IMG/VR virus record: IMGVR_UViG_3300033070_001371
Location: 32,001 to 96,000 of that record
Length of the DNA stretch: 64,000 nt
Origin: a virus
Taxonomy: Duplodnaviria; Caudoviricetes
Reading direction: 5' to 3' (one strand)
Positions 1 to 64,000 of this stretch are shown piece by piece (position 1 is the first letter of the stretch; the number at the start of each line of letters is the position of its first letter). A program made the position numbers and the translations under genes. The notes beneath the pieces were generated by a model. The model was not told the origin of the DNA. It made no database searches and saw only the letters and a program-made list of their open reading frames with translations.

Positions 1-294
1 AGGCACTACGACCGCAAGATCCCGGACCCGGTGGCGAGCGTGTTCAACGCAGAGAAAGTCGCCGAAGACGCCATCGACCTGGGGGGTACGTTTGTACGTC
101 CGACGCACCTGGAGCGCCTGCCGACGACGTTCTACTCGGACGCTCTCGGCTTCGACGTGCTTCGCGAGATCGCACCCGGCGGGCGTCTCGACGCGCAGAA
201 GGTGGCCGAGGTCGTCAACACCCTTCCCGCCGACCTGAAGGCCGACTTCGCGCGGCAGCTGCGCGCGGCAGGCGTGCCGGTCTCGCGAGGCTGA
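1..294 (+). CDS. 3' end of a gene entering from the left; hypothetical, possibly virion-related
   Basis: Frame is open from base 1 (RHYDRKIPDPV...) to TGA at 294; next gene starts at 296. Confidence 0.7.
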   Translation, partial: RHYDRKIPDPVASVFNAEKVAEDAIDLGGTFVRPTHLERLPTTFYSDALGFDVLREIAPGGRLDAQKVAEVVNTLPADLKADFARQLRAAGVPVSRG

Positions 295-295
295 G

Positions 296-979
296 ATGTC
301 GCACGCCACGGAATTGCTCCAAGACCCCGAGGTCGAGCTCAGCGTGGCGTGGAACGCCGCGATGCAGGCTCTGGGCGCCACAATTGGCGCCTGGGAACCG
401 GAGACGATCCGCATCGAGCTGGAGCGTCGAAAGGTTCCGGCTACTGACGCTTTGATGGCCAAGCTGTTGGCCGCGCAGACTGTCGTCACGGGTCCCGTCT
501 GGACCTACGACCACGACGCATTCTTCGCCATTGCATTGGCTTGTGACGGCATACCGGCCGCCGCTGACGCAATCCACCACCCGACTCCTGAGCAGCTCTG
601 CTGGGCCGTCCTGGAGATCGAGCGGCTGACCGGTGACCGCATCACGGACGATCACGGCTTCGACCCTGACGCCATTGATCCCGCCGTCGCCGCTGTGCTG
701 CATGATGAGGGAATGGTGCTGGCGCCGGACCCGCTGCACTTCGCCCAAGACGTACTCGATCAGTACACGAAGCTGGAACAGGACTTCGTCAATCGCGTCG
801 AGCGCACGTGGCTCGCTAAGAAGACACTGGCTCACGAGGCTTTACGGCGTATGCTTCGCGAGGAGCCGTCTTCGGCGCTCGACGTCCAGGTCCACCGACT
901 GGCGGCGTGTCGCATCTACTGCGACGAGCGCACTGAGCGGCGTGCGCGCCAAGATGCAGTCCTACAACACTCCGTATAG
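296..979 (+). CDS. Hypothetical protein directly upstream of terL
   Basis: 227-aa ORF with typical codon usage, overlapping the terL start; no recognisable motif. Confidence 0.7.
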   Translation: MSHATELLQDPEVELSVAWNAAMQALGATIGAWEPETIRIELERRKVPATDALMAKLLAAQTVVTGPVWTYDHDAFFAIALACDGIPAAADAIHHPTPEQLCWAVLEIERLTGDRITDDHGFDPDAIDPAVAAVLHDEGMVLAPDPLHFAQDVLDQYTKLEQDFVNRVERTWLAKKTLAHEALRRMLREEPSSALDVQVHRLAACRIYCDERTERRARQDAVLQHSV

Positions 980-2687
980 CCGCCCGAAGCGTCGCATCGA
1001 GGGGACGCGGTCGCACTTCGCGGAAAACCTCCTGATGTGGGAGGGGAACCCGTTCAGCCTGAACGACTACCCCATGTTCCGGGCGATCTACGATGATTCG
1101 CCGCAGAAGATGCTTTTGAAGACCTGCCGACAGGTCGGCAAGAGCATGACGTTGTCGACGTTCGCGATTGGCGAGTGCGTGGCGATTCCGCACTTCAAGA
1201 CGTTCTTCATTGCGCCGACCAAAGAGCAGACGCAGACGTTTTCGGTCTCGCGCGTCGGCAAATTCATTCTCTTCTCGCCGTTGATCCGCGACATCTTCGT
1301 CGACGAAGGTACGACCAACCGCGTGCTCGCCCGCTACTTCGCGCACGGCTCACAGATCGAGTTCAGCTACGCCTCCGACGACGCAGACCGTTGTCGTGGG
1401 CGTTCCTGCGACCGTCTCATGCTGGACGAAGTGCAGGACATGCTCCTCGAAGCTGTCCGCCCCGTCATCAAGGAGTGCCTCTCGGCGTCAAAGAAAGGCG
1501 GGTACCTTACGTTGTGCGGTACTCCCAAGACGATGGAGAACGGCATCGAAACGCTGTTCCAGGAGTCCACGCAGACTGAGTGGGCAATCAAGTGCGACGG
1601 CTGCGGCAAGTACTCGATTCTGCTGAGCGAGACTCAGTGCGGCAAGCGCGGTCCAGTCTGCATGAAGTGCCAGGGCTACCTCAACCCGCGCAATGGCGTC
1701 TGGGTCGACATGAACCCGAAGCCCCCTGACGAGGACGGGCGAATCAACCAAACGAAGGGCTATCACATCTCGCGTCCGATGATGCCGCAGTTCGTGCCGG
1801 CGGCGTGGCCAATCGGCCCGCTGCGCGACGCGGCGCTCGACAAGTGGAAGACCGACGTCCTGTACAACCTCGAAGGACCCGAAGCGTACCCGATCTCCGT
1901 GTTCCGCAACGAGGTCATGGGCGTCAGCGACTCGCAAGGCCGGCGCCTCGTCACCAAGGAGATGCTCCAGGTTGCGTGCGACGGGCCTTTGATTAGCCGT
2001 TCGCCGACACGCGACAACCTCACAGGCGTGACCAAAATCGCCGCCGGCATCGACTGGTCCGGCGGTGGCACTGCGACTAAGTCGGGCCCCGAGGGCTCGA
2101 TCGCGATCAAGTCGCGCACCGTACTGACGATCATCGGCAAGCTGGGTCTCGGTCGCACGCGTTTGCTCTACTACAAGATCTTCCCAGGTACGTCGCCGCT
2201 TCAAGAGTTCGACGAGATCTTTACGACGTTGATGCTCTACGACAAGGTTACGCAGTACCGCATGTTTATTGGCGGCGACGCAGGCGAAGGCAACATGTCG
2301 ATGGATATGCTCCGTAACAAGATCCAGAACGCGCAGCGCGTGCTGAAGTTCCGCTACTCCGGCACGGCGGCGGCGTACCTTGCTTGGAACAACAAGGGCA
2401 AGTTTGTCACGGTGAACCGAACGGTCTCGCTCGACTCGATCATGACGTCGTTCATCCGCAAGGAGTTTCAGTTTCCGAGCCAGCCTGAGACGATCATGGA
2501 CTTGCCGTTCAAGGACATCCTCGCGGAGTACGAGGAGGTCATCGGGCAGACGGGGGCGACTCGCAAGGTCTGGCGCCACGCCCCGAACCAGCCCGACGAC
2601 TTCCTGCACTCGCTGAACTTCGCACGGATGGCGCTCCAGATCGGCAACCAAGAGGTGAACCTCACCTCGGCCGCTGACGACGACTGA
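954..2687 (+). CDS. terL: Terminase large subunit (lambda GpA-like, with CxxC pairs)
   Basis: Walker A region KTCRQVGKS, Walker B RGRSCDRLMLDEVQD, coupling motif LCGTP, CDGC/CMKC pair, nuclease AGIDWSG and C-terminal PDDFLHS. Start moved to ATG 954 (MQSYNT). Confidence 0.85.
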   Translation: MQSYNTPYSRPKRRIEGTRSHFAENLLMWEGNPFSLNDYPMFRAIYDDSPQKMLLKTCRQVGKSMTLSTFAIGECVAIPHFKTFFIAPTKEQTQTFSVSRVGKFILFSPLIRDIFVDEGTTNRVLARYFAHGSQIEFSYASDDADRCRGRSCDRLMLDEVQDMLLEAVRPVIKECLSASKKGGYLTLCGTPKTMENGIETLFQESTQTEWAIKCDGCGKYSILLSETQCGKRGPVCMKCQGYLNPRNGVWVDMNPKPPDEDGRINQTKGYHISRPMMPQFVPAAWPIGPLRDAALDKWKTDVLYNLEGPEAYPISVFRNEVMGVSDSQGRRLVTKEMLQVACDGPLISRSPTRDNLTGVTKIAAGIDWSGGGTATKSGPEGSIAIKSRTVLTIIGKLGLGRTRLLYYKIFPGTSPLQEFDEIFTTLMLYDKVTQYRMFIGGDAGEGNMSMDMLRNKIQNAQRVLKFRYSGTAAAYLAWNNKGKFVTVNRTVSLDSIMTSFIRKEFQFPSQPETIMDLPFKDILAEYEEVIGQTGATRKVWRHAPNQPDDFLHSLNFARMALQIGNQEVNLTSAADDD

Positions 2688-2703
2688 AGGCCAAAGAAAA
2701 GGA

Positions 2704-3342
2704 TCAGTACGGGGCGCGGCCGGCGAGAAAACGCGTGTACACATGGCGCATGACGGCCATGCCGCGCTTCACGTCGGCCTCGGCGCGGTGCTCGATCAGC
2801 GCGGGGCCGCCGATGCCTTCGTAGGCGAAGTGCAGTCCGAACTGCCCGAGGCCCTTCTCGTGCGCGATCAGCCACGAGAAGCTCTGGAGCTCGACGAAGC
2901 GGCGCTCCCAGGGGGGCAGCAGGCCGAACTTCTCGTGATTGAAGAGCAGCCCACGACGCTTGAGCTCCTCCCACATGAAGCCTCGGTCGAACGGGACGTT
3001 CTGGCTCACGAGACTGGCCTTGCGGGTGATCTTGGCGACTTGATTCCAGCACAACGCTGCTTCGGCGCTGTCGATGGCGGGAGCACCCACCCAATCAGGG
3101 TGGGCGAGGTGAAAACCGTTGGTCTTGAACGCCTGTTCTTCCGCGCGCGCCATGTCTTCGGTTGACGGCGTAAAGCGAAAGCAGGCGTGGTCCAGAGGTG
3201 CGTCCCAGGTGGCAGGGTCGGGACGCACGCGAGTGACGGCGATCTCGATGACGCGATGTACTGCGTCGCTGAGGCCGGTGGTCTCGACGTCGACGAAGGC
3301 GAGGTCGGAGAGAGAAGTCTGGGCGGGTCGGTAGTTACTCAT
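2704..3342 (-). CDS. DnaQ-like DEDDh 3'-5' exonuclease
   Basis: Exo I FVDVETTG, Exo II QNVPFD, Exo III HRAEAD; start chosen at the ATG 7 nt after a TATGAT box. Confidence 0.85.
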   Translation of the reverse strand: MSNYRPAQTSLSDLAFVDVETTGLSDAVHRVIEIAVTRVRPDPATWDAPLDHACFRFTPSTEDMARAEEQAFKTNGFHLAHPDWVGAPAIDSAEAALCWNQVAKITRKASLVSQNVPFDRGFMWEELKRRGLLFNHEKFGLLPPWERRFVELQSFSWLIAHEKGLGQFGLHFAYEGIGGPALIEHRAEADVKRGMAVMRHVYTRFLAGRAPY

Positions 3343-3349
3343 GCCGAGC

Positions 3350-3377
3350 ATCATACCGACCCGCCTAGTGAGGTCAA
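3350..3377 (-). promoter_or_regulatory. Sigma70-like promoter TTGACC-N16-TATGAT, leaderless
   Basis: Minus strand reads TTGACC tcactaggcgggtcgg TATGAT gctcggc ATG. Confidence 0.6.
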
Positions 3378-3389
3378 TCTTCCAGTAGT

Positions 3390-6300
3390 TTACGCAACCC
3401 TCGGCGCCGGACGCTTGGGCTTCGTCGACGGCGCGAGTTCATGCTCGTCTGGGTCGCGCAGATCCTCGAAGATCTCCTCTTCGGTGTAGCCGTCGAGTTC
3501 GGCCATCGGCAGCGGCGCCGGGAGCTTGGCAAGGTACTTCTCCGCCCCCATCACTTCGCCGTAGCTCGGGCCGAGCTCGACGTCCCAACGGTACGGCACC
3601 GGGAGCCACGGGCACTCACGCGCCACGCGGTCGGTGCCGTACTTCTTGAAGATCTCCGGCACCTGATGCGCGTACTTCTTCGGCACCTGAAAGCCGATGG
3701 AGTCGTGCACCGTGAGCAAGAGACGGCCCTTGAGGTCGCGCTCGATGACGTCCGCAACCCAGCAAAGCACCGACATGACGATGTCGCTGTTGGTGCCTTG
3801 GATCTTGAAGTTGACGGCCTGCCGTTCCGCCTTGGCGCGGAGGGCATTGGGAGCGTACTTGCCAAGCGAAAAGCGGCGACGACGCCCATGGTAGGTCTCG
3901 ACAATGCCGAAAGTGCGCATCTCCCAGATGGTCTGGTTGATGAACGCCTCCAGCGTCGGGAACTTCGTGAACAGCAGCTTCTTGATCTGCTGCGCGAGTT
4001 CGAGATTGATGCCGGCGATCTCGGCGATCTTCTTGACGCCGGCACCGAAGAGCAGCCCGAAGACAAGACGCTTGATGTTGTCGCGCAGCGCCTTGAGGCG
4101 CTTGCCGTACGCCTTGTCTTCTAGCAGGTCGTCCTTCCCCTTGAGGAAGTCCTCGTACGACCACGCGTGGTCGTCGTCGATCGCGGCGTTGGCCAGCGCA
4201 ATGCGTCGATCTTCGCCGTGTAGACCAGCAGCGACGAGCGCAGGGTTGAGGCACTGCGACGCGAAAAAGCAGTGCGCGTCCATGCCTTCGAGCAGCGCGT
4301 TGATCAGCGCGGAGTCTTTGGCATAGCCGGCGAAGATTGAGACCTCGGCACCCTTAGCGTCAGCGTTGCCGAAGCAGTAGCTGTCGTCATCTGGGATGAA
4401 GAGCTTCTTGCACTTCACACCCTCGAAGACGGGCTTGCCGTCGGGCCCAATCACGAGGTTGCCCCGCATGTCGCGCAGCGCCCCGATCAAGCCCTTGATG
4501 ATGTTCTGGTTGTTGAAGCCGACACCGTCGACACCCGAAGACGACGACAGACGGCCAGTGGACGTGCCTGTGATGTTGTAGCCGGGGTGGATGCGCCCGT
4601 CCTCGAACATGTTCGACAAGATGCCGATGTTCTTGAAGAAGCTGTTCTTTGCCTTGTCGGCTTTCTTCAGGGTCATCAGCAGGTTGGCGAGCGGGCACTT
4701 GTACCGCGTGACGAGGCTCTTGAGCACGGCCTCGCCGGTCTGCATCTGCCCCTTTACGGTGTAGTGCTGCGAGCGGTACATGATCCGACCGCCGACGTAG
4801 CGCACGTGCTCGGGGTGCTCGCGTGCCATCTGTTCGGCGAGCTCCGGGTCGGGGTGCTTGTATCCGACGCCGCCGGTGAACAAGTACCCCGCGAGCTTCT
4901 TCGGGCTGTTCAGCGGGAACTTCTCACCGCACAGCTCAAAGATCTTGTCGGTCGTCGACGTGATCGTGTTGTCCAAGGCTCGATCACCCCACTCGCGGTA
5001 GGACTGGTCGATGTTGATGCCCTGGTACTCGATCTTGGCGAGCTGCGTCTGGCGCGGGAGATAGTCTTCTTTCACCAGCCGGTGCAGCGGCGTCGGGTGC
5101 TGACACAACACGTCAACGCGGAACTTCGCGAGCTCGCTGGTCGGCGGGCCCGAGACGATCTCTTCGTGAACTTGCTGTCGCCAGCGCTCGAACTTGTCGT
5201 CTTCGTTGTACATGCGCTCGCTCTGCTTGACGGCAAGACGGCGCGTCGCATCGGAGTCGACGGCGGCGTAGAAGTAGAGCTCGTCGAGCGAGACGTTCTC
5301 GAAGCCACCTTTGCGCTTGCGCTCTTTGGCAGCCTCTCGCTCAGCCTTGCCCGTGAACTCGCCGTTGGCCTTGGCGGTCAGCAGGAGGTTCAGGTCGGCG
5401 AGCTGACTCTGAAGCCGCGCTAGCCCCGCCTCGTCGCCGAGAGGGAGCTGCTTGAGCTTCTCCTGAGTTTTCCTGACGGTCTCAGGACGGAACTGCGCGT
5501 TCTTGATGTGCCCTGCCGCGACGGCGCGTTCGAGCGCCGTCGCAATTGTGGCCGGCAGCTTCACCGCACGCTTCGCCGAGACTTGGACCTCGGTGAAGTT
5601 CGCGGCGTCCGCCTTGAGCAGCTCGTCGTGCAATCGGTCTTCGTACCCGGAGAGAAAGGGCAAGTCCTGCTTCGTCAAGAACTTGAGGTTGTACTGCCCT
5701 TTTTTGTCCTCTTCGAGCACGTGCTCGGCGCAGAAAACGTCCCACGCAATCTTGCCCACGTCCCCAAGCGGCCAGCCTAGACGCCAGAAGACCTTGAAGT
5801 CGTACTTGGCGTTGAACCAGATCAGCGGCTTACCGCTTCGCATGAGCCAGACGATGTGCTCGTACGCGGCGGCCGGGTCATACGGCGTGTCCTTGTGCCA
5901 GAGCGGCACCGTCGCGGCTTTGCCGTCATCCCACGCGAATGAGACGGCGACCAGCTTGGTGCCAGACCAGTGTGGATGCAGCGTGTTGGTTTCGGTGTCG
6001 AACGAGATCTTCCAATCGAGGTGTTCGACACCGGGCCGCGTGTACTCGAAGACGTGACGCACAAGGTCTTTCACCTCGGCGACAGACTTCGGGTAGATGT
6101 ACTCCTTCTCGATCTCAGCCCGCGTGAGTGTGCGCACCTCAGCGTGTGTCGCGATGCGCATGGCACGCTCGACGTCGGCAAGCACGGAGCTGTACTTGCC
6201 GACCGCGACGGCGAGAGCCTTGAGCGAGCGCGTGAAGATCACCGTGAGGTAGGCATCGCCGAACTTCACGTTGTCGTAGACGCGGCCGGCAGCCTCCTTC

Positions 6301-6827
6301 TCGGATCGCACAGGAATGCCGAGCGCGTGGAGCGCCGGCACGCCGCACGCGATGACCGTAAGCGAACGTTCCGGGGCGTCCGCCTGACGCACAGCAGCGA
6401 GCCGCGCGACTTCGGTCTTGAGTGGCGTGCGGCACGCAGTGATCACGGCCTTGCTAGGTGCGTCGACCGCGCACTTTACGGCGTACACGTACCGGAAGTT
6501 CAATGCGGCGAACTCTGGGTGTTGCTTCTGCACTTCCTTGATCGCGTTCTTCAAAACGCGCGCGCCGTCGTCGCGGAACGGCTGGTGGAAGAGCGAGTTG
6601 TCCGGGATCGCCTTCCCGCCGACGACGGCGAGGCGCGGCGCGATCGGCGCGTCACCGACGACCAAGATGTCAGCGTAGTCAGAGCCGTCGGGTTGAGGGA
6701 AGTAGTGCGCGCCCTTGAAGGCGGGGCACGACGCACACCCCGGGCCTGCCTTGGTGGCGAACTCGGGGCGCGCGCAGATGTCGCAGTGGAATGGCGGTGG
6801 CGCCTCCGGGAGCGAGATCGACGCCAT
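3390..6827 (-). CDS. polA: Family A DNA polymerase with N-terminal UDG-like domain and 3'-5' exonuclease
   Basis: UDG4-like ILVVGDAP/YAVKC; exonuclease SFDTET, FNAKYD, YAAVD; polymerase TGRLSS, NQNI, motif A DAKGAE, motif B RDNIKRLVFGLLFG, motif C TVHDS. Confidence 0.92.
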   Translation of the reverse strand: MASISLPEAPPPFHCDICARPEFATKAGPGCASCPAFKGAHYFPQPDGSDYADILVVGDAPIAPRLAVVGGKAIPDNSLFHQPFRDDGARVLKNAIKEVQKQHPEFAALNFRYVYAVKCAVDAPSKAVITACRTPLKTEVARLAAVRQADAPERSLTVIACGVPALHALGIPVRSEKEAAGRVYDNVKFGDAYLTVIFTRSLKALAVAVGKYSSVLADVERAMRIATHAEVRTLTRAEIEKEYIYPKSVAEVKDLVRHVFEYTRPGVEHLDWKISFDTETNTLHPHWSGTKLVAVSFAWDDGKAATVPLWHKDTPYDPAAAYEHIVWLMRSGKPLIWFNAKYDFKVFWRLGWPLGDVGKIAWDVFCAEHVLEEDKKGQYNLKFLTKQDLPFLSGYEDRLHDELLKADAANFTEVQVSAKRAVKLPATIATALERAVAAGHIKNAQFRPETVRKTQEKLKQLPLGDEAGLARLQSQLADLNLLLTAKANGEFTGKAEREAAKERKRKGGFENVSLDELYFYAAVDSDATRRLAVKQSERMYNEDDKFERWRQQVHEEIVSGPPTSELAKFRVDVLCQHPTPLHRLVKEDYLPRQTQLAKIEYQGINIDQSYREWGDRALDNTITSTTDKIFELCGEKFPLNSPKKLAGYLFTGGVGYKHPDPELAEQMAREHPEHVRYVGGRIMYRSQHYTVKGQMQTGEAVLKSLVTRYKCPLANLLMTLKKADKAKNSFFKNIGILSNMFEDGRIHPGYNITGTSTGRLSSSSGVDGVGFNNQNIIKGLIGALRDMRGNLVIGPDGKPVFEGVKCKKLFIPDDDSYCFGNADAKGAEVSIFAGYAKDSALINALLEGMDAHCFFASQCLNPALVAAGLHGEDRRIALANAAIDDDHAWSYEDFLKGKDDLLEDKAYGKRLKALRDNIKRLVFGLLFGAGVKKIAEIAGINLELAQQIKKLLFTKFPTLEAFINQTIWEMRTFGIVETYHGRRRRFSLGKYAPNALRAKAERQAVNFKIQGTNSDIVMSVLCWVADVIERDLKGRLLLTVHDSIGFQVPKKYAHQVPEIFKKYGTDRVARECPWLPVPYRWDVELGPSYGEVMGAEKYLAKLPAPLPMAELDGYTEEEIFEDLRDPDEHELAPSTKPKRPAPRVA

Positions 6828-6883
6828 TCAGCGTCCTCCTCGGTCTCGGCAGCGGTACATGATGGAGCCCTTCATGGTGTCCC

Positions 6884-9800
6884 CTACAGGTTGTTGTTGT
6901 GGTTACGTGGGCGTTTCGGCAAGCCCGGCGGCCCATCATCGACCGCACCCCCCGGGCGGTCGCGATCGGCGCTGGGCAACCGCTCGACGAAGGCGTCGCG
7001 CAGATCGGTGACGACCTTCGATACGTCGACGACGGTGATCTCATCGGTGCGCATAACTCCGCCAAAGGTGCGCAGGGCGGCCAGGACCTTCGGCGGGTCA
7101 TACTGATGCTCGCGCTGTGCGAGCGCGTGCTGATCTAGCTGGTGCTTGAGCAGGTTCGGTGGTGTACGGCAGTACGGCTCTACGCGATGAAGCAGCCCGC
7201 CCGGCGCTACGACCGAGATCCAGTCGACGATGAGGTACTTGAGGTCCTCGAAGTAGTAGACACCTGCCTGCGCGTGGTTGAGCGCAAGCCAACGCGTCGG
7301 GTCCTTCGAGCCAAGCATCACAGCGACCGACGTGATCGCGCCCGATTGCCCGACACGCAGGTTGTTGGTGCGGAAGAGGGTGTCGAAGAGCTGCGTCGTG
7401 ACGTTGCTTCGCGCGTTGGCAGTGAGCCGTCCGCGCCGCGCTTCGGTCGCCTTGATGACGAAGTCCTTCCAATCCTCGCCGAGCAACGCCATGAGCGGCG
7501 CAATTGGATAGAAGTTGCGCAAGAAACGCGTGTCGACGGCGAACGACGTGACCACCTTCCCCGTGCCCAGCTCGCGCTCGATCTTCTCGTAGTGCTCGCG
7601 ATAGGGTCGGTAGAACTTGATCAAGCCGAGGCCGAGCACGCGCCGCATGCGTGCGAGCTCTTCGGGCGGGAAGAGCTCAGTGAATTCCATCTGCGGGTCC
7701 TTGAGCCCTTCAACCTTCACGGTCTCAATCGTCAGGCGGCGGCTCGCGTCTTGCGGGTCGTGCGCCGGGTGGATCGAAGCCGTGACGACGTTGGTGCGCA
7801 CCACCATCTGGCGTGAGCCGCCGCTCGGCAGCGCGCGCGAGATCACGGCGCCGCCGGGGAAGATTACTTGCCGGAGCAGCTCGTTGATCGACTGCACCTG
7901 CGCGGTCTTCGCCGTGGCGATCGTCAGGTCGCGTGTGAACTCCTCCAGGCCCATGGTCACCGAGGCGCGGTTGAAGCCTTGGTAGATCGAGGCCGGCGAG
8001 TAGTTGACGAGTCCTTTGGCCCACGGGCAGATCTGAAGGTGCGGAAATTGCCCGCCGCAGAACGTGCTGAGCGCCGTGGACTTGCCAGAGGAGTGCTGGC
8101 CGACGAGCTCCAAGTGGACTTTCGACGGCGAGAGATGCGGCGCAGAGAACGCCGCTTGGTAGTACGCGAGGAAGGTCGCGTCGAGATCGGTATTGAGCGT
8201 GCGCCAACCTGTGCGGTACAGCTGCACGAGCTTGCCGATATAGACGCGTACGTCGTCGATCGTGAAGTGGTTGGCTTCTTCGAGGTCACCAACACTGCGC
8301 AGCTCGGGGAAGAGAGGCACGGCGTCGGTCAGAAAGAGCGCCCTTCCGCGCGACGGACCGTCGAGCTTGCGCCATGCGAGCGAGAGCGAGCCGTCCGGCA
8401 CGTATGTGCCTTCGTAGACACACATGCCGTTGACGACCATGAGCACAAGCCCGAATGGCGCGTGCGGGTCCTCGATCACGTGGACGCCCTGCCCGTACTG
8501 CACGCATTCTTCACGCGTCGGCACGTCGTGGAAGAGCGATTGGATCGCGATCTTGAGGTAGTCGGCGAAGATGCGCTGGAGCTCACGCACCGGCTGCATC
8601 GCGCCCGGCCCCTGCTGAGGCATGACCCAGGCAGGAATGCCAACCTGCTCGGCGAAGAACGTGTGCACGTCGCCGACGACGTTGGCTAGAGCCGAGAGCG
8701 CCCCCGCGCCGTCGTCGGTACCGAAGCGGATCGTGCGATCCTTCGTGCGATGGTGCAGGTACAACACCGCGCCGCGCGTCGTGTCCTCCTTATAGAGCGG
8801 GTGGAACAGTCGCGTGAGCACGTCGATGATGCGGGCGATCAACCCCGCCTCGTCGTCTTTGCTCCGCACGATCTGACCCCTAACGATCGCAGGAGTCAGA
8901 CCGAGCTTCACGCAGACGCGTTCGACGTACTGCGCGAGCTGCGCAGCGTTGCGCACCGTCTCGCCGTACGTAACCGCGACAGACGTCCGTTCTCGAACGT
9001 CGTCAGGTCCGAGCGTTGCGGCGTCTTCGAGAGCGCGGTCCAGGGCCCAGACGTCGACAGGAACGAACCACTTGTCCGCTTCGTCAACGACCGTGCGTTT
9101 GAACACGTCGAAGCCGCCAAGTTGGACCGCGTCATCGGGGTCCTTTGGCATGCCTGGGATCTTGTCGAGAGCTGACCAGCCTCGAAAGACCTTGACGCCG
9201 ATCTCTGAAGCCGTCAGCAAACGCCCACGCAGCCACGTCTCCCCTTTACCGCGTACAGGGTGATCAGAGATCACGTAGATCGTGTCGAGCCCCGCTGCTC
9301 CGAGAGCGTCGAGGTCATTGAACGCGCCGTTGGAGGCCAGAAAGACGTAGCCGGTGTGCCCTGCCGACAGGAAGTGCTCCTGTGCGGTGATCGCGTCGTT
9401 CTCGCCCTCGACGAGGAAGAACCGCAGCGCCTTGGCTTCGGACGGGTCGAGCCCTCCGAGATGCGGCGCATACAGCCCGAAGTAGCCGATCGGTTCATCC
9501 TCAGTGAAGCCGGGCAATGTCAGGTAGTTGCCGTCCTTTTCGTCGTCCAAGTGAGGGCGGCGCAATCGGATCTTGCCCGGTGTGCGCAGGCCGTGGCCGT
9601 TGAAGAAGGCAACAGAGTTGGTCCACTCCGTCGCAGCAGGTTCGACGATGGCCTTGATGCGGTCGAGCACCTTCTCACGGCGATCAGGAGTGAGGTAGGT
9701 GTTCTGGAAGCGCGCGTACTGCGCGCTCGCTTGGGATTCCAGACGCTCAGCAGCGTACGCGAAGATCACGTGCTGCGGCGGCCAGACGCCGTAGGGCAGC

Positions 9801-10369
9801 GCGCCGAGCTGCTCGGGCTTGTGCTTGCGGTGCTGGAAGAGCCACTCCAGAACCGGCGCGGCGGCGTGCAGCGCGATCTCGTCGTAGTTCTTTCGGTCCT
9901 CGGGATCGAGCGGCGGCGCGAGCAGTCGCTGCGCGTACGTGGTGCAAACGTAGAGCAACGTCGCAATGGCGATGTTGTGTACGTCGTACGCCTCGACGTC
10001 ACCTTCGATCTTCTCCGAGACGAGGCGGCGGCCGGTGTACGTGAGCACCTGCGAGAGGGTCTCTCGGTACGACCAGCCGCGCGCGTCCTGGAAGAGCTGC
10101 AACAAGTTGCGGCTGAAGTAACCGCATGCCTTGCACTTGATCGTGCCGCGCGCCACGTCCAGGTACATCGACGGGTTCTTGTCGATGTGCCCTGTGACGT
10201 TGCCTGCGAGGCAGTTCGTCTTGACGGCCGTTGCCCCGATCTGCGTGATGCGGTTTTCGGGGAACGTATGTTCGAGCAGCGTCTTGAGTTGCGTGACGTC
10301 CAACAAGTTCAGGAGCTTGTGGCCGTCGTTGTGTGAGAACTTGGTTGCGGTACCGGTCTTTCGTGCCAT
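6884..10369 (-). CDS. Primase-helicase fusion (CHC2 zinc finger, TOPRIM, P-loop NTPase)
   Basis: C..H-I-D-K-N-P-S..CKAC zinc finger; TOPRIM LVEGENDA, ISD and PKDPDD; Walker A GQHSSGKST with downstream acidic LEE. Confidence 0.8.
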   Translation of the reverse strand: MARKTGTATKFSHNDGHKLLNLLDVTQLKTLLEHTFPENRITQIGATAVKTNCLAGNVTGHIDKNPSMYLDVARGTIKCKACGYFSRNLLQLFQDARGWSYRETLSQVLTYTGRRLVSEKIEGDVEAYDVHNIAIATLLYVCTTYAQRLLAPPLDPEDRKNYDEIALHAAAPVLEWLFQHRKHKPEQLGALPYGVWPPQHVIFAYAAERLESQASAQYARFQNTYLTPDRREKVLDRIKAIVEPAATEWTNSVAFFNGHGLRTPGKIRLRRPHLDDEKDGNYLTLPGFTEDEPIGYFGLYAPHLGGLDPSEAKALRFFLVEGENDAITAQEHFLSAGHTGYVFLASNGAFNDLDALGAAGLDTIYVISDHPVRGKGETWLRGRLLTASEIGVKVFRGWSALDKIPGMPKDPDDAVQLGGFDVFKRTVVDEADKWFVPVDVWALDRALEDAATLGPDDVRERTSVAVTYGETVRNAAQLAQYVERVCVKLGLTPAIVRGQIVRSKDDEAGLIARIIDVLTRLFHPLYKEDTTRGAVLYLHHRTKDRTIRFGTDDGAGALSALANVVGDVHTFFAEQVGIPAWVMPQQGPGAMQPVRELQRIFADYLKIAIQSLFHDVPTREECVQYGQGVHVIEDPHAPFGLVLMVVNGMCVYEGTYVPDGSLSLAWRKLDGPSRGRALFLTDAVPLFPELRSVGDLEEANHFTIDDVRVYIGKLVQLYRTGWRTLNTDLDATFLAYYQAAFSAPHLSPSKVHLELVGQHSSGKSTALSTFCGGQFPHLQICPWAKGLVNYSPASIYQGFNRASVTMGLEEFTRDLTIATAKTAQVQSINELLRQVIFPGGAVISRALPSGGSRQMVVRTNVVTASIHPAHDPQDASRRLTIETVKVEGLKDPQMEFTELFPPEELARMRRVLGLGLIKFYRPYREHYEKIERELGTGKVVTSFAVDTRFLRNFYPIAPLMALLGEDWKDFVIKATEARRGRLTANARSNVTTQLFDTLFRTNNLRVGQSGAITSVAVMLGSKDPTRWLALNHAQAGVYYFEDLKYLIVDWISVVAPGGLLHRVEPYCRTPPNLLKHQLDQHALAQREHQYDPPKVLAALRTFGGVMRTDEITVVDVSKVVTDLRDAFVERLPSADRDRPGGAVDDGPPGLPKRPRNHNNNL

Positions 10370-10392
10370 GGGCGGCCCTTCACCCTGCGGGT

Positions 10393-11526
10393 CTAAACGT
10401 TCGTCTCGCCCTTTCGTCGGGCACGCTTCTCGATCTCAGCCCGACCTTGCTCGCAGTGCGCGGAGAACCCGCAGAAGCTGCACTGCCAGCCCGTCTCGGC
10501 CTTGGGCGCGCCAGTGTCGACGAGCCCGAGCTTGAGCGCGGTGCGGTTCAGAAACTGCCGCAGCCACGGGAACATCGTGCGAACGATCTCGTCGCGAGTC
10601 CATGCGCCCGGCTTGCCGTCGAAGCGCGGGAACCAGTCGACCTTCGGTTCGCCGATGTAGTGGATGCCGGACTGCACGCCCTGCACCCACGGGAAGTTCA
10701 CCAGTGCGAGCGCCATGTACGCGTAGAACTGCGTCGAGTGCTCGCCGATCGGCTTCTTCTTGCCCGACTTGTGGTCGAGCACGATCAGGAAGTCATCGCC
10801 AGTGCGCATCGCGTGATCGACAACACCGCGCAGTAACGGCTTCATCGCGATGCCGCCTTCGATCACGTCGTTCGGCGTGGCAGGCGAAACGGGTCCCGGC
10901 GCCTTGGGATCGGCGACCGGCGGAAACGCCGCGAGGCGCAGCGTCGAAGCGCCCACTTCGACAACCTCGAACGCGCCCTTGAGTGCGCCTTTCGGCACGA
11001 CGACGTAGGCGGCGCGAGCGGTGAGCCCGACGATGTCTTCGGGTGTCTGGTCGACCAACTCGACGAGGTCATCACCGAGCCAGCGCAGCTCTCCGTGCCA
11101 GATGTCTGGCGGAGTGTCCGCCGTGACCTTGAAGGGCACGGCTTCGTGCGTCGGCGAGATCGCGAGTTGGTGCTCGATGAACTCGTGGGTGACGCCGTTG
11201 TTCTCCTTGAAGACGGTGATCCGATCGAGGAAGTCCTGGATCGCCGACATCTTCGCAGAGCAGGTAATCAGCTCTTCACGAGCCAGTTCGTGGACTTCAC
11301 CCTGCTCACGCATCACAGCGTGCAGGTCAATGCCGGGCGTACGCAGCCCTGCCTCGATGACGGCGTGCGCGACGACGCCGACGCGAGAGGAGTCACTCTT
11401 CTTCCCCTCGATGAGCTTCTCCACGTACTTGTGAAGGTACTGCTTGCCGCAGAGGTTCAGCACGCCGACCTTGGAGACCGACCAAGGCGCGTGCTTCAAC
11501 ACGATCTCGTTGTACTCGTTCGCCAT
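10393..11526 (-). CDS. PD-(D/E)XK nuclease, Cas4/AddB-like with Cys staple
   Basis: WSVSK..C..Y, G..H, RGVVD, VLDHKSGK, QFYAY, C-terminal CSFC..C. Confidence 0.82.
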   Translation of the reverse strand: MANEYNEIVLKHAPWSVSKVGVLNLCGKQYLHKYVEKLIEGKKSDSSRVGVVAHAVIEAGLRTPGIDLHAVMREQGEVHELAREELITCSAKMSAIQDFLDRITVFKENNGVTHEFIEHQLAISPTHEAVPFKVTADTPPDIWHGELRWLGDDLVELVDQTPEDIVGLTARAAYVVVPKGALKGAFEVVEVGASTLRLAAFPPVADPKAPGPVSPATPNDVIEGGIAMKPLLRGVVDHAMRTGDDFLIVLDHKSGKKKPIGEHSTQFYAYMALALVNFPWVQGVQSGIHYIGEPKVDWFPRFDGKPGAWTRDEIVRTMFPWLRQFLNRTALKLGLVDTGAPKAETGWQCSFCGFSAHCEQGRAEIEKRARRKGETNV

Positions 11527-11623
11527 GGAACACTCCGTCAGGCCAAAGAAACGGTAGGAAGAGAACGGCCCACGCCCCCGCCGCCTTTACGCGGTACAGG
11601 AGCGCGGGCCGTGCAGCAGCGAA

Positions 11624-12802
11624 CTACAGGTTGTTCTTGCTGACGTCCTTCGTACCGCTCGGGCCCGTCGGAGCGGCAGCCGAAGCGCCCGCGTTCTTCA
11701 GCAGCGCGTCCATGTCAGACGCGCTCCCGGCGTTCGCGGAAACCTTGGGCTCCGTGGTGTAGATCGCGTACATTTGCGGCAGGTAGACCTCGTAGTCGAC
11801 CTGACGCACGAGCGCGTCCAGCAGCGCCTGTTCTTCCGCTGAAGGGTCGGCCACGTCCGTCGCGATCGACGCCGTGAGCTCGAACCAGCGGTCGGTGCCC
11901 AGCTTGGCCTCCTTGGCCTCCAGCTCGAAGGCGTGCTCGTAGTACGCCGTCCACGGGCGGGTCTTCTTCTTGATCGCAGCGGAGCCGGGTTTGATCGACT
12001 TGCCGTGAATCACGAAGCGGTACACGCCCGAGAAGTCCGAGAGAACGAAGTAGACGTGGTCCTCGTTGCGGCACGCGTCCTTGGTGTTCGGCTTGCCGTC
12101 CTTGAACGGACGGTGCGCGCACGCCTCGCACGAACCGAAGTAGTCGCCGCGCTTGCGATCGAGCGAGCGGCAGATCGGCATGTTCGAGCGCATCTCGACG
12201 CCCGCCGGGAGGTTGCCCGAGCGCGGCGGCCAGAACGTGTGCGCCTCGTGCACGCCGATCACGAAGCCCGTCACCGTGGTGCCGAGCTTGGCGTGCTTCG
12301 GGTTGTGCTTGAGGTTCGCGAGCGCGTCCTTCGGCGCCGCGAGGATACGGCCGTCGGTGGTGTAGATGCCGCCCTGCGGGCAGTCGCTGGGGCGAAGCTC
12401 ATCGGTGCCCGTGCCGTGGAACATGCGCATCTCAGGCAGGCGGAACTCCTGCCGCGTGGTGTGCTGTCCGGCCTTGACCGGATTCATCCGCGCGAGAGCG
12501 GCGGCGAACGCCGCGCGCTTCGCCTCGGACAAGTTGGCGAGCGCCGCCTGGATCTCGCCGGACTTGGGCGGCGCGACCTGCTCCACGTAGGCGGCCAACT
12601 GCGGCAGCGCCTCGCTGTAGCGCTTGGTCAGCGCGTGCGTCGGCACGTCGACGACGACCTCCGAAGAAGTGGTCGTCGCGAGCTCCGTCGAGGGGGCGGT
12701 CGGAGCCTCCGGCGTAGGAGCCGAAGCGGAAGCCGGCGTCGCAGGTGCGACGGCGGCGGGGTTCTGCGTGTTCTGCTTGTTCTGCTTGTTGTTGTTGGAC
12801 AC
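11624..12802 (-). CDS. Putative ssDNA-binding/recombination protein (Cys-containing)
   Basis: First gene of the replication operon, AAGGAG RBS, CRSLD..CEAC..C motif, low-complexity termini; function inferred from context only. Confidence 0.5.
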   Translation of the reverse strand: MSNNNKQNKQNTQNPAAVAPATPASASAPTPEAPTAPSTELATTTSSEVVVDVPTHALTKRYSEALPQLAAYVEQVAPPKSGEIQAALANLSEAKRAAFAAALARMNPVKAGQHTTRQEFRLPEMRMFHGTGTDELRPSDCPQGGIYTTDGRILAAPKDALANLKHNPKHAKLGTTVTGFVIGVHEAHTFWPPRSGNLPAGVEMRSNMPICRSLDRKRGDYFGSCEACAHRPFKDGKPNTKDACRNEDHVYFVLSDFSGVYRFVIHGKSIKPGSAAIKKKTRPWTAYYEHAFELEAKEAKLGTDRWFELTASIATDVADPSAEEQALLDALVRQVDYEVYLPQMYAIYTTEPKVSANAGSASDMDALLKNAGASAAAPTGPSGTKDVSKNNL

Positions 12803-12818
12803 GGTGTTCTCCTTGTCG

Positions 12819-12872
12819 ATGTGACCGAAACGCTAGTCACATCGGGCTATTGGTTTACCCTGTGACTAGCGT
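12819..12872. promoter_or_regulatory. Divergent control region with a 12-bp perfect inverted repeat
   Basis: ACGCTAGTCACA (12830-12841) and TGTGACTAGCGT (12861-12872); each arm gives an outward-facing TAGCGT. Second IR ATGTGAC/GTCACAT at 12819-12842. Confidence 0.65.
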
Positions 12873-12892
12873 CATGTAAAGGTTTCAGAAGG

Positions 12893-13717
12893 ATGGCTAA
12901 GACGAACAACCCGCTGCTAGACCTGCACTTCCGTGATGTCGGAACGCACCCGATTCGGTCGTCGAAAGAGGAGTACGATCTCTTTACGGCGTACCAAGAG
13001 GCGCGTACTCGCGCAGAGTTGTCGGCGAGTCCGAGCGAGCGGGAAAGGTTTCAAGCGAAGTGCGACAAGCTGCGCAACGAGATCGCGAGCGGCTACTACC
13101 GCTTCGTGATCAAACGCGCAAAACACAGGTCGCACGACGAAACGCTGTTCGCTGAGTTGATCTCCGCCGGCTACGAAGGGCTGCTCCATGCGATCACGCT
13201 GTTCGATCCCAAGCGCGGCAACCGCTTCCTGACGTACGCAGCGAGCTGGATCAACGTGAAGATGCAGGAAGCTACGTATCGCGTGCGTACGGTGCATGTG
13301 CCGAACCACACACGCAAAGAGATGCGACGCACGCGCGTTGAGAACGAGCGCAAACAAGCGCTCGGCGAGCACGTCGAACACTTCGAGGAACCGTCAATCG
13401 CGTCGATCGACAACGTAGTTATCGTCGACGAAAACATCGACGTCGAAGCCGATGTACAGCGCCAACGCGTTGACCCGCTGGCGCTGCTGGCGCAGGCGCA
13501 GCTGACGCGGGTCGAACGGTTGGTGCTGATCTACGCGTTTGGGCTGCGCGGTGGCGAACCTAAAGACGCGCGGACGATCGGGCAAATCCTGTACGAGATC
13601 GACGGCTCGCAGATGACGGAGCCGCGCGTAGAAGAAGTTCAGATCCGCGCCCTAGCACGCCTGCGAGCTCACCTCTCCGAAGAGGAGATCATGAGCTTCG
13701 CAGACGTGCTGGGGTGA
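12893..13717 (+). CDS. Sigma70-family RNA polymerase sigma factor
   Basis: Region 1.2-like LDLHFRDV..EEYDL, region 2 LISAGYEGLLHAITLFDPKRGNRFLTYAASWI, region 4 LTRVERLVL..FGL..IG..RV..VQ.RAL..LR. Confidence 0.88.
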   Translation: MAKTNNPLLDLHFRDVGTHPIRSSKEEYDLFTAYQEARTRAELSASPSERERFQAKCDKLRNEIASGYYRFVIKRAKHRSHDETLFAELISAGYEGLLHAITLFDPKRGNRFLTYAASWINVKMQEATYRVRTVHVPNHTRKEMRRTRVENERKQALGEHVEHFEEPSIASIDNVVIVDENIDVEADVQRQRVDPLALLAQAQLTRVERLVLIYAFGLRGGEPKDARTIGQILYEIDGSQMTEPRVEEVQIRALARLRAHLSEEEIMSFADVLG

Positions 13718-13722
13718 GTGGG

Positions 13723-14775
13723 CTACTCCTCGCCCTCGGGCAGCGCCGGCAGGTCGGCGAGCCCGGCGGCTTGGGCGAGGCCGTCGCGACGACCCTTCTC
13801 GTACGCCACGGTCTCCGGCTTGGCCTTGTCACTGGCCTTGAGCTTCGCGAAGCGCGCGTTCGAGAAGTTGTAAAAGGCCACGAGATCGGTCTTGCTGATG
13901 GGCTTGAGGTCCTTCGCCACGACCTCGTCGGGCAGCTTGACGGAGCGCCCGCCGGTCTTGGCGCTGCCCTTGCCCTTGTCGTCCGTGGCCTTCTGCTTGT
14001 TGAGCCACTTCTCGATCACGAACTTCAGGTACTTCGGCTCCATCTCTTCGTCGGTCGCCTGCTGCGCGAACGCGACCTGCATCTCCATGTCGGTCACGCG
14101 TCGAAGCTCGCGCACCACCGACGGTGCATAGCTCTTGAACGGCTCCTTGGCTCCCTCGCGGACCATCTTCTGGACGCGCTCGTCGAGCTTGCCGATCGCG
14201 AGCACCTGCGAGACGTTGCCCTCGGAGACCGAGAGCACTTCCTTGAGCTCAGACTGCTTGAGCCCGTTGGCCATCAAGTTCTGGAAGTAGGTGAACTTGT
14301 CCCAGAACGTCATCTGGTCGCGCTTGAGGTTCTCTTGGCCCGCGAGGACGAGGTACTCCTTGAGGTCCTTGATCTCCTTCGCCTTGCAAGTGATCTCCTT
14401 GAGCCCGGCCTGGATCGAGCCCTCGCGGCGGCGGCGCCCAGCAGCGATGAGCCAGACTTCTTTGCCGGTCTTCTTGTTGCGCGCGTAGGTCACGCACGGG
14501 TCCTGGATCAGGCCGTCCTTCTTGATCGACGCGACGAACTCCTCGTCGACCAAGGCCGGCGCCGAGCGTGCGTCGACCTTGCTCACCGCGATCTCCTTGG
14601 GGCTGATCTTGATGGAGCCAGTCGCCGCGACCTCGGCAGGCAGCGGCAGGAACTCGTACTCGAAACCGAGCGGGTTGGTCGCCCTCTCAGCGGCGGCGGC
14701 CGACCCGGACGGGTCGGACGACTTGGACTTGGCTTTCGCCTTGGGGGTGGTGTTCTCCGTGGTCTCCGTAGTCAT
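13723..14775 (-). CDS. parB: ParB/Spo0J-like protein
   Basis: FVASIKKDGLIQDP, IAAGRRR (GxxR), ENLKRDQM, HTH LKQSELKEVLSVSEGNVSQ; start MTTETT after AAGGAG. Confidence 0.82.
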   Translation of the reverse strand: MTTETTENTTPKAKAKSKSSDPSGSAAAAERATNPLGFEYEFLPLPAEVAATGSIKISPKEIAVSKVDARSAPALVDEEFVASIKKDGLIQDPCVTYARNKKTGKEVWLIAAGRRRREGSIQAGLKEITCKAKEIKDLKEYLVLAGQENLKRDQMTFWDKFTYFQNLMANGLKQSELKEVLSVSEGNVSQVLAIGKLDERVQKMVREGAKEPFKSYAPSVVRELRRVTDMEMQVAFAQQATDEEMEPKYLKFVIEKWLNKQKATDDKGKGSAKTGGRSVKLPDEVVAKDLKPISKTDLVAFYNFSNARFAKLKASDKAKPETVAYEKGRRDGLAQAAGLADLPALPEGEE

Positions 14776-15133
14776 CTTGGTCTCCTTGGTCTGTGGTCTC
14801 AGGGTCCTCGAATAGGACCAGCTCGCCGCGCAGGATCTTTCGGATCGCTGTGACGGCGACGCGCTTGTTGATGAGGGTGATCGGCAGCTCGCCGACCGCG
14901 CCACCTTCGAGAAGATGGCGGTAACACGCCCACAGCTCAACTGCAACAGCTACCTCAGCATGAGGCGACGTGAAGTAGGCTGTGAACAGGTAGTTGACGA
15001 CGCGCTGGTGATACCGGGCGTCGTAAAGGATGTGCGACTCAGTCGTCAGCGCTCGAACGGCAACGTGCCGCAGTTCGGACACCGACGAGAGCGCGTCGCG
15101 GTTTCGAGAATTGGAACGTCGCACGTGGGACAC
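14687..15133 (-). CDS. Hypothetical protein (start uncertain, 3' end overlaps parB)
   Basis: Fills the operon gap with protein-like sequence; no good start codon or RBS. Confidence 0.35.
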   Translation of the reverse strand: MSHVRRSNSRNRDALSSVSELRHVAVRALTTESHILYDARYHQRVVNYLFTAYFTSPHAEVAVAVELWACYRHLLEGGAVGELPITLINKRVAVTAIRKILRGELVLFEDPETTDQGDQDDYGDHGEHHPQGESQVQVVRPVRVGRRR

Positions 15134-15237
15134 CGTTCGAGGTTTGCCACGTCAGCCGTACGCCGTAAAGGCTTGGCTTCGATCTCTTCTACCGCGTCCG
15201 CGTCTAGATTCGTGACAACGCCGTACTTCTCACCCAT
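15046..15237 (-). CDS. Small zinc-ribbon protein
   Basis: 63 aa, CPTC..CPNC, GGAG RBS. Confidence 0.6.
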   Translation of the reverse strand: MGEKYGVVTNLDADAVEEIEAKPLRRTADVANLERCPTCDVPILETATRSRRCPNCGTLPFER

Positions 15238-15417
15238 GGATACTTCTCCGTCAGGCAACCCGGACACGCGAGAAAGACGCGGCCGGTTGACGAAAAGCAC
15301 ACTAACCCCCAACCGCGCGCATCGCCAGGAGCTCGCGCGCCGCAGTCGGCGCACGTCAACTCAGGGTCAGGCAAGGAAGGAACGTTCGACAGTGGCGCGG
15401 CCGTCCGGTACGGCACG

Positions 15418-16233
15418 TCAGTCGCGCCCCCGGCATTGACCGTAGTAATTGCACCACTTGGGTGTGCACTTCCACGAGTCGAACGACGCCATCAAAAAGA
15501 AGCCCTTCTTAATGGCGTCGACCGTTTGCTCATAGTCTTCGATCAAGTTGCGGTGCTCGCGCGCGCCGCGCGTAGTAGACAGCCGGTGCAACGCAGGAGT
15601 CTTGGTGTTGACGAGGTTGTCGATGCGCCCGTGAGGCAGGCGCTTGACGGCAGTGTAGAGCGAGAGCTGCGGATCGTTCTTGACGTCACCCTCAGACCAC
15701 TTCGCTGCCGAAGTCTTCAGATCAGCGACGACGAGGCGCCCCGGGTCTGCCGGTTCGCTCTTCTCCAGGTCGACGAGGTCGATCACACCGCGCACGGTGA
15801 CAGTGCCGACCTTCACGACGAACGGCTCTTCGATCTCGATAGGTGTGACTTTCGATAGCCCCTCCGCGTGGTAGACGCGGTAAAGCCGGAGAGCTACGTC
15901 CTTGACCTTGCCAGGTTCTTCGTCACCCCACGTCTCGACCGCCTCCTTAGCTTTGTCGAAGGCGTCGGCGGCGACGGCAAGCTGGACGTCGAGGGCGGGC
16001 GCTGCACCGTGCTGTTGTTTGTGGCGGAGCGCAGTCTCGACGGCCGCGTGGATCGCGGTGCCGCGCGCCATCTGGGGGCCCGGCGGCGTCCGCTGTTCCT
16101 TGATGTACTTGTACTCGTACGCCCGCCCGCAGCTCTTGTACGTCTCGTACTGCGAATGCGAGAACGCGCCGCCCGGCAGCCCGGAATCGACAAGCTCTGG
16201 CGGGATGACAGGTAGATAGCGTTTCTCGCTCAT
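15418..16233 (-). CDS. Second PD-(D/E)XK Cas4/AddB-like nuclease
   Basis: FSHSQ..C..Y.Y, GTAIH, IEE, RGVIDL, VADLKTS, QLSLY, C..WC..C. Confidence 0.85.
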   Translation of the reverse strand: MSEKRYLPVIPPELVDSGLPGGAFSHSQYETYKSCGRAYEYKYIKEQRTPPGPQMARGTAIHAAVETALRHKQQHGAAPALDVQLAVAADAFDKAKEAVETWGDEEPGKVKDVALRLYRVYHAEGLSKVTPIEIEEPFVVKVGTVTVRGVIDLVDLEKSEPADPGRLVVADLKTSAAKWSEGDVKNDPQLSLYTAVKRLPHGRIDNLVNTKTPALHRLSTTRGAREHRNLIEDYEQTVDAIKKGFFLMASFDSWKCTPKWCNYYGQCRGRD

Positions 16234-16931
16234 TCGTCCTCCACGTGGCCTTCCGGCCGAATAGGATCGTCTGCGGAATCAGTGGCGTAGTGCGGACCCT
16301 CCTCTGCCCGCGCCTGAGATCGAGCCAAGATGTCGTCGAAGACGGCACGGTCTTCGGGCGCCATCTCGTTTGGGTCAACGATCAACGAGCTGTCCGTCTG
16401 CACGACGGGCGGACGACGCACAGGTGGCGAGACATAGTCATCTACCAGCTCCTCCGCACCCTTTTCGGAGCCGCCGTACGCCGGTACGACAGCTGCCGCC
16501 ATCGGCATGTGAGGGTGTTGCCCCGCGATCATGAGCGCAGGCGAAGACGCAGCCTGCTTATCGAGGACTCGATGCTTAGGGGCGGGCGGAATCAGTTGCG
16601 GCGGAGCCACCGGCCGAAACATGTCGTTCTTCTTCGGCGGAGTCGGCGATGGGGCCGGACGGGGCGCGGGACGAGACACAGGCGCCGCCTGCGCCTGACC
16701 CGTAGCGCGCTGCGTGGGAGCCGCTGGGCGCTGGACAGGCGGAGGCGCCGCAGGTTCTGGCGGCGCCGTGTCCATGTTCTTGACGAGCACGAGCAGCTCG
16801 ATCTTGCCAGGCTCAGTGCTCTCGTTCTTGAACACGAAGTTCTCGTATTCCGGCGCGACAACGAAACCCTTGGTCTGCATGTAAACGGCCAGCGCCTTGA
16901 TGACGTCGCCGTGTTCGAGTTCCATACGCAT
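16230..16931 (-). CDS. Hypothetical Pro-rich protein
   Basis: Coupled to both neighbours by stop/start overlaps. Confidence 0.65.
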   Translation of the reverse strand: MRMELEHGDVIKALAVYMQTKGFVVAPEYENFVFKNESTEPGKIELLVLVKNMDTAPPEPAAPPPVQRPAAPTQRATGQAQAAPVSRPAPRPAPSPTPPKKNDMFRPVAPPQLIPPAPKHRVLDKQAASSPALMIAGQHPHMPMAAAVVPAYGGSEKGAEELVDDYVSPPVRRPPVVQTDSSLIVDPNEMAPEDRAVFDDILARSQARAEEGPHYATDSADDPIRPEGHVEDE

Positions 16932-18976
16932 TACTCAATGACCTCCACGTCGGCGACGGGGCGCGCGACGTTCGCAGCGTACTTGCACTTCGCCCGAAAG
17001 GGGAGGATCTCGTCGCGCGCGCAGGTCGTTTGCCGGTCGCACCCCGCGCACGCAATCAGGTCAGTCAGGGTCAGCGTGATGCTCTCCTTGAAGAGCAGGA
17101 CCTGCGCGACGTAGCGATCGAGACCCCACGACGCGTCTGAGGTGAGCAGGCGGTAGACCGTCATCGCCCGGTGCTGGCCTGGGCGGTTGTTGCGGTCCTG
17201 TGCCTGCCGGTATTGGAGCGGGTCCCACGGCAGCGAGTAGAAGATCGTGTAATTCGCAGCTGTGAGCGTGATGCCGATGCCGGTGCTGACCTGCCCGATG
17301 TAGACACGGCACTTCGGGTTGTCCTGAAAACGGTCGATGCGCTTCTGGCGCGCGAGCGTCTGGCCATCGACGCGCACGTAGTCGATGCCGAGGGCCTTGG
17401 TCGCGGCTTCGAGGTCGTCGAGCTCCTCGGTCAGGTTCGCCCAGACGATGATCTTGTTGGTCTCGTCCGTCTCCAGGATCAGCGCGAGCTGCTCCTTGAA
17501 GAGGTCGAGCTTGGGGTTCTCGATGTCGCGCAGCACGCGGCGCTCAGGCGTCGACTGCACGACCTCACACTTCTTGGTGTACGGGCGGATCTTCGCCGCA
17601 ACGCACGCATCCATGCGCGGGCACGCGTCGCAGATCGAGTAGTCGGCGCCCTGGATCACGAAGCCAGAGAGGACCTGGAGCATCTTGTTGACGCGCGTCG
17701 CGCCGTGCGGGAGGCGCACAGACTGACGCTGCGCCGCGAACTCCTCGGTGACGCGCGACGGCTCGGCGTAGAGCAGCTCCGGCGTCACAGACATCGCCAT
17801 CTCCATAACGAGCTCGTTGTAGCGGGCACGCTGCGCGACGCCGAGGTCGAAGTGCAGGTCGACGGTCGTGACCGGTGGCAAGTCGAGGCAGTCGGCCTTC
17901 TTCATGCGGAGCGCAACGCTGCGGAAGCGCTCGTTGAGCTCGTTGAGGAAACGGAAGCCAACGACAACGTGCTTGTTCTTCGGCGAGTAGACGACGTGGT
18001 GCTCCTCGAACTTGTGGTACGGGAGCGGCACGAGCGCCGGGGAGAGGAAGTAGAGCTGGCCGTAGAGCTTGCGCGGGTCGTCGCCGGGCGTGCCGCTCAG
18101 GCAGTAGCGGCGCACGGCCTTGGCTGACAGCTCGATCGCGGCCTGGGTCTGCCCCGAGGCCCAGTTGCCGAGGTAGTGACTCTCGTCCGCGACGATCGTG
18201 TCGTAGTCGAGGTTATAGAGCGGGTGGGACGCCGCGCGACGTAGCCGCGCTTCGGCCTCAGCGGTGAGAGGCGCGAGCTTGTAGCGCTCGCGCTGCGCGG
18301 GGGTGATCGCGAGCTCGCGCTCGGCGTCTGTCGCAGCCTCGCGCTCCATGCGCACGCGGGTGTATGACGCAAGCACGACGTCGGCGGTCTGCGCCGCCGC
18401 CTCGGCCTCGGGCGTGCCATCCCAGATGACGGCATTCCACGCGCCGCGCGAACAACGTACGACCTCGCGGGCCCAGGACTCCAGCACGACGGGCGGCCCA
18501 AGGATGAGCGCCCGACGGAACGCGCCCTGCGCGCGAAGCACGCGAAAAGCGTCGATCGCAGTGCGCGTTTTCCCGGTGCCCATGTCCCAGTCGAGGAACG
18601 AGCGCCACCAGTGGACCAGTCTCGCAATTCCCAGACGCTGGTGGATGTACGGCGTAAAGCCAGGGGTGAAGAAGTCATCACCAACAGGAAGAGGTGCCGG
18701 CGCGCGGGCCGTCCACGCAGCTTCGGCGGCAGCCCAGGCTTTGTCGGCAGCACGGACAGCAGCCAGATGATCGCGCGCAGCGTCATCCCAAGGTGCCTGG
18801 GGCATGAGCTTGCGCAAGTCCTCGAAGACCCACTTCGCAAACGGGAAGTAGGCTGGAAACAGCCACGCGCTGTCAGCGTGCACGCCGCCCCACGCGCGTG
18901 CGAGGAACGACTGCTCGGAGGCGGCGACGCGAAACACAGGGATAGCCTTTCTGAGAAGGGTGCCCGTTACGAGCAT
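16931..18976 (-). CDS. SNF2-family helicase/ATPase
   Basis: YIHQ, DMGTGKT, ADESH, LSGTP, KIIVWA, GIGITL, QAQDRNNRPGQ. Confidence 0.9.
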   Translation of the reverse strand: MLVTGTLLRKAIPVFRVAASEQSFLARAWGGVHADSAWLFPAYFPFAKWVFEDLRKLMPQAPWDDAARDHLAAVRAADKAWAAAEAAWTARAPAPLPVGDDFFTPGFTPYIHQRLGIARLVHWWRSFLDWDMGTGKTRTAIDAFRVLRAQGAFRRALILGPPVVLESWAREVVRCSRGAWNAVIWDGTPEAEAAAQTADVVLASYTRVRMEREAATDAERELAITPAQRERYKLAPLTAEAEARLRRAASHPLYNLDYDTIVADESHYLGNWASGQTQAAIELSAKAVRRYCLSGTPGDDPRKLYGQLYFLSPALVPLPYHKFEEHHVVYSPKNKHVVVGFRFLNELNERFRSVALRMKKADCLDLPPVTTVDLHFDLGVAQRARYNELVMEMAMSVTPELLYAEPSRVTEEFAAQRQSVRLPHGATRVNKMLQVLSGFVIQGADYSICDACPRMDACVAAKIRPYTKKCEVVQSTPERRVLRDIENPKLDLFKEQLALILETDETNKIIVWANLTEELDDLEAATKALGIDYVRVDGQTLARQKRIDRFQDNPKCRVYIGQVSTGIGITLTAANYTIFYSLPWDPLQYRQAQDRNNRPGQHRAMTVYRLLTSDASWGLDRYVAQVLLFKESITLTLTDLIACAGCDRQTTCARDEILPFRAKCKYAANVARPVADVEVIE

Positions 18977-19003
18977 GTGTTACTCCTTTCGGTTGGAGAC
19001 GAG

Positions 19004-20731
19004 ATGACCATCGACGGCGGAATCGGAATGGGCTTCGACGACACGCTGCTGGGCTTCGGCGGACGGCACGCGGCGTCGCATCCGAACCCGATGTTTGACT
19101 ACCTGACCGGGTTTGTGCCCCGAAAGCTGAAGGACCTGTTCAAGTGGGCAGAGTACCTCGGGTTCCACTCAGCGCACGTCTACGGCGTCGTTCGCAAATT
19201 CGGCGAGTACCCGATCACGCGCTTCATCTACGAGTCGAACTCGGAAGAGGAAAAGTCGCGCCACAAGAAGCTCTTCGAGGAAGACCTTCGGCTGAAGGGC
19301 TTCCTGACGCTGGTGAGCTACGACGTGTGGCTCTATGGCAACGCGTTCGTCTCGGTCTACGAGCCGATCAAGCGCGAATTGGTATGCCCGCACTGCGGAA
19401 CGAAGGAAGACGTCGCGGCTGCGACGTACAAGTTCAACCTCTCGAAACTCCAGTTCACGCACGACTGCAAGCAGTGCAAGCGCAAGGCAGTGGAATCGGC
19501 AGTCGAAGACTACAAGTTGAAGGATTCGACGAAGATCACGCTGATTCGGTGGGACCCGAAACTGATCGACATCGAGCACAATCGCGTCACGGGTGAAAGC
19601 GTCTACTACTACCAGATCCCGCGCGATGACGTGTCGAAGGTGCGGGCGGGCAACAAGACGTTCATCAACCACATGCCGATGGAGATCCTGCGCGCGATGC
19701 AGGAGCGCAAGACGTTCCGCTTCGGCGATGGGTCACTCTACCACCTCAAGATGCCTGGGCCAGCCGGGGTGCAGGCACAATGGGGCTTTCCGCCGATCAC
19801 GAGCGCGATCAAGAACTTCCTCTTCACCGCGGTGCTTCGTCGCGCAAACGAAGCCATCGCGTTGGAACACATTACGCCGTTCAGGATCATCCACCCGCTC
19901 GCGGCGAGCGGTCAGGGAGACCCGATCACGACCATCCCGCTCGATCGTTGGAAGACGGAGATGGAGCGAAACTGGCGGCTCTTCCGACGGGACCCGCTGC
20001 GCATCCAGTTCTCGCCGGTTCCTGTCGGTGTACAGAACGTCGGAGGCGAAGGTCGCGCGCTTCTCACGCTCGGCGAGCTTCAAGAAGCCGAGAAGTCAAT
20101 CGTGCTTTCGCTTGGCGTGCCGATGGAGTTCCTTGCGGGCGGCCTCGGACAGACGCGCGGCGAGATCACGCTCCGCATGATCGAGAACCAGCTCCAAACG
20201 CACATCGAGAACTTGAACTCACTCGTGCAGTGGGTCGAGCGCAAGGTCGCGCTGTTCATGGGGTGGCAGTCGATCAAGATGCGACTCGCGGACTTCAAGA
20301 TGATCGACGACGTCGAGAACAAACAGCTCAAGATTCAGCTGTGGCAGAGCCAACTGCTCTCGAACACGACGATGGCCGAGATGCTCGACATCGACCTCGA
20401 CCACGAGCGTAAGCAACGACGCGAGGACGCGCTCGCCGACGCGCGCGCCGAGCAGGAAACGCAGGTCGCACTCAAGAAGCTCCAGCAGTCGCTGTCAACG
20501 CAGGCGCAGAATCAGGCACTCCAGTCCCAGGGGGGCCTCGCGTACGACCAACAAGCAATCATCGCCAAGGCGCAGCCGATCGCCGAGGAGATGGCGCAGT
20601 ACGACGCAGGCACCAAGCGCTCGCGGCTTGACTCACTCAAGGGTGAAGACTTCATTATGTACTGCGTTACCAAGGAGCTGCTGGAGCAGATGCAGCAAGA
20701 CCAGATGGCATCAATGAAGGCGCAGGGCTGA
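19004..20731 (+). CDS. Probable portal protein with a zinc-ribbon insertion
   Basis: About 575 aa; YGNAFVS, YHLK..WGFPPI, SLGVPMEF pattern typical of portals; helical C-terminus; CPHC/CKQC insert. Start at 19004 or 19028. Confidence 0.7.
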   Translation: MTIDGGIGMGFDDTLLGFGGRHAASHPNPMFDYLTGFVPRKLKDLFKWAEYLGFHSAHVYGVVRKFGEYPITRFIYESNSEEEKSRHKKLFEEDLRLKGFLTLVSYDVWLYGNAFVSVYEPIKRELVCPHCGTKEDVAAATYKFNLSKLQFTHDCKQCKRKAVESAVEDYKLKDSTKITLIRWDPKLIDIEHNRVTGESVYYYQIPRDDVSKVRAGNKTFINHMPMEILRAMQERKTFRFGDGSLYHLKMPGPAGVQAQWGFPPITSAIKNFLFTAVLRRANEAIALEHITPFRIIHPLAASGQGDPITTIPLDRWKTEMERNWRLFRRDPLRIQFSPVPVGVQNVGGEGRALLTLGELQEAEKSIVLSLGVPMEFLAGGLGQTRGEITLRMIENQLQTHIENLNSLVQWVERKVALFMGWQSIKMRLADFKMIDDVENKQLKIQLWQSQLLSNTTMAEMLDIDLDHERKQRREDALADARAEQETQVALKKLQQSLSTQAQNQALQSQGGLAYDQQAIIAKAQPIAEEMAQYDAGTKRSRLDSLKGEDFIMYCVTKELLEQMQQDQMASMKAQG

Positions 20732-20732
20732 G

Positions 20733-21143
20733 ATGGAAGATTGGATGGAACGACAACGGGCCGCCCGCGAAGAAGCGCAGCGCGGACCGCGCTCGGGCTT
20801 CGCAGAGCCCGCCGAGGAGCGTCCCCGCCGAATGAAGGTCTTCCATGAGACCTACTCAATCTTCCGCCCATGGCAGGGCTGCCAGCGTTGCAAAAAGGCG
20901 ATCGAAGAGAACGACACGCTAGTGCCCGAAGAGGGTGACTACGTCTGCCCTCACACCCGTCACGCCGAGTACATCACGCTGATGAACCGATTGCGCAACG
21001 CGGACAACGCTGGGCCGTGGAAGCTCCAAGCGCGCGAGTTCTCGAACGACCGAGGCGAGATCTTCGTTACGATCGCGTGGGAAGAACCCGAAGAAGCGCA
21101 AAACGAAGCGCGAGCGCGCCCCCGAGGCGTGCCGCGTCTGTAG
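20733..21143 (+). CDS. Hypothetical protein (CxxC/CPH)
   Basis: Starts 1 nt after the portal stop. Confidence 0.65.
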   Translation: MEDWMERQRAAREEAQRGPRSGFAEPAEERPRRMKVFHETYSIFRPWQGCQRCKKAIEENDTLVPEEGDYVCPHTRHAEYITLMNRLRNADNAGPWKLQAREFSNDRGEIFVTIAWEEPEEAQNEARARPRGVPRL

Positions 21144-21167
21144 CGCGGCACGCCCCGAGGCGAGCGG

Positions 21168-21473
21168 TCATCTCTCCGGGACGAGCGTCAGACCAAGGGC
21201 CTTGAGCGCGGGTTCCGCCTCGGCGGTGTAGAGCGCGTACTTACCGTCGTAGTTGTACACGAAAATGGCGCAGCCGTGCCGCACGTTCACAAGGGCGTAG
21301 CCTTTGTTGAGTAGCGTACCCTGCGAATGCTCGCCCGGCGGCTCGGGCGCGCGCTGCGCGTACGGCGAGTAGTCCAAGAGCTGGATCACATCTTCTTCGG
21401 CGATCGTACTGAGGTACTGGGCGGGTGGCTTGAGGTCGTTGATGTATGTGCCGTGGCACTTGAACGTGAACAT
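21168..21473 (-). CDS. Hypothetical protein
   Basis: MFTFKC.. about 101 aa; ATG overlaps the stop of a 17-codon upstream ORF. Confidence 0.55.
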   Translation of the reverse strand: MFTFKCHGTYINDLKPPAQYLSTIAEEDVIQLLDYSPYAQRAPEPPGEHSQGTLLNKGYALVNVRHGCAIFVYNYDGKYALYTAEAEPALKALGLTLVPER

Positions 21474-21584
21474 CAACGATGTCCTACAACGAAGATGACG
21501 AACCGGAAGACCGAACGGATCAACATGCAACTCTCCTTTGGCGAGCAGAAGGGCTCACCACGGGCTTTTACCGCGTACAGACGC

Positions 21585-21596
21585 TAGACTTCGCAT
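21585..21596 (+). promoter_or_regulatory. -10 box TAGACT, 6 nt before the RNAP GTG (leaderless)
   Basis: TAGACT tcgcat GTG; no RBS. Confidence 0.6.
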
Positions 21597-24500
21597 GTGA
21601 TGAACGAGCTCACGCCTGTGCTCACCAGCGCGACCACGCTGCGCGAGAAGCTGCACAACAAGACGACCCAGGCCCTGACGGCCGCGTTCCCGCTCGACCT
21701 GAAGGGACGAACATTGGAAGTCAAGGACGTGCGTGTGCACGGGCAAGACTACGGACCAGCTGAAGAGTACGCGGCGATCACCAAGGGCTCATCGCTGTAC
21801 GAGCCGGTCAAGGGTACGCTCATCCTCAAGGATGCGCACGGCAAAGTCGTCGATGAAGCAAAGAACTTCACCCTCGTGCATGTACCGTTTCTGACGGCAC
21901 GCCACACCATCATCGCCGACGGCAACGAATATCAAGTCGCCAACCAGCTGCGACGCAAGCCGGGTGTATACACACAGCGCGCGGACAACGGCGAACTGAA
22001 GACCGTGTTCAACCTCGGACGAGGCAAGAACTTCGATCTTGCCTTCAACCCGGACAAGGGCACGTTCCACCTCCAGTACGGCACATCAAATCTGCCCCTT
22101 TACGCCGTATTGCGCGGCCTCGGTGTCGAGCACAACCAGATCGCCAAACACCTCGGAGAGGGTGTCGCCAAGGCCAACGAAGAAGAGCACGGACATCAGG
22201 TCGCGACCACCATCAGCAAACTCTATGCGAAGCTGGAACACCCTGCCGTCATGGACGCCAACGCGCCGCACGAAGCAAAGATCGAAGCCGTGCGCAAGCG
22301 CTACGACCAATCGACGCTGGACCCCGAAGTCACAACCGTGACGCTCGGGGCCCCTCACGCCAAGGTCACGCCCGACGCGCTGCTCGTGGCCGCCAAGAAG
22401 ATGCTCGACGTGCACGCAGGCAGGACGCCAGTCGACGACACCGACTCGCTGAAGTTCAAGACGTTCCACGCGCTAGACGACTTCGTCGCGGAGCGCATCC
22501 GTCTAACGGCGCGCCAGTGGGCACCCAAGGCCAAGATGGCGCTGACGGGCAAGACTGTGATCCGCGACGCGCTCAAGCCGGCGCCGTTCTCGGACTCGAT
22601 CCGAAAGTTCCTGACAACGTCCTCGCTCTCCAGCGTGCCCACCGGCATCAACCCGATGGAGATCATCGACCACGCCGTGAAGGTGACGAGCCTCGGCGAG
22701 GGTGGCATCCCATCGGACCGCGCGATCCCGATGGACGCACGCATGATCCACAACACGCACTTCGGCGCGCTCGACCCCATCCGCACGCCGGAGTCGAATC
22801 ACTCCGGCGTCGACATCCGCGCAACGATCGCCGCGCACCGCGACGACAAGGGCAACCTGTACACCGTTTTGCGCAACGTAAAGACCGGCAAAGACGAGTT
22901 TGTGCGCGCGGGCGATCTACACAAGTACGTCGTCGCGTTCCCGCACCTGGAGCTGAAGGGCACGGTCGACGCGTTCGTCGACGGCCACCAGACGCGCGTA
23001 CCGGCGTCGCGCGTGACGCACCAGCTCGGGCACGTCAAGCACCTCTACTCCCCGGCGACGTCGCTGATCCCGATGATCCACTCGATCCAGGGCAACCGCG
23101 CCATCATGGGGTCGAAGATGGGTACGCAGGCTCTGCCGCTTGTCGAGCGCGAGGCTCCGCTCGTCCAAGTCATGTCGCACCACCCTGACGGCCACTCGTT
23201 CGAGGCGATCTACGGGCACATGATCGTGCCGACCGCGCCGGTCGCAGGCACGGTGGCGAAGGTCGACGACCAGTTTGTGTACATCAAGCCGCACGCCGAG
23301 AAGCGGAGCGCAGCGGGCGACGCAGCCCTGGTCAAAGTGCCCTACTACGAAAAGTTCCCGTTTCCGTCGAAAACGTTTCTTGATCACGCCGTTGACGTGA
23401 AGGTCGGCGACAAGGTCGAAGAGGGTCAGCGCCTCGCGGAATCGAACTACACGCGCGACGGCGTGCTCGCGCTCGGCAAGAACCTGCGCGTCGGCTACCT
23501 GCCGTACTACGGGTACAACTCCAACGACGCGGTCGTGATCTCCGACGCGGCGTCGAAGAAGCTGACCAGCGAACACATGTACCGCGAGGTCTTCCCGCTC
23601 GGCACGGGCATCGAGCTGAACCGCGCGAAGCACCATCTCTACTACGGCGCGAAGTACCCCGCGCAGATGTACAGCAAGCTCGACGAGGGGGGCGTCATCA
23701 AGAAGGGCGCGAAGGTCGACCCGAAGGACCTGCTTGTCGCGGGCCTGATGAAGCAGGCCGTGACCGGCACCGACGCGATGCTCGGACGCCTCGGCAAGTC
23801 ACTCGTCAAGCCGTTCAAGGACATCGCGCTCGTGTGGGACCACGGCGTGCCAGGCGAAGTCGTGGACGTGGTGCGCGCGAGCGGCCAGATCACGATCCTC
23901 GTGAAGACGCGCGAGGCCATGCAGGTCGGCGACAAGCTCGCGGGCCGCTACGGCAACAAGGGCGTCGTCGCAAAGATCGTCCCGGACCACGAGATGCTGC
24001 GCGACGAGCAGGGGCACCCGCTCGACCTGCTGCTCACCTCGGCCGGCGTCGTCTCACGCATCAACCCGGCGCAGGTCATCGAGACGGCCGTGGCGAAAGT
24101 CGCGGACAAGACCGGCAAGCCGATCGTTTACGACAACGCAGCGGGGCATAACGCCGTAAAGTGGGCGCGCAATCTGATGCGCGAGCACGGCGTCAAGGAC
24201 AAGGAGGAGCTCTACGACCCGGTGCTCCAGCGCAAGGTCGTGGGCGCGGACGGCAAGGGCGTGCTCGTCGGCAAGCAGTACATCTACAAGCTGTTCAAGA
24301 GCACCGACACCAACTTCGCCGGGCACGGCGTCGGGCCGTACGACCTCAACGAGCAGCCACTCAAGACCGGCGGCGACGAGAGCGCCAAGGGCCTCGGCAA
24401 AATGGAGTTCGACGCGCTGCTCGCGCACAACGCACGCAACTTCCTGCGCGAGGCCGCGACGGTGCGCGGCCAGAAGAACGACGAGTACTGGAAGGCCGTG

Positions 24501-26144
24501 CAGACGGGGCTACCGCTGCCGGCGCCAAAGCCGTCGTTCGCGTTCAACAAGTTCCTCGGGCTGCTCGAAGGCTCAGGCGTCAAGGTCGACAAGCGCGGCT
24601 CAAAGTTCGCGCTCCTGCCGATGACCGACAAGGACGTGCTCGCGCGCAGCGCGGGCGCGATCGAGCACGGCGCGACGGTGCGCGCGAAAGACCTCAAGCC
24701 CGAGACCGGCGGCCTGTTCGACCCGCGCAAGACCGGCGGCACGCAGGGCACACTCTTCGCGCACATCGACCTGCACGAGCCGGTGCCGAACCCAGTGTTC
24801 GAGGAGCCGGTGCGGCGCCTGCTCGGCATGACCGAGACGAAGTTCAAGGAAGCGCTCCGCGAGCACGGCGGCACTTGGTTTCGTTCGGAGCTCGCGAAGA
24901 TCGACGTGCCGCGAAAGCTGCGCGAGCTGCGCGAGCAGCTCAAGAACGCCAAGGGCCCCGCGCTCAACGACGTGGTCAAGCAGATCAAGTACCTCGAAGC
25001 GCTTCAGGCCCACAAGCTCGGACCCGCCGAGGCGTACGTGATCAGCAAAGTGCCGGTCATCCCTCCGGTGTTCCGTCCAATTCAGCCCGGTGTGCGCGAC
25101 CCTTCGCAGCTGATGGTCGCCGACGCGAACAAGCTCTACGGCCAATTGTTCGACTCGAACAAAACGCTGAAGACGACGGCCGTCGCATCCGACTTGGGCA
25201 AGCACCGCCAGGACCTCTACGAAAAGATGGAGGAGCTGTACGGCACGACGCTGCCGCACGATCCCAAACTCCAGCAACAGAAGGTCAAGGGGCTGCTTGC
25301 ATCGGTAGCCGGTGTTGGCTCGCCGAAGGGTGGCTTCTTTCAGCGCAAGCTGATGCGCCGCACGCAGGACGTCTCGGGACGTGGCACCGCTGTGCCTGAC
25401 TCAAACCTTGGGATGGACGAGGTCGGCATCCCCGAGCCGATGTTGTGGCAATCGCTCGACAAGTTGATCGTCGCGCGCCTGATCCGCACCGGTTACCCCG
25501 CGCTTCAAGCGCGCGAGATGGTGAACGCGAAGGCGCCAGCCGCGCGCGACGCAATGCTCGCCGAGGTGCGAGACCGCCCAGCGATCATCAACCGGGCGCC
25601 GACGCTGCATCGAGGCTCGATCGTCGCCGCGTACGCCAAGCCCGTACCCGGCAAGACGATCCGCGTCTCGTCGTTCACCGAGAAGGGCATGAACCTGGAC
25701 TACGACGGGGACACCTTGCAAGTGCACTTCCCGATCGGCGCTGAGGCTGTCGAGGACGCCAAGAAGATGACGCTGAGTAACATGTTGCTCAGCGACCAGC
25801 AGCGGGACAAGCTGATGGTGTTCCCGCAGCACGAGGCGATCATCGCGTTCACGCTGGCAGCGAAGCACACGACGCCGACGGGTCCTGTACGGAAGTTCAA
25901 GACCCGTGAAGACGCGCTCGCAGCGTATCGGCGCGGAGAACTGAAACTCTCCGACGCCATCGAGATCGAGAACGAAAAGCGCGCCGAAGCCGAAGCGCTT
26001 GCAGACGGCTTCGGAATGGGCGCGGAGCTCGATGTACCGTTCTATCCCGTCGAGCCCGACGAAGCGCTATCCTACTTCCCGCCAGAGCTGCTCACGGGCG
26101 AAGGCGACGAGGACGAGGACCCCGATGTTCGACTTCTTGAATGA
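21597..26144 (+). CDS. Phage multisubunit RNA polymerase: beta fused to the N-terminal half of beta'
   Basis: Beta motifs LGEGG, TPES, NRAIMGSKMGTQALP, GYNSNDAV, GDKLAGRYGNKGVV, GKQYIYKL, GKMEFDAL; beta' motifs GGLFDP, HIDL..P, PVIPPVFRP, KGGFFQRKL, SGR, NRAPTLH and catalytic NLDYDGD. Confidence 0.95.
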   Translation: MMNELTPVLTSATTLREKLHNKTTQALTAAFPLDLKGRTLEVKDVRVHGQDYGPAEEYAAITKGSSLYEPVKGTLILKDAHGKVVDEAKNFTLVHVPFLTARHTIIADGNEYQVANQLRRKPGVYTQRADNGELKTVFNLGRGKNFDLAFNPDKGTFHLQYGTSNLPLYAVLRGLGVEHNQIAKHLGEGVAKANEEEHGHQVATTISKLYAKLEHPAVMDANAPHEAKIEAVRKRYDQSTLDPEVTTVTLGAPHAKVTPDALLVAAKKMLDVHAGRTPVDDTDSLKFKTFHALDDFVAERIRLTARQWAPKAKMALTGKTVIRDALKPAPFSDSIRKFLTTSSLSSVPTGINPMEIIDHAVKVTSLGEGGIPSDRAIPMDARMIHNTHFGALDPIRTPESNHSGVDIRATIAAHRDDKGNLYTVLRNVKTGKDEFVRAGDLHKYVVAFPHLELKGTVDAFVDGHQTRVPASRVTHQLGHVKHLYSPATSLIPMIHSIQGNRAIMGSKMGTQALPLVEREAPLVQVMSHHPDGHSFEAIYGHMIVPTAPVAGTVAKVDDQFVYIKPHAEKRSAAGDAALVKVPYYEKFPFPSKTFLDHAVDVKVGDKVEEGQRLAESNYTRDGVLALGKNLRVGYLPYYGYNSNDAVVISDAASKKLTSEHMYREVFPLGTGIELNRAKHHLYYGAKYPAQMYSKLDEGGVIKKGAKVDPKDLLVAGLMKQAVTGTDAMLGRLGKSLVKPFKDIALVWDHGVPGEVVDVVRASGQITILVKTREAMQVGDKLAGRYGNKGVVAKIVPDHEMLRDEQGHPLDLLLTSAGVVSRINPAQVIETAVAKVADKTGKPIVYDNAAGHNAVKWARNLMREHGVKDKEELYDPVLQRKVVGADGKGVLVGKQYIYKLFKSTDTNFAGHGVGPYDLNEQPLKTGGDESAKGLGKMEFDALLAHNARNFLREAATVRGQKNDEYWKAVQTGLPLPAPKPSFAFNKFLGLLEGSGVKVDKRGSKFALLPMTDKDVLARSAGAIEHGATVRAKDLKPETGGLFDPRKTGGTQGTLFAHIDLHEPVPNPVFEEPVRRLLGMTETKFKEALREHGGTWFRSELAKIDVPRKLRELREQLKNAKGPALNDVVKQIKYLEALQAHKLGPAEAYVISKVPVIPPVFRPIQPGVRDPSQLMVADANKLYGQLFDSNKTLKTTAVASDLGKHRQDLYEKMEELYGTTLPHDPKLQQQKVKGLLASVAGVGSPKGGFFQRKLMRRTQDVSGRGTAVPDSNLGMDEVGIPEPMLWQSLDKLIVARLIRTGYPALQAREMVNAKAPAARDAMLAEVRDRPAIINRAPTLHRGSIVAAYAKPVPGKTIRVSSFTEKGMNLDYDGDTLQVHFPIGAEAVEDAKKMTLSNMLLSDQQRDKLMVFPQHEAIIAFTLAAKHTTPTGPVRKFKTREDALAAYRRGELKLSDAIEIENEKRAEAEALADGFGMGAELDVPFYPVEPDEALSYFPPELLTGEGDEDEDPDVRLLE

Positions 26145-26610
26145 GTTGTTGGGCGCGCACGCTTCTGGCGCGCCCCCGAAAAGTGCGCCGTCCGGCAGCG
26201 AGCACGTAGCGTGTCTCCAGGCGATCCTCGCTAAGAAGTACGCGCTGCTGCTCGCCTACGTTTCGTACGGCGATCAGCTCCGGTCGATCTGCCGGGACGG
26301 CGTGTTCGAGCACTTTCAAGAGCACATCAAGGAAGAACGCGACGCCATCTACCAACTCAACAAGAAGATCACGGCGCTCGGCGGTGATGCTGTCGTATCT
26401 CCAGGCCATGTGCCTTCCGTGCCGCTCGACCAACCTCGCGCCGTGTTCGAGGCAGTGCTGAACTTGGAGCAGGCCGTCGTCGCGCTGTGGTCCGATTTGT
26501 TCCACAAGACCCCCGACGACGTGCCGCTCAACGCGATGGCGCAAGATGGTGCCCTCGTCGACCAGCAACACGCCGACGACATGCGGCGCTACCTTCGGAG
26601 TGAGTGCTGA
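26125..26610 (+). CDS. Ferritin-like four-helix-bundle protein
   Basis: FQEHIKEERDA..KKITALGG, LEQA, QQHADD resemble bacterioferritin/Dps helices. Confidence 0.65.
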   Translation: MFDFLNELLGAHASGAPPKSAPSGSEHVACLQAILAKKYALLLAYVSYGDQLRSICRDGVFEHFQEHIKEERDAIYQLNKKITALGGDAVVSPGHVPSVPLDQPRAVFEAVLNLEQAVVALWSDLFHKTPDDVPLNAMAQDGALVDQQHADDMRRYLRSEC

Positions 26611-26987
26611 TGCCGGACCTCAAGGACATCGCGCGCGGCGTAACGACCCGCCTCAAGAAGCGTCAGCGAGGTTTTCACTTCGACAAGGAGCCGGGTTTTT
26701 ACGGCGTAACAAAGAGCTTCGGCGACGCCGCCAAGCAGAAACTCGCCAGCGAAGCGCGCGCTCGTGCGATCCGCAAGGTCGCGGCGAAGTACGCGCTGCT
26801 TGACGAGTCGGGCGAACCTGTGGAAGCGCTCGCGAAGCTCTTTGCACAGAGTAACTTCGGTTACGGCGACGCGCCCGTCGCCCCGAAGCGTACCGGCGAC
26901 CCCCTCTGGGGCGCGTCGATGGGTATGCCGGCGGAGCCCGGCGACCGCAATGGGCTGAGCCGCAATCTCACGTACGGAGGAGTTTGA
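26610..26987 (+). CDS. Small putative head-internal protein
   Basis: TGATG-coupled; AIRKVAAKYAL motif. Confidence 0.6.
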   Translation: MPDLKDIARGVTTRLKKRQRGFHFDKEPGFYGVTKSFGDAAKQKLASEARARAIRKVAAKYALLDESGEPVEALAKLFAQSNFGYGDAPVAPKRTGDPLWGASMGMPAEPGDRNGLSRNLTYGGV

Positions 26988-27325
26988 TGATCACGAAGGA
27001 AGCGCTCGACGCCGCGCGGTCGCGCGGTGCACAGAAGATCTTGGCTCGCTACGGCCTCGACAAGGTCAGCGGAATCATGTCGACCCTCGGCAGCGCGGCT
27101 ACGCGCGCGCTCGGCGCCGGGACCAAGGCGTACCAGCACGGCGGCGGCAGCATGATGCAGAACGTCGGCAAGGGCATCGCGGCCGGAGCCAAGGGCTTCC
27201 AGCGTGCGGGCGGCGTGCCGGCGGCGGGCAAGGCGCTCGGCGTGGCCGCAGCGGGAGGGGCGGCAGCGTACGGCGCGGGACGCGCGTTCGGCGCCGGGCA
27301 GGCCGCGTCGCAGCAGCAGCAGTGA
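26987..27325 (+). CDS. Gly/Ala-rich putative virion protein (glycine zipper)
   Basis: KILARYGLDKVS motif; hydrophobic ALGVAAAGGAAAYGAG segment. Confidence 0.65.
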   Translation: MITKEALDAARSRGAQKILARYGLDKVSGIMSTLGSAATRALGAGTKAYQHGGGSMMQNVGKGIAAGAKGFQRAGGVPAAGKALGVAAAGGAAAYGAGRAFGAGQAASQQQQ

Positions 27326-27345
27326 CACACGGGCGCGAGGCAGCG

Positions 27346-27357
27346 TAACCTTTCGCC
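27346..27357 (+). promoter_or_regulatory. -10 box TAACCT, 6 nt before the beta'-C ATG (leaderless)
   Basis: TAACCT ttcgcc ATG; no RBS. Confidence 0.6.
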
Positions 27358-29157
27358 ATGCCCACGACGGTCGGCCAGTTCCTGATCAATGACGTGATGC
27401 CCGAGGGTTACAAGATCTCGGGTCCGCTCACGAACAAGGCGCTACACGACCACGTCGTCGGTCTCGCCAAAGCGGACCCTCAGAAATACGTCTCGACGGT
27501 GCTCGCGCTCAAGCGGCGCGGCGACGAAATCGCGACGCTCGAAGGCATCTCGGTCGGGCTCGATGACATTGAGCCCGACTACGAGGCGCGCGACGCGATC
27601 GTGCGCCCGGCGCTCGCGAAGCTCGACAAGCTCAAGGACCCGGGAGCCCGCGAGCGCGTGATCGTCGAGACGCAGGCGCAACTGCTCGCGCACACCAAGC
27701 AGCACCCTGGTTCGATGACCCACATGGCGCTCTCAGGAGCGCGCGGCAATCCGGCGCAGCTCATGAAGATCGTCGCCACGCCGCTCGCGACAGTGAATCC
27801 AAAGCACGGCGTGGTTCATCAGCTGATCGACCGCTCGTACTCCGAAGGCCTGACTCCAGCCCAGTACTGGTTGACAGGACCAGAGATCCGCGAGAACGAG
27901 GTCAAAGCGCGCATCTCCGTCTCGGAGCCGGGAGAGATGGCCAAGGTTCTCGTCGCCAACATGATCTCTAAGGTCGTCACGACGACCGACTGCGGGACCA
28001 TGAACGGCGTAAAGATGTCGATCGACGACGGACACGTGCTCGATCGCTTCACGCAGGCTGACCACGGCTTGCCGCGAAACACCCTCGTCACGCCGCAGCT
28101 CGTCCAGCAACTCAAAGCGCGCCACGTGGACCGTGTACTTGTGCGCTCGCCGATGACATGCGTCGCGCAACACGGGGTCTGTCAGATGTGCCAGGGTCAC
28201 AACGAGAAGGGACAACCGCACCCGATCGGCATGACTGTAGGCGTGCGTGCCGCGCAAGCGATGGCTGAACCGTTGACGCAGATGGCGCTTTCGTCGCGCC
28301 ACGGCACGCTCACGGTGAAGGCCACGGACAAAGCGCCGACCGGCTTGAAGGGTGTGCGCCAGCTGTTGGAAGTTCCTGCCGCTTTCCGCCACGAAGCGGT
28401 GCTGGCGCCAGAGCACGGCACCGTGACGAAAGTCGAGAAGGCGCCGCAAGGTGGCCACTATATCTACCTCGGCGCCAAGAAGGTCTACGCCGGGCCTGAC
28501 CTGACGCTGCGCGCGAAGGCGGGAGACGTGGTCGAGCGCGGCGATGCGCTGACCGACGGCGTGCCTCACCCTGCGAAGGTCGTCGGCTACAAAGGACTTG
28601 GTGCCGGTCGTGCGTACTTCGTAGACGCACTGCACAACTTATACAAGAATGAAGGGATCAACCTTGATCGCCGCCACTTGGAACTTCTCGCCAAGAGTGA
28701 GATCAATCACGTACGGCTACTCGACGCTGATCCCGACCACCCAGAGCTGCTCAAGGGCGACATCGTCAACTACAACGCCTTCCGCGAGGCGTACCAGAAG
28801 GGCTCCGCTCGCGTGCAGGTAGATGACGCTGTAGGGAAGCGGCTGGGGCAAGAGGTGTTGCATCACACTGTCGGTACACCCGTGACGCCTGCGCTCGCCC
28901 GCGATCTCAAAGCGCACGGGGTTGCTGAGGTCTATGTCAACCGGTCTATGCCTCCGGTGGAATTCGTCATGAAGCCGTTCACAATGAATCCTCTGCTGGA
29001 GAAGGACTGGATGGCCCGCCTCGCGCACCGCTATCTCAAGAGCACGATTCAGGAGGCGGCACACTTCGGCGAGACCGCCGACATCCACGGAACCCACCCC
29101 GTACCGGCGTATGCTTTCGGCGCGGAACTTCACCATGGAGCCGGCGGTGCATTCTGA
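27358..29157 (+). CDS. Phage RNA polymerase beta' C-terminal half
   Basis: SGARGN, SYSEGL, DCGT, RSPMTC..VCQMC zinc site, trigger loop VGVRAAQAMAEPLTQMAL, GLKGVRQLLE, RHLELL. Confidence 0.93.
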   Translation: MPTTVGQFLINDVMPEGYKISGPLTNKALHDHVVGLAKADPQKYVSTVLALKRRGDEIATLEGISVGLDDIEPDYEARDAIVRPALAKLDKLKDPGARERVIVETQAQLLAHTKQHPGSMTHMALSGARGNPAQLMKIVATPLATVNPKHGVVHQLIDRSYSEGLTPAQYWLTGPEIRENEVKARISVSEPGEMAKVLVANMISKVVTTTDCGTMNGVKMSIDDGHVLDRFTQADHGLPRNTLVTPQLVQQLKARHVDRVLVRSPMTCVAQHGVCQMCQGHNEKGQPHPIGMTVGVRAAQAMAEPLTQMALSSRHGTLTVKATDKAPTGLKGVRQLLEVPAAFRHEAVLAPEHGTVTKVEKAPQGGHYIYLGAKKVYAGPDLTLRAKAGDVVERGDALTDGVPHPAKVVGYKGLGAGRAYFVDALHNLYKNEGINLDRRHLELLAKSEINHVRLLDADPDHPELLKGDIVNYNAFREAYQKGSARVQVDDAVGKRLGQEVLHHTVGTPVTPALARDLKAHGVAEVYVNRSMPPVEFVMKPFTMNPLLEKDWMARLAHRYLKSTIQEAAHFGETADIHGTHPVPAYAFGAELHHGAGGAF

Positions 29158-29779
29158 CTTCGCGGATCGACTGAACGCCGTAAAGACAGCGGCCCGGGCG
29201 CGCGTGCTCGGACGGTACGGGCTTAAGGACCTGTTCCGCGAGCACACCATCGCCCCGGCTGCGCCCGGTGTCACCAACAAGGCCAAAGCATTCGGCAAAC
29301 ACGTCGCAGAATTCGGACGCGAGGCTGTCTTCGGTAGTCCGATCACCGTCGCAAAGCAGCTCGCTGACCGCTACAAGCAAACCGGTAGCGTCGCCCGAGC
29401 GATGGGCGGCCACGCCAAAGACTTCTACCTCTCACCCGGATCGCCGACATGGCTGAAGGCCCTATCCCTCGGTATGCCCGCGATGGAGCTCGGTAACATC
29501 GCGCTGCGCGGCGACCCAGAGACTCGCAAGGGCGACATCGCACACGCGATCTCGGGCATGGCGGCTGCGCCGTTCACGGCGCGACTCGGCCTGCTCGGCA
29601 TCCCAGTCCAGGGCGCGGTACAGGGTGCCGCGCGCTACTTGGGGTCGAAGTTCGACCCGAAGCCTGCCCCAACACCCACGCCCGAAAATATCGAGCTGGA
29701 CGTACCGAAACACCTGATGCGCGCGTGGAAGAGCAACTCTCCGCTCGCGCTGAGCGACGACAACCCCGCTGCGACCTAG
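29147..29779 (+). CDS. Putative head-internal protein
   Basis: GTG start after GGAG; VKTAARARVLGRYGL motif; hydrophobic segments. Confidence 0.6.
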   Translation: MHSDFADRLNAVKTAARARVLGRYGLKDLFREHTIAPAAPGVTNKAKAFGKHVAEFGREAVFGSPITVAKQLADRYKQTGSVARAMGGHAKDFYLSPGSPTWLKALSLGMPAMELGNIALRGDPETRKGDIAHAISGMAAAPFTARLGLLGIPVQGAVQGAARYLGSKFDPKPAPTPTPENIELDVPKHLMRAWKSNSPLALSDDNPAAT

Positions 29780-29810
29780 ACTACGCACTGGAGCCAAGGA
29801 GCACCCCCCA

Positions 29811-31418
29811 ATGACGACGACTCTGTTCACCCGCACGCTTCTCAAGGGCATGGCCGACGGCATGTCCGACGCCGGGCGCATGGCGCCCTTCGCGAACGAC
29901 GACCTCGCCATCGGGGTCTTCGACAAGATCGCGACCGACCTCGGTCTGCCGCAGGTCCTCGAAGAGCCGCTGCCGAACGACACCTACGTGAAGATGGGCC
30001 AGTGGCTCATCGACGCTTCGGAGACGGCCGTGGCGAGCGGTCACGCTCCCTCGGCGTCGCTCCAGGCGATGGCGAAGCAGGCGTCGCACATGCCGCTGGA
30101 AGAGCGCGCGATGAAGATCGCCGCGTTCATGATGCACAAGACGGCGGAAGAGGCGTCGCTGAACGGCACCGGGTCGAACACCCCGGAGAGCGCGACGCAG
30201 ACCAGCGCGGTCGCCGCGCTCGACCAGAAGAACCGGTCGTCCCTCCAGTACCTCGTCGGCATGGGCAAGACCGACATGCCCGAGGGTGGCGTGCTCGGCA
30301 AGCAGATGCCGCACCCGATGGCGCCCCAGGGTCCGGCGATCAACAACAGCCTCACCCACCTCGACAAGCAGGCCAGCGAGAAGATCGCGCGCGCCGCGAC
30401 GTTCGTGCAGGGCCTCGCCAAGCGCGGCGCGGCGGTGACGCCGAAGACCGTGCTCGCGTCAGCAGCCCTCGCCGAGGGTGGAGCGGCGGGTCTCGAAGTG
30501 ATGGCGCACATCGTGTCGACCGTGAAGACCGCCGAGGAACTCGACGGCATGCTCGACCACGTGATGGGCGCGCAGCAGGCGCACGGCGCCGAACCCGATC
30601 CGGCGCTCGTCGCCGCGATCGAACAGGTGCTGATGGAGCATGGCCTGCTCGGCGACGACGACGGCGACGAAGGTGCGCCGCCGAACGGCGACGACCAGGA
30701 GCCGCCCAACGCGGGCGAAGGCGACGGAGATCCCAAGGTCGCGGCCATGAAGGACGTGATGAAGGGACTCAAGAGCAAGGCGCGCGGCGCGGGCAAGTCC
30801 GTGAGCGGCGCTGCGGCGAAGGCCAAGGGCGCGGTGGGCGCGGCAGCCTCGAAGGCGAAGGAGAAGGCGAGCGACGTCGGAGCCTCGATCGCGGACGCAG
30901 CCAAGAAGCACGGACCGGGGGCCGCCGTGGGCGCGGCTGTAGGCGCGGCCGGCGGCACGGCGGCGATGCACGCCGCCAAGAAGGACAAGGGCGAAGACAA
31001 GGAAGCCGCACTGCTCGCCGTGCTGAAGGCGGCAGCAGACGGCTCGCTCAACGAAGTCGGCGAGAACACCCCGGAGAGCGCGGCGAAGGACAACGCCAAC
31101 GCCAAGCTCGACGAGGAGAACCGCGCGAAGAACGAGTACCTCAAGGGCAACGGCAAGACCGACATGCCGAACGTCGGACACGTCGGCGCCTCCATGGATG
31201 CGCCGAAGGGCCCGGAGAAGGTCAACCCCGACACGACGCCTGCACGCGAGACCAAGAGTGCGAGCTTCGACGAAGCGGTGAAGGCAGCGGCGGCTCAGTG
31301 GGGCGGCAAGCTCCCTGCGACGATGGGTCAGAACGAGAAGCGCGCCCACGTGATCGCGCTCGCCGGCATGCCGGAAGAGCTGCGCGAGGGCTACGTCGAC
31401 CAGTTGCGACGGAGCTGA
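29811..31418 (+). CDS. Putative head-internal/scaffold-like protein with a duplicated module
   Basis: AAGGAG RBS; many K-x-A sites; two copies of SLN..G.NTPESA..LD..NR..YL.G.GKTDMP. Confidence 0.75.
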   Translation: MTTTLFTRTLLKGMADGMSDAGRMAPFANDDLAIGVFDKIATDLGLPQVLEEPLPNDTYVKMGQWLIDASETAVASGHAPSASLQAMAKQASHMPLEERAMKIAAFMMHKTAEEASLNGTGSNTPESATQTSAVAALDQKNRSSLQYLVGMGKTDMPEGGVLGKQMPHPMAPQGPAINNSLTHLDKQASEKIARAATFVQGLAKRGAAVTPKTVLASAALAEGGAAGLEVMAHIVSTVKTAEELDGMLDHVMGAQQAHGAEPDPALVAAIEQVLMEHGLLGDDDGDEGAPPNGDDQEPPNAGEGDGDPKVAAMKDVMKGLKSKARGAGKSVSGAAAKAKGAVGAAASKAKEKASDVGASIADAAKKHGPGAAVGAAVGAAGGTAAMHAAKKDKGEDKEAALLAVLKAAADGSLNEVGENTPESAAKDNANAKLDEENRAKNEYLKGNGKTDMPNVGHVGASMDAPKGPEKVNPDTTPARETKSASFDEAVKAAAAQWGGKLPATMGQNEKRAHVIALAGMPEELREGYVDQLRRS

Positions 31419-31511
31419 TCGCCTCCGACTTGATAGTCTTGCGCTAGGTCAGAACGCCTGCTGCCGTATACTTCGGTAGCAGGCGTTCGCCTTTTGAGGA
31501 GACCCACCCCG

Positions 31512-34106
31512 ATGACCATGAACGGCTTCCCCCTCTCGCAGTCGCCCCGCACGCAGGGCTTCGCGCAGCCCACGAGCCCCGACGACGAGGAGGAGCTCTT
31601 CTCCAAGGGCTTCTCGGACCTCGCGTACCGAGCGTTCCAGAAGACACACCCCGAGCTCTACGGTGACCTCGTCTCGTTCCGTGTGTTGGCAACCGACGCG
31701 CCGAACGGCGAAGGCGTCGGCGCGTTCATTCTCAAGCGTGGTCCCGAAGTGTTGTTCGTCCCGTCGGTGATTGCGGATAACGCCGTAAAGCCGCTCGACA
31801 TGATGTACGTCCGGTCCAAGGACCGCTTCTATCCGCTGACGTCCGAGTGGATCGAGAAGGCCACCTCGGGCGGCGTGAGTTCGCTCGGACAGGGCATCGA
31901 GCCTCCGAAGGACCTCAACACCGACGTGGACATCCGCAACGTCGTGGTGCCGCCGACGACGGGCCGCTACAGCTACGCCGACGAGTTCGATCCTGCGTCA
32001 GTGCGCGACGACGAACTGCTCGACGTGTTTCGCGCGGCGTACGCCAACGAGAAGCGCGCAGCGAACGACGCCCCGCTCGTCTTCCCCGAGCTCGTGAGCC
32101 GCATGCCGGACACGATCAAGACGGCGTTCGCAAAGTGGCTCAGCAAGCGACCGCAATACTTCCGCAAGATGGCTGAGGTCTACGGTGCGCGCGTACTGCG
32201 AGACGCCTTCGCAGTGCACGAAGCCCCTGCCAAGACGGCCGCCGGGTTGCACGACGAGGTCCCGCTCAAGCACGACGTCTACCTCGCTGTCGCGGGTATG
32301 CCGCTTCAGGAAGTTCGCAAGGAGATCGCACCGGGCGACGTACCCGAGGCGTACAAGGCGCTGCGCTACCACGGCTTCTACATCAAGGATCGGCGCGGCG
32401 CCGCGCTCAACGACGTCGCCGTCGGCGACGAAGAGACGCTCGCACTGACGGCCCCGGAGCACCCGGGTGTCTACCGCGTCTACCTCGCGGACGGCACGAG
32501 CGCGAAGGCGCTGGTTGTCCCGCACCCGGTCTGCGTGGCTCCTCCGAAGACCGACCATCAGGCAATGGCCTACGGCGCCTACGACCGCAAGACGATCCGC
32601 GACGTGACGCCGCCGTACAGCAGCGGCGACAAGAAGTACCTCGTGCTCCTCGCCGACGGACGCGGTGGTTGCGTTTCGGAACTCGTCGCTGAGCCCGTCG
32701 TCGCTGACTCATTCGACGAAGTGGCGGCGATGCTCAAGTCGATGACGCGCGAAAGCCCGCAGGCCAATCAACATGGCGTGTTGATCTCGGCCGACGACCT
32801 GACGCTGCGCGCGACGGAGCCCTTCTTCGCCGACCAGCCCACCTCGCGAGGCGACATGGTGTCGTTCGGCGCCGGGTACAACATGACCGCCGTGATCTCG
32901 AAAAAGATGCGCGGCTCGAAGGTCGTGGCGCCGCCCGCGCAGAACGTCATGGTCTTCCCGAACAGCTACCGCTGGTTCCCGATCAAAGAAGACATCTCTG
33001 AGCGTGATCTGCTCACGCGTCCCCAGCTGATCGGGCGCGCGATCGAGGCGAAGATCGAGAAGACTGGCGCTGCGCGCATCAAGGTCGCCCGTGACCACGA
33101 TGGGTTCCGTGTAGGCGAAGATCGCGCGAAACTCTCGCCGATCGAAGCCGTCGTGAAGGTCGCAAACCTGTACGGCGTAAGCGTCCCTGACGCCTCGCGC
33201 ATCGTCGAAGCGGTGGCGAACGGTTTGGCGATCAACGCATGGGCGACGCCCAAGACTGCCGCGCCAAAGGGCGGCGGCGACGAAGCAGCGGCCGACCCGA
33301 GCCAGGACCCGAACGCGATGACAATGGACCCCAACGCGATGGCAGCTATGCAAGCGCCGCCGCAGCCGACGGGCATTGATCTCGCGATCTCAGAGAAGTT
33401 GCAGCTGATCGACCAACAGCAGCAGAGCCTGGATCAGATGCGCCAGATGCTCACCGAGCTTCAGGGGCGTGCTCAGGGCATCGACCAAGGTGGCGGCGCA
33501 ATGGCGGCCCCGATGGGTGCCGCTGGCATGATGGCAGGTCCCGCGCAGGCCGTGATGGGACAGCCTGCGATGGCACCGGTGCCCGGGATGTCGCCGCAGC
33601 AAGCGCCTCCGCAGGGCCCGCCGCAGGGCGCGCCCATGGAGGGCGGCGCTCCGATGCCCGGAGGCGATCCCAACGCGATGGCGATGCAGGGCGGCGATCC
33701 CAGCATGATGCAGGGACAACCTCCTCCGCAGCCGGTCATGCCGAAGGAGCCCAACCCGGCTCTCTTCAGCGAACAGATTGCGCCTCAATTTTTGAATCAG
33801 GCGATGGAGCTCGATCAAGACGGCGTGTTCGACGCGTCGGCCGTGGCATCGCTTGCGAACGTGCGCAGCATCCGCGACCTGCTCCAGAACTACACGCCCA
33901 GCCTCGACAACGCGCTCGACCGTCTCGGGCGCACGCTCTTGCTGCTCTACGTGAAGAGCAAGCAGATCCGTGAGCGAATCGGCGAAGAGGCGTACACCTC
34001 GCTGGAACAGGTCGTGCGTGACGTGTTCCGAATGCTGGGCGACGCGGTGCTGTCGCTGGAGCAGTACGGCGATCAACTGTTGCCCAGCGGTGCGCGCTCG
34101 GCATAA
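31512..34106 (+). CDS. Large putative head-internal protein
   Basis: GAGGAG RBS; K-x-A sites; Met/Gln/Pro-rich linker. Confidence 0.75.
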   Translation: MTMNGFPLSQSPRTQGFAQPTSPDDEEELFSKGFSDLAYRAFQKTHPELYGDLVSFRVLATDAPNGEGVGAFILKRGPEVLFVPSVIADNAVKPLDMMYVRSKDRFYPLTSEWIEKATSGGVSSLGQGIEPPKDLNTDVDIRNVVVPPTTGRYSYADEFDPASVRDDELLDVFRAAYANEKRAANDAPLVFPELVSRMPDTIKTAFAKWLSKRPQYFRKMAEVYGARVLRDAFAVHEAPAKTAAGLHDEVPLKHDVYLAVAGMPLQEVRKEIAPGDVPEAYKALRYHGFYIKDRRGAALNDVAVGDEETLALTAPEHPGVYRVYLADGTSAKALVVPHPVCVAPPKTDHQAMAYGAYDRKTIRDVTPPYSSGDKKYLVLLADGRGGCVSELVAEPVVADSFDEVAAMLKSMTRESPQANQHGVLISADDLTLRATEPFFADQPTSRGDMVSFGAGYNMTAVISKKMRGSKVVAPPAQNVMVFPNSYRWFPIKEDISERDLLTRPQLIGRAIEAKIEKTGAARIKVARDHDGFRVGEDRAKLSPIEAVVKVANLYGVSVPDASRIVEAVANGLAINAWATPKTAAPKGGGDEAAADPSQDPNAMTMDPNAMAAMQAPPQPTGIDLAISEKLQLIDQQQQSLDQMRQMLTELQGRAQGIDQGGGAMAAPMGAAGMMAGPAQAVMGQPAMAPVPGMSPQQAPPQGPPQGAPMEGGAPMPGGDPNAMAMQGGDPSMMQGQPPPQPVMPKEPNPALFSEQIAPQFLNQAMELDQDGVFDASAVASLANVRSIRDLLQNYTPSLDNALDRLGRTLLLLYVKSKQIRERIGEEAYTSLEQVVRDVFRMLGDAVLSLEQYGDQLLPSGARSA

Positions 34107-34115
34107 TCACTCATC

Positions 34116-34820
34116 ATGCGGCCTGCTATCGCGCCATGGCACAAGTACGAGGAGATCGCGGCGCTCGCGGAGAAGACGGGCGTGGAACCGCCATCGGACG
34201 CGCTCGACCTCGCGCTGTTTCGGCTGCTGCGCGGACAAGCCGAAGACGTCGTCGTGACAACGGCGTACGAGATCTTTCGGTCTTCGTACCGCCACGTCAT
34301 GGATGCGCTGTGCTTGTGTGTCGCAAAGGACACCGAAGTCGAAGCAGCGTTGGAGTTGAAAGCGGGTGTTTACGCCGTTTACCGTACGCTCTTCTTCGAT
34401 CGCACGGTGTTCGCCAGCGTGTTCGCGATGCGGCAATACGTCCAGCAGTTGCGACTGACCAAAGAAGAGCGAGAGATCTACGAGCTGGCATTGGTGGAAG
34501 GCGCGCCACGCCTGCTCGATCGCTATCGCCTCACGCCCCGCACGTCGCCGGACCCGCAGGAAGTGCTAGAGGACATGATGGGCGAAGCTCACAGCCGCGC
34601 GTTCGAGCATCGCGGCAAGCCCATCACCAGCAAGGTCGCGCAAGAATCCTTCAAGTGGGGACGCGCCGCCGCCGCAACAGCCGCCGCGATCAAGACATCG
34701 TCGTCGGCCAACCGCATCTCTGACGCACTCGCGTCGCTGGAATTCGCGCTAACAAGCAAGAACTCAACGAAGACCCCCGAGGAGCTCGGCGTGGAACGTG
34801 ACGAGATCATCAAGGGTTGA
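34116..34820 (+). CDS. Hypothetical protein
   Basis: 234-aa ORF in the late operon. Confidence 0.7.
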   Translation: MRPAIAPWHKYEEIAALAEKTGVEPPSDALDLALFRLLRGQAEDVVVTTAYEIFRSSYRHVMDALCLCVAKDTEVEAALELKAGVYAVYRTLFFDRTVFASVFAMRQYVQQLRLTKEEREIYELALVEGAPRLLDRYRLTPRTSPDPQEVLEDMMGEAHSRAFEHRGKPITSKVAQESFKWGRAAAATAAAIKTSSSANRISDALASLEFALTSKNSTKTPEELGVERDEIIKG

Positions 34821-34848
34821 AAAGGCCCCTTACCTTTGAGGCACGCCG

Positions 34849-35700
34849 ATGGCTACATGGGATAACGCTGACTTCGACCGCGAGGCGACTGCTATCGCGC
34901 GCGCTTACTGGGCCGGCCGCGAGCAGAACGGCGCCGCGCTCAGCGAGCTCGCGACGAAGACCGCGCGCGACAACGGCCTCAACCCCGAACAGATCCGGCG
35001 CCTGTGCCGTAACGCCAACACCAAGGCGTTCGAGCAGAAGCACGCTGCCCTGAAGGGAGAGCCCGACCGTACGCCCAACTTCGAGCTTGCCGACCCTGAG
35101 TCAGTGATCGCCAGCCTCCACCAATCGGTGGCGTTGGCGCACACGAAACAAGCATCGGCCGAGTATCCTGATCTGCGGGACGAGTTCGCGCCTGCACTCG
35201 ACCCGTCACTCTTCGCGCAGGAGAAGATCGCAGCGCTCACGCACGAGATCGACGGGTTCCTGGGACCGCGACGCTCCCCGCTGATTGAACTGCGCCGTGC
35301 GGAGAAGCTGGCGAGCGAGCTGGCAATCGAGCGCCACGCCCTCAACTTTGCGTGGGACGACGCGCTCAGCGTCATCGCGGCGCAGGCAAAGTTTCAAGGC
35401 TGGCGCCACGACGACTTCGAGAAGAACGCCGTCGCGCTTTTCGGCGCCGACGTGCTCCCAGAGCTAAACGCCGTGCGCCACCGCTGCCGCCTCGGCGCAC
35501 TCGGCGACGGCGCCGCCGAGGATGAAGTTGCGGCGAAACTCGCCGCGTTGCAAGACACGTGGGTTGGAGTGCCTGACGCGCTGACGGCGAAACTGAAGGA
35601 AGCCATGGACGTGCGCGCCAAGTTCGCGTCGCTCGTCGCGCGCCAAGAGGAGGTCGCGACCACGATTGCGAACCTCAAGAAGGTCGTGCGCCATGGATGA
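34849..35700 (+). CDS. Putative head-internal protein
   Basis: GLNPEQIRRLCRNAN; six K-x-A sites. Confidence 0.72.
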   Translation: MATWDNADFDREATAIARAYWAGREQNGAALSELATKTARDNGLNPEQIRRLCRNANTKAFEQKHAALKGEPDRTPNFELADPESVIASLHQSVALAHTKQASAEYPDLRDEFAPALDPSLFAQEKIAALTHEIDGFLGPRRSPLIELRRAEKLASELAIERHALNFAWDDALSVIAAQAKFQGWRHDDFEKNAVALFGADVLPELNAVRHRCRLGALGDGAAEDEVAAKLAALQDTWVGVPDALTAKLKEAMDVRAKFASLVARQEEVATTIANLKKVVRHG

Positions 35701-37006
35701 TGCCGTCGCGAAGGAAGTTCTCGCGCACATCGACGTCGCGCTAGAGAAGAACGCCAACATCTTTCACCAACTCGGCGCCGGCCTGCGCGGCCTCCGCACT
35801 GGCGCGTCCCAGGTTGCGCACAACCAGAAGTCGCGCGCGGCGCTCCAAGGCGCGGTCAACACGCTCCATGCGCACGGCTCGTTGCCGATGAACGTCACGC
35901 ACGGTGTCGTTCAGCCGTTGCCGATGGGTGTCGGCGTTGGCGACAAAGCTCCCGGAGTATTCGCGCGCGCAGGCGAGAAGCTGCGCGGCGCGCTGGCGGG
36001 TGCGAAACAAGAGTTCGGAGCTACGCGCGCCGCTGACAAAGCTGTCGAACGTTTCCGACAGGTGCAGCAGGGTGAGTCCGAGCTGCGCAACGCTGCGCAG
36101 GTCGCGCAGCAGCACGGCCTGCACGCTGATCCACTCAAAGGCCACCTCGACTACTCGAAGATGTCGCCTGAGCAGTACCTCCAGATGCACGGCCACGCGG
36201 TGCCCGCGCACCACCAGACGCCGCGCCCTGCGCCCGCCACCCCAGCCGCCACCCCTGCGGCAGCTGCACCTCCTCCGCAGGTACCAGCCCCACAAACAGC
36301 CGGGCCCCAGGCGCCGGGAAGCAGCGCGATCCCTGGGTCCAGCGGCGCGCCGTCCGGCGTTCCGTACGGCGTAAACCCTCCTGCACAAGAGAGCTGGGTG
36401 TCACGCAATGCGGCGCCGCTCGCGCTCGCGGCTGGCAGCGCGGCGCTCGGTACGTCTATGCTCCGAGGAGGACCGGCTGCGGCCGAGCAGGACGCCCGGA
36501 TGCGTGACTACATGAGAAACGCACAGCAGAACATGACGACGCCAATGCCGTCGATGGCTGTCTACGCCAGCTACGACCAGTTCGCCGAAGAAAAGCGCGC
36601 AGCGTATGCGCCGGTCTACCCGACGATGCAAGGCGCGATGGCGAACTCCTTGGCCAACCAGCTGGCCACGAAGTTCGTCGGCGAACCGATCGACGCCGTG
36701 CAGAAGGTGCTGAAGAAGAAGCTCTACGACGAGCCGAAGCACCGCGAGGCGTTCCAACAGGCGCTGGAGGGCGACGAGATGCTCCAGGCTGAGCATCGCG
36801 ACAATCCACAAGGTCTCGCTGACACGTTCCACACGCTGAAGACCTTCGCGCCTTCGATCGCCAAGAACCCGCTCGCGACGCGTACGTTCTTGCGGCAGGC
36901 CACGATGTCCAAGATGCACGGCACCGGACCGGACTTCGCGACGATCCGACTCATGACCGAAACCGAGAAGTTCATTCAGAACGCGAAGGGACGCGGCACG
37001 CCATGA
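35693..37006 (+). CDS. Putative head-internal protein
   Basis: EKNA and EKRA sites, Pro linker, hydrophobic segment, C-terminal TLKTFAPSIAKNP. Confidence 0.7.
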   Translation: MDDAVAKEVLAHIDVALEKNANIFHQLGAGLRGLRTGASQVAHNQKSRAALQGAVNTLHAHGSLPMNVTHGVVQPLPMGVGVGDKAPGVFARAGEKLRGALAGAKQEFGATRAADKAVERFRQVQQGESELRNAAQVAQQHGLHADPLKGHLDYSKMSPEQYLQMHGHAVPAHHQTPRPAPATPAATPAAAAPPPQVPAPQTAGPQAPGSSAIPGSSGAPSGVPYGVNPPAQESWVSRNAAPLALAAGSAALGTSMLRGGPAAAEQDARMRDYMRNAQQNMTTPMPSMAVYASYDQFAEEKRAAYAPVYPTMQGAMANSLANQLATKFVGEPIDAVQKVLKKKLYDEPKHREAFQQALEGDEMLQAEHRDNPQGLADTFHTLKTFAPSIAKNPLATRTFLRQATMSKMHGTGPDFATIRLMTETEKFIQNAKGRGTP

Positions 37007-37233
37007 ACATCAACACGCTCGTCTCACCGCGCCTGCGCGCGGCGCTGCGCACTCACGGGTGGTCGAAGCTCGCGTTCGAGGTCGTCCACCTTCAGGGAGG
37101 CTACCCGCCGTCCGCGCCGACGCTGCCGGAGGTCGTCAAGGCCCTGTCCGTGAAGATCGCGGTCGACCATGTCAATCAAGGCATCGTCCGCGACGGCATC
37201 GCGGCGTACAAGGAGCTGCACGGTGAACGCTAA
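37003..37233 (+). CDS. Small putative virion protein
   Basis: ATGA-coupled; SKLA and VKIA sites. Confidence 0.6.
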   Translation: MNINTLVSPRLRAALRTHGWSKLAFEVVHLQGGYPPSAPTLPEVVKALSVKIAVDHVNQGIVRDGIAAYKELHGER

Positions 37234-37975
37234 CGCCGTAAAGACCCGCGAGGCGCGGGCGCTCTGGGGTGCCGTGAAAGCGGCTGCGGTGCGTCGCGGA
37301 CCTGCGCTGCTCGACGGCCTCGCGTCCCTCGCGCTGGAAGCGTGGGCGACGAGTGACGCCGGCACCAAGCTCAGCGAAGACCGCGCGACGCGCGAGGCGT
37401 TCGTCGCGTCGCTTGTCGGTGCCGCCCTTGTCGACGCAACGCTCGACAAGCTGGCTGCCGAAGGCGCGTACACCACACCTGAAGTCGAGTTCTTGCGGGA
37501 CCTGAACGCAGAAGCTGCTCTACGTGATCTCGCCCGCTTCCAGAAGAACGCAGGGTTCGCGTCGAGTCTGCTCGCCGCAATCAAAAGCCACCCTGCCGCT
37601 GTAGGTTCGGTCGGAGGCGGTCTCGCGGGTGCGGGATTCGGCGCCTACGCCGATGACGACGATCGCCTGCGAGGCGCACTGCGCTTCGGCCTTCCAGGCG
37701 CAGCAATGGGTGCGATGCTCGGACACGGGGCAGGACAACTCAGCGCCGAGATGCGCGAGGAGCGCGCCGCTGACGCCGCAAAGGCACTCGAAGGTACTCG
37801 CGCACAAGAACTGCACGCTGCACGGCTCAAGGCGCTCGCACAGCAGGCGAAGGATCGCAAGCGCACGGCCGTCGAGATCGCGCGCGACGCAGAACTTCAT
37901 GCGGCGCGACTGAAGCTCATGAAGGCGCAGACCGAAGCCGCGAACCGCGCAGGCAAGTCGCGCGTTCGTCCCTAG
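37223..37975 (+). CDS. Glycine-zipper putative virion protein
   Basis: GSVGGGLAGAGFG and GAAMGAMLGHG; ELHAARLK repeated twice. Confidence 0.65.
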   Translation: MNANAVKTREARALWGAVKAAAVRRGPALLDGLASLALEAWATSDAGTKLSEDRATREAFVASLVGAALVDATLDKLAAEGAYTTPEVEFLRDLNAEAALRDLARFQKNAGFASSLLAAIKSHPAAVGSVGGGLAGAGFGAYADDDDRLRGALRFGLPGAAMGAMLGHGAGQLSAEMREERAADAAKALEGTRAQELHAARLKALAQQAKDRKRTAVEIARDAELHAARLKLMKAQTEAANRAGKSRVRP

Positions 37976-38011
37976 TACGTCGCTGCCCAGCAGTCGTATC
38001 TTTCCCTCGCG

Positions 38012-39919
38012 ATGGACAAGCTCCTGGAATTGGACGAACGCTTCCCCAAGACAGGGGAGCCAACGGTGCAGCTGGTCGCGTGGCGCGGAGCGCGCGGCGG
38101 CCTGAGCATCGAGAAGCGCGCATTCACCGAGAGCCGTTCACCGCTCTACGACTTTCTCTCCACGGTGCAGCCTGAAGCTGGCGTCTCGTACATCCTCGTC
38201 AACGCGCTCGGCGCGTACGAGTTCTACGACGACAATCGCAACGGCGACGGCTTCCCGAACGCGCCGTACAAGGTCGGCGAGCTCGCGGCGTGCGGGCATC
38301 CAGAGTGCACTGGATCGCTCGACGGCTGGATCGCAGAGCCCGAGACGCTCCACCACCACTACCAGTCGTTCGAGAAGCACGGCGGCATCTACAAGCACCA
38401 CGTCAACAAGGACCCGACGAAGTCGCTGGGCTGGATCAACAAGGCGCTGCTCAACCCGTACATGCACCGGGTCGAGCTGCTGCTGAAGTTCGTCAACGGC
38501 CGCGACCCGGAGATCGCCCAGCGCATCGGCGACGGCGACTTCCCCGCCGTGTCGATGGGGTGTCACGTGCGCTGGGATGTCTGCACGATCTGCGGACACC
38601 GCGCCCCGACGCGCGCGCAGTACTGCGAGCACGCGCTGCGCATGCTGCGACGGGTGTTGCCCGACGGTCGCAAGGTCGCGGTGCTCAACCCGAGCCCGAA
38701 GTTCTTCGACATCAGCTTCGTTTTCCGACCGGCGGACCCCACGGGCTGGATGATGAAGAAGGTCGCGGGCGAAGCGCCGCTGCGCTACAGCGCCGACCTC
38801 GGCGAGCAGCTGCGCGCGTACGAGGCCCGCGCGATCAAGATCCGCACCGGTCGCGAGAAGACGGCCGAAGCCCTCGGCGGATCTTACGGCGTACAGGCCG
38901 CGAGCCTAGTGCGCGAGTGGCCGCGTCTACCAGACGCCGTCTACGCGGCAGCCAAGACGGCGGGCGTGACGAGCACGCTGGCGTCGCTCGCGGCGTGCGG
39001 CGTCGTGCTTGCGACGGGTGAAGTTATCGACCTGTTCGCGAAGTCGGCGGGCGTCACGCCGACCGATGCCGACTTGGACCGGCTTGTCGCACTGGAGCCT
39101 GTGCTGACCGAAGTCGTAGCGCGCTACCCCGAGGTCGAAACGAAGCTCGGCTCGCTGGTCGCGTTGCGCGTCGATGCCGTGCGAGACGAACTCGTTGATC
39201 CGCTCGGAGGGTGGGTCGAAAAGCGCGGGGGCCTCGCCGACTACCTCCGCCAGCATGCGTACGCGCCGAGCGAATTGGGGCAGCTACCGATCGGTCCGGG
39301 CGCGTACTACCGCGCAACCGAGCCGGCGAAGACCGATATGTTCACGCTCTCCGATCCGTATACAGGTCGTCAGTACCAGACGACGCGGGGCGCAGCGATG
39401 GCGGCGCACGACGAGGACGTGAAAGCACAGCTCGGCTCGACCGCGCTGCTCGGCGCGCTCTACGCAGGCGGCCTGCGCGCCGCGCTCGGCCCTGGAGCCG
39501 GTGTGTGGTCGCTGCCGGCGGGCCTCGCGGCGGGGTACGCAACGCATCGCGCGCTGCGCAAGCGCTTCCGTCCCTACCGCTACAGCCGATACATCACCGA
39601 CCAAGGCGTCCCCGTGTCGGGCGGAACGGAGTTCGTGAAGGTCTCGGCGTTCGAGCGCCCCGCGCGCGCCGACGTCGTGCACAAGGCCGCGTTTGACCTC
39701 GTCGAACGTGTCGGCCGTGCGGACTACGACGCCTTGCTGGCAAAGATTGCCCGCGACGGCGGCGCTGCTTACGCGCGGTGGCTCGCGGAAACCCCGCTGA
39801 GTGAAAAAGTCGCCGCGCTCGTCGCGGGTGCGGAGATCGAAACCGGCGACGCGCACGGCGCGCCGGGTCTGAATGTCGCGCGACTCGTCTCGAACATCAG
39901 TCGCTGCGTTTGGCGCTGA
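38012..39919 (+). CDS. Probable prohead protease with a long C-terminal extension
   Basis: NRNGDGF, YKHHVNK, VSMGCHV..CTICG..CEH, FFDISFV resemble serine-type prohead proteases; lies upstream of the capsid genes. Confidence 0.65.
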   Translation: MDKLLELDERFPKTGEPTVQLVAWRGARGGLSIEKRAFTESRSPLYDFLSTVQPEAGVSYILVNALGAYEFYDDNRNGDGFPNAPYKVGELAACGHPECTGSLDGWIAEPETLHHHYQSFEKHGGIYKHHVNKDPTKSLGWINKALLNPYMHRVELLLKFVNGRDPEIAQRIGDGDFPAVSMGCHVRWDVCTICGHRAPTRAQYCEHALRMLRRVLPDGRKVAVLNPSPKFFDISFVFRPADPTGWMMKKVAGEAPLRYSADLGEQLRAYEARAIKIRTGREKTAEALGGSYGVQAASLVREWPRLPDAVYAAAKTAGVTSTLASLAACGVVLATGEVIDLFAKSAGVTPTDADLDRLVALEPVLTEVVARYPEVETKLGSLVALRVDAVRDELVDPLGGWVEKRGGLADYLRQHAYAPSELGQLPIGPGAYYRATEPAKTDMFTLSDPYTGRQYQTTRGAAMAAHDEDVKAQLGSTALLGALYAGGLRAALGPGAGVWSLPAGLAAGYATHRALRKRFRPYRYSRYITDQGVPVSGGTEFVKVSAFERPARADVVHKAAFDLVERVGRADYDALLAKIARDGGAAYARWLAETPLSEKVAALVAGAEIETGDAHGAPGLNVARLVSNISRCVWR

Positions 39920-39943
39920 CTACCCTACGGAAGGAGAGCCACC

Positions 39944-40540
39944 ATGAACCTCGAAGACACGCTCCACAAGAAGATGCCGAAGAACGCCAGCGCGCAGCCC
40001 ACCGCTGCGCCCGACGGCAAGCCTGCCACCAAGACGGCGAGCGCAGTGGCCGACGCGCTCGCGTCCGTGACGCAGCCCTCCACCAAGACGGCGGCCGAGA
40101 CGAGCCCGGCGGGTGCGGCGGCCCCTCTGTTCGACAAGCTCGCGGCAGAGCTCGCGGCGCAGGACCAGGAGGGCTCGCTCAAGCTGGCTCAGCTCTACGG
40201 CGCCAGCATCGCAGACGGATTCATGTCGCAGCTCGGCATGTACGAGAAGGTCGCCGAGAGCCTCGTCTCGCAGCAGGCCGAGAAGGTCGCAGGCGCGGCG
40301 GGCACGCGCCAGGGTGACGTGTATCTCGACCCCGAGATGGTCGCGCTCGTGAAGGAGGCACAGGAGAACCCGCGCGCCTTTCTCGCGCGTGTGCAAAAGG
40401 CGGCCGAAGCCGAAGAAGCACAGCTCAAGGAGGCCGAGGACAAGGAAGCCGCCGAGCTGGAGCAGGTGGTCCAGGTCAAGGCCGCCGAGCACTACGCCCA
40501 CGGCTACGAGATCGGCAAGCTCTTGGTGGGCGCGGGATGA
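39944..40540 (+). CDS. Putative scaffold/core protein
   Basis: Helical, acidic, ten K-x-A sites in 198 aa; strong RBS. Confidence 0.7.
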   Translation: MNLEDTLHKKMPKNASAQPTAAPDGKPATKTASAVADALASVTQPSTKTAAETSPAGAAAPLFDKLAAELAAQDQEGSLKLAQLYGASIADGFMSQLGMYEKVAESLVSQQAEKVAGAAGTRQGDVYLDPEMVALVKEAQENPRAFLARVQKAAEAEEAQLKEAEDKEAAELEQVVQVKAAEHYAHGYEIGKLLVGAG

Positions 40541-40725
40541 ACGCCGAACGCCGCCAAGCGCTGATCGAGGCGCACCGCGACCTGCGCAAGGAGGCGTTCG
40601 AGGCCGTCGCTCCGAAGGTCGCGGAGTACTTCCGTGACGCCGAAGCCGCACTCGGAGAAGCGAAGCACGCTTCCGAGAGTGCGGCCTTCGATCCCACCCT
40701 CCGCCGCCACCTCGTGGAGCCGTAG
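40537..40725 (+). CDS. Small putative head protein
   Basis: ATGA-coupled; three K-x-A sites in 62 aa. Confidence 0.6.
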   Translation: MNAERRQALIEAHRDLRKEAFEAVAPKVAEYFRDAEAALGEAKHASESAAFDPTLRRHLVEP

Positions 40726-41106
40726 ATGCCAACCCTCGACGAAACCCTGCGCACGCTGCCCCGGGCGTCTCGCCCGACAACCAAGACCGCTTCCGTGCTA
40801 CCGGAGTCGCTCGCGGGACAGGTGCGAGCCCTGGCTGGCGCGCTGCGCGACCTGCCCGAGCCTCGAATCACGTGGGGGAGCCTGAACGCCGTAAAGATGG
40901 CAGGCTTCCGCTCACCGCCGCCCGCGCCCCCCGCGCGAGAGGTACCGGAGGACGACGACCGTCCCAGTGCGCCGCTGCGAAAGTTGGCGCACGCCGTACG
41001 GAGCGCCGAGGACTTGCGTGCCGTACAGCTCTTCGAGAAGTCCGCCCTCGCGCTGCGTGCGGTGCGGGGTCTTACACTCCTTCGCGAACGGATCTCGTCG
41101 CCATGA
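40726..41106 (+). CDS. Small putative head protein
   Basis: Abuts the previous stop; four K-x-A sites. Confidence 0.6.
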   Translation: MPTLDETLRTLPRASRPTTKTASVLPESLAGQVRALAGALRDLPEPRITWGSLNAVKMAGFRSPPPAPPAREVPEDDDRPSAPLRKLAHAVRSAEDLRAVQLFEKSALALRAVRGLTLLRERISSP

Positions 41107-41489
41107 CCACCGCGCTCACCAAGATCGCCTCCGCCCTGGACCTGCTCGCTGATGAACTCGACGCGCAGCCCGTCGCGGCGCCTCCGGCCGCAACGCCGGA
41201 AGCGAAGACTGCCAGCAGCGTGGACCTCATGCGCGAGCTGTACCGACAGCACACTGGCGAAGACCTTCCTGCCGCTGTACGGGACAAGCTCGCGGCGGCC
41301 GACGACCCTGAGATGCAATCTGTCTTCGGCAAGATGTTGAAGACGGCTGCGCCTGAGCGCCCGACGCCCCTGGGCGCGCCGAGTGAAACGCGTGCCCTCG
41401 ACGCAGCGCCCGCAAACAGCGCCGAAGCCACCAAGCTGGCGTGGGACGCGTTCGAGGACACCATCCTCAACGGGACCGACAACGACTGA
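41103..41489 (+). CDS. Putative scaffold-like protein
   Basis: ATGA-coupled; five K-x-A sites in 128 aa. Confidence 0.65.
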   Translation: MTTALTKIASALDLLADELDAQPVAAPPAATPEAKTASSVDLMRELYRQHTGEDLPAAVRDKLAAADDPEMQSVFGKMLKTAAPERPTPLGAPSETRALDAAPANSAEATKLAWDAFEDTILNGTDND

Positions 41490-41548
41490 AGCGACGACCC
41501 GCGCCGCGCCTCCGCGACGACTAACATCCACGACGAGGTAGTGATCCA

Positions 41549-42067
41549 ATGAAGCTCAACTCGAACTACGACCTGATCTCCGCAGAGCCGAACCCGGGCG
41601 GCCGTGCCGCGCTGTGGATCTCGGACGCTCTTGCGCAGGAAGCTGCCACCGCGATCGACGCAGGCATCGGCGTCACCACGCCCGACACGCAAGGCACCCC
41701 CCAACCGGGTACCGTGGTGCCCGGCATGTGCGTGGCGCTCAACGGCAACGGCTACTGGGACCTCGCGACGTCGCCGACGCTCGGCACGCCCTCTCTGCCC
41801 CTCGCGATGGGCTTCGTGCACGGCGGCGACGACGACTACGACGGCGCCATGCTCGGCAAGCTCGTCGTGCTCACCGGCACTGCTGAGTTCCTGACGGACC
41901 AGTTCAACGGAGCGAGCTTCCCGCCGGGCACCCCGCTGGTCGCGAACGCCGGCAAGTTCGAGGCGAAGACCAACGCCGCGTCGACCCTCCAAGTCGTGGG
42001 CTTCGTCGGCAACCGTGGTCTCGCCAATGGCGTCCTCCACGTGATGTTCTCCGGGCTGCGAGGCTGA
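41549..42067 (+). CDS. Probable capsid decoration/cement protein
   Basis: Small beta-rich protein (GKLVVL.G, PGTPLV..GK) immediately upstream of the MCP. Confidence 0.6.
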   Translation: MKLNSNYDLISAEPNPGGRAALWISDALAQEAATAIDAGIGVTTPDTQGTPQPGTVVPGMCVALNGNGYWDLATSPTLGTPSLPLAMGFVHGGDDDYDGAMLGKLVVLTGTAEFLTDQFNGASFPPGTPLVANAGKFEAKTNAASTLQVVGFVGNRGLANGVLHVMFSGLRG

Positions 42068-42137
42068 TCGCGCGCTCGCGCGGTCGACACACAATCGAGG
42101 GCACTAACCTCTACAACGAGATCGGGAGACGACGACG

Positions 42138-43061
42138 ATGTACAACACCGAGACGGTCCAGGCCAACGCAACGGCGTTGAACCAGAAGTTCGTGAGCATG
42201 CTCAGCTCCGGCAACACCAAGCTCGCGGAGGAGGCCGGCACGGCGTTCATCCGCTCGATCGTCCGCCAGGAAGCGGCGGTCCGCATGGTGCTGCCCCCGC
42301 AGCCCCTCCAGGACGACGAGATCGACCGCGACGTCGACTCGGACGAGCCGCGCAAGATCGTGGAGAAGGAGCCTGACAGCTCCGCCACGTACGTGCAGTT
42401 CGACGGCACGCCGCGCGCGCGCTGGTTCCGTGGCAAGCGCTACGTGGTCTACTTCGGCAAGACCCAGAGCGACTTGTTCACGAAGAGCAAGTTCAAGCTG
42501 ATGTCGTACCAGAACGACATCCGCAAGATCTTGGCGGACAACTCGGTGAAGGACCTCGCCGACCAGGAAGACCTGTACTTCCGCCGCACGTGCCTCACGC
42601 TCGTGAACCGCAACTCGGCGAACCAGCGTACCAGCGTGGGCGCGTTCACGAACGGCGCGTTCGTGAAGGGCTTCCAAGCGATGGACAACCGTCGCCGCCC
42701 CATCGGCAAGATGCTCATGACCAACTCGCTGTACCGGGAGGCGATGAACCTCCCGGCCACGCTGATCGGCGACTCGATCGCGCGGAAGCACTACGAGGAG
42801 GGCATCGACAAGGAAGAGCGCCTCTGGGGAATTCCGGTCATCACGACCGCGAAGACCGACATCTACAACCCGCGCGAGTGCTGGATCTTCAGTCCGCAGA
42901 ACTTCCTGGGGAACTTCTTCCTCCTCCAGGACGCGACGCTCTTCATCGAGCAGCGCGCGGACATCATCACGTTCTTCTCGTACGCCGCGCCCGGCATCGG
43001 CATCGGCAACGCCGAGTCGATGCAGCAGCTGGTGTTCGACACCCCGCCCTCCTCGATCTGA
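42138..43061 (+). CDS. Major capsid protein (HK97-like fold, inferred)
   Basis: 307 aa, very strong codon bias, position after protease/scaffold/decoration genes, DQED..F and LWGIPVI patterns. Confidence 0.72.
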   Translation: MYNTETVQANATALNQKFVSMLSSGNTKLAEEAGTAFIRSIVRQEAAVRMVLPPQPLQDDEIDRDVDSDEPRKIVEKEPDSSATYVQFDGTPRARWFRGKRYVVYFGKTQSDLFTKSKFKLMSYQNDIRKILADNSVKDLADQEDLYFRRTCLTLVNRNSANQRTSVGAFTNGAFVKGFQAMDNRRRPIGKMLMTNSLYREAMNLPATLIGDSIARKHYEEGIDKEERLWGIPVITTAKTDIYNPRECWIFSPQNFLGNFFLLQDATLFIEQRADIITFFSYAAPGIGIGNAESMQQLVFDTPPSSI

Positions 43062-43099
43062 TCGCTGAGCCGCTGAGGCCGTAGGGCTATCCTTCGGGT

Positions 43100-43480
43100 A
43101 TGCCCTACGCCTCCGACCGCCAGCGTCGCTTCTTCCACACCGCCACCGCGCGAAAGCACGGCATCACGCCCGCCATGGTGCGTGAATACGACGAGGCGTC
43201 GCGCGGCAAGGACCTCCCCGAAAAGGCCGAGAAGAAGGCCGAGGGCGCCTCCGACGGCGCGACAAGCGGCGTCTCGACGACCGTTGCAGCGCCAAAGCCG
43301 CCGTCGTCGAGCGGCGCGCCGCAGTACAAGAGCGAGGCTGCGAAGGGTGGCCCGCTCCGATTGCCGTGGCCCGGCGACTACAAGCAGAACTTTCTCGAAT
43401 CCTCCGCGTCGGCGGCGCAGCGCTCAACCGCCGACAAGTTCCAGGACGGCGAACGCACGACGATGCCGGTGACGCGATGA
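43100..43480 (+). CDS. Small virion-associated protein (MPxxSxxQ..LPEK type)
   Basis: MPYASDRQRRFF..EYD..KDLPEK; leaderless start. Confidence 0.6.
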   Translation: MPYASDRQRRFFHTATARKHGITPAMVREYDEASRGKDLPEKAEKKAEGASDGATSGVSTTVAAPKPPSSSGAPQYKSEAAKGGPLRLPWPGDYKQNFLESSASAAQRSTADKFQDGERTTMPVTR

Positions 43481-44154
43481 CGCCCACCGAGCGCCGCGTC
43501 CGCCACCTCGTGCCCGTGGCCGAGGGAACCGGGGCCGCCTACCCGGCGAGTCGCTCCAACGGAGCGTCGCGCAAGGAGCAGGTGCCCCTGGAGGTCGGCA
43601 CGTCGTTCGACGCCAACGACTTCTTCAACTGGTATGACCGCCCCGTCGACGAGGGGCCTCCATACGCCGTAAAGGGCGCCGCCCACGCCCACGACCGCAT
43701 GGAGGAGCGCACCCCGTTCGCGCGCAGCAACGTCCGCCCGCTCCAGCGCGCGGTCGACGCCCTCGGGCTACCGCCGGGCAGCTACCACGTGCCGTTACGC
43801 GGCCAAGACGGAACCGTGCTCGGTTACGCCCAGTTCAAGGCTGTACCCGGGCGCAACCACCCAGTGCTTGCGACAGTGCTCGGGCGCGAGATGAGCCCGA
43901 GCGGAGCCGACGTAACGACCCTCGTAAAATCAGCAGGGCCTACGCCTGAAACGAATGTCGCACCGATAGCCGAGGGCAAGTTTGACACCGACCACATCGA
44001 CCCTCGTCCCCCGGAGTCACGCGCGTGGAACCTCGCGCACCGTCTGGCGGGCCGCGACGAGACGAAGCGCTACGCAATCCGGCGGGCCTTCGACCATATG
44101 GCCGAACCGACGGGCGACGCGCAGGAGTCGCCGGTGGAGTCGCCACAACCATGA
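43477..44154 (+). CDS. Putative head-cargo protein with a possible RelE/BECR-like module
   Basis: HAHDRMEER..LATVL segment flanked by VKGA and VKSA. Confidence 0.55.
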   Translation: MTPTERRVRHLVPVAEGTGAAYPASRSNGASRKEQVPLEVGTSFDANDFFNWYDRPVDEGPPYAVKGAAHAHDRMEERTPFARSNVRPLQRAVDALGLPPGSYHVPLRGQDGTVLGYAQFKAVPGRNHPVLATVLGREMSPSGADVTTLVKSAGPTPETNVAPIAEGKFDTDHIDPRPPESRAWNLAHRLAGRDETKRYAIRRAFDHMAEPTGDAQESPVESPQP

Positions 44155-44975
44155 ACCTCAAGATCACTCGCTTGAGCGCATTGTTCCCGTACGGATACTT
44201 CGTGCAGTGGACGATCGACGACGTCACGCCCTCCGAGAGCGGCGTATTTCAGTTCTCGCTCTACCGGAGCGGCGGCCCCGAAGGCCCGTGGGAGTTGTTG
44301 TTCAGTGGAAACGATCAGTACTCGTTCAACGACAAGTTCAACGCGGTCACATCCACGTTTGACGAGCTTCAGCCAAACTCGCTACGACTCTTCCAAGAGG
44401 TCCACTATCGCGTTGTATGTCGCTTGCCGTCAGGCGCGACGCTAGAGACAAAGGAGGAGACTGGGCCTGTCTTCACAGATCGAAAGATGTCTCAGTACCT
44501 ACGCAAGACGCAGCGCGACTTCCGACTCACCTTGAAGTTCAACGGCACCCGCGTCGTGCTGCTCAAGAAACGGCGCTGGGGCGTACGGTGCCTGAAGTGC
44601 ACTGACAAACGCACCAAAGAGGTCGTACGGCCGAACTGTGCGGAGTGCTGGGGAACCGGCTTCGTCGGCGGCTACTGGTCGCCGTTCGTGACGTACGCCC
44701 GCAGCAACGTCACGGCCAACACGTCGTCCGTCGGTCCGAACCAGAAGAGCGACGCCAACGACGGATCGTTCTGGCTGCCCGACTACCCAACCCTGGAGCG
44801 CGACGACATCCTCGTGCGGCTATCAGACAACCGCCGCTTCCGCCTCGACCAGCAGGTCGAGACCCAGATCCAGCTGAACTCCGCGCACCAGGAGGTCTCG
44901 GGCCAGGAGCTGCCGCACGACCACGTACTCTATCGGTACCCACTGAACCCCAACGCCATCGAGCCGCTGTACTGA
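44151..44975 (+). CDS. Probable neck/head-completion protein
   Basis: Position after the MCP; N-terminal beta domain; CLKC..CAECWGTGFVGGY. Confidence 0.6.
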   Translation: MNLKITRLSALFPYGYFVQWTIDDVTPSESGVFQFSLYRSGGPEGPWELLFSGNDQYSFNDKFNAVTSTFDELQPNSLRLFQEVHYRVVCRLPSGATLETKEETGPVFTDRKMSQYLRKTQRDFRLTLKFNGTRVVLLKKRRWGVRCLKCTDKRTKEVVRPNCAECWGTGFVGGYWSPFVTYARSNVTANTSSVGPNQKSDANDGSFWLPDYPTLERDDILVRLSDNRRFRLDQQVETQIQLNSAHQEVSGQELPHDHVLYRYPLNPNAIEPLY

Positions 44976-44976
44976 C

Positions 44977-45678
44977 ATGACCGACGTCCGACCCTTCTTC
45001 GGCACCGCCCGCGTCGACGACCAGCACCCCGACATCTTCCCTGGGTCGCCGATGGCGCTCGTCGCCGTGTTCACCAACTGCCTCCAGGCGCGCTTCAGCG
45101 GCGCGAACGCGCACGACAACCCGTACGTCTGGGGGCCTGACGCGCAGCCACTGCGCCCCGAGGACGGACAGACCCGGATCTACATCGAAAGCCAGTACAC
45201 CGATGAGCCCGACGCGCGCGACCGTACACCTGCGCTACTCGTCGAAAAGGGCGTCACGCAACCGCAGCAAGTCGTGCTCGGTAACCGCGCTGACATCGAC
45301 CGCCCGTCGATGACCGAGCTGTTCATCGCGTGGGCCAACGTGCCGATCTCGGTCCTGTGCACAGCAGAGAATCGCGGCACGTCAGCGACGCTGGCGGACG
45401 TGGTGTTCGCATTCTTCTTCGGGTCGAAGAACCACATCCGACAGGCGTTCAACATCCACGACCTCTCCTCGCCGACGATCAGCGACACGCAGCCGTACCG
45501 TCCGGCGAGCAGCAACGTCGAGACGTGGGTGACTACCGTCACGATGACCGCGATGATCAAGTTCGCGTGGCGCACACGCCCGATCGCACCCCTGCTCAAA
45601 GAGATCGCCGCGAAGATGGACTTCGGCAACGGCGATGGGTTCGAGCTGCGCGCCCTCGACCTGCGCAACGCGCGATGA
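44977..45678 (+). CDS. Probable tail completion/terminator protein
   Basis: Immediately upstream of the sheath; PALLV strand pattern. Confidence 0.55.
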   Translation: MTDVRPFFGTARVDDQHPDIFPGSPMALVAVFTNCLQARFSGANAHDNPYVWGPDAQPLRPEDGQTRIYIESQYTDEPDARDRTPALLVEKGVTQPQQVVLGNRADIDRPSMTELFIAWANVPISVLCTAENRGTSATLADVVFAFFFGSKNHIRQAFNIHDLSSPTISDTQPYRPASSNVETWVTTVTMTAMIKFAWRTRPIAPLLKEIAAKMDFGNGDGFELRALDLRNAR

Positions 45679-45732
45679 ACCTCACGCCGTAAAGAGATCC
45701 TATCTTTCAGCCGACACCGGAGAGGACACCAC

Positions 45733-48700
45733 ATGGCACGGCCCCTCGTTCTGATCTTCCAGGAGCTCGCGTCGCCGCAGGCGACGCCGAACACCCCCGA
45801 CCTCAACACCATCGTCGTGGGTCCGGCCTACGACCTGTTCGACTACCCAGACGACGCGGCGACGATCCTGCTGCCGTCGACGTACGGGCAGCTGGAGGCG
45901 CGCGCCGGTAACGGCACGTATCCCGGCTACCAGCCGCCCGCGACCGGCGCCGACGCCGTCACGGTGCTCGACGGCGGATACCCCGGGCAGAGCGCCGGGT
46001 CGAAGGTCGACCACGCGTCGATCAAGGCGGTGCTCCGCCTGCCGCGCGTCGTGCTCGGCTCGACGTACCTCGGCGCAGGGGTCGCCCCGGTGTTCGGTGG
46101 CGGCGTCACCACGACGACCGCCGACCGCACACTCGTGACGATCACGGGCGGCATCACGACGGACTTCGTCGCGGCAGGCATCCAGCCGGGCGACCGCGTG
46201 ATCCTCACGTCGTCGCAGGCGGGCGTCGAGCAGACGGTCGTGCGCGTCGTGCAGAGCGTCGGCGAACCGAACGGCTCGGGCCTCGTCGCGCCGGGCAACG
46301 AGGGCAAGCTGCGCCTAACGCAGCAGTTGCCAGACTCGGGAGCGGGCCTTGGTCAGTGGACCTACGACGCCAACACCGAGATTCGCGTCGAGCGCACACT
46401 CGCGACCCAAGACCTGCTCGATCCCACCGACTCGATCGTGACTTTCCCCGAGCCCGGCTCCGACAAGCTGGTGATCAAGGGCGGTGTCACGCTGTCGGTG
46501 GCGTTGACGCCGGTCGCAACTGTCGCGGTGCCCGCCCCGGCCACGTCGACGGTAGCGCGCACGCTGTCGTACGCCGAGGTCTACCTCGCGTACCGCGCGC
46601 TGCGCCAGGACCTCCAGGAAGTCGGCTCGGTCACGTCGGACGACATCCGCGTGGTCGGGGGCGTCTCGACGCTGGTCGGCCTGGGCAAGATCGACGCACG
46701 CAACCCGCTGGCTGTCGGTGCGTTCCTCGCGCTCCAGAACGGCGGGACGGTGCCAATCTACTACTTCGGTGTCGCCACTGACGACGCCGCAGGCCACACG
46801 GCTGCGCGTGGCGCGATGTCGAACCGTCGCGATCTGTACTGCTTCGTACCGCTGACGCAAGACCTGAACGTTCACGCAGCGTACAAGGCCGAGTTCGACC
46901 AGATGGCGGACCCGAACTTCGCGCAGACCAACGGCGTGATCCAGAAGTTCCGCATCGTGCTCGGGTCGATCCCGCTCCCGACGACGGAGACGATCTACTC
47001 CGGTTCGATCTCCGGCGTCGCGCAGGCCCCGACCGGAGTCAACACCAACCGCTACCGCACCGTCTCCATCGCCGCCGTCTCGACGGGGTCAATCAGCGTG
47101 CGTGCAGTGCTGCCGGGCGACACCGTGACCTTCGGACTGACTCCGAGCTCCTCGGATTGGCAGAGCCGGCGCGGCACGCACACCGTGAGCCACATCAACA
47201 GCTCGAAAGACTACCCGAACCCGGGTGATCCGAGCGCTTTCGAGGTCGTGCCCGGCTCGTCCCGCTGGGACGACTCGGCAGGCGCCGTCGCAGGCGACAT
47301 CGAGCTGTTGATCCGTGCGCCGGACGGCACCGTCAAGGTGTCGAACCTTTCGCAGGTCGACATCTCCACGGGCGCTGGCGGCACGCTCGGCACAGTGCGC
47401 TACGCGATGAAGAATCCCACGGTGGTCGGAGGCCCGTACACGGTGCTGTACGCGGCGAGCCCTGGCCTGCCCGCTGTGACGGTTACCGTCGCAGGCTTCG
47501 CGATCACTGTGACGGTCGACGGCACGTCCCACACCCACACGCAGGTCGTGAACGCCGTAAACGCCCACCCGGTGGTGTCGTCTCTTCTGCTGGCCTCGGT
47601 CCAGGGAGGCGGAGGAAACATCGTGCTCCCGGATTCGCAGGATAAACGCGATCCCATCAGCGGTCAGACCGGCGCAGCAGCGAACATCGTCGTCGGCGCG
47701 GCCGTGGGCAACATGCGCGTCACTGGCCTCACGGGCATGACAGCGCTGAGCGTCGGGAACTACCTGACGATCAGCGGTGCGGCCTCGGTCGCCAACAATG
47801 GCACGTTCTTGATTGCGGCGTTCAATAACGCCAACTCGGTGGACGTAGTCAACGCGGGCGCCGTCATCCCTGACGCAAACAACGGTGCGCTCGCGTGGAT
47901 CGAGCGGCGCCCGTACACCTCGATCGTGCCGGTCGTCGGGTCGTGCACCGCGACGGTCGCGCTGAACGACGATCTGTACAACCGCCTGGAAGATGGCAGC
48001 GCGACTTTCCTCGCGGCGGGCGTCCTGCCGGGCGACACGATCGAGTTCCCGCTCGACCCGAACAACTACGGGCCGACGGCGTTCGAGGGGCGCGTGCTGT
48101 CCTACAAGGTCAGCACCGTGCAGAACGAGAACCGCCTGCTGATCGCGAACGGCGAAGACGACACCGGCTCGGTCGCGAAGGAGTTGCCGCACTTCTTCGC
48201 GCGCGACCTCCAAGATCGCTACATCGACAACACGACACCCAACGCGCAGAACTACCGCATCCTGCGGGCGCTTTCGCTGGAAGACCAGATCCTCGCACTC
48301 GTGACCATTGCGCAGTCGGTGCGCTCGAAGCGCTTGACTGTGATGTGGCCTGATCAAGTCGAGGTCTCGGACTTGCGCGATGGCGCACTGCCGCGCGCGG
48401 TGCCATCAACGCGAACGCTCGCGGGACTCCAACCGAGCTTCTACCTCGCGTGCGCGGTCGGCGGCGTGATCGCCGGCATCCCGCCCCAGGCAGGTCTCAC
48501 TAACGGCACGTTCATCGGCTTCACCAAGCTGGTGCACGCGCAGGGCTACTTCAGCGAGCCGCAGCTGTCGCGCCTCTCGGACGGCGGCCTGTTCGTCTGC
48601 GTGCAGCGCACGCCGGGCGCTCTGCCCGAGTGCATCCACCAGCTGACGACGGACCCGACGGCCATCGAGGTCGGCGAGCTCTCGGTCGTGAAGAACGTCG

Positions 48701-48972
48701 ACTTCTTGTCGAAGTTCTTCCAGGACATCCTGGAGACCTTCATCGGCCAGTACAACGTGCTACCCGAGACAATCAACGAAATCTCGCGCGCGGTCTCCGA
48801 CGGCGCCGAGCAGCTCAAGGGACGCCGCGTCGCCCGCTTCGGCCCGCCGTTGCTCGAAGGGTCGATCACCTCGATCGGCGTGAGCGAGTTCTCGGCGGAC
48901 CGCATCGAGCTGTTCTTCAACGGCAAGGTGCCGAAGCCCTTGAACACGGTGGCCTTCCACCTCGTGGTGTGA
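45733..48972 (+). CDS. Tail sheath protein with large insertions
   Basis: LGKIDARNPLA, YCFVPL, PSFYLACAVGG..PPQAGLTN, HQLTT, ELSVVKNVDF, PLNTV at the C-terminus. Confidence 0.8.
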   Translation: MARPLVLIFQELASPQATPNTPDLNTIVVGPAYDLFDYPDDAATILLPSTYGQLEARAGNGTYPGYQPPATGADAVTVLDGGYPGQSAGSKVDHASIKAVLRLPRVVLGSTYLGAGVAPVFGGGVTTTTADRTLVTITGGITTDFVAAGIQPGDRVILTSSQAGVEQTVVRVVQSVGEPNGSGLVAPGNEGKLRLTQQLPDSGAGLGQWTYDANTEIRVERTLATQDLLDPTDSIVTFPEPGSDKLVIKGGVTLSVALTPVATVAVPAPATSTVARTLSYAEVYLAYRALRQDLQEVGSVTSDDIRVVGGVSTLVGLGKIDARNPLAVGAFLALQNGGTVPIYYFGVATDDAAGHTAARGAMSNRRDLYCFVPLTQDLNVHAAYKAEFDQMADPNFAQTNGVIQKFRIVLGSIPLPTTETIYSGSISGVAQAPTGVNTNRYRTVSIAAVSTGSISVRAVLPGDTVTFGLTPSSSDWQSRRGTHTVSHINSSKDYPNPGDPSAFEVVPGSSRWDDSAGAVAGDIELLIRAPDGTVKVSNLSQVDISTGAGGTLGTVRYAMKNPTVVGGPYTVLYAASPGLPAVTVTVAGFAITVTVDGTSHTHTQVVNAVNAHPVVSSLLLASVQGGGGNIVLPDSQDKRDPISGQTGAAANIVVGAAVGNMRVTGLTGMTALSVGNYLTISGAASVANNGTFLIAAFNNANSVDVVNAGAVIPDANNGALAWIERRPYTSIVPVVGSCTATVALNDDLYNRLEDGSATFLAAGVLPGDTIEFPLDPNNYGPTAFEGRVLSYKVSTVQNENRLLIANGEDDTGSVAKELPHFFARDLQDRYIDNTTPNAQNYRILRALSLEDQILALVTIAQSVRSKRLTVMWPDQVEVSDLRDGALPRAVPSTRTLAGLQPSFYLACAVGGVIAGIPPQAGLTNGTFIGFTKLVHAQGYFSEPQLSRLSDGGLFVCVQRTPGALPECIHQLTTDPTAIEVGELSVVKNVDFLSKFFQDILETFIGQYNVLPETINEISRAVSDGAEQLKGRRVARFGPPLLEGSITSIGVSEFSADRIELFFNGKVPKPLNTVAFHLVV

Positions 48973-49508
48973 TGATGGACGCGAAGCAGAAGATCGCCTT
49001 CTGGGGCGCCATCGCGCGCATGGGCGGCGGCCTCGCGCGCGGCGCCGGCAACTTCGGCAAGGGGTTGCTCGGCATGGGCGCGCTCTCGTCGGCGGGCAAA
49101 GCCGGCAAGGCGATGAACTTCGCGGGCAAGGCCACGGGCGTGGTCGCGCCCGTGGCCGGCGCCATGAGCGCAGGCCAGGGTGCGTCGTTCATGGGCATGG
49201 GCGGCGCCCCGAAGACCGGCTCGCTCGTGCTCGACCGCGTCGCGACGAAGGTCGCGCGCCTCGGCCCGAGCGACCTCGCCGACATCGCGAGCTACGGCAG
49301 CTTCATCGGCGCCAAGCTCACCGACCCTCACACCCATCCGCGTCTGCACGCCGCGCTCGACGCGGCGGGGCTGCTCGGACTCGGCGCCACCACGGCGCAC
49401 AGTCTCGCGACGAACCCTGCCGACCGCGCCCCGTCGGCGAAAGACCTCATCGGGCTCGCCCTCATGGGCTCGGCCCTCTACGACCGCGCGAAGACGCACG
49501 GGCACTGA
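48972..49508 (+). CDS. Gly/Ala-rich putative virion protein
   Basis: TGATG-coupled; QKIA N-terminus; several hydrophobic glycine-rich helices. Confidence 0.6.
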   Translation: MMDAKQKIAFWGAIARMGGGLARGAGNFGKGLLGMGALSSAGKAGKAMNFAGKATGVVAPVAGAMSAGQGASFMGMGGAPKTGSLVLDRVATKVARLGPSDLADIASYGSFIGAKLTDPHTHPRLHAALDAAGLLGLGATTAHSLATNPADRAPSAKDLIGLALMGSALYDRAKTHGH

Positions 49509-49543
49509 ACCTGGACCCCTATCCTACGGAGTAGAGAGAGCCC

Positions 49544-50329
49544 ATGCCCACGTACCCGATCGGCGTCACCAAGTCCCTCGCCACGTGGTCCCTTCAGCGG
49601 AACCACGTCGAGCGCATCCTCGACAACGCGACGTACGACGCCGCGCACCCGGACGACACGCTGCTGCTCGCCGGTCCGGCGCGTCGTTCCGTCGCCCGCC
49701 CAGAGCGCAACACGCCCCGCACGCTGATGGCGCTCGGGATGTTTACGGCGTTTGGGGTGCAGACCCAGGCGCCCGTCACACCGATGATGTCGATCGGCTC
49801 CGGCCGCTCGTACTTCCTGCGCGGCAAATCGCAGTCGTCGTGGAACGTGCAGCGCGTCATGATCAACGGGCGCAACTTGCTGCGCGCGCTGTATCACAAC
49901 GCGGTCGAAGTCGGCGGGCTCAACCCTGACCAGTTCGACGACCCGGCCGCGTTCGAGGGCGCGCCGAACTCGCAATTCTTCATCAACCTGGACAGCGAGC
50001 TGTTCTACATCCCCTTCGGCATGGCCGTGATCATGCGCACCAAGAGCCGCACGCTCGTCGCGAGCTGCTACCTGGAGCTCTGCATGATCAACTCGTGGGG
50101 CATGCAGATCGGCGCCGGGCAGGCGATGGTCATGGAGCAGGTCTCCGGCTTCTGCGACCGCATCTTGCCCTATCAGGCATCGGACGCAATGGAGGTCCCC
50201 TCCGTCGGTCGCGCACTCATGGACGCGGTGCTCGGCCTCGCGCCCAACGTCTTCCCAACGCCGACGTACAACCGCATGGGCGCGTTCGGCGATACCGGCC
50301 TCGGAGACTCCACCGTCAACGCGCTGTAG
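49544..50329 (+). CDS. Probable tail tube protein
   Basis: Follows the sheath; SIGSGRSYF and CYLELCMI strand pattern. Confidence 0.6.
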   Translation: MPTYPIGVTKSLATWSLQRNHVERILDNATYDAAHPDDTLLLAGPARRSVARPERNTPRTLMALGMFTAFGVQTQAPVTPMMSIGSGRSYFLRGKSQSSWNVQRVMINGRNLLRALYHNAVEVGGLNPDQFDDPAAFEGAPNSQFFINLDSELFYIPFGMAVIMRTKSRTLVASCYLELCMINSWGMQIGAGQAMVMEQVSGFCDRILPYQASDAMEVPSVGRALMDAVLGLAPNVFPTPTYNRMGAFGDTGLGDSTVNAL

Positions 50330-50343
50330 CGTACGCTTCGGGC

Positions 50344-51813
50344 ATGGCAGCCCGTCGCTCTCCCGCCGCCCGGCCCTCCAGCCGCCTCAACTCCCAGCCA
50401 GACCCGCTCATCCCGCAAGGCATGGCCGACCCACGCGGTGCAGGCCCTCTTGCCGGCGCGACCGGCGTAGGCACGCCTCACATCGAGCGCGGCACGATCC
50501 TCAGCTGCGATGCGCGCGGACAGGTCTATCGCGTCGCGCTCAACTCCGGGCGAACGATGCAGATGGGCCGCATCCGCGCCCACCCCGGTGATGCGACACT
50601 GCTGCCTCCGCGCACGATCGTCGTAGTGACGTGGGCGCTTGGGCTGCCGTACATCATGGGCGTACTGCCTCCCGAAGTCGCAGTCGTCGACTCCGAAACG
50701 CCACAATCAGTCACCGACGTGACAGGGCACGGAGGCGACGACCCGATGCTCCAGCGTAACCTCGGGGCCAACTCGCGCGCGCCAAACGAGCCGCGCGACA
50801 TCTTGCCGGGCGACTTCGTCGGCAGGAGCGCCGACGGTGCGTCTGTCGCGGCGCTACACGGCAAAGTGGCGCAGCTACGCGGCGGTCCACTCGCAAAGGT
50901 GCAGACGTTCGGCGAAAGCGACCTCGTGCAGATCGTAACGGGTTTGTACCGCATGGTCTCGTGGATGGGCGAAAGCCGAATCATCAACGAAAACGGCAAG
51001 ACGTCGTTCATCTGGCGCGGCGGTACTGACCAGATCACGCAAACGGGTGCCGACGAGGAGAACTACACGATCCGCCTCGACGTAGGCCACACCGGCGACG
51101 TGGTCAAGCTGGAGGTCACCAACCGCGAAGGGCAAGCGCTGTTTCGCTTCCACGTGAGCGCGACAGGCGCATGCGAGATCTTCGCTGCGGGCGGACTAAA
51201 CCAGCACGGCGGCGGCGCCGAGAAAGACGTGCATCCTGTACGTTTCTACGGGCGACGTGAGACCGAAGTCGAAGGCAGCAGCGACGAACGCGTCAGCGGT
51301 AACGCCACGATGCGCCACGAAGCCAACCTCCAACACGACGTAGGCAACAACGTGACACAGAACGTCGGTGGCTCGCACTCGACGTACGTCACACAAGACC
51401 AGACTGTTCAAGTCGGCGGCAACGCCAGTGAGACCGTCGCCGGTCGGCGGACGGTCATCTCGCGCGGTCGAATGCGGTTCGAGGTGCGCGACCGTCAGCT
51501 TTACGCGGTACAGGCGCTTGGCGGGAATATCGAGTTCACACCCCAAGGCTCAACCTTCAAGGTCATCACGGCACAGCCAGACGCAGTGCAGCTCGGCCCG
51601 GCCGGCAGTCACGCAACGAAGTACGAAGAGCTCAGCACCGCGATGTCCGCGTTCAAAACCCAACTGGACCTCTTGCACGGACTCGTGGCGACACACATTC
51701 ACCCCCCGTCTGGACCCACGTTCACCGCACCGTCACCGACCCTCGCGCCACTGGCCAACCCCCTGACGCTGGACCTGTCTTCCGCGCGCTGCACCACGAC
51801 GAAGGTCGGCTGA
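50344..51813 (+). CDS. Baseplate central spike (gp5/gpV/VgrG-like)
   Basis: OB-fold-like N-terminus, V-G-G-N beta-helix repeats, terminal H-I-H motif as in iron-tipped spikes. Confidence 0.7.
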   Translation: MAARRSPAARPSSRLNSQPDPLIPQGMADPRGAGPLAGATGVGTPHIERGTILSCDARGQVYRVALNSGRTMQMGRIRAHPGDATLLPPRTIVVVTWALGLPYIMGVLPPEVAVVDSETPQSVTDVTGHGGDDPMLQRNLGANSRAPNEPRDILPGDFVGRSADGASVAALHGKVAQLRGGPLAKVQTFGESDLVQIVTGLYRMVSWMGESRIINENGKTSFIWRGGTDQITQTGADEENYTIRLDVGHTGDVVKLEVTNREGQALFRFHVSATGACEIFAAGGLNQHGGGAEKDVHPVRFYGRRETEVEGSSDERVSGNATMRHEANLQHDVGNNVTQNVGGSHSTYVTQDQTVQVGGNASETVAGRRTVISRGRMRFEVRDRQLYAVQALGGNIEFTPQGSTFKVITAQPDAVQLGPAGSHATKYEELSTAMSAFKTQLDLLHGLVATHIHPPSGPTFTAPSPTLAPLANPLTLDLSSARCTTTKVG

Positions 51814-51861
51814 CTATAATCTCCGCGCCGGCTCTACTAACAGGGCCGCCAGGAGCTCACC

Positions 51862-53142
51862 ATGTACGCAGAGATTACCGTCATCGCCAACGCGCCCTCC
51901 GTCGCGCAAGACGTGCTCGGGTTGGAAGCATCGACGCCCGAAGCCCAGTTCACGCGGTTGTCCGTCGACGGCGGCGACACCGTCATCGTGCGCTGCTCTG
52001 GCGCAGTCTGGGACCGTCTTCGTCCGCAGCTGCGCAAGCTGACGCAGATGCGCATCCCCGCGTTGGACACCAACGGCGCGGTGATCCCAAACCACACGCG
52101 CCCGGCGATCTCTCACACGATGGAGTGGGTGCCCGGCGACCGTCCACGCATCCATCAAGTCGAAGGCTCGGTCTCGGTGGCCGGCGGCGCTGCGCTCACA
52201 GTGCGCGGCGAGAACCTGATCCCCGGACTCAAGGCCACGCTCAACATCTACCGCGAGCGTGTGAACCTCGGCTCGTTCGGCGCGGCGGGAAAGACGCCGC
52301 TGTACAACAAGCCTGAGCTGCTGCTGACGTTCACGGCGGTCCAGAAGGGCCCCGGCGGCAACAACATCGGCGTGCTGATCGCAGCAGCCTCCGGCGCTGG
52401 TTCAGTGTCCGTCGAGGAGTACGCCGACGGCAAGGTCCTCATCACCATCGTGCCAGCAGCTGGCGCGTCGGACACCACGTCGATCGCGGCACAGGTCGCA
52501 GGCTCGGCGCTCGCGTCGGTCTGGATCAGCGCGACGGCGGTCATCGCGGCACAGCAAGTCGCGCCGTTCGCGAACAAGCAGGCCGTCGTTGGCCCGAACG
52601 CAGTGCCGCAGCGTCCGTTCCGCTTCCTCGCGGGCGGCGACGGCACGGGTTCGGCGTTCGCCGACCTCCTGGTGTCGGGCACAGACCCGACCAACCGCCT
52701 TCGCCTCCAAGCGCAGCGCGCGGGCAACCAAGGCAATCTCATCAACGTGACGATCCGCATGAGCCAAGGCGCTGCGGTCGTGACCACGACGGGCAACAGC
52801 ATCGTCGTCGACTTCACGCAGGCCAACCGCACGCTCGCCCAAGTCGCTGCCGCAATCAACGGTGACGCGGCGGCATCGGCGCTCGTGCGCGCAACGGCTG
52901 TGGGCGCAGGCAACCTCGTGGACGTGGCTCGCACCTACCTCGCGTGCGGAGCGGGCGAGCAGGCCGTGGCTCAGATCGGCGGCGCTCCGGCCGCGATCAC
53001 GCTGCACACCGACACGGATCTGGTGGCGACGGCGACGGCCGGTGCTCTGGGAACGGCTGGCGTGGTGGCCGGCGAAGTGGCGGGCTTGAACCTGCTGCTC
53101 GACTACAAGGTACTCACCGCGTCGCTCGTCGCGGTCGCCTGA
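51862..53142 (+). CDS. Virion structural protein with two sheath-like beta domains
   Basis: AGGAG RBS; FTAVQKGPGGNNI and LQAQRAGNQGNLI repeats. Confidence 0.65.
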   Translation: MYAEITVIANAPSVAQDVLGLEASTPEAQFTRLSVDGGDTVIVRCSGAVWDRLRPQLRKLTQMRIPALDTNGAVIPNHTRPAISHTMEWVPGDRPRIHQVEGSVSVAGGAALTVRGENLIPGLKATLNIYRERVNLGSFGAAGKTPLYNKPELLLTFTAVQKGPGGNNIGVLIAAASGAGSVSVEEYADGKVLITIVPAAGASDTTSIAAQVAGSALASVWISATAVIAAQQVAPFANKQAVVGPNAVPQRPFRFLAGGDGTGSAFADLLVSGTDPTNRLRLQAQRAGNQGNLINVTIRMSQGAAVVTTTGNSIVVDFTQANRTLAQVAAAINGDAAASALVRATAVGAGNLVDVARTYLACGAGEQAVAQIGGAPAAITLHTDTDLVATATAGALGTAGVVAGEVAGLNLLLDYKVLTASLVAVA

Positions 53143-53153
53143 TCCCGGCGGCG

Positions 53154-54107
53154 TCAGCGCAGCTTGACGCTACTCTTCCCGCTCTTCTCGTGCTTCTTGC
53201 CGCTCTCTGGGCCCTTCGTGGCGTCCGTCGTCGCGGCAGGCGCTTCGGGAGGCAGCGACTCGTTCTCGGCGGGCTGCGTCGACACGGTGAGATCATCGCT
53301 CACCGCGACGTCGTCTGCGTCGTCGATGAACTCGACTTTCGTCTCGCCAGATTCGCCGGGAGTCTCGCTGCGGTCGCGCAACTGCGCCGCGTCTGCGTGG
53401 AGCTTCTCGCCCTCCTCGGTTGACATCGGGTGTTCGTCGAGTGCGTGGATGTCCACGTCGCTGTCGACGAGAGGCTCCAACGCCCCCATCTGCCCTCCGC
53501 CCGCAAGCACTGAATTCTTCTGGCGCTGCGCAGCCACGTCAGTGCGCATCTCGCCGATCTCTTCGTCCGACATCACGGGTTCGTGCTTCTCGCGCTCGAT
53601 CTCCGCCTCGACAGCCGCGCGCTGAACCTCCTGCGCAGCGCGCTCGGCGCGGGTCTGAGGCTTCGCATCGGAAACGCGTGCGGCCTCCAACGCCGCACGC
53701 GTCACGTCCTCCCGGCGCTGCACAGTCGCAGAGTGCGGCGCATTGGGATTCGGCACAGTCGCCGGGTGCGGAGGCGTGAGCGGGTTAGCGCGCGCACCCT
53801 CGACACCCGCGCGCGTGCGATCCTGGGGCTTGAGCACGGTGGCCGGGTGCGGCGCGGCGTTCTGGCGCACGGGCGGCGCGTCCGACGGCGCGGCGGGCAC
53901 GCGCAGCGTCGCGACCACGTCGTGCTCGTCGTCGGTCTCGATCTTGGTGAGCCGGAGGTGTGCGACGTACTGCTTGCCGTTCATCATCACCCTCAGCGCA
54001 TGGTGCGTCTGGCCAGGGAGGAAGCTGACGTCCATGTACATACCCGTCGCCGGGTCCGTGATGCTGATGACGGTGCCGGACGTACCGGCGATCTCACTGT
54101 GACGCAT
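53154..54107 (-). CDS. Hypothetical protein with an acidic low-complexity C-terminus
   Basis: Start MRHSEI after AAGGAG; PHPATV-like repeats. Confidence 0.65.
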   Translation of the reverse strand: MRHSEIAGTSGTVISITDPATGMYMDVSFLPGQTHHALRVMMNGKQYVAHLRLTKIETDDEHDVVATLRVPAAPSDAPPVRQNAAPHPATVLKPQDRTRAGVEGARANPLTPPHPATVPNPNAPHSATVQRREDVTRAALEAARVSDAKPQTRAERAAQEVQRAAVEAEIEREKHEPVMSDEEIGEMRTDVAAQRQKNSVLAGGGQMGALEPLVDSDVDIHALDEHPMSTEEGEKLHADAAQLRDRSETPGESGETKVEFIDDADDVAVSDDLTVSTQPAENESLPPEAPAATTDATKGPESGKKHEKSGKSSVKLR

Positions 54108-54123
54108 GTGATAGACTCCTTGT

Positions 54124-54348
54124 GTGACGTGGACTAAACAACCGAAACTCGTGGCGCGGGCGCACGATGTGGGGCAGCTCCTGAGCACCCTACTGCGTAT
54201 CCAGACACTGGACAAGCTCGCCAATGCGCAGCGTTTGCTCGCGACGCAAACCCCCTTGAAGGAACCAACCAATGCCGTGGCGGAGCCTCAACCTGACCCT
54301 TCCACCCGTCGTGCAGACGATTACACAGACGCTCGGGACGGGTCTTGA
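54124..54348 (+). CDS. Possible small hypothetical protein
   Basis: Fills the gap, but has no clear RBS and overlaps the next gene. Confidence 0.3.
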   Translation: MTWTKQPKLVARAHDVGQLLSTLLRIQTLDKLANAQRLLATQTPLKEPTNAVAEPQPDPSTRRADDYTDARDGS

Positions 54349-56056
54349 CGCCGTAAAGAACGCGCTGACCCTCGTACAGACGCAGGCGCGCGCCACGCAA
54401 GCCCTCGTTCAAACCGAGGAAGGCGACCGCGTACGTCTCGTCAACGCGGCAATCCAAGCTGCCGTCGCGACGATCACGACGTTCGTGAACGAGCTGCTCG
54501 ACACCACGGGCGTCTACGTCCTAGTCGTACCGCTGCCGAAGAAGGGCCTCGTCGCGCTGGCGAGCCGCCCGAACAACCCCGACGAGCCCGGCTCAAACTT
54601 CGTGCAAGTGCCGCAACAGAACCTGCTCAACGGGCTGCCAGCGGCCGACGCGGCGCGCGTACGACAAAGTCCGTCGTTCGCACAGATCTTCAACCCCGAC
54701 GACCTGTTTCTCGGCGGCAATGCCTACTTCGTCAAGACGATCGCCGAAGCGCTCTACGACCCAGGCGACCGCAATCGTCCAAAGTTCGATGCCGCAAGCT
54801 ACTGGACCTACTCGATGCTCGTCGCGGGCGCGACGGACGTGACGAGCCTGCTGAGCGCTGCGACGTTCTTCGACCGGCTGTTCTCGACGACACGCAGCGC
54901 GAACCGCGTGAGCGCGAGCCGGGGCGTCTCGGACTTCGTGCCGCGCGGCCTGCGCGTCGGACCTTCGGGGCGCGGCTACTTCCCGGTGCTGGAGTGGGAG
55001 CGCGTGCCGCAGTCGGTCGCGCTGTTGAGCTACGACGGCGCGCGCGTAGTGCCGACCGAGTACGCAATCATCCGCTCGACAGACTTCCGTGCAAAGACCG
55101 CCACGACGATCAATGAACTATTCGACGACGTAAACCTGCGCGAAGGGCAGACCGGGCGTTTCGGCGCCCGCGTGCTCAAAGTCGCGCCGTACGACGGCGT
55201 GCTCAACCGCTTCATCGACGCGAGCGAGCAAGTCGCCAACCATCCGTACTTCTATCACGTCGCGTTCAAGTCACGGACTGAGGCGCCCGCATCGAGCGAC
55301 GGCACCGCACCCTCGACGCCGCCCAATCGACCGAGTGGCTCGCCTCGTACCGAAGCTACGACAGCGGTCAACAATCCATACCACTTGCTTTCATCCTGCG
55401 CCGAATGGCGCCGACCCGCTTCACGCTCACAGCTAACAGACGCACGCATGGGTGTCGCCCCGGACTGGGCTCGCACCCCGTCAGTTGCGACGATGTTTCC
55501 AGGCCTGGAACGCCTGCTCGACCGCACGCTCGAAAACTTGTCGTCCCTCAACACAGTGTCGAGCAACCTCAACGAGCGCAACAACGCGTACCTCGACATG
55601 CTTGGTCGCGAAGTTGACCGCCTATCGCGCCAGATCGCTGAGATCAACGGATACCTGTCGCAGCTCCAAGCAATCTTCGCCACGCCTGACGCCGACGTAT
55701 TCTCGACGCTTCGCCAAGGGCGCGGCGGCGTCGGCTCGTTTCTTTCGGACGTAGTATTGACGATCGACGACACGAGCGACCCCAACCGCCCGTCGTTCGA
55801 CACCGGAGACGAGTACGTTACCGGCGTCGTGTTGTTGTGTGTCGGACCGGACCCTGCACCGATTGCGGCGGCATTCGCGATGCTGTCAGGCCTTTTCGGC
55901 TCACCAGCATCGAACGACGCACTCGCCGGCATCGACTCGATCCAAACAACTCTCGCGCAAGCAGAAGCCACGATCGCCGCACAGCTCGACTCCGTCGCGT
56001 TCGGCCCGGACATGCAACCTCGACCGCCCGGCGAACCTGATGCAAGCTGCACATAG
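54272..56056 (+). CDS. Putative tail/baseplate-associated protein
   Basis: AAGGA RBS; coiled-coil segments plus an FnIII-like beta region. Confidence 0.6.
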   Translation: MPWRSLNLTLPPVVQTITQTLGTGLDAVKNALTLVQTQARATQALVQTEEGDRVRLVNAAIQAAVATITTFVNELLDTTGVYVLVVPLPKKGLVALASRPNNPDEPGSNFVQVPQQNLLNGLPAADAARVRQSPSFAQIFNPDDLFLGGNAYFVKTIAEALYDPGDRNRPKFDAASYWTYSMLVAGATDVTSLLSAATFFDRLFSTTRSANRVSASRGVSDFVPRGLRVGPSGRGYFPVLEWERVPQSVALLSYDGARVVPTEYAIIRSTDFRAKTATTINELFDDVNLREGQTGRFGARVLKVAPYDGVLNRFIDASEQVANHPYFYHVAFKSRTEAPASSDGTAPSTPPNRPSGSPRTEATTAVNNPYHLLSSCAEWRRPASRSQLTDARMGVAPDWARTPSVATMFPGLERLLDRTLENLSSLNTVSSNLNERNNAYLDMLGREVDRLSRQIAEINGYLSQLQAIFATPDADVFSTLRQGRGGVGSFLSDVVLTIDDTSDPNRPSFDTGDEYVTGVVLLCVGPDPAPIAAAFAMLSGLFGSPASNDALAGIDSIQTTLAQAEATIAAQLDSVAFGPDMQPRPPGEPDASCT

Positions 56057-56063
56057 GTAAGCG

Positions 56064-56390
56064 ATGCCAACCTACGACTACATGTGCAAAAACGATCATC
56101 ACGTCGAGCACTTTTGCTCGATCTCGGCCAAGCCCGAAACGCTGCCGTGCCCCGAGTGCCCTGAGCCCATGAAGCCTGTGATCCTCACGGCCCCTCACCA
56201 GTGGAAGAACCTGTACGTACTGGACTTCCCAGGGTCGAAGGCCCTCAAGGCGGGCTACGTGCACTCCCATGGCGACCCAGGCGTGCGTCGCGTGAGCTCC
56301 GGCGCAGGCGGAATGCTCAATCCGAAGGCGGCGCCGCTACATCCCCTGGCGAACAATGTGATCCCGGACCCCCCGAAGCGGTCTGGATAA
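56064..56390 (+). CDS. FmdB-family zinc-ribbon protein
   Basis: MPTYDYMC..H..E..CPEC. Confidence 0.75.
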   Translation: MPTYDYMCKNDHHVEHFCSISAKPETLPCPECPEPMKPVILTAPHQWKNLYVLDFPGSKALKAGYVHSHGDPGVRRVSSGAGGMLNPKAAPLHPLANNVIPDPPKRSG

Positions 56391-56751
56391 TCTGGAGCTT
56401 CTCGTCCAGGCCCAGCAGCTTCAATACGTAGGCGAGAAAGCCCTGGCGCTTCTTCATATCGCCGTCCGAAGGCATCGCGATGATATGCGCCGTCAAGCGC
56501 AGCCACGCGCCAAAGAGGGCCTCGACGCCCAACCCTTGATGGGTTGCGCCGTTTTGCGCGTGCAAGTACATGGCGAGGCGGTCGCCGTCCGCCATGAAGC
56601 GAATGATCACGAGGGCGTCGGCGCTGTAGCGCCCGAAGCGGTTAGCCTCCGCCTCGCTGACGCCGCCTTCGTCTTTCATGTCGCGGACGCGAAGCTCCAG
56701 CGGGCGCTTCTGCTGCTGATCGAATGCGAGAGTCGGTGCTTGCTCGGACAT
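56317..56751 (-). CDS. Hypothetical protein
   Basis: Leaderless start (TACGTT-N6-ATG); 3' end overlaps the convergent gene. Confidence 0.55.
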   Translation of the reverse strand: MSEQAPTLAFDQQQKRPLELRVRDMKDEGGVSEAEANRFGRYSADALVIIRFMADGDRLAMYLHAQNGATHQGLGVEALFGAWLRLTAHIIAMPSDGDMKKRQGFLAYVLKLLGLDEKLQIIQTASGGPGSHCSPGDVAAPPSD

Positions 56752-57235
56752 GGCCTGAACGTACCAGCTCCTGTGCCACCAGACAAAGCAGGGGACGCCA
56801 CTTGGTGGGTCGCCCGGCGTACGAGCGCTCGATCTCGGCGGCCTGCCACGCCGCCTCAAACGCTTCGATCCACCGCCCCGCAAGCGCAAGGTCATGGGCA
56901 GTCTGACCGAGCAACGTGGCCCGCCGAGCATCAACCCGCAGAGCAAGTAGCTGCGCAATAGCTTCACTCCACAGCGGTACGTACGGCGTAAAGCCGTCGA
57001 GTGTGGGCTCCGCGCGCGACGCTAACAACTGCGCGGCGTGCAGCCGCGTAAGCTCGCCGCGCTCGACCGCCTGCACAATACGGTGCGGCACCGCCGCCAC
57101 CAAGACTTCGCGTTCGTCAACGCGAACAGCGGCGCGCCAGTACACCCAATTCCACTTCGCACCACGCGCGAGGGCGCGGGCGAGGCGGACTGGCAGGGAG
57201 GGGACGCGCAGAGACACCCCACAAAGTTGCTCCAC
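56642..57235 (-). CDS. Hypothetical protein
   Basis: Protein-like ORF, but with a long overlap onto the next gene. Confidence 0.4.
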   Translation of the reverse strand: MEQLCGVSLRVPSLPVRLARALARGAKWNWVYWRAAVRVDEREVLVAAVPHRIVQAVERGELTRLHAAQLLASRAEPTLDGFTPYVPLWSEAIAQLLALRVDARRATLLGQTAHDLALAGRWIEAFEAAWQAAEIERSYAGRPTKWRPLLCLVAQELVRSGHVRASTDSRIRSAAEAPAGASRPRHERRRRRQRGGG

Positions 57236-57272
57236 TTCAGCCGAAAGGCAATGTTTGGCTTACCCTTGCCAC

Positions 57273-58193
57273 ATGAGCATCGTATTGTTCGGGCAGAAAA
57301 TCGAAGTTCCAGGTACGGCATGCTTCCTGGACCCGCCCGAAGTCGTGCGCGCCGTCACGCGCGGCAAGAGCGCGCAGATTCCGCGCTCGACCGAAGGCAT
57401 TCGTCGCGATCCGGCGACATTCTGGGTGCGGGGGCACGTCACGCACACGACGTCAGGAACGGTGCAGCGCCTCGACTCCAAGAGCTGGATCGAATCCGCG
57501 CGGGACTGGATGTTCGCCAAGTACAGCCTGAACGCCGATGAGAAGTCGTGGACGCTCACCAAGGACACAGACGAGTCGGCGATCCAAGTCTCAGACCCTG
57601 GCAGCCTCAGTTCGTGGCATGCTGGTCAAGTCAACGGCGTCGCGGACGGTTGGGAGTTGGCGCAGACGAGCGAAGGCACGCTCACACAGATGCAGCTCGA
57701 CGGTTACGTACGCCTCTGCGACGAGTGGTCCTACCACTGCGGAATCCCTCGCGTGATCGCGTGGCGCGACGGCAAGCCTTTCGCTGGAATGCTCACACGC
57801 GCACTGAGCGCTCACGGGGCTGGCGCGTCGCTGTGCTTATTCTACGGTCACCGAAACATCTGGTCGGTGAGCAAAACCACAGGGCAGCTGTACGCCGTAC
57901 GCAGCGCGGGTGACCCCTCTGACTTGCCCTTCCTCGCGCTGAAGGCCGCCGGCTACCTCTGCCTCGATGTCGAGGCTGGCGACGACCTGAAGATGTGGAA
58001 AGACCTTCAGGTTCAACTCGGCCTCGACCCAGACGGCATCCCAGGGCCGCAAACGCGCGCGGCGTTGATCCGAGCAGGCAAGCACGGGCCAGGGGGTATG
58101 CTGGTACCGCGCCCCGGCGACGATGCGCGAGGCCTGCCTGCGTGGCTGCGCGCCCGGCCGCTGGCATGGCGCCAGGGCGTCGGCCTCGCCTGA
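57273..58193 (+). CDS. Endolysin: N-acetylmuramoyl-L-alanine amidase plus peptidoglycan-binding domain
   Basis: VTHTT, SWHAG..N, GWE, YGHR, GDP; C-terminal LQ..LGL..DGIPGPQTRAAL. Confidence 0.8.
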   Translation: MSIVLFGQKIEVPGTACFLDPPEVVRAVTRGKSAQIPRSTEGIRRDPATFWVRGHVTHTTSGTVQRLDSKSWIESARDWMFAKYSLNADEKSWTLTKDTDESAIQVSDPGSLSSWHAGQVNGVADGWELAQTSEGTLTQMQLDGYVRLCDEWSYHCGIPRVIAWRDGKPFAGMLTRALSAHGAGASLCLFYGHRNIWSVSKTTGQLYAVRSAGDPSDLPFLALKAAGYLCLDVEAGDDLKMWKDLQVQLGLDPDGIPGPQTRAALIRAGKHGPGGMLVPRPGDDARGLPAWLRARPLAWRQGVGLA

Positions 58194-58197
58194 ATCC

Positions 58198-58494
58198 TCA
58201 ACGGTGTTTACGGCGTTCGCTGCGCGGCACCTCGACTGAAGCCGAGCCTTCGGTGACCACAGAGAGCTCTTCGACCACAGGGCGCTCTTCGACCACAGGA
58301 GGAGGCTCTGGCGGAGTGGGCGGCGTGGGCACCGCCGGGAGCGGCACCTCATCCCACGTCCGAGCGAACGTGATCTGCGAGATGTCGCCCTCGACGCGCG
58401 CCGACTGAGCATCCGCTGCGTGCTCCAGTGGAACGACGAGCGCACCGGGCACGTAGTAGAGCCGCCCCTCGCGCGAAACTGCTTTGAACGCCAT
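58198..58494 (-). CDS. Hypothetical protein
   Basis: 98 aa, Pro/Glu-rich tail. Confidence 0.55.
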   Translation of the reverse strand: MAFKAVSREGRLYYVPGALVVPLEHAADAQSARVEGDISQITFARTWDEVPLPAVPTPPTPPEPPPVVEERPVVEELSVVTEGSASVEVPRSERRKHR

Positions 58495-58522
58495 GCGTAA
58501 CCTCTACCCCCTACACTAAGGC
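58495..58522. promoter_or_regulatory. Bidirectional -10 element between divergent genes
   Basis: TACACTA reads TACACT on + and TAGTGT on - within a 28-bp gap. Confidence 0.45.
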
Positions 58523-58906
58523 ATGTCGTCCACGATCAAGCTGACGGGAAACCTGCTGGTCCAGCTCGCGGAGGGCGCGCAGCCGTCGCCTGTGCCCGTG
58601 GGCTTCGAGATGACCTACACCGAGAAGGTCATCTACGGATTCAATTACAACGCACCGGTCGCCAACCAGCCCGTGCCGGCTGGCTCAGTGACCAATCCAC
58701 GCTTCGTCCTGGTGTTTCTCTACGAAGGCGCTATCAGCCTCGCGTGGAACGTCGCGGGCGATGGCGCGACGGCGCTGGCAGCGAACCCCACGCCGCCCCC
58801 CGCCGACCGCCCAATCCTCATGCTGTTCCGCTTCAACGCTCCGGCCAGCGCTCTGTACATCACCGTGACGCAGTCCGCGCGCGGCGAGATCTGGCTCTTC
58901 GAGTAG
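58523..58906 (+). CDS. Small beta-rich putative virion protein
   Basis: 127 aa; leaderless start. Confidence 0.6.
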   Translation: MSSTIKLTGNLLVQLAEGAQPSPVPVGFEMTYTEKVIYGFNYNAPVANQPVPAGSVTNPRFVLVFLYEGAISLAWNVAGDGATALAANPTPPPADRPILMLFRFNAPASALYITVTQSARGEIWLFE

Positions 58907-58910
58907 CGCT

Positions 58911-59486
58911 TCAGCGCGCTGTCGCCTCGGCCCAGCAGGTGCGACAGAGAGGCGCGTAGGAGTCGCGCGCCCCAACGAGAACCTGCGCGTCGTTCGCGAC
59001 GAGACGGTACGACATCGAGCCGTTCTCGCTCTTGCAGTGCACGCAGATCGCCTTGAACTTCAGGATCTCGTCGGCGTGCGCGAGCAGCGTCGGCATGATG
59101 CCGAAGGGTTGGCCTCGGAAGTCGCGGTCGAGGCCCGAGGCGAAGACCGAGACCCCGCGCGCGTAAAGCAGGTGCAGCACCTCGTCGACGGCGCTGGGCG
59201 CGAAGAACTGCGCCTCGTCGAGCGCGACGAAGCGCACGTTGGGTCGCACGCGCGCGGCGAATGCCTCGCCGGGCTCGATGACAGTGACCTGGAAGGGCAC
59301 GTGCAGATCAGCGAGGTCGGTGCCCGCGTGCGAGATCAGGCGCCCCTCACGGCGCGTGTCGGTCGAGGGCGAGAAGATCTGGGCGCCCACGTCGCCGTGG
59401 AACGCGAGGCGCACGCGGCGCAGCAGCTCCTCGGTCTTGCCCGAGAACATCGGACCGCAGGCCACGGTGAGCTTGCCGGCGGCCAT
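58911..59486 (-). CDS. tdk: Thymidine kinase
   Basis: GPMFSGKTEEL, DEAQFF, GLDRDFRGQPFG, CVHC, YAPLCRTC. Confidence 0.95.
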   Translation of the reverse strand: MAAGKLTVACGPMFSGKTEELLRRVRLAFHGDVGAQIFSPSTDTRREGRLISHAGTDLADLHVPFQVTVIEPGEAFAARVRPNVRFVALDEAQFFAPSAVDEVLHLLYARGVSVFASGLDRDFRGQPFGIMPTLLAHADEILKFKAICVHCKSENGSMSYRLVANDAQVLVGARDSYAPLCRTCWAEATAR

Positions 59487-59878
59487 CAGCGGCCTCCCGC
59501 GTCGCGCTGAGCCTGCGCATCGGTCAGGGCCCGCTCGACGCTCGCGAGGTAGCGGGTGAGGTCGCCGCCGGACGCCTGGAGGCGTCGCACCTCGTCGCGC
59601 TCAGACGCCATTCGACCGACAACGAACGAGGGGTCAATCGGGTGTGCCGCGACGGCGAAGTGCTCGTCGTAGCGCTCGTGGAAGAGCGCACGGGAGACCC
59701 AGCGGCGGAGGCGGTCGCCGTACGTCGAGAACTGCGTGACGTACTCGACGAGGACGTGACTCGTCTCGACGGCCATGACCTGCACGACGTGCGGCTCGCG
59801 CGGGTCGAGATTCCCTCCATCGTCGGCGGTTACGCCGTACAGGTCGAAGAAGGCACCGGGCTTGAGCTCATCCGACAT
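59486..59878 (-). CDS. Hypothetical protein
   Basis: TGATG-coupled to tdk. Confidence 0.6.
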   Translation of the reverse strand: MSDELKPGAFFDLYGVTADDGGNLDPREPHVVQVMAVETSHVLVEYVTQFSTYGDRLRRWVSRALFHERYDEHFAVAAHPIDPSFVVGRMASERDEVRRLQASGGDLTRYLASVERALTDAQAQRDAGGR

Positions 59879-60125
59879 GCCTATGAACTACCCCAGGTTC
59901 GGGCGTGTGGGAAGGAACGACGCGGTCCATCGCCGCATTCGAGGTGAACGCTTGGGTGATGCCGTCGCGCTGGTTCTGCCGCTCTCGGTCCTTGTCGAGC
60001 GAACTCTGGGGAGCAGGTGATCGCGCGACCGCGCCAATGGAAGCCAACGCGTCGCCGTCGAAGCCGTACTCGGCAGCAACCTTACGGATCGCGCGCAGGC
60101 GCGCCAGCCATGTTCGCGTCGACAT
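59868..60125 (-). CDS. Small putative head-cargo protein
   Basis: GGAG RBS; AIRKVAAEYGF and ITQAF motifs. Confidence 0.55.
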   Translation of the reverse strand: MSTRTWLARLRAIRKVAAEYGFDGDALASIGAVARSPAPQSSLDKDRERQNQRDGITQAFTSNAAMDRVVPSHTPEPGVVHRHVG

Positions 60126-60468
60126 CATCAGTCTCCGTAGAGGTAAGTGCGCGCGCCGTCAGTAGACGGGACAGCGCGGCATTGCTGACGAGGCAAGAGA
60201 CATAGAGCTTCGTGTTACCTTCCAAGAGCGCGGCCCCGGCGCTCGACGCAAAGTGCTGCATGCGCAGCAACGTCTGGCGCGAGTCCTCGCCGTCGCACTC
60301 CGTCGCGAACGCCTCGTATGCGTCGGCAACGGCCTGCTCGAAGTCGACACCGCTGGACCGATCGGATTCCCCGCAAGCACAGCGCGGCGTGACCGGTGTG
60401 GTGCTAAAGGCCGGCACCACTCGCGTCTGGCGGCAACGAAGGCAGACGTCGAAGGGGATGTCGTGCAT
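60082..60468 (-). CDS. Hypothetical zinc-finger protein
   Basis: CLRC..CACG; leaderless TAGACT-N6-ATG. Confidence 0.55.
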   Translation of the reverse strand: MHDIPFDVCLRCRQTRVVPAFSTTPVTPRCACGESDRSSGVDFEQAVADAYEAFATECDGEDSRQTLLRMQHFASSAGAALLEGNTKLYVSCLVSNAALSRLLTARALTSTETDDVDANMAGAPARDP

Positions 60469-60477
60469 ATCTGGAGT

Positions 60478-60786
60478 CTAACCCGAATGGTGCCGGTGGC
60501 GTCGATGATGAGGGTGTGTCGACGGAGAGGACAAAACTTGTCCAAGATTGCTGTTGCTCATCAGGCCCTGGTTCGACATCGTATGTTCGGCCATCAGGCC
60601 AGGAAACGCTGCGAACTGCCGAGCCAGAGCAGCTTGCCGCTCTTGGTCACGCACAGCGCTGTAGGAGTCGAACGCCGCCGAAAGCGCTGGGAACGCACGC
60701 TGCACAAGCTCGGGACTCGCCGTCTTGAGGTAGAGGTCGACGACGCGGCGTGCGGCGCGGACTCGCGCGAGCTTCTCCAGATTCAC
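60478..60786 (-). CDS. Small putative head-cargo protein
   Basis: EKLA and LKTA sites, LSAAF motif, His-rich end. Confidence 0.6.
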   Translation of the reverse strand: MNLEKLARVRAARRVVDLYLKTASPELVQRAFPALSAAFDSYSAVRDQERQAALARQFAAFPGLMAEHTMSNQGLMSNSNLGQVLSSPSTHPHHRRHRHHSG

Positions 60787-61562
60787 AGCGTCACGCCGCC
60801 TTCGAGGGGCGTCTGCCCAATCGAAGACTCCTCGCCGGTGGGTTGCGTCTTGGCGTCGGCACGGGCGAAGACGCGCGAAAGGCGGTCGCCGATCAACGCC
60901 TCCTCCGCCGGAGTCTGGCGTCCGGTGTTTGGCAGCGCGACGACGTGCCCCCGGATCAACTTGTCGATGTCCGCTTGTTTGAGATCACTCAGCTTGTAGC
61001 GCGCGAGCACGGTCTTGAGCGCCGCTTCTTTGCGTGCCGCCGCGACCAGCCCACGCTCAGCGGCTGCGGCGCGCTTGATGCGCGCAGCGAAGTGCGCAGC
61101 CAAACCATCGAGTCGGCGCGGCGCGTCATTGCGAGTACCCCTCTGTGCCGTCTTCACGTAGCGCTCCTTCTTCTTCGGCTCGAACTTCTCCAACGCGTCG
61201 CGCAAGTGCGTCATGTCCCGAAACACCCGGCGCGCGTGAATCTCGTCGCCGTAAAGACGATAGATCGCCTCGCGCTCGGCGTTCGAGACCCCGACGAGAA
61301 ACTTCGTCTCATCGAGCTCCATGCCGCCACCGTCGCGCGGCTTGAGCTTCTGAAACACCTCGTAGTGCCCGTTCGCGTCGTCACCGACGAACGCATCGAG
61401 ACCCTCACCATCTTCCCCCTTCAGGCGCGGGAAGTAGCCATAGTCGCACGGGTAAACGAAGCGCTTCTCGCCCCCGTCAGGGCGCGGCCAAACCTTCACT
61501 GTGCCTTTCGGTCGGTCGATGATGAAGGTCGTGCCCTGGAACGTCTTACGCGGTAAAGCCAT
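60783..61562 (-). CDS. Inorganic pyrophosphatase-like domain with a C-terminal extension
   Basis: ID.PKG, YPCDYGY, GEDGEGLDAFV, DETK match family I PPase motifs. Confidence 0.78.
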   Translation of the reverse strand: MALPRKTFQGTTFIIDRPKGTVKVWPRPDGGEKRFVYPCDYGYFPRLKGEDGEGLDAFVGDDANGHYEVFQKLKPRDGGGMELDETKFLVGVSNAEREAIYRLYGDEIHARRVFRDMTHLRDALEKFEPKKKERYVKTAQRGTRNDAPRRLDGLAAHFAARIKRAAAAERGLVAAARKEAALKTVLARYKLSDLKQADIDKLIRGHVVALPNTGRQTPAEEALIGDRLSRVFARADAKTQPTGEESSIGQTPLEGGVTL

Positions 61563-62968
61563 CACACGGACTCCTGCTCAGGCGTCTCGGGAGAGGCCGG
61601 GCGCGCGGCAGCGTGCGCCGCGCCGTACGTGCCCGCGCCGGCGAGCGCACCCGCGAGACCTCCTCCAACAGCGGCCACAGGGCGACTGTGTCGGCCGGTG
61701 AACGCGCGATGCAGTCCGACGCCAGCGAGGGGGTTGTTCTTGGCGTACAACATCCCACTGACACCAGACGGATTGGTCTCGATCGTCTTGTACTCGATCT
61801 TGCCCGTGGCAGGGTTGCGCACTGGTGCAATGTCCATGGCGAAGGTTGCACCCTGGTACTTCTTGGGCAAGTTGCCCACAATCTCGCGCGCCGCGTCCTC
61901 AGCTCCGCGCATGTGTCGGTGTCCCGTCGCGAGCATCGCAGGGTCAAATCGAGGCACAGTGGCGTGGGGCACGACTGCGCCGTTGATGACGTGTACTCGC
62001 ATCTCCTTGGTCGACGGGTTGCCCTTGAGCTTACCGACCAGCTGCCCGAGCGCCGAGCCCTGCTCTAGCGGCAACTTCTCCTGAACCATGACAAACCCTG
62101 GCTTGTTCAGCAACTTCTCGATGACGCGCCCGGAGTAAGTGTCGAAGTGCTTCGTCTTGAGCGCTTTGCGGTTTGCTGAGCCAAGACGTCCAAAGCCGCT
62201 CTCCTCCATGATCCGCGCCTTGTCCGCGTGATAGCCGGAGCTTGTCCAGCGATCGAGCAGGTCCTTGAAGTCGTGCTTCTCCGTCGGAAACGCCCCACCC
62301 GTCTCGGCCGAACGCGTGTCCTTGAGCAGGAAACCCTTGCCGTAGTCGGTGCGGAGCTTCGTCTGGAGCTTGTCGAGCATCTCCGCGCGCGCAGCGGGGT
62401 CCGTCGGAATCTCTGGGTAGCCCATGTCTGCGAGGATGTGCTTGACGTTCGCGCTGCGCCCCATCGCGCCGGGCGTCGTCTTCTCGATCAGCTTGTACTC
62501 CCGCCACTTGTCGTTCTTGAGCTTCTCGTGGATGTCCTTCGCAGCCTGATTCGACGCGAGATTCACGTCACCCGTGGCGTAGGCCGAACCGGTGCGCTTG
62601 CGGTGCATCAGCGCGCCCGAGATCTCCGGTTTGTGCCCAAGTTGATCCTTGAGCGCTTTGAGGTCCTTCTCATACGCGACGTTGCCACCGCCAGCTTCGA
62701 GCAGGCGATCAAGGAACCGTCCGACGCGCCCACGCTCTTTGCCCGAGCCCGCAAGCACGCGCGTGAACTTACCTCCAGCCTGCTCTTGGAGCGCGCGCAT
62801 CGCCGGATCAGCGCTCAAGCGCCGACGCCGCAGATGGCGGTAGGCGCCCGCACCTGCGCCGGTCGCCGCGAGAGTCGCGAGCAGCAACGGCAGTCGCCCG
62901 TGCAGAACGGAAGGATGCGCCTCGGACTCAGGCGTAACGTCGGGCGGAGAAGGCGTCTCGTCAGGCAT
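61562..62968 (-). CDS. ATP-grasp (RimK-like) enzyme with terminal hydrophobic segments
   Basis: NDK, FLLK, VQEKL, EMRVHVINGAV, FAMDI, IETNP..SG; start MPDETP after TATAAT. Confidence 0.72.
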   Translation of the reverse strand: MPDETPSPPDVTPESEAHPSVLHGRLPLLLATLAATGAGAGAYRHLRRRRLSADPAMRALQEQAGGKFTRVLAGSGKERGRVGRFLDRLLEAGGGNVAYEKDLKALKDQLGHKPEISGALMHRKRTGSAYATGDVNLASNQAAKDIHEKLKNDKWREYKLIEKTTPGAMGRSANVKHILADMGYPEIPTDPAARAEMLDKLQTKLRTDYGKGFLLKDTRSAETGGAFPTEKHDFKDLLDRWTSSGYHADKARIMEESGFGRLGSANRKALKTKHFDTYSGRVIEKLLNKPGFVMVQEKLPLEQGSALGQLVGKLKGNPSTKEMRVHVINGAVVPHATVPRFDPAMLATGHRHMRGAEDAAREIVGNLPKKYQGATFAMDIAPVRNPATGKIEYKTIETNPSGVSGMLYAKNNPLAGVGLHRAFTGRHSRPVAAVGGGLAGALAGAGTYGAAHAAARPASPETPEQESV

Positions 62969-62978
62969 GACGAGACGA

Positions 62979-63653
62979 TTATACGCCCAGAGCACGCTCC
63001 AACGCGCGGTGCGCGCGGTAGACCCCTGGTTCGACAACGGCGTAAAGGTCGCCGGGCAAGCCGAATGGCTGCGCAAAGTGTCGGTGCGCAGTGTCTGCCA
63101 CGCGCGTGACGCGTGCGCGCGCATGGCCCGCGAAGGCTCCACGCCCTCGTGTGCGATAGCTCGCAGCGAAGAGCACGGTGAGCGGCCAGTCGAGCTCCTC
63201 CAACTTCTCGCGCACCGCGAGGCTACGCAGCGCCGGGTCGAGCAAGTAGATCGGTCCAAGGGGCACCGACGGAAAGGAGCGATCCGTCGTCGTGTCCTGC
63301 GCGTGTCGCGCGAGCAGCACCGCCGACGACCCGCCGAACGAGAAGCCAACAATCGCGGGCGCGGCGCAACGCTGCGCGCAAGCCCAGCGCGCCGCACGCC
63401 CGATCCAATCCCCGGAACGCCCCGCGCCTTCTTCGGCCTCGGGCACGAACACGGTGAAACCCTTGCGCGCCAACCGATCAGCCGTGCCACCGACAGACCA
63501 GATGCCGGGCGCAAGGCCCGAGGCCCACGCGCCCGCGTAATGCACAGGCCCCGTCGCGCCATGGAGCAAGATGATGCTCGCGTAGTTGGCTGCGTCAGGG
63601 TCCGGGTACGCTGTCAGCGTGAGCGCATCGTCGTCGTAGATCAGCTCCGGCAT
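62979..63653 (-). CDS. Alpha/beta hydrolase
   Basis: ILLHG, GFSFGG nucleophile elbow, LLDP, C-terminal His. Confidence 0.72.
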   Translation of the reverse strand: MPELIYDDDALTLTAYPDPDAANYASIILLHGATGPVHYAGAWASGLAPGIWSVGGTADRLARKGFTVFVPEAEEGAGRSGDWIGRAARWACAQRCAAPAIVGFSFGGSSAVLLARHAQDTTTDRSFPSVPLGPIYLLDPALRSLAVREKLEELDWPLTVLFAASYRTRGRGAFAGHARARVTRVADTAHRHFAQPFGLPGDLYAVVEPGVYRAHRALERALGV

Positions 63654-63880
63654 CACGCTCCCTCCGGCTGAACGGCTGTCGTGCGCGAGCAGTTCGGGCA
63701 CTGCGGGTGCAGTGCCTTAGACTCGACGCAGAACACGACGTTCTCTTCGGGCGCGCAGCTCGCGGTGAAGACGTAGTTGCAGGCGCAGCGCACCTGCTGG
63801 CACTCGCCGTCATCCTGGATGACGGTGAAGAGTGGCGCGGGCGCGCGGACGGGACCGGTGAAGTCGTTGGCGGTGAACAT
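63653..63880 (-). CDS. Small Cys-rich protein
   Basis: CAC..CPNC; leaderless TAAACT-N6-ATG; TGATG-coupled to the hydrolase. Confidence 0.6.
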   Translation of the reverse strand: MFTANDFTGPVRAPAPLFTVIQDDGECQQVRCACNYVFTASCAPEENVVFCVESKALHPQCPNCSRTTAVQPEGA

Positions 63881-63886
63881 GGAGAC

Positions 63887-63908
63887 AGTTTACCGCGTAC
63901 GGTAAACT
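63887..63908. promoter_or_regulatory. 9-bp inverted repeat overlapping a -10 box and a motif copy
   Basis: AGTTTACCG cgta CGGTAAACT. Confidence 0.6.
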
Positions 63909-64000
63909 ACCGCAAGTTTCAGCCGTGGCTGCGCGAGGTGTTAAGGTAGCCAGAGCTGAGGCCGCCCCAGGCCGCCTCCATGTTGCGCTGCGTCTTCACG

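Follow-up and report, generated by a model that had tools for sequence, protein, structure and literature searches.

What reads a ten-base motif that recurs about once every 2 kb along a phage chromosome, most often inside genes? We addressed this question in a stretch of 64,000 bp (the window), bases 32001-96000 of a 119,215-bp IMG/VR virus record from an uncultured large phage of wastewater and river samples; the record (contig G000) is only 69% complete. An earlier note on this DNA had reported at least 31 exact copies of ACSSSGTAAA, and an exact-match scan of the window finds 31, at the places indicated there, 17 on the plus and 14 on the minus strand:

841..850, minus: exact site ACGCCGTAAA, antisense in a gene
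3165..3174, plus: exact site ACGGCGTAAA, antisense in exonuclease gene
6475..6484, minus: exact site ACGCCGTAAA, sense in PolA gene; kept in sister phage G006
9245..9254, minus: exact site ACGCGGTAAA; in G006 outer bases kept, centre changed
11586..11595, minus: exact site ACCGCGTAAA, between called genes; kept in G006
12983..12992, minus: exact site ACGCCGTAAA, within sigma-factor gene; retained in L012 but not in G006
15160..15169, plus: exact site ACGCCGTAAA, upstream of ParB gene, in small zinc-ribbon-like ORF; kept in G006 and L012
15875..15884, plus: exact site ACGCGGTAAA, in PD-(D/E)XK nuclease gene; kept in G006 and L012
18649..18658, plus: exact site ACGGCGTAAA, in SNF2 helicase gene; kept in relatives
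21567..21576, minus: exact site ACGCGGTAAA, 21 bp upstream of RNAP gene start; kept in L009, L010 and L013
22099..22108, minus: exact site ACGGCGTAAA, in RNAP gene; identical in 6/6 aligned relatives
24151..24160, plus: exact site ACGCCGTAAA, in RNAP gene; retained in L009, L010, L012 and L013 but not in G006
26698..26707, minus: exact site ACGCCGTAAA
28004..28013, plus: exact site ACGGCGTAAA, in beta'-C gene; identical in every aligned relative
29175..29184, plus: exact site ACGCCGTAAA
31780..31789, plus: exact site ACGCCGTAAA
34369..34378, minus: exact site ACGGCGTAAA
36366..36375, plus: exact site ACGGCGTAAA
37233..37242, plus: exact site ACGCCGTAAA; one base differs in G006
40886..40895, plus: exact site ACGCCGTAAA; kept in G006
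43664..43673, plus: exact site ACGCCGTAAA
45684..45693, plus: exact site ACGCCGTAAA, intergenic, 40 bp upstream of a 1079-aa gene
47552..47561, plus: exact site ACGCCGTAAA; G006 has a site 9 bp away instead
49742..49751, minus: exact site ACGCCGTAAA
51500..51509, minus: exact site ACCGCGTAAA
54348..54357, plus: exact site ACGCCGTAAA
56983..56992, plus: exact site ACGGCGTAAA, outside called genes
58207..58216, minus: exact site ACGCCGTAAA
61548..61557, plus: exact site ACGCGGTAAA
63037..63046, plus: exact site ACGGCGTAAA
63889..63898, minus: exact site ACGCGGTAAA, between genes

One-mismatch copies had been placed in the four largest gaps between exact sites. These copies exist, each starting one base later than had been given (4753, 33172, 38883 and 59829), and three of them lie in such gaps, whereas that at 33172 lies in a gap of 2589 bp. 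When near-sites are counted in, the largest gap of the window is 2918 bp, in line with the earlier estimate of about 2.9 kb:

2220..2229, minus: near-site ACGTCGTAAA
4753..4762, minus: near-site ACACCGTAAA, in the 3165-6475 gap, with a centre not entirely S; G006 has a site at the orthologous position
33172..33181, plus: near-site ACGGCGTAAG, on a GTAC-GSC-GTAA core
38883..38892, minus: near-site ACGCCGTAAG, in the widest gap of the window (37233-40886)
55125..55134, plus: near-site ACGACGTAAA; G006 likewise has a site at the orthologous position
59829..59838, minus: near-site ACGGCGTAAC, fills the 58207-61548 gap

Dinucleotide shuffles of the window contain on average 0.32 copies of ACSSSGTAAA (maximum 3), and the whole contig contains 56, compared to 1 in a control read backwards; 56 of the 99 GTAAA pentamers of the contig sit inside these sites. 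Shuffling of synonymous codons within 108 crude gene calls keeps 4.05 +/- 1.9 in-gene copies (maximum 10, 300 runs) vs. 39 observed, and the enrichment thus goes beyond codon usage. A compositional or codon artefact devoid of any functional element could point to the roughly 4 copies that codon-shuffled genes still yield, but it is refuted by the shuffles. The excess is roughly 100-fold, the spacing is even, wobble bases are conserved (see below), and sites are also found between genes and in lineage-specific DNA; we give the artefact practically no credence.

The spacing is more even than random, another point on which the earlier reading holds. Over the contig, the gaps between sites have a mean of 2105 bp and a CV of 0.40, with a minimum of 532 and a maximum of 4229 bp, while random placement gives a CV of 0.98 +/- 0.12, with medians of 27 for the smallest gap and 9274 for the largest. 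The observed CV, minimum gap and maximum gap were each matched in 0 of 20,000 simulations. The in-gene sites, 18 sense and 21 antisense, occupy five frame/orientation classes, the sixth being empty because the motif would there read TAA. The diversity of frames and orientations is therefore as first described, and so is the difference from the stoperators of L5. Like the array, Cluster A stoperators (L5, Bxb1) are many 13-bp sites distributed through a phage genome, and they are bound by one phage protein, as is proposed for the array; unlike it, they are asymmetric and oriented with transcription (PMC4351075), whereas the sites studied here run in both senses and become perfect palindromes in sister lineages.

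The sister phage G006 has a GC content of 49%, compared to 63.5% for G000, and the regions flanking the sites are 72% identical between the two. At 36 orthologous sites, identity is 86-100% for the motif bases other than central position 4, where it is 78%. For wobble bases it is 92-94% within the motif but only 61-69% in the flanks, and since they are conserved inside the motif and far less outside it, selection acts on DNA and not on protein, as the earlier note had proposed.

The G000 sites amount to one full half-site, GTAAAG, joined to AC and, in most cases, T/A from the opposite half, i.e. about 1.5 half-sites. The perfect palindrome TTTAC-SSS-GTAAA has 0 copies in the G000 genome, where the flank frequencies of the sites themselves predict about 3.6. 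In related phages the motif takes lineage-specific forms of comparable density, namely: TTCAC-N3-GTGAA, CGTAC-GSC-GTACG and TAACC-N-GGTTA. There are 39 copies of TTCAC-N3-GTGAA in G001 (0.1 expected, CV 0.55), 90 of TACG-N-CGTA in G005 (complete, 186.8 kb; 1.8 expected, CV 0.53) and 34 of AACC-N-GGTT in G007 (complete, 191 kb; 2.4 expected, CV 0.62). The TTTCAC arms of the G001-type site match what we take to be the parS half-site. Because sister lineages bear perfect palindromes at similar density, the recognised object appears to be a dyad on double-stranded DNA. Along with the wobble conservation and the lack of a link between orientation and transcription, this upholds the earlier proposal of a genome-wide lattice for a dimeric DNA-binding protein.

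Such a protein might be supplied by the host, e.g. a LexA-type repressor or a host ParB/Noc that the phage titrates or recruits. The LexA box of Bdellovibrio is TTAC-N3-GTAA, to which the motif is formally similar, and differences in motif among lineages could track different hosts. However, the motif differs from one phage lineage to another along with the ParB, and it stays the same between the 63.5% and 49% GC sisters, which argues against a host factor; the LexA likeness raised earlier is only a formal one. These sisters, probably of different hosts, share the motif at orthologous places as well as a ParB that is 77% identical, and arrays are found only alongside the phage ParB. We therefore consider a host reader very improbable. 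A search of 185,579 species genomes turned up no relative.

The leading candidate reader is the ParB-type protein of the phage itself, which the earlier note had listed simply among the proteins to assay; it is encoded next to a sigma factor:

12893..13717, plus: sigma-70-like factor gene (Sigma70_r2), always adjoining the ParB gene in relatives
13723..14775, minus: orphan ParB/Noc/KorB-family gene, 350 aa, candidate site reader

Pfam ParB_N and HTH_ParB are weak in the window protein and above cut-off in its syntenic orthologues. The family profile matches Noc (E 5e-35, its best sequence match), Spo0J (4e-29) and KorB (1.5e-16), Foldseek groups the AF2 model (pLDDT 80) with the ParB/Noc/KorB fold, and PHROGs annotates a ParB-like partition protein. 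Classical partition is unlikely, since no ParA was found; the search of the G000 contig also revealed no methylase, no conserved nickase and no Tet/JBP gene. A syntenic ParB_N + HTH_ParB protein lies beside the sigma gene in all array-bearing genomes and loci examined (synteny seen in 12 loci), and the palindrome array is absent in the only two available relatives that lack this ParB, the complete Arash genome and G010 (83% complete), both of them distant. Seven ParBs of the GTAAA class (G000, L015/L032, L031, L012, L072, L075 and L076), down to 50% identity, have in common [IV]GKLD after the recognition helix, where other motif classes carry F[DE] or LT. The link between ParB and the array is a candidate one, resting on family knowledge, co-occurrence and synteny, all confounded by shared ancestry.

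Noc, like the phage protein, is an orphan ParB paralogue without ParA that has many dispersed palindromes, in its case some 70 NBS sites across the chromosome of Bacillus subtilis. These occur at about 1 per 60 kb and are not evenly spaced; furthermore, Noc has an N-terminal membrane-binding helix, whereas the first 33 residues of the phage protein are predicted to be disordered and are Lys-rich.

KorB offers a closer parallel in its sites. Its operator OB, TTTAGC-S-GCTAAA, is 13 bp long with a central S and TTTA...TAAA arms (PMC13768133), and on the IncP plasmid RK2, with 12 OB operators, the KorB clamp loads at a site and slides kilobases (PMC11790492, PMC13768133). Both systems combine a ParB-family protein with many dispersed 13-bp odd palindromes of this design, whose sequence and position are preserved among distant relatives, and in both proteins box II lacks the Glu of GERR (GARRYR in KorB, GRRRR in the phage protein). 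They differ in that the phage has 1 site per 2.1 kb vs. 1 per 5 kb for OB, and its sites are statistically even, mostly inside coding sequence, and of about 1.5 half-sites in G000. In addition, the element carrying the array is not a plasmid but a large phage that encodes its own RNA polymerase, no IncC/ParA or KorA-like partner was identified, and the phage profile is closer to Noc and Spo0J.

It is possible that a protein other than ParB reads the sites, since about 40 other G000 genes show the same clade-restricted pattern, most of them without Pfam or PHROG assignment. We regard as doubtful the version in which a different phage-encoded, clade-specific dimeric DNA-binding protein binds them while ParB has another role. 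Recognition-helix residues do not map one-to-one onto motif class (GTGAA goes with four different helices), and Cluster O mycobacteriophages pair a genome-wide 17-bp dyad repeat with a ParB-like protein that has no Pfam ParB HTH (PMC4351075). This repeat, TGTTCGG-N3-CCGAACA in phages such as Corndog, is unexplained (PMC4351075, PMC6439249); it resembles the array in its 3-bp spacer, in its density, with 31-37 copies in 70 kb or about one every 1.9 kb, and in not being oriented with transcription. The Corndog repeats differ in being crowded in the right arm, uneven (CV 0.94, P 0.46; computed here) and mostly between genes or at gene starts, and the ParB-like gp90 has ParB_N only. Against a different protein, ParB is the only one found here from a family known to read 13-16-bp TTT...AAA palindromes, and the OB-like geometry and parS-like arms would have to be coincidence (PMC13768133).

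The asymmetry of the G000 site, with its one full half, is also reminiscent of nick sites. A site-specific nickase or base-modifying enzyme could act on the sites, whose spacing would then serve to mark or relax the DNA at intervals, on the model of the localised nicks of T5/tf-type phages or of sequence-specific hypermodification; phages with nick-associated motifs are known (PMC3517423, PMC11780129). ParB might then be an accessory, as with ParB-dependent thymine dioxygenases, and phage ParB homologues can activate DNA-modifying enzymes (PMC13229309). However, the ParB-dependent dioxygenases described have a specificity of 2-3 nt, and the ParBs that go with them have no DNA-binding domain, whereas the window ParB has an HTH. 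Only one of the genomes has an N6/N4 methylase, the sole HNH gene is private to the G000 contig, and the perfect palindromes of sister lineages give no choice of strand. A Tet/JBP gene is found in 0/5 genomes (two complete), which carries little weight because the family is also found in 0/14 control genomes. We consider this explanation improbable.

We put at about 0.55 the probability that the sites are loading sites for the phage's own ParB-type clamp, spaced for coverage of the whole genome. The 1.5 half-sites and the missing perfect palindrome are unusual for a symmetric clamp loader and count against this ParB reading. According to it, a ParB dimer would recognise the 13-bp odd palindrome family (T)TTAC-GSC-GTAAA(G), with TGTACGCCGTAAAG as the predicted target duplex, and would then close into a nucleotide-bound clamp that slides onto flanking DNA, like KorB/ParB. 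The limited reach of each clamp would lead selection to hold a site every ~2 kb, with gaps kept to about 4 kb at most and neighbouring sites at least about 0.5 kb apart. The entire phage chromosome would thereby be covered, and such a cover may serve in condensing or marking the phage DNA, in regulating the phage's own RNA polymerase, or in shielding the DNA.

The window contains 31 copies of the word ACSSSGTAAA, where 0.32 are expected. It spans bases 32001-96000 of an IMG/VR virus contig, G000 (119,215 bp, 63.5% GC and, by the CheckV estimate, ~69% complete), which as a whole has 56 copies and a single copy of the same word read backwards. K-mer enrichment was scored with an order-2 Markov model, since a maximal-order model hides long motifs. 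Of the contig's 99 GTAAA pentamers, 56 fall within the motif. The information profile of the sites is t-g-W-A-C-G-S-C-G-T-A-A-A-G, in which the core ACG-S-CGT forms a dyad. The GTAAA arm is invariant and is followed by G in 43 of the 56 sites; the other arm is partly kept, with T or A at position -1 in 51 sites and T at -3 in 26. For comparison, a site sequence and the corresponding perfect palindrome read:

G000 site: TGTACGCCGTAAAG
Perfect-palindrome counterpart: CTTTACGCCGTAAAG

The earlier note had argued, from copies lying in different frames and orientations, that selection acts on the DNA rather than on the protein. Both the observation and the argument hold: five of the six frame and orientation classes are used (the sixth is unused because it would read a TAA stop), and synonymous shuffling within genes leaves 4.05 ± 1.9 copies vs. 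the 39 observed. Each site is paid for in rare codons, namely GTA, AAA, TTT and TTA, all minor codons in this phage. In addition, 17 of the 56 sites lie outside crude gene calls that cover 90% of the contig, indicating that non-coding DNA is favoured where it is on offer. The motif lies on the + strand 27 times and on the - strand 29 times, without polarity. A Chi-like or otherwise polar signal was therefore rejected, the more so because a dyad-symmetric site implies that it is read as duplex DNA, and a promoter reading was rejected because the sites lie within genes in both orientations.

Selection at the DNA level was also seen in a comparison with the sister phage G006, whose proteins are 57-96% (mostly 70-90%) identical to those of G000. 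Among 36 aligned sites, flank identity is 72%, compared with 86-100% for the motif bases and 78% for the central position 4. At wobble positions -5, -2, 1, 4, 7, 10 and 13 of the two main frames, identity is 0.61, 0.69, 0.92, 0.78, 0.94, 0.75 and 0.61, respectively, i.e. 0.92 and 0.94 inside the motif vs. 0.61-0.69 in the flanks, so that the wobble bases of the contact arms must be held by something besides the protein code. AC-N3-GTAAA is kept in G006 at 30 of the 38 mapped G000 sites, and most of the changes affect the three central bases. Compensated turnover of sites was considered but is not claimed: for six of the eight sites lost from G006, a site private to that phage lies no more than 1 kb away, but at the site density of G006 ~55% are estimated to have one by chance. 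It should be noted that the two genomes (G006 being represented by loci L061-L067) differ by 14 points in GC content, 49% vs. 63.5%, despite conserved gene order, an unusually large shift for such close relatives.

The sites are also more evenly spaced than random placement would give, as had been proposed. The mean gap is 2105 bp with a CV of 0.40, a minimum of 532 bp and a maximum of 4229 bp; random placement gives a CV of 0.98 ± 0.12 and median smallest and largest gaps of 27 and 9274 bp, and none of 20,000 simulations matched the observed CV, minimum or maximum gap. The array is quasi-regular (gamma shape ~6), with strict periodicity absent. Near-cognate copies, said in the earlier note to occupy the four largest gaps of the window, were found in three of these and not in the fourth. 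Between 98 and 119 kb of the contig, small genes have no homologue in any relative, yet 10 sites occur there, spaced as elsewhere and chiefly intergenic, which indicates upkeep of the array even in recently acquired DNA. More broadly, an arm of small genes (98,000-119,215 of the contig and 56,000-64,000 of the window) has no homologues detected in seven related genomes and borders a core that is well conserved. This arm, which still bears the sites, is probably a rapidly changing region of early or host-interaction genes.

Variants of the motif occur at similar density in the loci and whole records of related metagenomic phages. The closest relatives use the same word, including a contig whose ParB-family protein is just 50% identical, and TTTAC-N3-GTAAA is present in two AT-richer relatives. 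G001 carries TTCAC-N3-GTGAA (39 copies vs. 0.1 expected, CV 0.55). The complete genome G005 carries (C/A)(G/A)TAC-GSC-GTACG, with TACG-N-CGTA found 90 times vs. 1.8 expected (CV 0.53), and the complete genome G007 carries TAACC-N-GGTTA, with AACC-N-GGTT found 34 times vs. 2.4 expected (CV 0.62). Every lineage variant is an odd palindrome. Such perfect dyads point to a symmetric dimer acting on double-stranded DNA and argue against Chi-type single-strand signals, promoters and strand-specific nick sites. Several further repeats, which have no relation to the array, are possible promoters or terminators: CGGGCATGCCC (five copies in L010 and L013), ACGTTTTGCAT (seven in locus L015 of G006), GAGCGCCTTATGAGCGC-like words (six across G006), GGACCCGTCGCAGG (six in L020) and ATGCCCCCGGGCC (five to six in L026).

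The distribution of the motif also bears on who reads it. A host factor, e.g. a LexA-type protein recognizing a box like the Bdellovibrio TTAC-N3-GTAA, is an unlikely reader, given that one motif is shared by two sister phages whose GC contents lie far apart and that the sites lie within genes and track phage lineage. That the sites are targets of base modification, or of nicking like the localised nick sites of T5, tf and phiKMV, has likewise lost ground. Besides the palindromic sister motifs, no conserved nickase, methylase or Tet/JBP enzyme was found: Tet/JBP is absent from five genomes (the family was also detected in none of the control genomes of that search), an N6/N4 methylase occurs in a single genome, and the sole HNH gene is private to the G000 contig. 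Furthermore, the recently described ParB-dependent thymine dioxygenases have a specificity of 2-3 nt and work with ParBs that have no DNA-binding domain (PMC13229309).

A better candidate is encoded by the phage itself, next to a small ORF that the crude gene finder missed:

13723-14775, - strand: orphan ParB/Noc/KorB-family protein, 350 aa
15047-15236, - strand: small ORF just upstream of the ParB gene, zinc-ribbon-like with two CxxC pairs, holding the site at 15160

On its own, the protein matches ParB_N and HTH_ParB weakly (HTH_ParB 18.9 bits, below the cut-off), whereas its syntenic orthologues clear both Pfam cut-offs, with 24-60 bits for HTH_ParB. A profile of 13 orthologues retrieves solved structures of Noc (5e-35), Spo0J/ParB (~1e-28; range 1e-27 to 5e-35 including Noc) and KorB (1.5e-16). 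The AlphaFold2 model (pLDDT 80) leads Foldseek to ParB-CDP/CTP structures, Noc and KorB, and superposes on the DNA-binding domains of Noc-NBS, ParB-parS and KorB-OB. The CTPase domain has box II (AGRRRR) and box III (ENLKR); across the 13 orthologues G113, R116 and N149 never vary, and R114 and R152 hardly do. The helix-turn-helix is present, with a near-invariant VSQ motif (Q190 fully, V188 and S189 ≥90% conserved). The usual Glu of GERR is replaced by Arg. KorB, whose box II is GARRYR, likewise has no Glu there but hydrolyses CTP nonetheless (PMC13768133); the replacement is therefore a poor guide to activity. In the single-chain model, the C-terminus, where the family has its dimerisation domain, forms two confident helices (295-336) after a disordered linker, with no Pfam match; at the N-terminus, where Noc has an amphipathic membrane-targeting helix, residues 1-33 have a pLDDT below 50 and no predicted helix. 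A sigma-factor gene adjoins the ParB gene in every relative examined; the predicted complex of the two proteins scored 0.00, which is evidence in neither direction. A ParB_N-like domain of a different ParB-fold family occurs in L079 (7751-9217, + strand), an unrelated 45% GC virus contig, where it is apparently joined to a C-terminal portion resembling a DNA methyltransferase.

All of the array-bearing genomes and loci examined encode the syntenic ParB. In two ParB-less relatives, the distant Salmonella phage Arash (complete) and G010 (83% complete), no 5+5 palindrome reaches at least eight copies. Arash (L030, L080-L089) has low-copy 10-bp palindromes, namely ACCACGTGGT, with six counts in 44.6 kb (three sites read on both strands), and AGGATATCCT, CTGCATGCAG and AGCCATGGCT, with four counts each (two sites); none forms an array. 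In all seven GTAAA-class ParBs the recognition helix is closely followed by an [IV]GKLD signature, at a place in which other classes differ. No simple code between recognition-helix residues and motif class was found; this post-helix signature was all that emerged, and it is confounded by ancestry. About 40 other genes share the clade-restricted distribution of ParB. Co-occurrence and signature, both confounded by shared ancestry, lend support but do not amount to proof. Taken together, we consider the phage ParB to be the probable reader of the sites, with a probability of roughly 0.55.

KorB with its operators (OB) comes closest, by protein family as well as by the form of the site: the operator TTTAGC-S-GCTAAA is similar to the phage sites in its length, its central S and its TTTA...TAAA arms, and 12 such sites lie on 60 kb at positions conserved between IncP-alpha and IncP-beta plasmids (PMC13768133). 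No candidate for a clamp-locking partner like KorA or TrbA emerged among the phage proteins screened, which did not extend to the small clade-specific ones. Noc with its sites (NBS) is nearest when sequences are compared. The TTTCAC arms of the G001 type match the parS half-site. The nearest phage phenomenon is the genome-wide dyad repeat of Cluster O mycobacteriophages, whose function is still unexplained (PMC4351075; PMC6439249). In contrast to the even array described here, however, the 37 sites of the Cluster O phage Corndog are concentrated within a single arm (CV 0.94, checked here), and Pfam detects no ParB HTH in its ParB-like protein, whereas that of G000 is a full ParB/HTH protein. 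Cluster A stoperators are asymmetric and oriented with transcription, unlike the in-gene sites of G000 (18 sense, 21 antisense). A ParABS system would include a ParA/IncC partner and a ParA-binding motif; Pfam found no ParA-type family in the 106 crude gene calls checked of this 69% complete contig, and no LG[KR]GL-type motif was seen in the ParB N-terminus. Even tiling through genes, tied to a full ParB/HTH protein, thus falls outside the KorB/OB, Noc/NBS and Cluster O systems.

The rest of the gene content belongs to a large phage with its own transcription machinery:

21597-26144, + strand: fusion of RNA polymerase beta (Rpb2 domains) and the start of beta' (beta'-N; Rpb1 domains 1-2), part of a multisubunit enzyme, 1515 aa
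27358-29157, + strand: RNA polymerase beta'-C (Rpb1 domain 5), a separate 599-aa gene 1.2 kb downstream of the fusion

This split of a multisubunit polymerase is unusual, with three small genes between its parts; Arash has the same layout (gp206, gp216). The fusion gene is ~1 kb longer in the related locus L012 (10001-15589) and is interrupted by an annotated homing endonuclease in Vibrio phage D181, likely reflecting mobile insertions. The window also encodes a family A DNA polymerase, an SNF2 helicase, two PD-(D/E)XK nucleases, a gpA-type large terminase, two sigma-like proteins, a class II ribonucleotide reductase and a thymidine kinase. The nearest isolates, Arash and some Vibrio phages, are distant (34-35% polymerase identity), and tblastn found no ParB orthologue among 50,697 phage records (isolates). 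Two related metagenomic genomes, of 186.8 and 191.2 kb, are complete with terminal repeats. Public runs holding the phage (Logan contigs) are wastewater and riverine metagenomes, plus one coded organism at a depth of 2-3; none of the listed holders is an RNA dataset. A scan of species genomes with the RNA polymerase returned no relative of the phage, and hence neither a clue to the host nor a sign of a prophage or plasmid state.

If ParB is the reader, its dimers would bind at the individual sites, close there as nucleotide-bound clamps and then diffuse along the adjoining DNA. Selection for full coverage at least cost would be expected to yield just such even spacing with a firm ceiling on gap length, and the lower limit would fit a second site near an existing one adding nothing. 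What such a cover is for is much less certain than the reader itself: it might condense or mark the phage chromosome, act as a tracking clamp that controls the phage polymerase and sigma factors, or shield the DNA. ParB-family CTP clamps are known in chromosome and plasmid partition, in Noc function and in gene silencing by KorB, and we found no published account of a lytic-type phage that carries loading sites at 2-kb intervals throughout its genes. A speculative and rather unlikely extension is that a large virulent phage uses a ParB-family clamp outside partition, as a coat for its whole chromosome, with ~85 even loading sites keeping every kilobase clamped. In one version the coat would build a nucleoprotein body made of phage DNA only and so keep it apart from host DNA; in the other it would be a mobile cofactor for the phage sigma factor and RNA polymerase, like the T4 sliding clamp in late transcription.

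For whatever acts from each site, the even spacing sets a working range of ~1 kb on either side. If the ParB reading is true, no ParB-site array known so far would match this one in density and regularity, and it would also be a measure of how far coding sequence bends to carry a DNA signal. The clade, with at least four motif classes (GTAAA, GTGAA, GTAC and TAACC types), would then also hold natural orthogonal pairs of ParB and site.

Follow-up and report, generated by a model that had tools for sequence, protein, structure and literature searches.

Covalent joining of the C-terminus of β to the N-terminus of β′ is familiar from cellular RNA polymerases (RNAPs), namely the fused rpoBC of Helicobacter and Wolbachia and the engineered β::β′ tethers of Escherichia coli, all of which contain a complete β′ and assemble with α and ω. 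Among phage-encoded RNAPs, those of the phiKZ/AR9-type jumbo phages work without α and ω, have β′ split after the catalytic domain, and exist in a virion-packaged form (PMC7598289, PMC7824862). The mReC phages (Weinheimer and Aylward 2020, PMC7481178), which are uncultured tailed phages whose bacterial-like β and β′ are recognized by COG and Pfam models, encode separate, unsplit β (1000–1490 aa) and β′ (890–1390 aa), often in two sets; their supplementary tables contain no fused or split form, and the paper mentions neither virions nor sigma (PMC7481178). The closest described relatives of the enzyme reported here are found in Salmonella phage Arash (gp206 and gp216; OQ632216) and Vibrio phages D69, D148, and D181, with chains of ~1525 and ~606 aa in the same layout. 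The Arash proteins are annotated simply as "beta" and "beta′", and their fused-and-split architecture is not discussed in the paper (PMC10585845); those of D69 carry the label "hypothetical protein".

The window analyzed here is a 64,000-nucleotide stretch of a tailed-phage record (IMG/VR IMGVR_UViG_3300033070_001371, positions 32,001 to 96,000). Two of its genes encode the catalytic core of a phage-encoded, bacterial-type RNAP, which in our proposal would replace, with two chains, the β, β′, two α, and ω subunits of the cellular enzyme.

Results

The first gene (21597–26144, plus strand) is one open frame encoding the β–β′N fusion (chain 1; 1515 aa), in which Pfam recognizes Rpb2 domains 2, 3, and 6 (Rpb2_2/3/6; residues 121–923) and Rpb1 domains 1 and 2 (Rpb1_1/2; residues 1009–1392). 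In phmmer searches of the PDB, residues 75–996 matched bacterial β (E 8e-69) and residues 1091–1460 matched β′ (E 6e-32), the layout being β (about 1–995), a short junction, and β′N (about 1000–1460); an AF2 model of residues 985–1515 retrieved bacterial β′ and cyanobacterial γ in Foldseek (E 1e-24). The catalytic motif NLDYDGD (25692–25712, plus strand; residues 1366–1372) retains all three aspartates; its N-D-D-G-D columns are invariant across an alignment of 19 clade members (A1), and N[LA]D[YF]DGD occurs in nearly all of 121 homologues. There is no cysteine among the 1515 residues of chain 1, and the N-terminal Zn finger of β′ is therefore absent; the stretch GGLFDPRKTG-GTQGTLFAHIDL is both conserved and Cys-free in the 19 members of A1. 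Segments resembling the flap tip and the clamp helices, read directly from the sequence, are retained and also conserved in A1. Chain 1 thus combines a β that is trimmed yet complete with the catalytic first half of β′, which comprises the clamp helices and the Mg-binding NLDYDGD loop but not the N-terminal zinc finger.

The remainder of β′ is carried by the second gene (27358–29157, plus strand; β′C, 599 aa), with Pfam matches to Rpb1_4/5 and a phmmer match in the PDB to Thermus β′ (E 1e-34). It aligns with the bridge-helix and trigger-loop regions of bacterial β′, residues 119–316 corresponding to E. coli 721–938, and its only four cysteines (212, 268, 275, and 278) lie at the location of the second β′ Zn site; the C-terminal region follows. 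The β′ cut falls in a surface loop matching E. coli β′ residues about 551–572; within the limit of pairwise alignment, this inter-domain region is also the site of the rpoC1/rpoC2 split of cyanobacteria and plastids. The initial annotation had described a 1515-aa chain spanning β and β′ through the catalytic motif, the loss of the Cys4 finger at the β′ N-terminus, and a bridge helix and trigger loop displaced to a 599-aa gene beyond three others; each of these points is confirmed.

This layout is not peculiar to the window. It was found in all 24 related IMG/VR loci, and more than 120 protein clusters combine Rpb2_6 with Rpb1_2; judged from these sequences, the fused-and-split form is the norm for a large phage clade related to Arash, and the window represents one ordinary case within this large, under-described group of RNAP variants. 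The caveat raised initially, that the split might be the documented norm of its clade, therefore stands as to the norm but not as to the documentation, since we found no paper describing the architecture. More distant relatives carry β and full β′ in a single chain of ~2040 aa, and these form a basal grade in both of our trees, which have SH-like supports and are rooted with two bacterial outgroup sequences only. Because the single-chain forms are basal, the cut looks derived: the ancestors probably possessed a single β–β′ chain of ~2040 aa, and the cut probably arose about once.

Homologues of the fused gene very often contain inteins and homing endonucleases, which lends some substance to the alternative that the fusion or the split is artefactual, arising from misassembly, a frameshift error, a pseudogene, or a split intein that rejoins the two halves after translation. 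We consider this explanation extremely unlikely. The frames are maintained in the >120 protein clusters, the 24 loci, and four isolates; each half has its own start and stop, with coding-like GC3 values of 0.86 and 0.78. The tail of chain 1 begins with E-A-E, devoid of a Cys, Ser, or Thr nucleophile, and chain 2 starts with MPTTVG, which aligns directly with β′; the intein inserts of the relatives lie at other sites (about residues 400, 570, 782, and 1372).

The RNAP genes lie in the late head-gene block, directly 3′ of the portal gene (18611–20731, plus strand), the product of which matches Arash portal gp204 with 31% identity across 539 aa (E 4e-94); its listed start is GTG, and the real start is probably further downstream. 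In all loci whose flank extends that far (22 of the 24), the portal gene precedes the RNAP gene. Its divergent neighbor on the minus strand is an SNF2-family helicase gene (16931–18976; Pfam SNF2-rel_dom and Helicase_C), which adjoins the portal gene in most related loci with a long enough flank, as does Arash gp198. Between portal and RNAP genes is a small conserved ORF without a family match (20733–21143, plus strand; 136 aa), detected by tblastn in 21 of 24 loci and with positional counterparts in Arash gp205 and Vibrio D69 0260.

Three plus-strand ORFs separate chain 1 from β′C. The first encodes a ferritin-like four-helix protein (26125–26610; 161 aa; Pfam Ferritin, E 8e-12) and is found at the equivalent position in 19 of 24 loci (tblastn); its frame opens at 25999, and the ATG at 26125 gives a 20-nt overlap with the end of chain 1. 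The other two are a 127-aa ORF (26604–26987), without a family match and conserved in closer relatives, and a Gly/Ala-rich 113-aa ORF (26984–27325); they share the motifs RKVAAKYAL and QKILARYGL, respectively. A conserved gene for 222 aa with the motif RVLGRYGL (29111–29779, plus strand) overlaps the β′C stop and is present in most loci. This gene may be joined to β′C in some relatives, the C-terminal extension of P0129 giving one weak match to the 222-aa protein (E 6e-4). Further downstream, a candidate head maturation protease (38012–39919, plus strand; 635 aa) shows a weak partial match to PHROG 18299 "head maturation protease" (E 4e-8, residues 116–208). The placement of the RNAP among head-protein genes, as initially proposed, is thus borne out by the portal homologue upstream and the protease candidate downstream.

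Pfam models for α (PF01000, PF01193) and ω (PF01192) gave no match in the 119-kb record, which is ~69% complete, and PF01000 gave none in the complete Arash genome. The 119-kb record holds a single RNAP set and a single sigma match. The tethering of β to β′ probably takes over the assembly role of the α dimer. A host α or ω, or an unrecognizable phage subunit, could take part in the enzyme. The sigma70-family gene (12893–13717, plus strand; 274 aa) has recognizable regions 2 and 4, the former matched by Pfam Sigma70_r2 (E 5e-9) and the latter seen as a helix-turn-helix by direct reading, and its product shares 34% identity with Arash gp196 ("RNA polymerase sigma factor"). The anatomy put forward in the initial annotation, a streamlined two-chain core with no α or ω gene seen and with a sigma70-like gene and head genes around it, holds throughout.

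The promoter specificity of the phage core is probably supplied by this sigma70-family protein. A candidate promoter element, TA(A/T/C)C(C/T)T, occurs upstream of late genes, 11 of its 32 copies being immediately upstream of plus-strand genes, with the qualification that the motif was defined post hoc, after inspection of the data; one copy, TAACCT, lies 12 nt 5′ of the β′C ATG. The window sigma might instead serve the host RNAP: in such a scheme the sigma would redirect the host enzyme, as do T4 gp55 and SPO1 gp28, and the phage core would use an unrecognized initiation factor, as in phiKZ and AR9. Sigma factors are indeed encoded by many RNAP-less phages (PMC7824862), the polymerases of phiKZ and AR9 employ a fifth subunit that is not a sigma (PMC7598289), and a number of small, conserved but uncharacterized ORFs flank the RNAP genes. 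We regard this scheme as unlikely, however, as the elements through which bacterial RNAP contacts sigma, the flap-tip-like helix and the β′ clamp helices, are retained in the core, judging from the sequence as read directly and from A1; a sigma gene is found close to the RNAP block in the window, Arash, and Vibrio D69; and a second Arash sigma was detected with the core in virion preparations.

Loading of the enzyme into the virion is suggested by analogy with Arash. In the LC-MS analysis of Arash virion preparations, the fused chain Gp206 was the top protein (3516 spectra) and Gp216 (β′C) was among the top five (1210 spectra) (PMC10585845); per residue, their spectra are at the level of the portal protein or above and ~1:1 to each other. 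From the presence of both homologues in the Arash virion proteome, we infer that the complex is probably packed into the capsid and injected along with the DNA, upon which it would start transcription. The opposing view, that the enzyme is a late-only polymerase outside the virion, that host RNAP reads the early genes, and that the Arash signal is carry-over, has several points in its favor. The Arash preparation comprised 116 proteins, including non-structural enzymes such as ligases, primase, and ribonucleotide reductases, and its authors themselves raised the carry-over of abundant late proteins (PMC10585845). The second Arash sigma, gp10, is on the virion list, whereas gp196, the homologue of the window sigma, is missing from it (PMC10585845); no gp10 counterpart was found in the incomplete 119-kb record. 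In the window, one good sigma70-like site (TTGACC-16-TATGAT, 3377–3350) lies upstream of the exonuclease gene. We nevertheless consider a late-only role rather unlikely. In all examined relatives the RNAP genes have the portal gene on one side and head genes on the other, the single RNAP set of the genome is located in the late block, and the two Arash homologues, at a ratio of ~1:1, gave more spectra per residue than the portal protein. Furthermore, sigma70-consensus sites are not in excess in the replication block (one found versus 2.2 expected), and a border motif of the head-protein type, K-x-A, is conserved on chain 1. The claim of virion packaging made initially is supported to the extent that the Arash homologues are abundant in virion preparations, and weakened by the possible carry-over.

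The border motif separates the core of chain 1 from an acidic C-terminal tail. The EKRA sequence ends at A1463 and contains the candidate maturation cleavage site K1461-R1462-A1463 (25977–25985, plus strand); it is followed by a tail (25986–26141, plus strand) that counts 52 residues, close to the ~55 initially estimated, with 17 D/E, one K/R, and the short aromatic motif EALSYFPPELLTG. In the AF2 model, pLDDT is below 50 throughout the tail except for a short helix (1487–1493). K-x-A-[EAS] is so short that its single copy in the 1515 residues is about what chance would give, and the telling part is its position and conservation: 84 of the 86 homologues with a tail have K-x-A where core and tail meet. 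A motif like EALSYFPPELLTG is present in 54 of the 86 tails, which collectively show several motif types. Lengths are bimodal, the tail being absent from Arash and from 23 of 109 homologues, and it therefore cannot be essential for packaging.

We tentatively propose, as a good possibility short of being probable, that the acidic, disordered tail with its aromatic motif is an optional docking or propeptide module. As in the initial annotation, it would be removed during maturation, with the protease of the head, a candidate for which is encoded downstream, cutting at K-x-A. Alternatively, the tail may be a permanent, functional element that stays uncut, serving as a DNA-mimicking autoinhibitor or as a docking peptide for β′C, sigma, or another partner, with K-x-A as part of a hinge. 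The strong acidity, the conserved short aromatic motifs, the predicted short helix, and the location exactly at the β′ split, where an interaction with chain 2 could be of use, all fit this alternative, and no cleavage of the tail has been observed. It is nonetheless somewhat unlikely in our estimation: the border is conserved far above the rest of the tail; K-x-A-[EAS] is a head-protein marker, concentrated in the scaffold-like proteins, the internal proteins of the head, and the region close to the N-terminus of the capsid protein, with no copy in β′C or the listed tail-module ORFs; tail-less homologues stop 0–4 residues ahead of the border, where a cut would leave the end; in one close relative (L007), a stop codon interrupts the tail past the aromatic motif; and both the single-chain and the Arash-type enzymes dispense with the tail.

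Discussion

The explanation that we favor as a whole, and hold to be moderately probable, is that the phage carries its own two-chain RNAP, directed by sigma and packaged in the virion, with the tail of chain 1 removed and the β′ cut being derived. The phiKZ/AR9-type enzymes, to which the window enzyme shows only ~21% similarity (E 6e-18), differ in that β also consists of two to three chains and is never fused to β′, in having two paralogous sets, and in lacking sigma. We considered whether the window clade might be the "separate lineage" of Weinheimer and Aylward and rejected this, the mReC β and β′ being set apart by the listed proteins as separate and unsplit. A parallel to the cut itself is provided by the rpoC1 (γ) and rpoC2 products of cyanobacteria and plastids, in which β′ is likewise divided after the catalytic double-psi barrel and before the bridge helix: residues 1365–1468 of P0001 align with γ 463–568, and residues 108–321 of P0002 with RpoC2 108–344. 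Cyanobacteria, however, have a separate β, possess α and ω, and retain the zinc finger, and γ extends ~56–69 residues beyond the end of the phage core; nothing suggests common descent of the two cuts.

Within its own family, the window enzyme is 33–35% identical to the single-chain RNAPs (represented by L026, IMGVR_UViG_3300037634_006620, 2040 aa), which share the β-to-β′ junction, the missing zinc finger, and the upstream portal gene, but have an uncut β′ and lack both the tail and a small domain at the cut site. The Arash-group and window RNAPs fall together in one split clade in both trees, and the Arash/D69-type loci resemble the window in having the RNAP just after the portal, with the sigma and SNF2 helicase genes nearby. 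Identity between Arash and the window is 35% for chain 1, across 96% of its length, and 29% for chain 2; in Arash, nine genes on both strands lie between the two RNAP genes in place of the three in the window, and Arash chain 1 ends at the core, whereas that of the window continues into the acidic tail.

Domain organization of the two polymerase chains

The initial annotation had described a streamlined multisubunit RNA polymerase (RNAP) whose β subunit is fused to the N-terminal part of β′ (β′N), with the remainder of β′ (β′C) in a gene of its own, and this architecture is borne out by domain and structure comparisons. A single open frame at 21597-26144 (+) encodes the fused chain of 1515 residues, in which Pfam assigns residues 121-923 to Rpb2 domains 2, 3 and 6 and residues 1009-1392 to Rpb1 domains 1 and 2; compared with solved structures, residues 75-996 resemble bacterial β (E 8e-69), and residues 1091-1460 resemble bacterial β′ and cyanobacterial γ. 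The catalytic barrel of β (Rpb2 domain 6; PF00562, E 7e-39, residues 606-923) contains the GNKG lysine motif (RYGNKGVV at residue 786), and the catalytic motif NLDYDGD at residues 1366-1372 keeps all three aspartates, the D, D, G and D columns of this Mg-binding motif being invariant in an alignment of 19 clade members. The N-terminal Cys4 zinc finger of β′ is indeed missing: the fused chain has no cysteine at all, the segment is deleted clade-wide in the same alignment, and a short conserved GGLFDPRKTG-GTQGTLFAHIDL stands in place of the E. coli finger. When residues 985-1515 were modelled with AF2 (mean pLDDT 75.6), the result matched the N-terminal halves of bacterial β′ and cyanobacterial γ chains in Foldseek (E about 1e-24). 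By our own reading of the sequence, the core probably also retains a flap-tip-like helix and the clamp helices, which are conserved in the alignment.

The remainder of β′ is encoded separately at 27358-29157 (+), as a chain of 599 residues with Rpb1 domains 4 and 5. It carries the bridge helix and the trigger loop (PF04998, E 2e-14), aligns to that part of β′ (E. coli 721-938, Thermus 1174-1395), and has four cysteines in all, at the position of the second β′ zinc site. No gene for α or ω was found, in keeping with the first description: PF01000, PF01193 and PF01192 are without a match at E <= 1 across the 119-kb record (~69% complete according to CheckV), and PF01000 gives none in the complete genome of the related Salmonella phage Arash either. 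Use of host α and ω subunits by the phage core is conceivable. The record and the Arash genome each hold one RNAP set. The sigma70-family gene is located at 12893-13717, and its product may bind the phage core.

Three small genes lie between the two RNAP genes, one of them (26125-26610, +) encoding a ferritin- or Dps-like four-helix protein and overlapping the RNAP stop codon by 20 nt; a ferritin-like gene occupies the same position in 19 of 24 related loci searched by tblastn, and was not detected in Arash. Translation of the window in six frames yields four copies of the motif [KR][IV][LA][AG][RKE]Y[GAK][LF], at 26775, 27035 and 29201 (+) and at 60083 (-). Each copy falls in a small predicted ORF, with three of the four flanking the RNAP genes, and the motif could serve as a shared signal for targeting or interaction.

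A clade-wide layout

The same layout recurs widely. More than 120 clusters were recovered by a word-index search (53-97% identity), almost all of them with both Rpb2_6 and Rpb1_2, and the fused chain is found in four isolates, Salmonella phage Arash and Vibrio phages D69, D148 and D181, with a separate β′C gene in both of those inspected for it (Arash and D69). The two RNAP genes are annotated as "beta" subunits in Arash and as "hypothetical protein" in D69. Gene order is the same in all 24 IMG/VR loci fetched with β′C: a SNF2 helicase gene on the opposite strand, the portal gene, a small ORF, the fused chain, usually the ferritin-like gene, small ORFs and β′C, followed on its 3′ side by the same five head-block genes. 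The window conforms to this pattern, with an ORF of ~1500 aa for β plus β′N and a separate ORF of ~600 aa for β′C, like Arash gp206/gp216; its RNAP genes come directly after the portal gene, within the block of head genes, confirming the surroundings first described. The concern that the split might be the documented norm of the clade is thus half justified, in that the layout is the rule among Arash-like phages, but the combination of fusion and split is described in none of the papers searched, and the fused-and-split layout is absent from the jumbo-phage RNAP reviews PMC7598289, PMC7824862 and PMC13282480. The window is a typical representative of a large and little-described clade and therefore not unique. 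Among the multisubunit RNAPs of phages, its architecture forms a variant of its own.

Several elaborations were seen among the relatives. Inserts recur in homologues at positions equivalent to about residues 400, 570, 782 and 1372 of the fused chain, the last falling within the catalytic motif; the window copy has no insert. Examples are found in loci L008, L010, L011, L013 and L014 and in the homologous proteins P0021 and P0008, and some homologues with inserts contain LAGLIDADG and intein-splicing domains. In many relatives, a segment resembling inorganic pyrophosphatase (PF18823) is inserted in β near 570-640, as at residues 582-635 of the homologue P0034, with a weak match (25.5 bits, cut-off 26.8); in the window, a separate InPase-family gene is present instead, at 60783-61565 (-; E 2e-9). 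Functionally, coupling of a pyrophosphatase to RNAP would make sense. A C-terminal extension on β′C, about 400 aa in the closest proteins, is present in 20 representatives (P0127-P0136, P0187 and others), and one such extension bears a weak resemblance (E 6e-4) to the 222-aa product of the gene immediately downstream in the window, a likeness hinting that this neighbor associates with the polymerase.

Position of the cut in β′ and history of the split

Residues 1365-1457 of the fused chain align with E. coli β′ 457-550, and the start of the β′C chain (MPTTVG...) corresponds to about residue 660 of Streptomyces β′ and about residue 570 of Francisella β′, in both cases about 20-30 residues beyond the last residue matched by the fused chain. 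These alignment ends place the cut in the loop equivalent to E. coli β′ about 551-572. Residue 108 of the β′C chain aligns with residue 108 of cyanobacterial RpoC2, so that the cut falls in the inter-domain region of the cyanobacterial and plastid rpoC1/rpoC2 split; nothing suggests common ancestry of the two cuts. A split intein rejoining the halves was also considered, and was rejected because the junction contains neither intein motifs nor nucleophiles.

Unsplit relatives bear on how the arrangement arose. In a distant locus (L026, IMGVR_UViG_3300037634_006620; 33% identity), no stop separates the halves, and the 2040-aa product of ORF 4571-10693 combines Rpb2 domains 3 and 6 with Rpb1 domains 1-5 in one chain, its gene lying again just 3′ of a portal gene. 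When the best 150 representatives from an exhaustive HMMER search with β′C were sorted, 62 proved to be stand-alone chains of about 600 aa, 43 had internal inserts, 20 had the C-terminal extension, 20 also held β and β′N (mostly 2000-2100 aa), and two were truncated ORFs with β′N and β′C lacking β.

Trees of the β′C region were built with FastTree (150 rows) and IQ-TREE (55 rows) and rooted on two bacterial rpoC sequences. The phylogenetic check proposed at the outset was thereby achieved in part: the split forms, the window, Arash and D69 among them, make up one group (SH-like support 94 in FastTree, SH-aLRT 97 in IQ-TREE). The GenBank entry MT836236, tried as a possible representative of the mReC phage lineage and rejected for its resemblance to ordinary bacterial rpoB and rpoC, served solely as an outgroup. 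In both trees the unsplit forms are a basal grade, and two changes suffice to explain the split/unsplit label, the second being that of P0249, a long-branched unsplit protein inside the split group. It is likeliest that the ancestor was one β-β′ chain, later cut once in β′; this direction is probable rather than proven, since the root rests on two outgroups.

Candidate promoters and the phage

Counting both strands, the window contains 32 copies of the hexamer TA(A/T/C)C(C/T)T, of which 11 lie in sense orientation 12-37 nt upstream of + strand genes, counted within 50 nt, including those for β′C, the protease candidate, the scaffold-like protein and the capsid protein (examples at 27346, 42105, 39921, 49520 and 58498, +). 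Enrichment before + strand genes is about 16-fold for this motif, which was defined post hoc. At the fused gene, TAGACT precedes the GTG by 6 nt. The hexamer looks like a class of late promoters with a -10 element only, which would suit a phage sigma.

Over the first 20 kb, there is a single good match to a sigma70-type promoter, TTGACC-16-TATGAT (10/12) at 3350-3377 (-), directly upstream of an RNase T-like exonuclease gene. Half-palindromes of the TTTACCGCGTA / TACGCGGTAAA type were noticed at about 21560-21580, upstream of the RNAP gene, and at about 63880-63920, upstream of ORF 63653-63880.

The window spans bases 32001-96000 of the 119-kb IMG/VR record and has a G+C content of 64%. Among its products are a large terminase, a family A DNA polymerase, nucleases, ParB and a SNF2 helicase, and its structural genes make up a long + strand block from 18.6 kb to about 53 kb. 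The phage looks lytic, not a prophage. A scan of 185,579 species genomes with β′C returned no relative of the RNAP, and hence neither a host clue nor prophage copies.

Virion loading and the acidic tail

Loading of the polymerase into the head, proposed from its genomic surroundings, has its sole experimental support in the proteome of Arash. In LC-MS of Arash virion preparations, the fused chain Gp206 was the most detected protein with 3516 spectra; the β′C chain Gp216 gave 1210 and the portal protein 877, and a sigma (Gp10) was likewise detected (PMC10585845). Spectra per residue are alike for the two RNAP chains and slightly above those of the portal protein, a pattern that fits a stoichiometric complex in several copies. 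Against this reading, the Arash authors considered carry-over of abundant enzymes possible, and their list of 116 proteins includes ligases, primase and ribonucleotide reductases (PMC10585845). The "coverage" column of that proteome is unusable for finding missing termini, 100% being given even for proteins with two peptides. For the window, the support is indirect: the sole RNAP set of the record is located in the late, portal-to-capsid block, and the replication block has no excess of sigma70-type promoters (1 found vs 2.2 expected). We regard packaging of the polymerase in the virion as reasonably probable.

The fused chain ends, much as reported, with EKRA followed by 52 residues, of which 17 are acidic and one is basic. 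In a survey of 109 homologues anchored on the conserved PQHEA motif, from which Arash is separate, chain ends are bimodal: 23 of the 109 stop 48-52 residues past PQHEA and are tail-less, and the other 86 continue for a further 19-77 residues or so. The Arash chain is likewise tail-less. Tails vary greatly in length and sequence and include at least three motif types (ALSYFPPE.VTG, LLSWLES and PLPFFETP), and K-x-A opens the tail directly past the last core strand in 84 of the 86. The window's tail is predicted to be disordered save for a short helix across the aromatic motif. In a close relative (L007:7207-8787, 83% identity), an in-frame stop falls within the acidic tail just past FPPELLTG, and the remaining tail codons are still recognizable downstream of it.

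The extended motif K-x-A-[EAS] is found exactly once in the 1515-aa chain, at the border between core and tail. Among head-block proteins it occurs nine times in a scaffold-like protein of 198 aa (39944-40540, +), ten times in the 535-aa protein encoded after β′C (29811-31418, +), six times in a further protein (34849-35700, +), four times in another, and once in the putative capsid protein (42138-43061, +), as TKLAE at residue 28. It is absent from β′C and from the listed ORFs from 44 to 59 kb, and three copies are found in the 1145 residues of the DNA polymerase. Strongly enriched in head-block proteins and almost missing elsewhere, K-x-A-[EAS] is a candidate recognition site for a head protease, and ORF 38012-39919 shows a weak, partial match to a head maturation protease (phrog_18299, E 4e-8).

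The border motif, its distribution in head proteins, the protease candidate and the disorder together fit a propeptide or docking peptide that would be clipped by the head protease, as the initial annotation had suggested. As a sequence pattern, the border motif is shared with head proteins and placed so that cleavage would release a terminal peptide, as for protease-processed, capsid-targeted internal head proteins of the T4 CTS or phiKZ inner-body kind; on the other side are the weakness of the protease match and the tail-less enzyme of Arash, which is still found in virion preparations. We consider removal of the tail plausible, at slightly less than even odds.

Comparison with known phage and bacterial polymerases

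The closest characterized enzyme is that of Arash, which belongs to the same clade as the window. Like the window enzyme, those of phiKZ and AR9 lack α and ω, have a split β′ and exist in a virion form, which for the window is proposed. They differ, however, in that their β is itself split into chains, whereas the window's β is whole and fused to β′N; in having two paralogous sets, virion and non-virion, against one in the window record; and in working without sigma, whereas the window has a sigma70-family gene. Their identity to the window enzyme is only about 21%.

A second known group, the mReC phages, has separate full-length β and β′ genes, often in two sets (Weinheimer and Aylward 2020, PMC7481178); that paper is silent on fusion of the enzyme, on virions and on sigma (PMC7481178). 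Identity of the present clade with the mReC lineage is disfavored, because the supplementary tables give separate β and β′ for every mReC contig inspected and so set it apart from the fusion plus split of the window. None of six IMG sample numbers taken from related loci matches an mReC contig, and among the tabulated non-mReC hits no entry clearly pairs a β of ~1500 aa with a β′ of ~600 aa. The "moraphages" (PMC12619734) were also considered as a related system and rejected, as those phages have no RNAP genes.

Taken jointly, the features would describe a single minimal two-chain RNAP of bacterial type that uses sigma, has no need for α or ω, is carried in the capsid and runs the entire infection programme, its acidic tail being a C-terminal propeptide for capsid targeting that the head protease removes at K-x-A, and its lineage a third kind of phage multisubunit RNAP, architecturally apart from the phiKZ-like and mReC enzymes, that began as a β-β′ chain of ~2040 aa. 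We consider this combined reading rather unlikely to hold in its entirety. With about 2060 residues in two chains (~2040 in one in the basal relatives), the enzyme may be the smallest sigma-compatible RNAP of bacterial type. If injected with the DNA, it would free these phages, of about 170-190 kb and not phiKZ-like, from dependence on host transcription, and would bear on drug combinations of the rifampicin type, on strategies of host take-over and on models for the evolution of RNAP subunit architecture. A cultured relative, Arash, which grows on Salmonella Typhimurium ATCC 14028, makes the architecture and most of these questions testable.

Bacterial RNAP is thought to require an α dimer for the assembly of β and β′. 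Here, a widespread natural family appears to do without α and ω by tethering β to β′, and one large branch then cuts β′ at about the cyanobacterial and plastid place. The split of β′ in cyanobacteria matches one half of the window architecture, and the β-β′ fusions in Helicobacter and Wolbachia match the other half.

Follow-up and report, generated by a model that had tools for sequence, protein, structure and literature searches.

The genes considered here lie in the genome of an uncultured 119-kb phage, of which a window of 64,000 nt (record positions 32,001-96,000) was analysed. The head module within this window encodes a putative prohead protease, the major capsid protein (MCP) and several proteins in which the tripeptide Lys-x-Ala (K-x-A) is repeated. 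Genes are named below by their first nucleotide, and the features are as follows.

1..294, + strand: C-terminal part of an eighth K-x-A-rich protein (353 aa, genome 31233-32294), which starts 767 nt ahead of the window
29811..31418, + strand: 535-aa protein, Lys/Ala-rich, with a glycine-zipper segment; 14 K-x-A
34849..35700, + strand: 283-aa head-module protein; 9 K-x-A
38012..39919, + strand: 635-aa putative prohead protease with a catalytic domain at about residues 42-239 and a long helical C-terminal extension
38114..38122, + strand: K35-R-A37, candidate site of autoprocessing within the protease's N-terminal leader
38759..38767, + strand: K250-V-A252, immediately C-terminal to the catalytic domain; possible release site comparable to the R site of assemblin
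39944..40540, + strand: 198-aa protein, Ala-rich and scaffold-like; 13 K-x-A, with 13 of 16 lysines in the motif
40537..40725, + strand: 62-aa protein; all 3 lysines in K-x-A
40726..41106, + strand: 126-aa protein; all 4 lysines in K-x-A
41103..41489, + strand: 128-aa protein; 5 of 6 lysines in K-x-A
42138..43061, + strand: 307-aa MCP; single K-x-A at residues 28-30 (nt 42219-42227), in TKLA-EEAG

The gene order protease, 39944, the three small proteins, 41549 and MCP is kept in relatives L001-L013 and in the cultured phages Arash and D69.

In seven head-module proteins (29811, 34849, 38012, 39944, 40537, 40726 and 41103), K-x-A holds 57 of 114 lysines. The pooled count was compared with 20,000 shuffles per protein, made globally and then within 30-aa windows, which gave expectations of 20.5 (z 9.2) and 22.1 (z 8.7), respectively. 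K-x-A ranks above all other members of the 1,600 a-x(n)-b combinations of residue pair and spacing, with the runner-up at z 4.2. Neither other spacings (KA z -2.5, KxxA 0.0, AxK 0.2) nor substitutes for Lys or Ala (RxA z -0.5, KxG -0.5, KxS -1.7) are raised in these proteins. The K-x-A excess is a selected short motif. As a positive control, the same statistic was applied to T4 gp67, gp68, gp21 and gp22, where the top two pairs were IxE (z 4.3) and LxE (z 3.7); these form the known gp21 motif, so the statistic recovers a true cleavage code. K-x-A is mildly raised in the T4 core proteins (z 2.2) though it is no T4 site, and values of z 2-3, such as those for phage G, for Alice and for several of the loci, are therefore non-diagnostic when taken alone.

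Recurrence of K-x-A in these genes had been noticed in a sequence-only reading of the window, and its claim of enrichment withstands composition-matched shuffling (pooled z 8.7-9.2; 29811 marginal). The counts it gave are correct for 41103 (5), 40726 (4), 40537 (3) and the MCP (1) and were otherwise mostly too low (13 rather than 10 in 39944, 9 rather than 6 in 34849; 38012 has 9 and 29811 has 14). A scan of 727 ORFs in six frames across the whole 119-kb genome yielded eight that pass for K-x-A. Seven are contiguous around the protease, and the eighth, which the sequence-only reading had missed, is the only match outside the head module (10 versus 2.8 expected, p<1e-3). Genes 59868, 60478 and 60783 had also been named as outlying motif carriers; they are absent from the passing ORFs, with counts of 1 versus 0.28, 2 versus 0.30 (p 0.02) and 4 versus 2.3. 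The motif is rare or no commoner than expected in the MCP (1 versus 1.33 expected), in both RNA polymerase genes and in the downstream genes, and 45733, 44025 and 49544 have 0 each. The proposal that the motif predicts entry into the capsid can thus be kept for proteins in statistical excess only, as the single site of the MCP and the sites in 59868, 60478 and 60783 are at chance level.

The strongest single-protein excess is found in 39944 (13 versus 3.5 expected; p <5e-5 in both global and window shuffles), and in nine orthologues, down to ~29% identity, several sites are kept as islands while others shift position. For the small proteins, the counts are 3 versus 0.67 in 40537 (p 9e-3 global, 1.6e-2 window), 4 versus 0.56 in 40726 (p 3e-4, 6e-4) and 5 versus 1.26 in 41103 (p 1.4e-3, 1.7e-3). 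Counterparts of 40537 in L001, L003 and L007 give the same result, all four sites of 40726 are kept or nearly aligned in the L007 orthologue (38% identity), and orthologues of 41103 carry the motif in L006, L007, L013, L088 and L091. Protein 34849 contains 9 K-x-A versus 2.84 expected (p 1.5e-4 in both shuffles), and its orthologues, among which the positions of the sites are conserved, contain 10 versus 2.6, 9 versus 2.2, 15 versus 3.6 and 9 versus 2.5. Arash gp220 (10 versus 3.0) and D69 VPHD69_0268 (11 versus 3.9) occupy the equivalent position upstream of the protease. The protease itself has 9 versus 3.65 expected (p 6e-3 global, 1.9e-3 window). In this genome 29811, which has a weak Pfam Gly-zipper match, is marginal (14 versus 8.05; p 0.016 global, 0.069 window); its orthologues in L001 (16 versus 8.1) and L006 (21 versus 7.3) are clearly enriched. 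Orthologues of the eighth protein have aligned K-x-A sites and counts of 9 versus 2.75 (82% identity) and 11 versus 3.0 (53% identity).

Orthologous proteins are enriched in L001, L003, L006, L007 and L013 (GC 49-71%), and in a comparison of 30 loci (GC 36-71%) K-x-A was first of 400 pairs in 16 and exceeded z 2 in 29. Substrate sets from the window lineage, L003, L006, L007, L013, Arash and D69 give z 7-12.5. Within alignments, K-x-A islands are kept in otherwise divergent linkers; the motif Lys is 51% conserved versus 28% for other Lys, and the motif Ala is 60% conserved versus 28% for other Ala. Recurrence of the excess in orthologues at 36-71% GC means that it is not a matter of composition or of a DNA motif. 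The extended consensus is [L/F/M]-[E/T/V]-K-[T/V/I/L]-A-[S/A/G/E]-[A/D/E]. Since Ser and Ala predominate immediately after the motif Ala, and in four lineages Ser is enriched 3-4.4x at this position, Glu is dispensable there; it follows in ~15% of sites, e.g. KLAE in the MCP and KTAE in many protease leaders. None of the seven lineages has an excess of [ASG]xE, and an excess of LxE is confined to the window (z 4.1) and its close relative L003 (z 3.6); for LxE, L006, L007, L013, Arash and D69 give z -0.8 to 1.6. The conserved signal of these head proteins is not Glu-type.

Unlike T4 gp21, protein 38012 matches no Pfam family at E<=0.01 and hence not Peptidase_S77, and the two share only ~18% identity in structural alignment. 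By sequence, 38012 has a weak match to PHROG 18299, head maturation protease (3.8e-8, residues 116-208), and no PDB match. Its AlphaFold2 model (pLDDT 82.7) aligned best in VIA-align with T4 gp21 (5jbl_C; Z 9.8, rmsd 2.6 A, 133 of 166 residues), over model residues 19-240 and with a lead of ~3 in Z over the nearest unrelated rows, and Foldseek gave a probability of 0.80 against 5jbl_B. Herpesvirus proteases (PrV, HSV-2, HCMV, KSHV, EBV) align at Z 5.2-6.3 over 110-130 residues, a range also reached by unrelated MCE-domain rows. The motifs YKHHVNKD and VSMGC are nearly invariant in the family, which comprises 3,100 clusters at 50% identity and is almost entirely uncultured. H130 and S181 are invariant in alignments of 28 and of 55 members, and H129 is invariant in the 28 and at least 90% conserved in the 55. 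In a weak hhalign comparison (E 0.025), VSM with S181 falls on T4 GVSS with S140, and KHH lies within 2-3 residues of T4 H85; H85 and S140 are the catalytic residues of T4 gp21 (PMC12991175). The model and these residues suggest that 38012 is probably a serine prohead protease of the T4 gp21/herpesvirus assemblin fold that continues at its C-terminal end into a helical, scaffold-like region.

Two K-x-A sites bracket the predicted catalytic domain, both within segments of pLDDT<50 (34-41 and 240-259), and the long helical region follows the second. K35 and A37 are at least 90% conserved in 28 proteases of 25-40% identity, and, of 47 family representatives, 46 carry K-x-A in this leader where 10 would be expected. 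K250 and A252 are at least 90% conserved in 55 sequences; K-x-A occurs no more than 45 aa after the FFDIS strand in 107 of 108 representatives, and at exactly +14 in 79. With so fixed a position, the post-domain site may instead belong to the architecture of the fold. Six of the nine K-x-A sites of 38012 are in confidently predicted helices, where access by the protease may fail.

The MCP is 40% identical to Arash gp226, the annotated MCP and abundant in the Arash virion proteome, and its profile aligns, weakly but colinearly, with phage G gp27 (PDB 6wkk). All 12 orthologues compared share K28 and A30, and likewise T4, E5, T6, N15, F18 and G25; from K28 and A30, in an N-terminus conserved throughout, we infer that residues 1-30 may be lost, giving a mature start at EEAG. 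The N-terminus ahead of K28 is itself conserved, which is unusual in a disposable propeptide.

The preferred explanation, which we hold with good though incomplete confidence, is that Lys-x-Ala is the recognition signal of the 38012 protease. The sequence-only reading had proposed that this enzyme cuts at K-x-A, unlike the Glu-specific T4 and phiKZ enzymes. Recognition of the motif agrees with the fold, the conserved His and Ser, the bracketing sites, confinement to the head module, conservation in divergent relatives, the T4 control and the lack of a consistent Glu-type motif; the cut itself and its scissile bond we infer from motif excess, conservation, fold and site placement. Enzymes of this family follow a P3-x-P1 rule, with cleavage after L/I-x-E in T4, after A/S/G-x-E in phiKZ and SPN3US, and after V/L/I-x-A (before Ser) in herpesviruses, and because of this rule a cut after Ala with Lys at P3 is most likely. 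Inside the prohead, where all three activities would take place, the protease would release itself through cuts at K-x-A in the two flexible linkers that flank its catalytic domain, break scaffold-like 39944, with its 13 sites in 198 aa, down to short peptides, and trim or fragment 40537, 40726, 41103 and the larger 34849 and 29811. It would also process the one protein encoded elsewhere (genome 31233-32294).

K-x-A could instead be a docking or capsid-targeting motif, or a lysine-modification site, that is bound uncut by the inner capsid shell, the portal or the protease and loads scaffold and cargo into the prohead. This is unlikely, although the statistics and conservation show selection and not cleavage as such, and the MCP and protease sites adjoin conserved sequence. 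Both the protease and the K-x-A-rich proteins are listed in the proteome of the Arash virion at 80-100% "coverage", which complete degradation and clearance do not predict; that list of 116 proteins includes ribonucleotide reductases, its coverage is implausible (100% from 2 peptides) and its search specificity is unstated. The placement of K-x-A in flexible linkers on both flanks of the protease's own catalytic domain, in nearly every family member, is where autoprocessing sites are expected and favours cleavage over docking. Thirteen copies in a 198-aa scaffold-like protein better suit degradation to short peptides, and the a-x-b spacing is that of the P3-x-P1 rule, for which the same statistic marks true T4 cleavage sites.

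Rather improbable is a protease that reads K-x-A and cuts elsewhere, either after Lys or as K-x-A-E with Glu kept at P1 in some sites. The scissile bond cannot be fixed from sequence alone, HK97 gp4 cuts between Lys and Ser, and the MCP and leader sites noted above do place Glu after Ala. However, the preference for Ser or Ala at that position stands against a Glu P1, there is no exchange of Arg for Lys of the kind typical of basic-P1 proteases, and the structurally closest enzymes use P3 and P1, herpes assemblins taking Ala at P1 and Ser at P1'. It is scarcely credible that the excess has no function and simply follows from a DNA-level motif or from helical or low-complexity sequence rich in Lys and Ala. 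The proteins are indeed 14-23% Ala and the T4 core proteins show their own mild K-x-A rise, but z stays at 8.7 under local shuffles with no other spacing or related pair raised, the excess and many exact positions persist across 36-71% GC and down to ~29% protein identity, and many sites sit in Pro/Thr/Ser-rich linkers rather than helices. Replication across GC, site conservation and local shuffles already contradict this explanation.

No published description of a K-x-A head-protease code was found. Cleavage after Lys-x-Ala is, on balance, a reasonable expectation for the whole of this very large, almost wholly uncultured branch of gp21/assemblin proteases, which includes those of Salmonella phage Arash and Vibrio phage D69 and probably extends to Bacillus phage G and the cluster-C mycobacteriophages, with Ala at P1 as in herpesviruses and not Glu as in T4 and phiKZ. 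If true, the code would link phage and herpesvirus specificities, and for thousands of metagenomic phages the sequence itself would reveal the processed head proteome, even those members whose genes lie at a distance from the head genes. The head modules of the clade are without Pfam or PHROG annotation, so the motif offers a sequence-only handle on scaffold, cargo and processed components in thousands of uncultured genomes. The rule is directly testable, since Arash (grown on Salmonella), D69 (on Vibrio) and phage G are in culture. Phage protease activity has been reported to trigger CBASS immunity (PMC12991175), and the cleavage preferences of the clade thus bear on which host sensors could detect its members.

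Among known systems, T4 gp21 (MEROPS S77; 5jbl) resembles 38012 in fold (Z 9.8), in equivalent placement of catalytic His and Ser, and in a gene that neighbours those for a scaffold-like protein and the MCP within the head module. Both systems use a three-residue a-x-b signal (in T4, on gp22, gp67, gp68, internal proteins, gp23 and gp24), their substrates are small, helical or disordered core proteins with many signal copies, each enzyme bears sites of its own, and one statistic detects both codes. The T4 signal is Leu/Ile-x-Glu, whereas here it is Lys-x-Ala and Glu-type motifs are not conserved; gp21 has 212 aa, whereas 38012 has 635 aa with its helical extension. The phages phiKZ (gp175) and SPN3US (gp245) are also large and have RNA polymerase genes within or close to the head module; many of their head proteins undergo proteolysis at a three-residue motif, and the protease cleaves itself as well (PMC5694885, PMC10052503). 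Their enzymes cut after Glu, and [ASG]-x-E is not enriched in this phage or its relatives; the gp21-type prohead proteases for which a measured specificity was found in the literature consulted (T4, phiKZ, 201phi2-1, SPN3US) all cleave after glutamate. Herpes assemblin (HSV/PrV pUL26, HCMV pUL80a; MEROPS S21) is, like 38012, a protease fused upstream of a scaffold-like region, and its R site would correspond to the conserved K250-V-A252. The herpes triad is Ser-His-His, and 38012 has S181 with the adjacent conserved pair H129 and H130. The herpes system differs in having two sites per substrate rather than many, in lacking the additional conserved leader site, and in host and virion, which here are bacterial and tailed. 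Compared with herpes (V/L/I)-x-A before Ser, Ala at the presumed P1 and a Ser-favoured P1' are alike, while Lys replaces the aliphatic P3; the Lys-x-Ala rule, if true, would be a second specificity class within one fold.

The motif Lys-x-Ala (K-x-A) is in excess in the head-module proteins. Thirty-seven likely genes were translated and K-x-A was counted per protein against 2,000 composition-matched shuffles; key genes were retested with two kinds of shuffle, global and within 30-residue windows, at 20,000 each. All genes named by the sequence-only reading as rich in the motif contain it, usually in more copies than had been stated. The counts in seven of them, each named by its window start, are as follows.

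K-x-A copies in the seven proteins
29811, larger head-module protein: 14
34849, larger head-module protein: 9
38012, prohead protease (635 aa): 9
39944, scaffold-like protein (198 aa): 13
40537, small head-module protein: 3
40726, small head-module protein: 4
41103, small head-module protein: 5

Together these proteins contain 57 K-x-A where composition predicts 20.5 (z 9.2), and the excess proposed from sequence alone is confirmed; local 30-residue shuffles give an expectation of 22.1 (z 8.7). Half of the lysines in the seven proteins (57/114) lie inside K-x-A, as do 31 of the 41 in the four proteins aligned with orthologues (39944, 41103, 40726 and 34849). Among 1,600 combinations of residue pair and spacing, K-x-A is the strongest outlier, with the runner-up at z 4.2. 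The signal depends on both the spacing and the residues: other spacings and the reverse order are not raised (KA z -2.5; KxxA 0.0; KxxxA -1.0; AxK 0.2), nor are substitute residues (RxA z -0.5; KxG -0.5; KxS -1.7).

K-x-A is at or under expectation in the major capsid protein (MCP, ORF 42138), both RNA polymerase (RNAP) genes and the downstream genes. A blind scan of all 727 six-frame ORFs in the genome, with a threshold of p ≤ 0.02 and a minimum of 3 sites, passes only eight ORFs, seven of which are the proteins listed. The outlying genes 59868, 60478 and 60783, in which the motif had been said to reappear, do not rise above chance and are absent from the passes. The eighth ORF is the following.

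Genome 31233-32294: 353-aa ORF, whose C-terminus is window 1-294

It carries 10 K-x-A sites against 2.8 expected, and its enrichment replicates in two orthologues (L102 and L103; 82% and 53% identity). It follows what appear to be tail or baseplate genes and lies ~30 kb upstream of the head module. A separate stretch, A-R-x-R...(K/R)-x-x-x-x-Y-(G/A)-(L/F), lies beside K-x-A in several small proteins, e.g. ARARAIRKVAAKYALL and LARLRAIRKVAAEYGF.

Small proteins with the A-R-x-R stretch
Window 26604-26987
Window 26984-27325
Window 59868-60128, minus strand
ORFs 29111 and 60478, weaker

A strict regular expression, AR.R...(K/R)Y(G/A)L, finds only 3 real matches against 0.5 expected; the stretch may serve as a targeting leader.

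When IMG/VR was scanned with protease and MCP as queries, 95 related loci emerged, with protease identity from 93% to ~30% and GC of 36-71%. Syntenic proteins are K-x-A-enriched in every lineage examined. When every plus-strand ORF within 10 kb of the protease was taken without selection, K-x-A led all 400 a-x-b pairs in 16 of the 30 loci and exceeded z 2 in 29. The substrate sets of six lineages, which include the cultured Salmonella phage Arash and Vibrio phage D69, reach z 7.0-12.5; in Arash, gp220 has 10 copies against 3.0 expected, gp223 8 against 2.9 and gp225 7 against 1.7. Weaker signals are found in the protease gp19 of Bacillus phage G (8 against 2.5) and in gp90 of mycobacteriophage Alice (19 against 8.8). 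When orthologues are aligned, many K-x-A stand out as islands of identity within divergent linkers rich in Pro, Thr, Ser and Ala, and others shift position while their number is maintained. Among distant orthologues with a background identity of 29%, the motif Lys is 51% conserved (28% for other Lys) and the motif Ala 60% (28% for other Ala). Four lineages share the extended logo [L/F/M]-[E/T/V]-K-[T/V/I/L]-A-[S/A/G/E]-[A/D/E], in which Thr in the x position and Ser following Ala both show 3-4x enrichment.

Simpler origins of the excess can be considered. Lysine and alanine are common residues here, as the sequence-only reading cautioned, and an artefact of composition is ruled out by the global and 30-residue shuffles together with the spacing and residue controls. 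A DNA-level motif is ruled out because the excess persists at 36-71% GC and across GC3 from ~0.4 to 0.96. Glu motifs of T4 or phiKZ type are ruled out as the signal: the phiKZ/SPN3US-type [ASG]-x-E is enriched in no lineage of this clade, and L-x-E is raised only in the K-x-A-rich proteins of the window (27 against 13.7, z 4.1) and in the close relative L003, and not in distant lineages. The same a-x-b shuffle statistic, applied to T4 gp67, gp68, gp21 and gp22, ranks IxE first (z 4.3) and LxE second (z 3.7), which is the experimentally known gp21 motif (PMC12991175; PMC5694885). K-x-A reaches z 2.2 in those four proteins, and the statistic is therefore uninformative below this baseline.

The identity of ORF 38012 as a protease is supported by several comparisons. 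It has a weak match to the PHROG "head maturation protease", and tblastn matches it to actinophage proteins annotated as capsid maturation proteases; searching PDB and Pfam directly gave nothing useful. With a cut-off of E ≤ 1e-3, an exhaustive HMMER search collected 3,100 cluster representatives; 533 of them reach E ≤ 1e-30. An AF2 model from 55 sequences has a pLDDT of 82.7. Foldseek gave weak matches for the full-length model, and these were re-scored by VIA-align, in which model residues 19-240 superpose on T4 gp21 (5jbl) with Z 9.8 and an rmsd of 2.6 Å over 133 residues; next come herpesvirus proteases at Z 5-6.3, a range that unrelated MCE-domain entries overlap. The family motifs YKHHVNKD and VSMGC are close to invariant, and H130 and S181 within them do not vary at all. 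The catalytic residues of T4 gp21 are H85 and S140 (PMC12991175), and a weak profile alignment sets S140 opposite S181 and H85 adjoining the His pair.

The family signature includes two K-x-A sites. The leader site (K35-R-A37 in 38012; typically L-E-K-T-A-S/E) occurs in 46 of 47 representatives, where 10 would be expected, and the site directly after the catalytic domain (K250-V-A252) in 107 of 108; in 79 of these its distance from the preceding FFDIS strand is exactly 14 residues. Both are within the only low-confidence segments flanking the domain in the model (residues 34-41 and 240-259). Eight relatives carry an intein-like (Hint) insertion directly after VSMGC, with Cys as its first residue, which doubles the length of the ORF; the window's own protease has none.

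Insert-bearing protease ORFs, ~900-1070 aa
L007, 8363-11401
L013, 9989-12976
L059, L062, L064, L066, L068 and L069

The window (bases 32001-96000) comes from one 119,215-bp contig of ~65% GC, and its gene content marks a large tailed phage. Megablast against 50,697 phage genomes found no close record, and the MCP of Arash is 40% identical to ORF 42138. Among the downstream genes, PHROG annotation matched only ORF 50095, to baseplate hub/lysozyme. Near-identical phages differ by an extreme synonymous GC shift over window 38012-44154: MCP identity to L001 and L003 is 96-99%, and GC3 is ~0.96-0.98 in L001 (71% GC), 0.94 in the window phage (65% GC) and ~0.4 in L003 (49% GC). Directly upstream of the head module (window 21597-29157) are the multisubunit RNAP genes, a 1515-aa ORF and the 599-aa ORF 27358 with beta' domain 5 (Pfam RNA_pol_Rpb1_5, 1.6e-14); the latter has no K-x-A against 3.9 expected. 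The virion preparation of the relative Arash contains RNAP beta, beta' and sigma among its most abundant proteins (PMC10585845), which suggests that RNAP is packaged. The coverage values of that proteome are unusable for inferring cleavage, and the Arash paper never mentions a protease.

The best-supported reading, for which the indirect evidence is good, is that K-x-A is the likely recognition signal of the 38012 protease; this core of the sequence-only reading stands unrefuted, and some peripheral claims, such as the one on outlying genes, fall. The characterised relatives all recognise an extended strand by its P3 and P1 residues (L/I-x-E↓, A/S/G-x-E↓ and V/L/I-x-A↓S), which points to probable cleavage after Ala with Lys at P3; the preference for Ser, Ala or Gly after Ala fits a small P1'. 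K-x-A cleavage itself and the scissile bond are inferences. In the MCP, K28 and A30 are invariant in 12 orthologues, but so are six residues upstream of them, and the K-x-A there is a candidate site at which residues 1-30 might be removed. The sequence deposited for the phage G MCP (PDB 6wkk) is full length. A PDB sequence search with the MCP found no match, and its AF2 model (12-sequence alignment) was not used for a fold search because its pLDDT was 40.6.

According to papers on SPN3US, cleavage after Glu is common to the enzymes of T4, phiKZ, 201phi2-1 and SPN3US (PMC5694885; PMC10052503). A recent paper on phage G names gp19 as a maturation protease and gives no specificity, and literature searches on prohead protease, assemblin, gp21 and cleavage specificity turned up no Lys-x-Ala rule. 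The rule is testable in cultured relatives. Cleavage of the 198-residue scaffold-like protein 39944 at its 13 sites would leave peptides of ~15 residues, and T4 gp22 is likewise reduced to peptides. In herpesvirus pUL26 the protease domain has its own sites on either side and is followed by a helical scaffold-like region, a layout that 38012 appears to share. Lys-x-Ala would be a new specificity class within a known kind of system.
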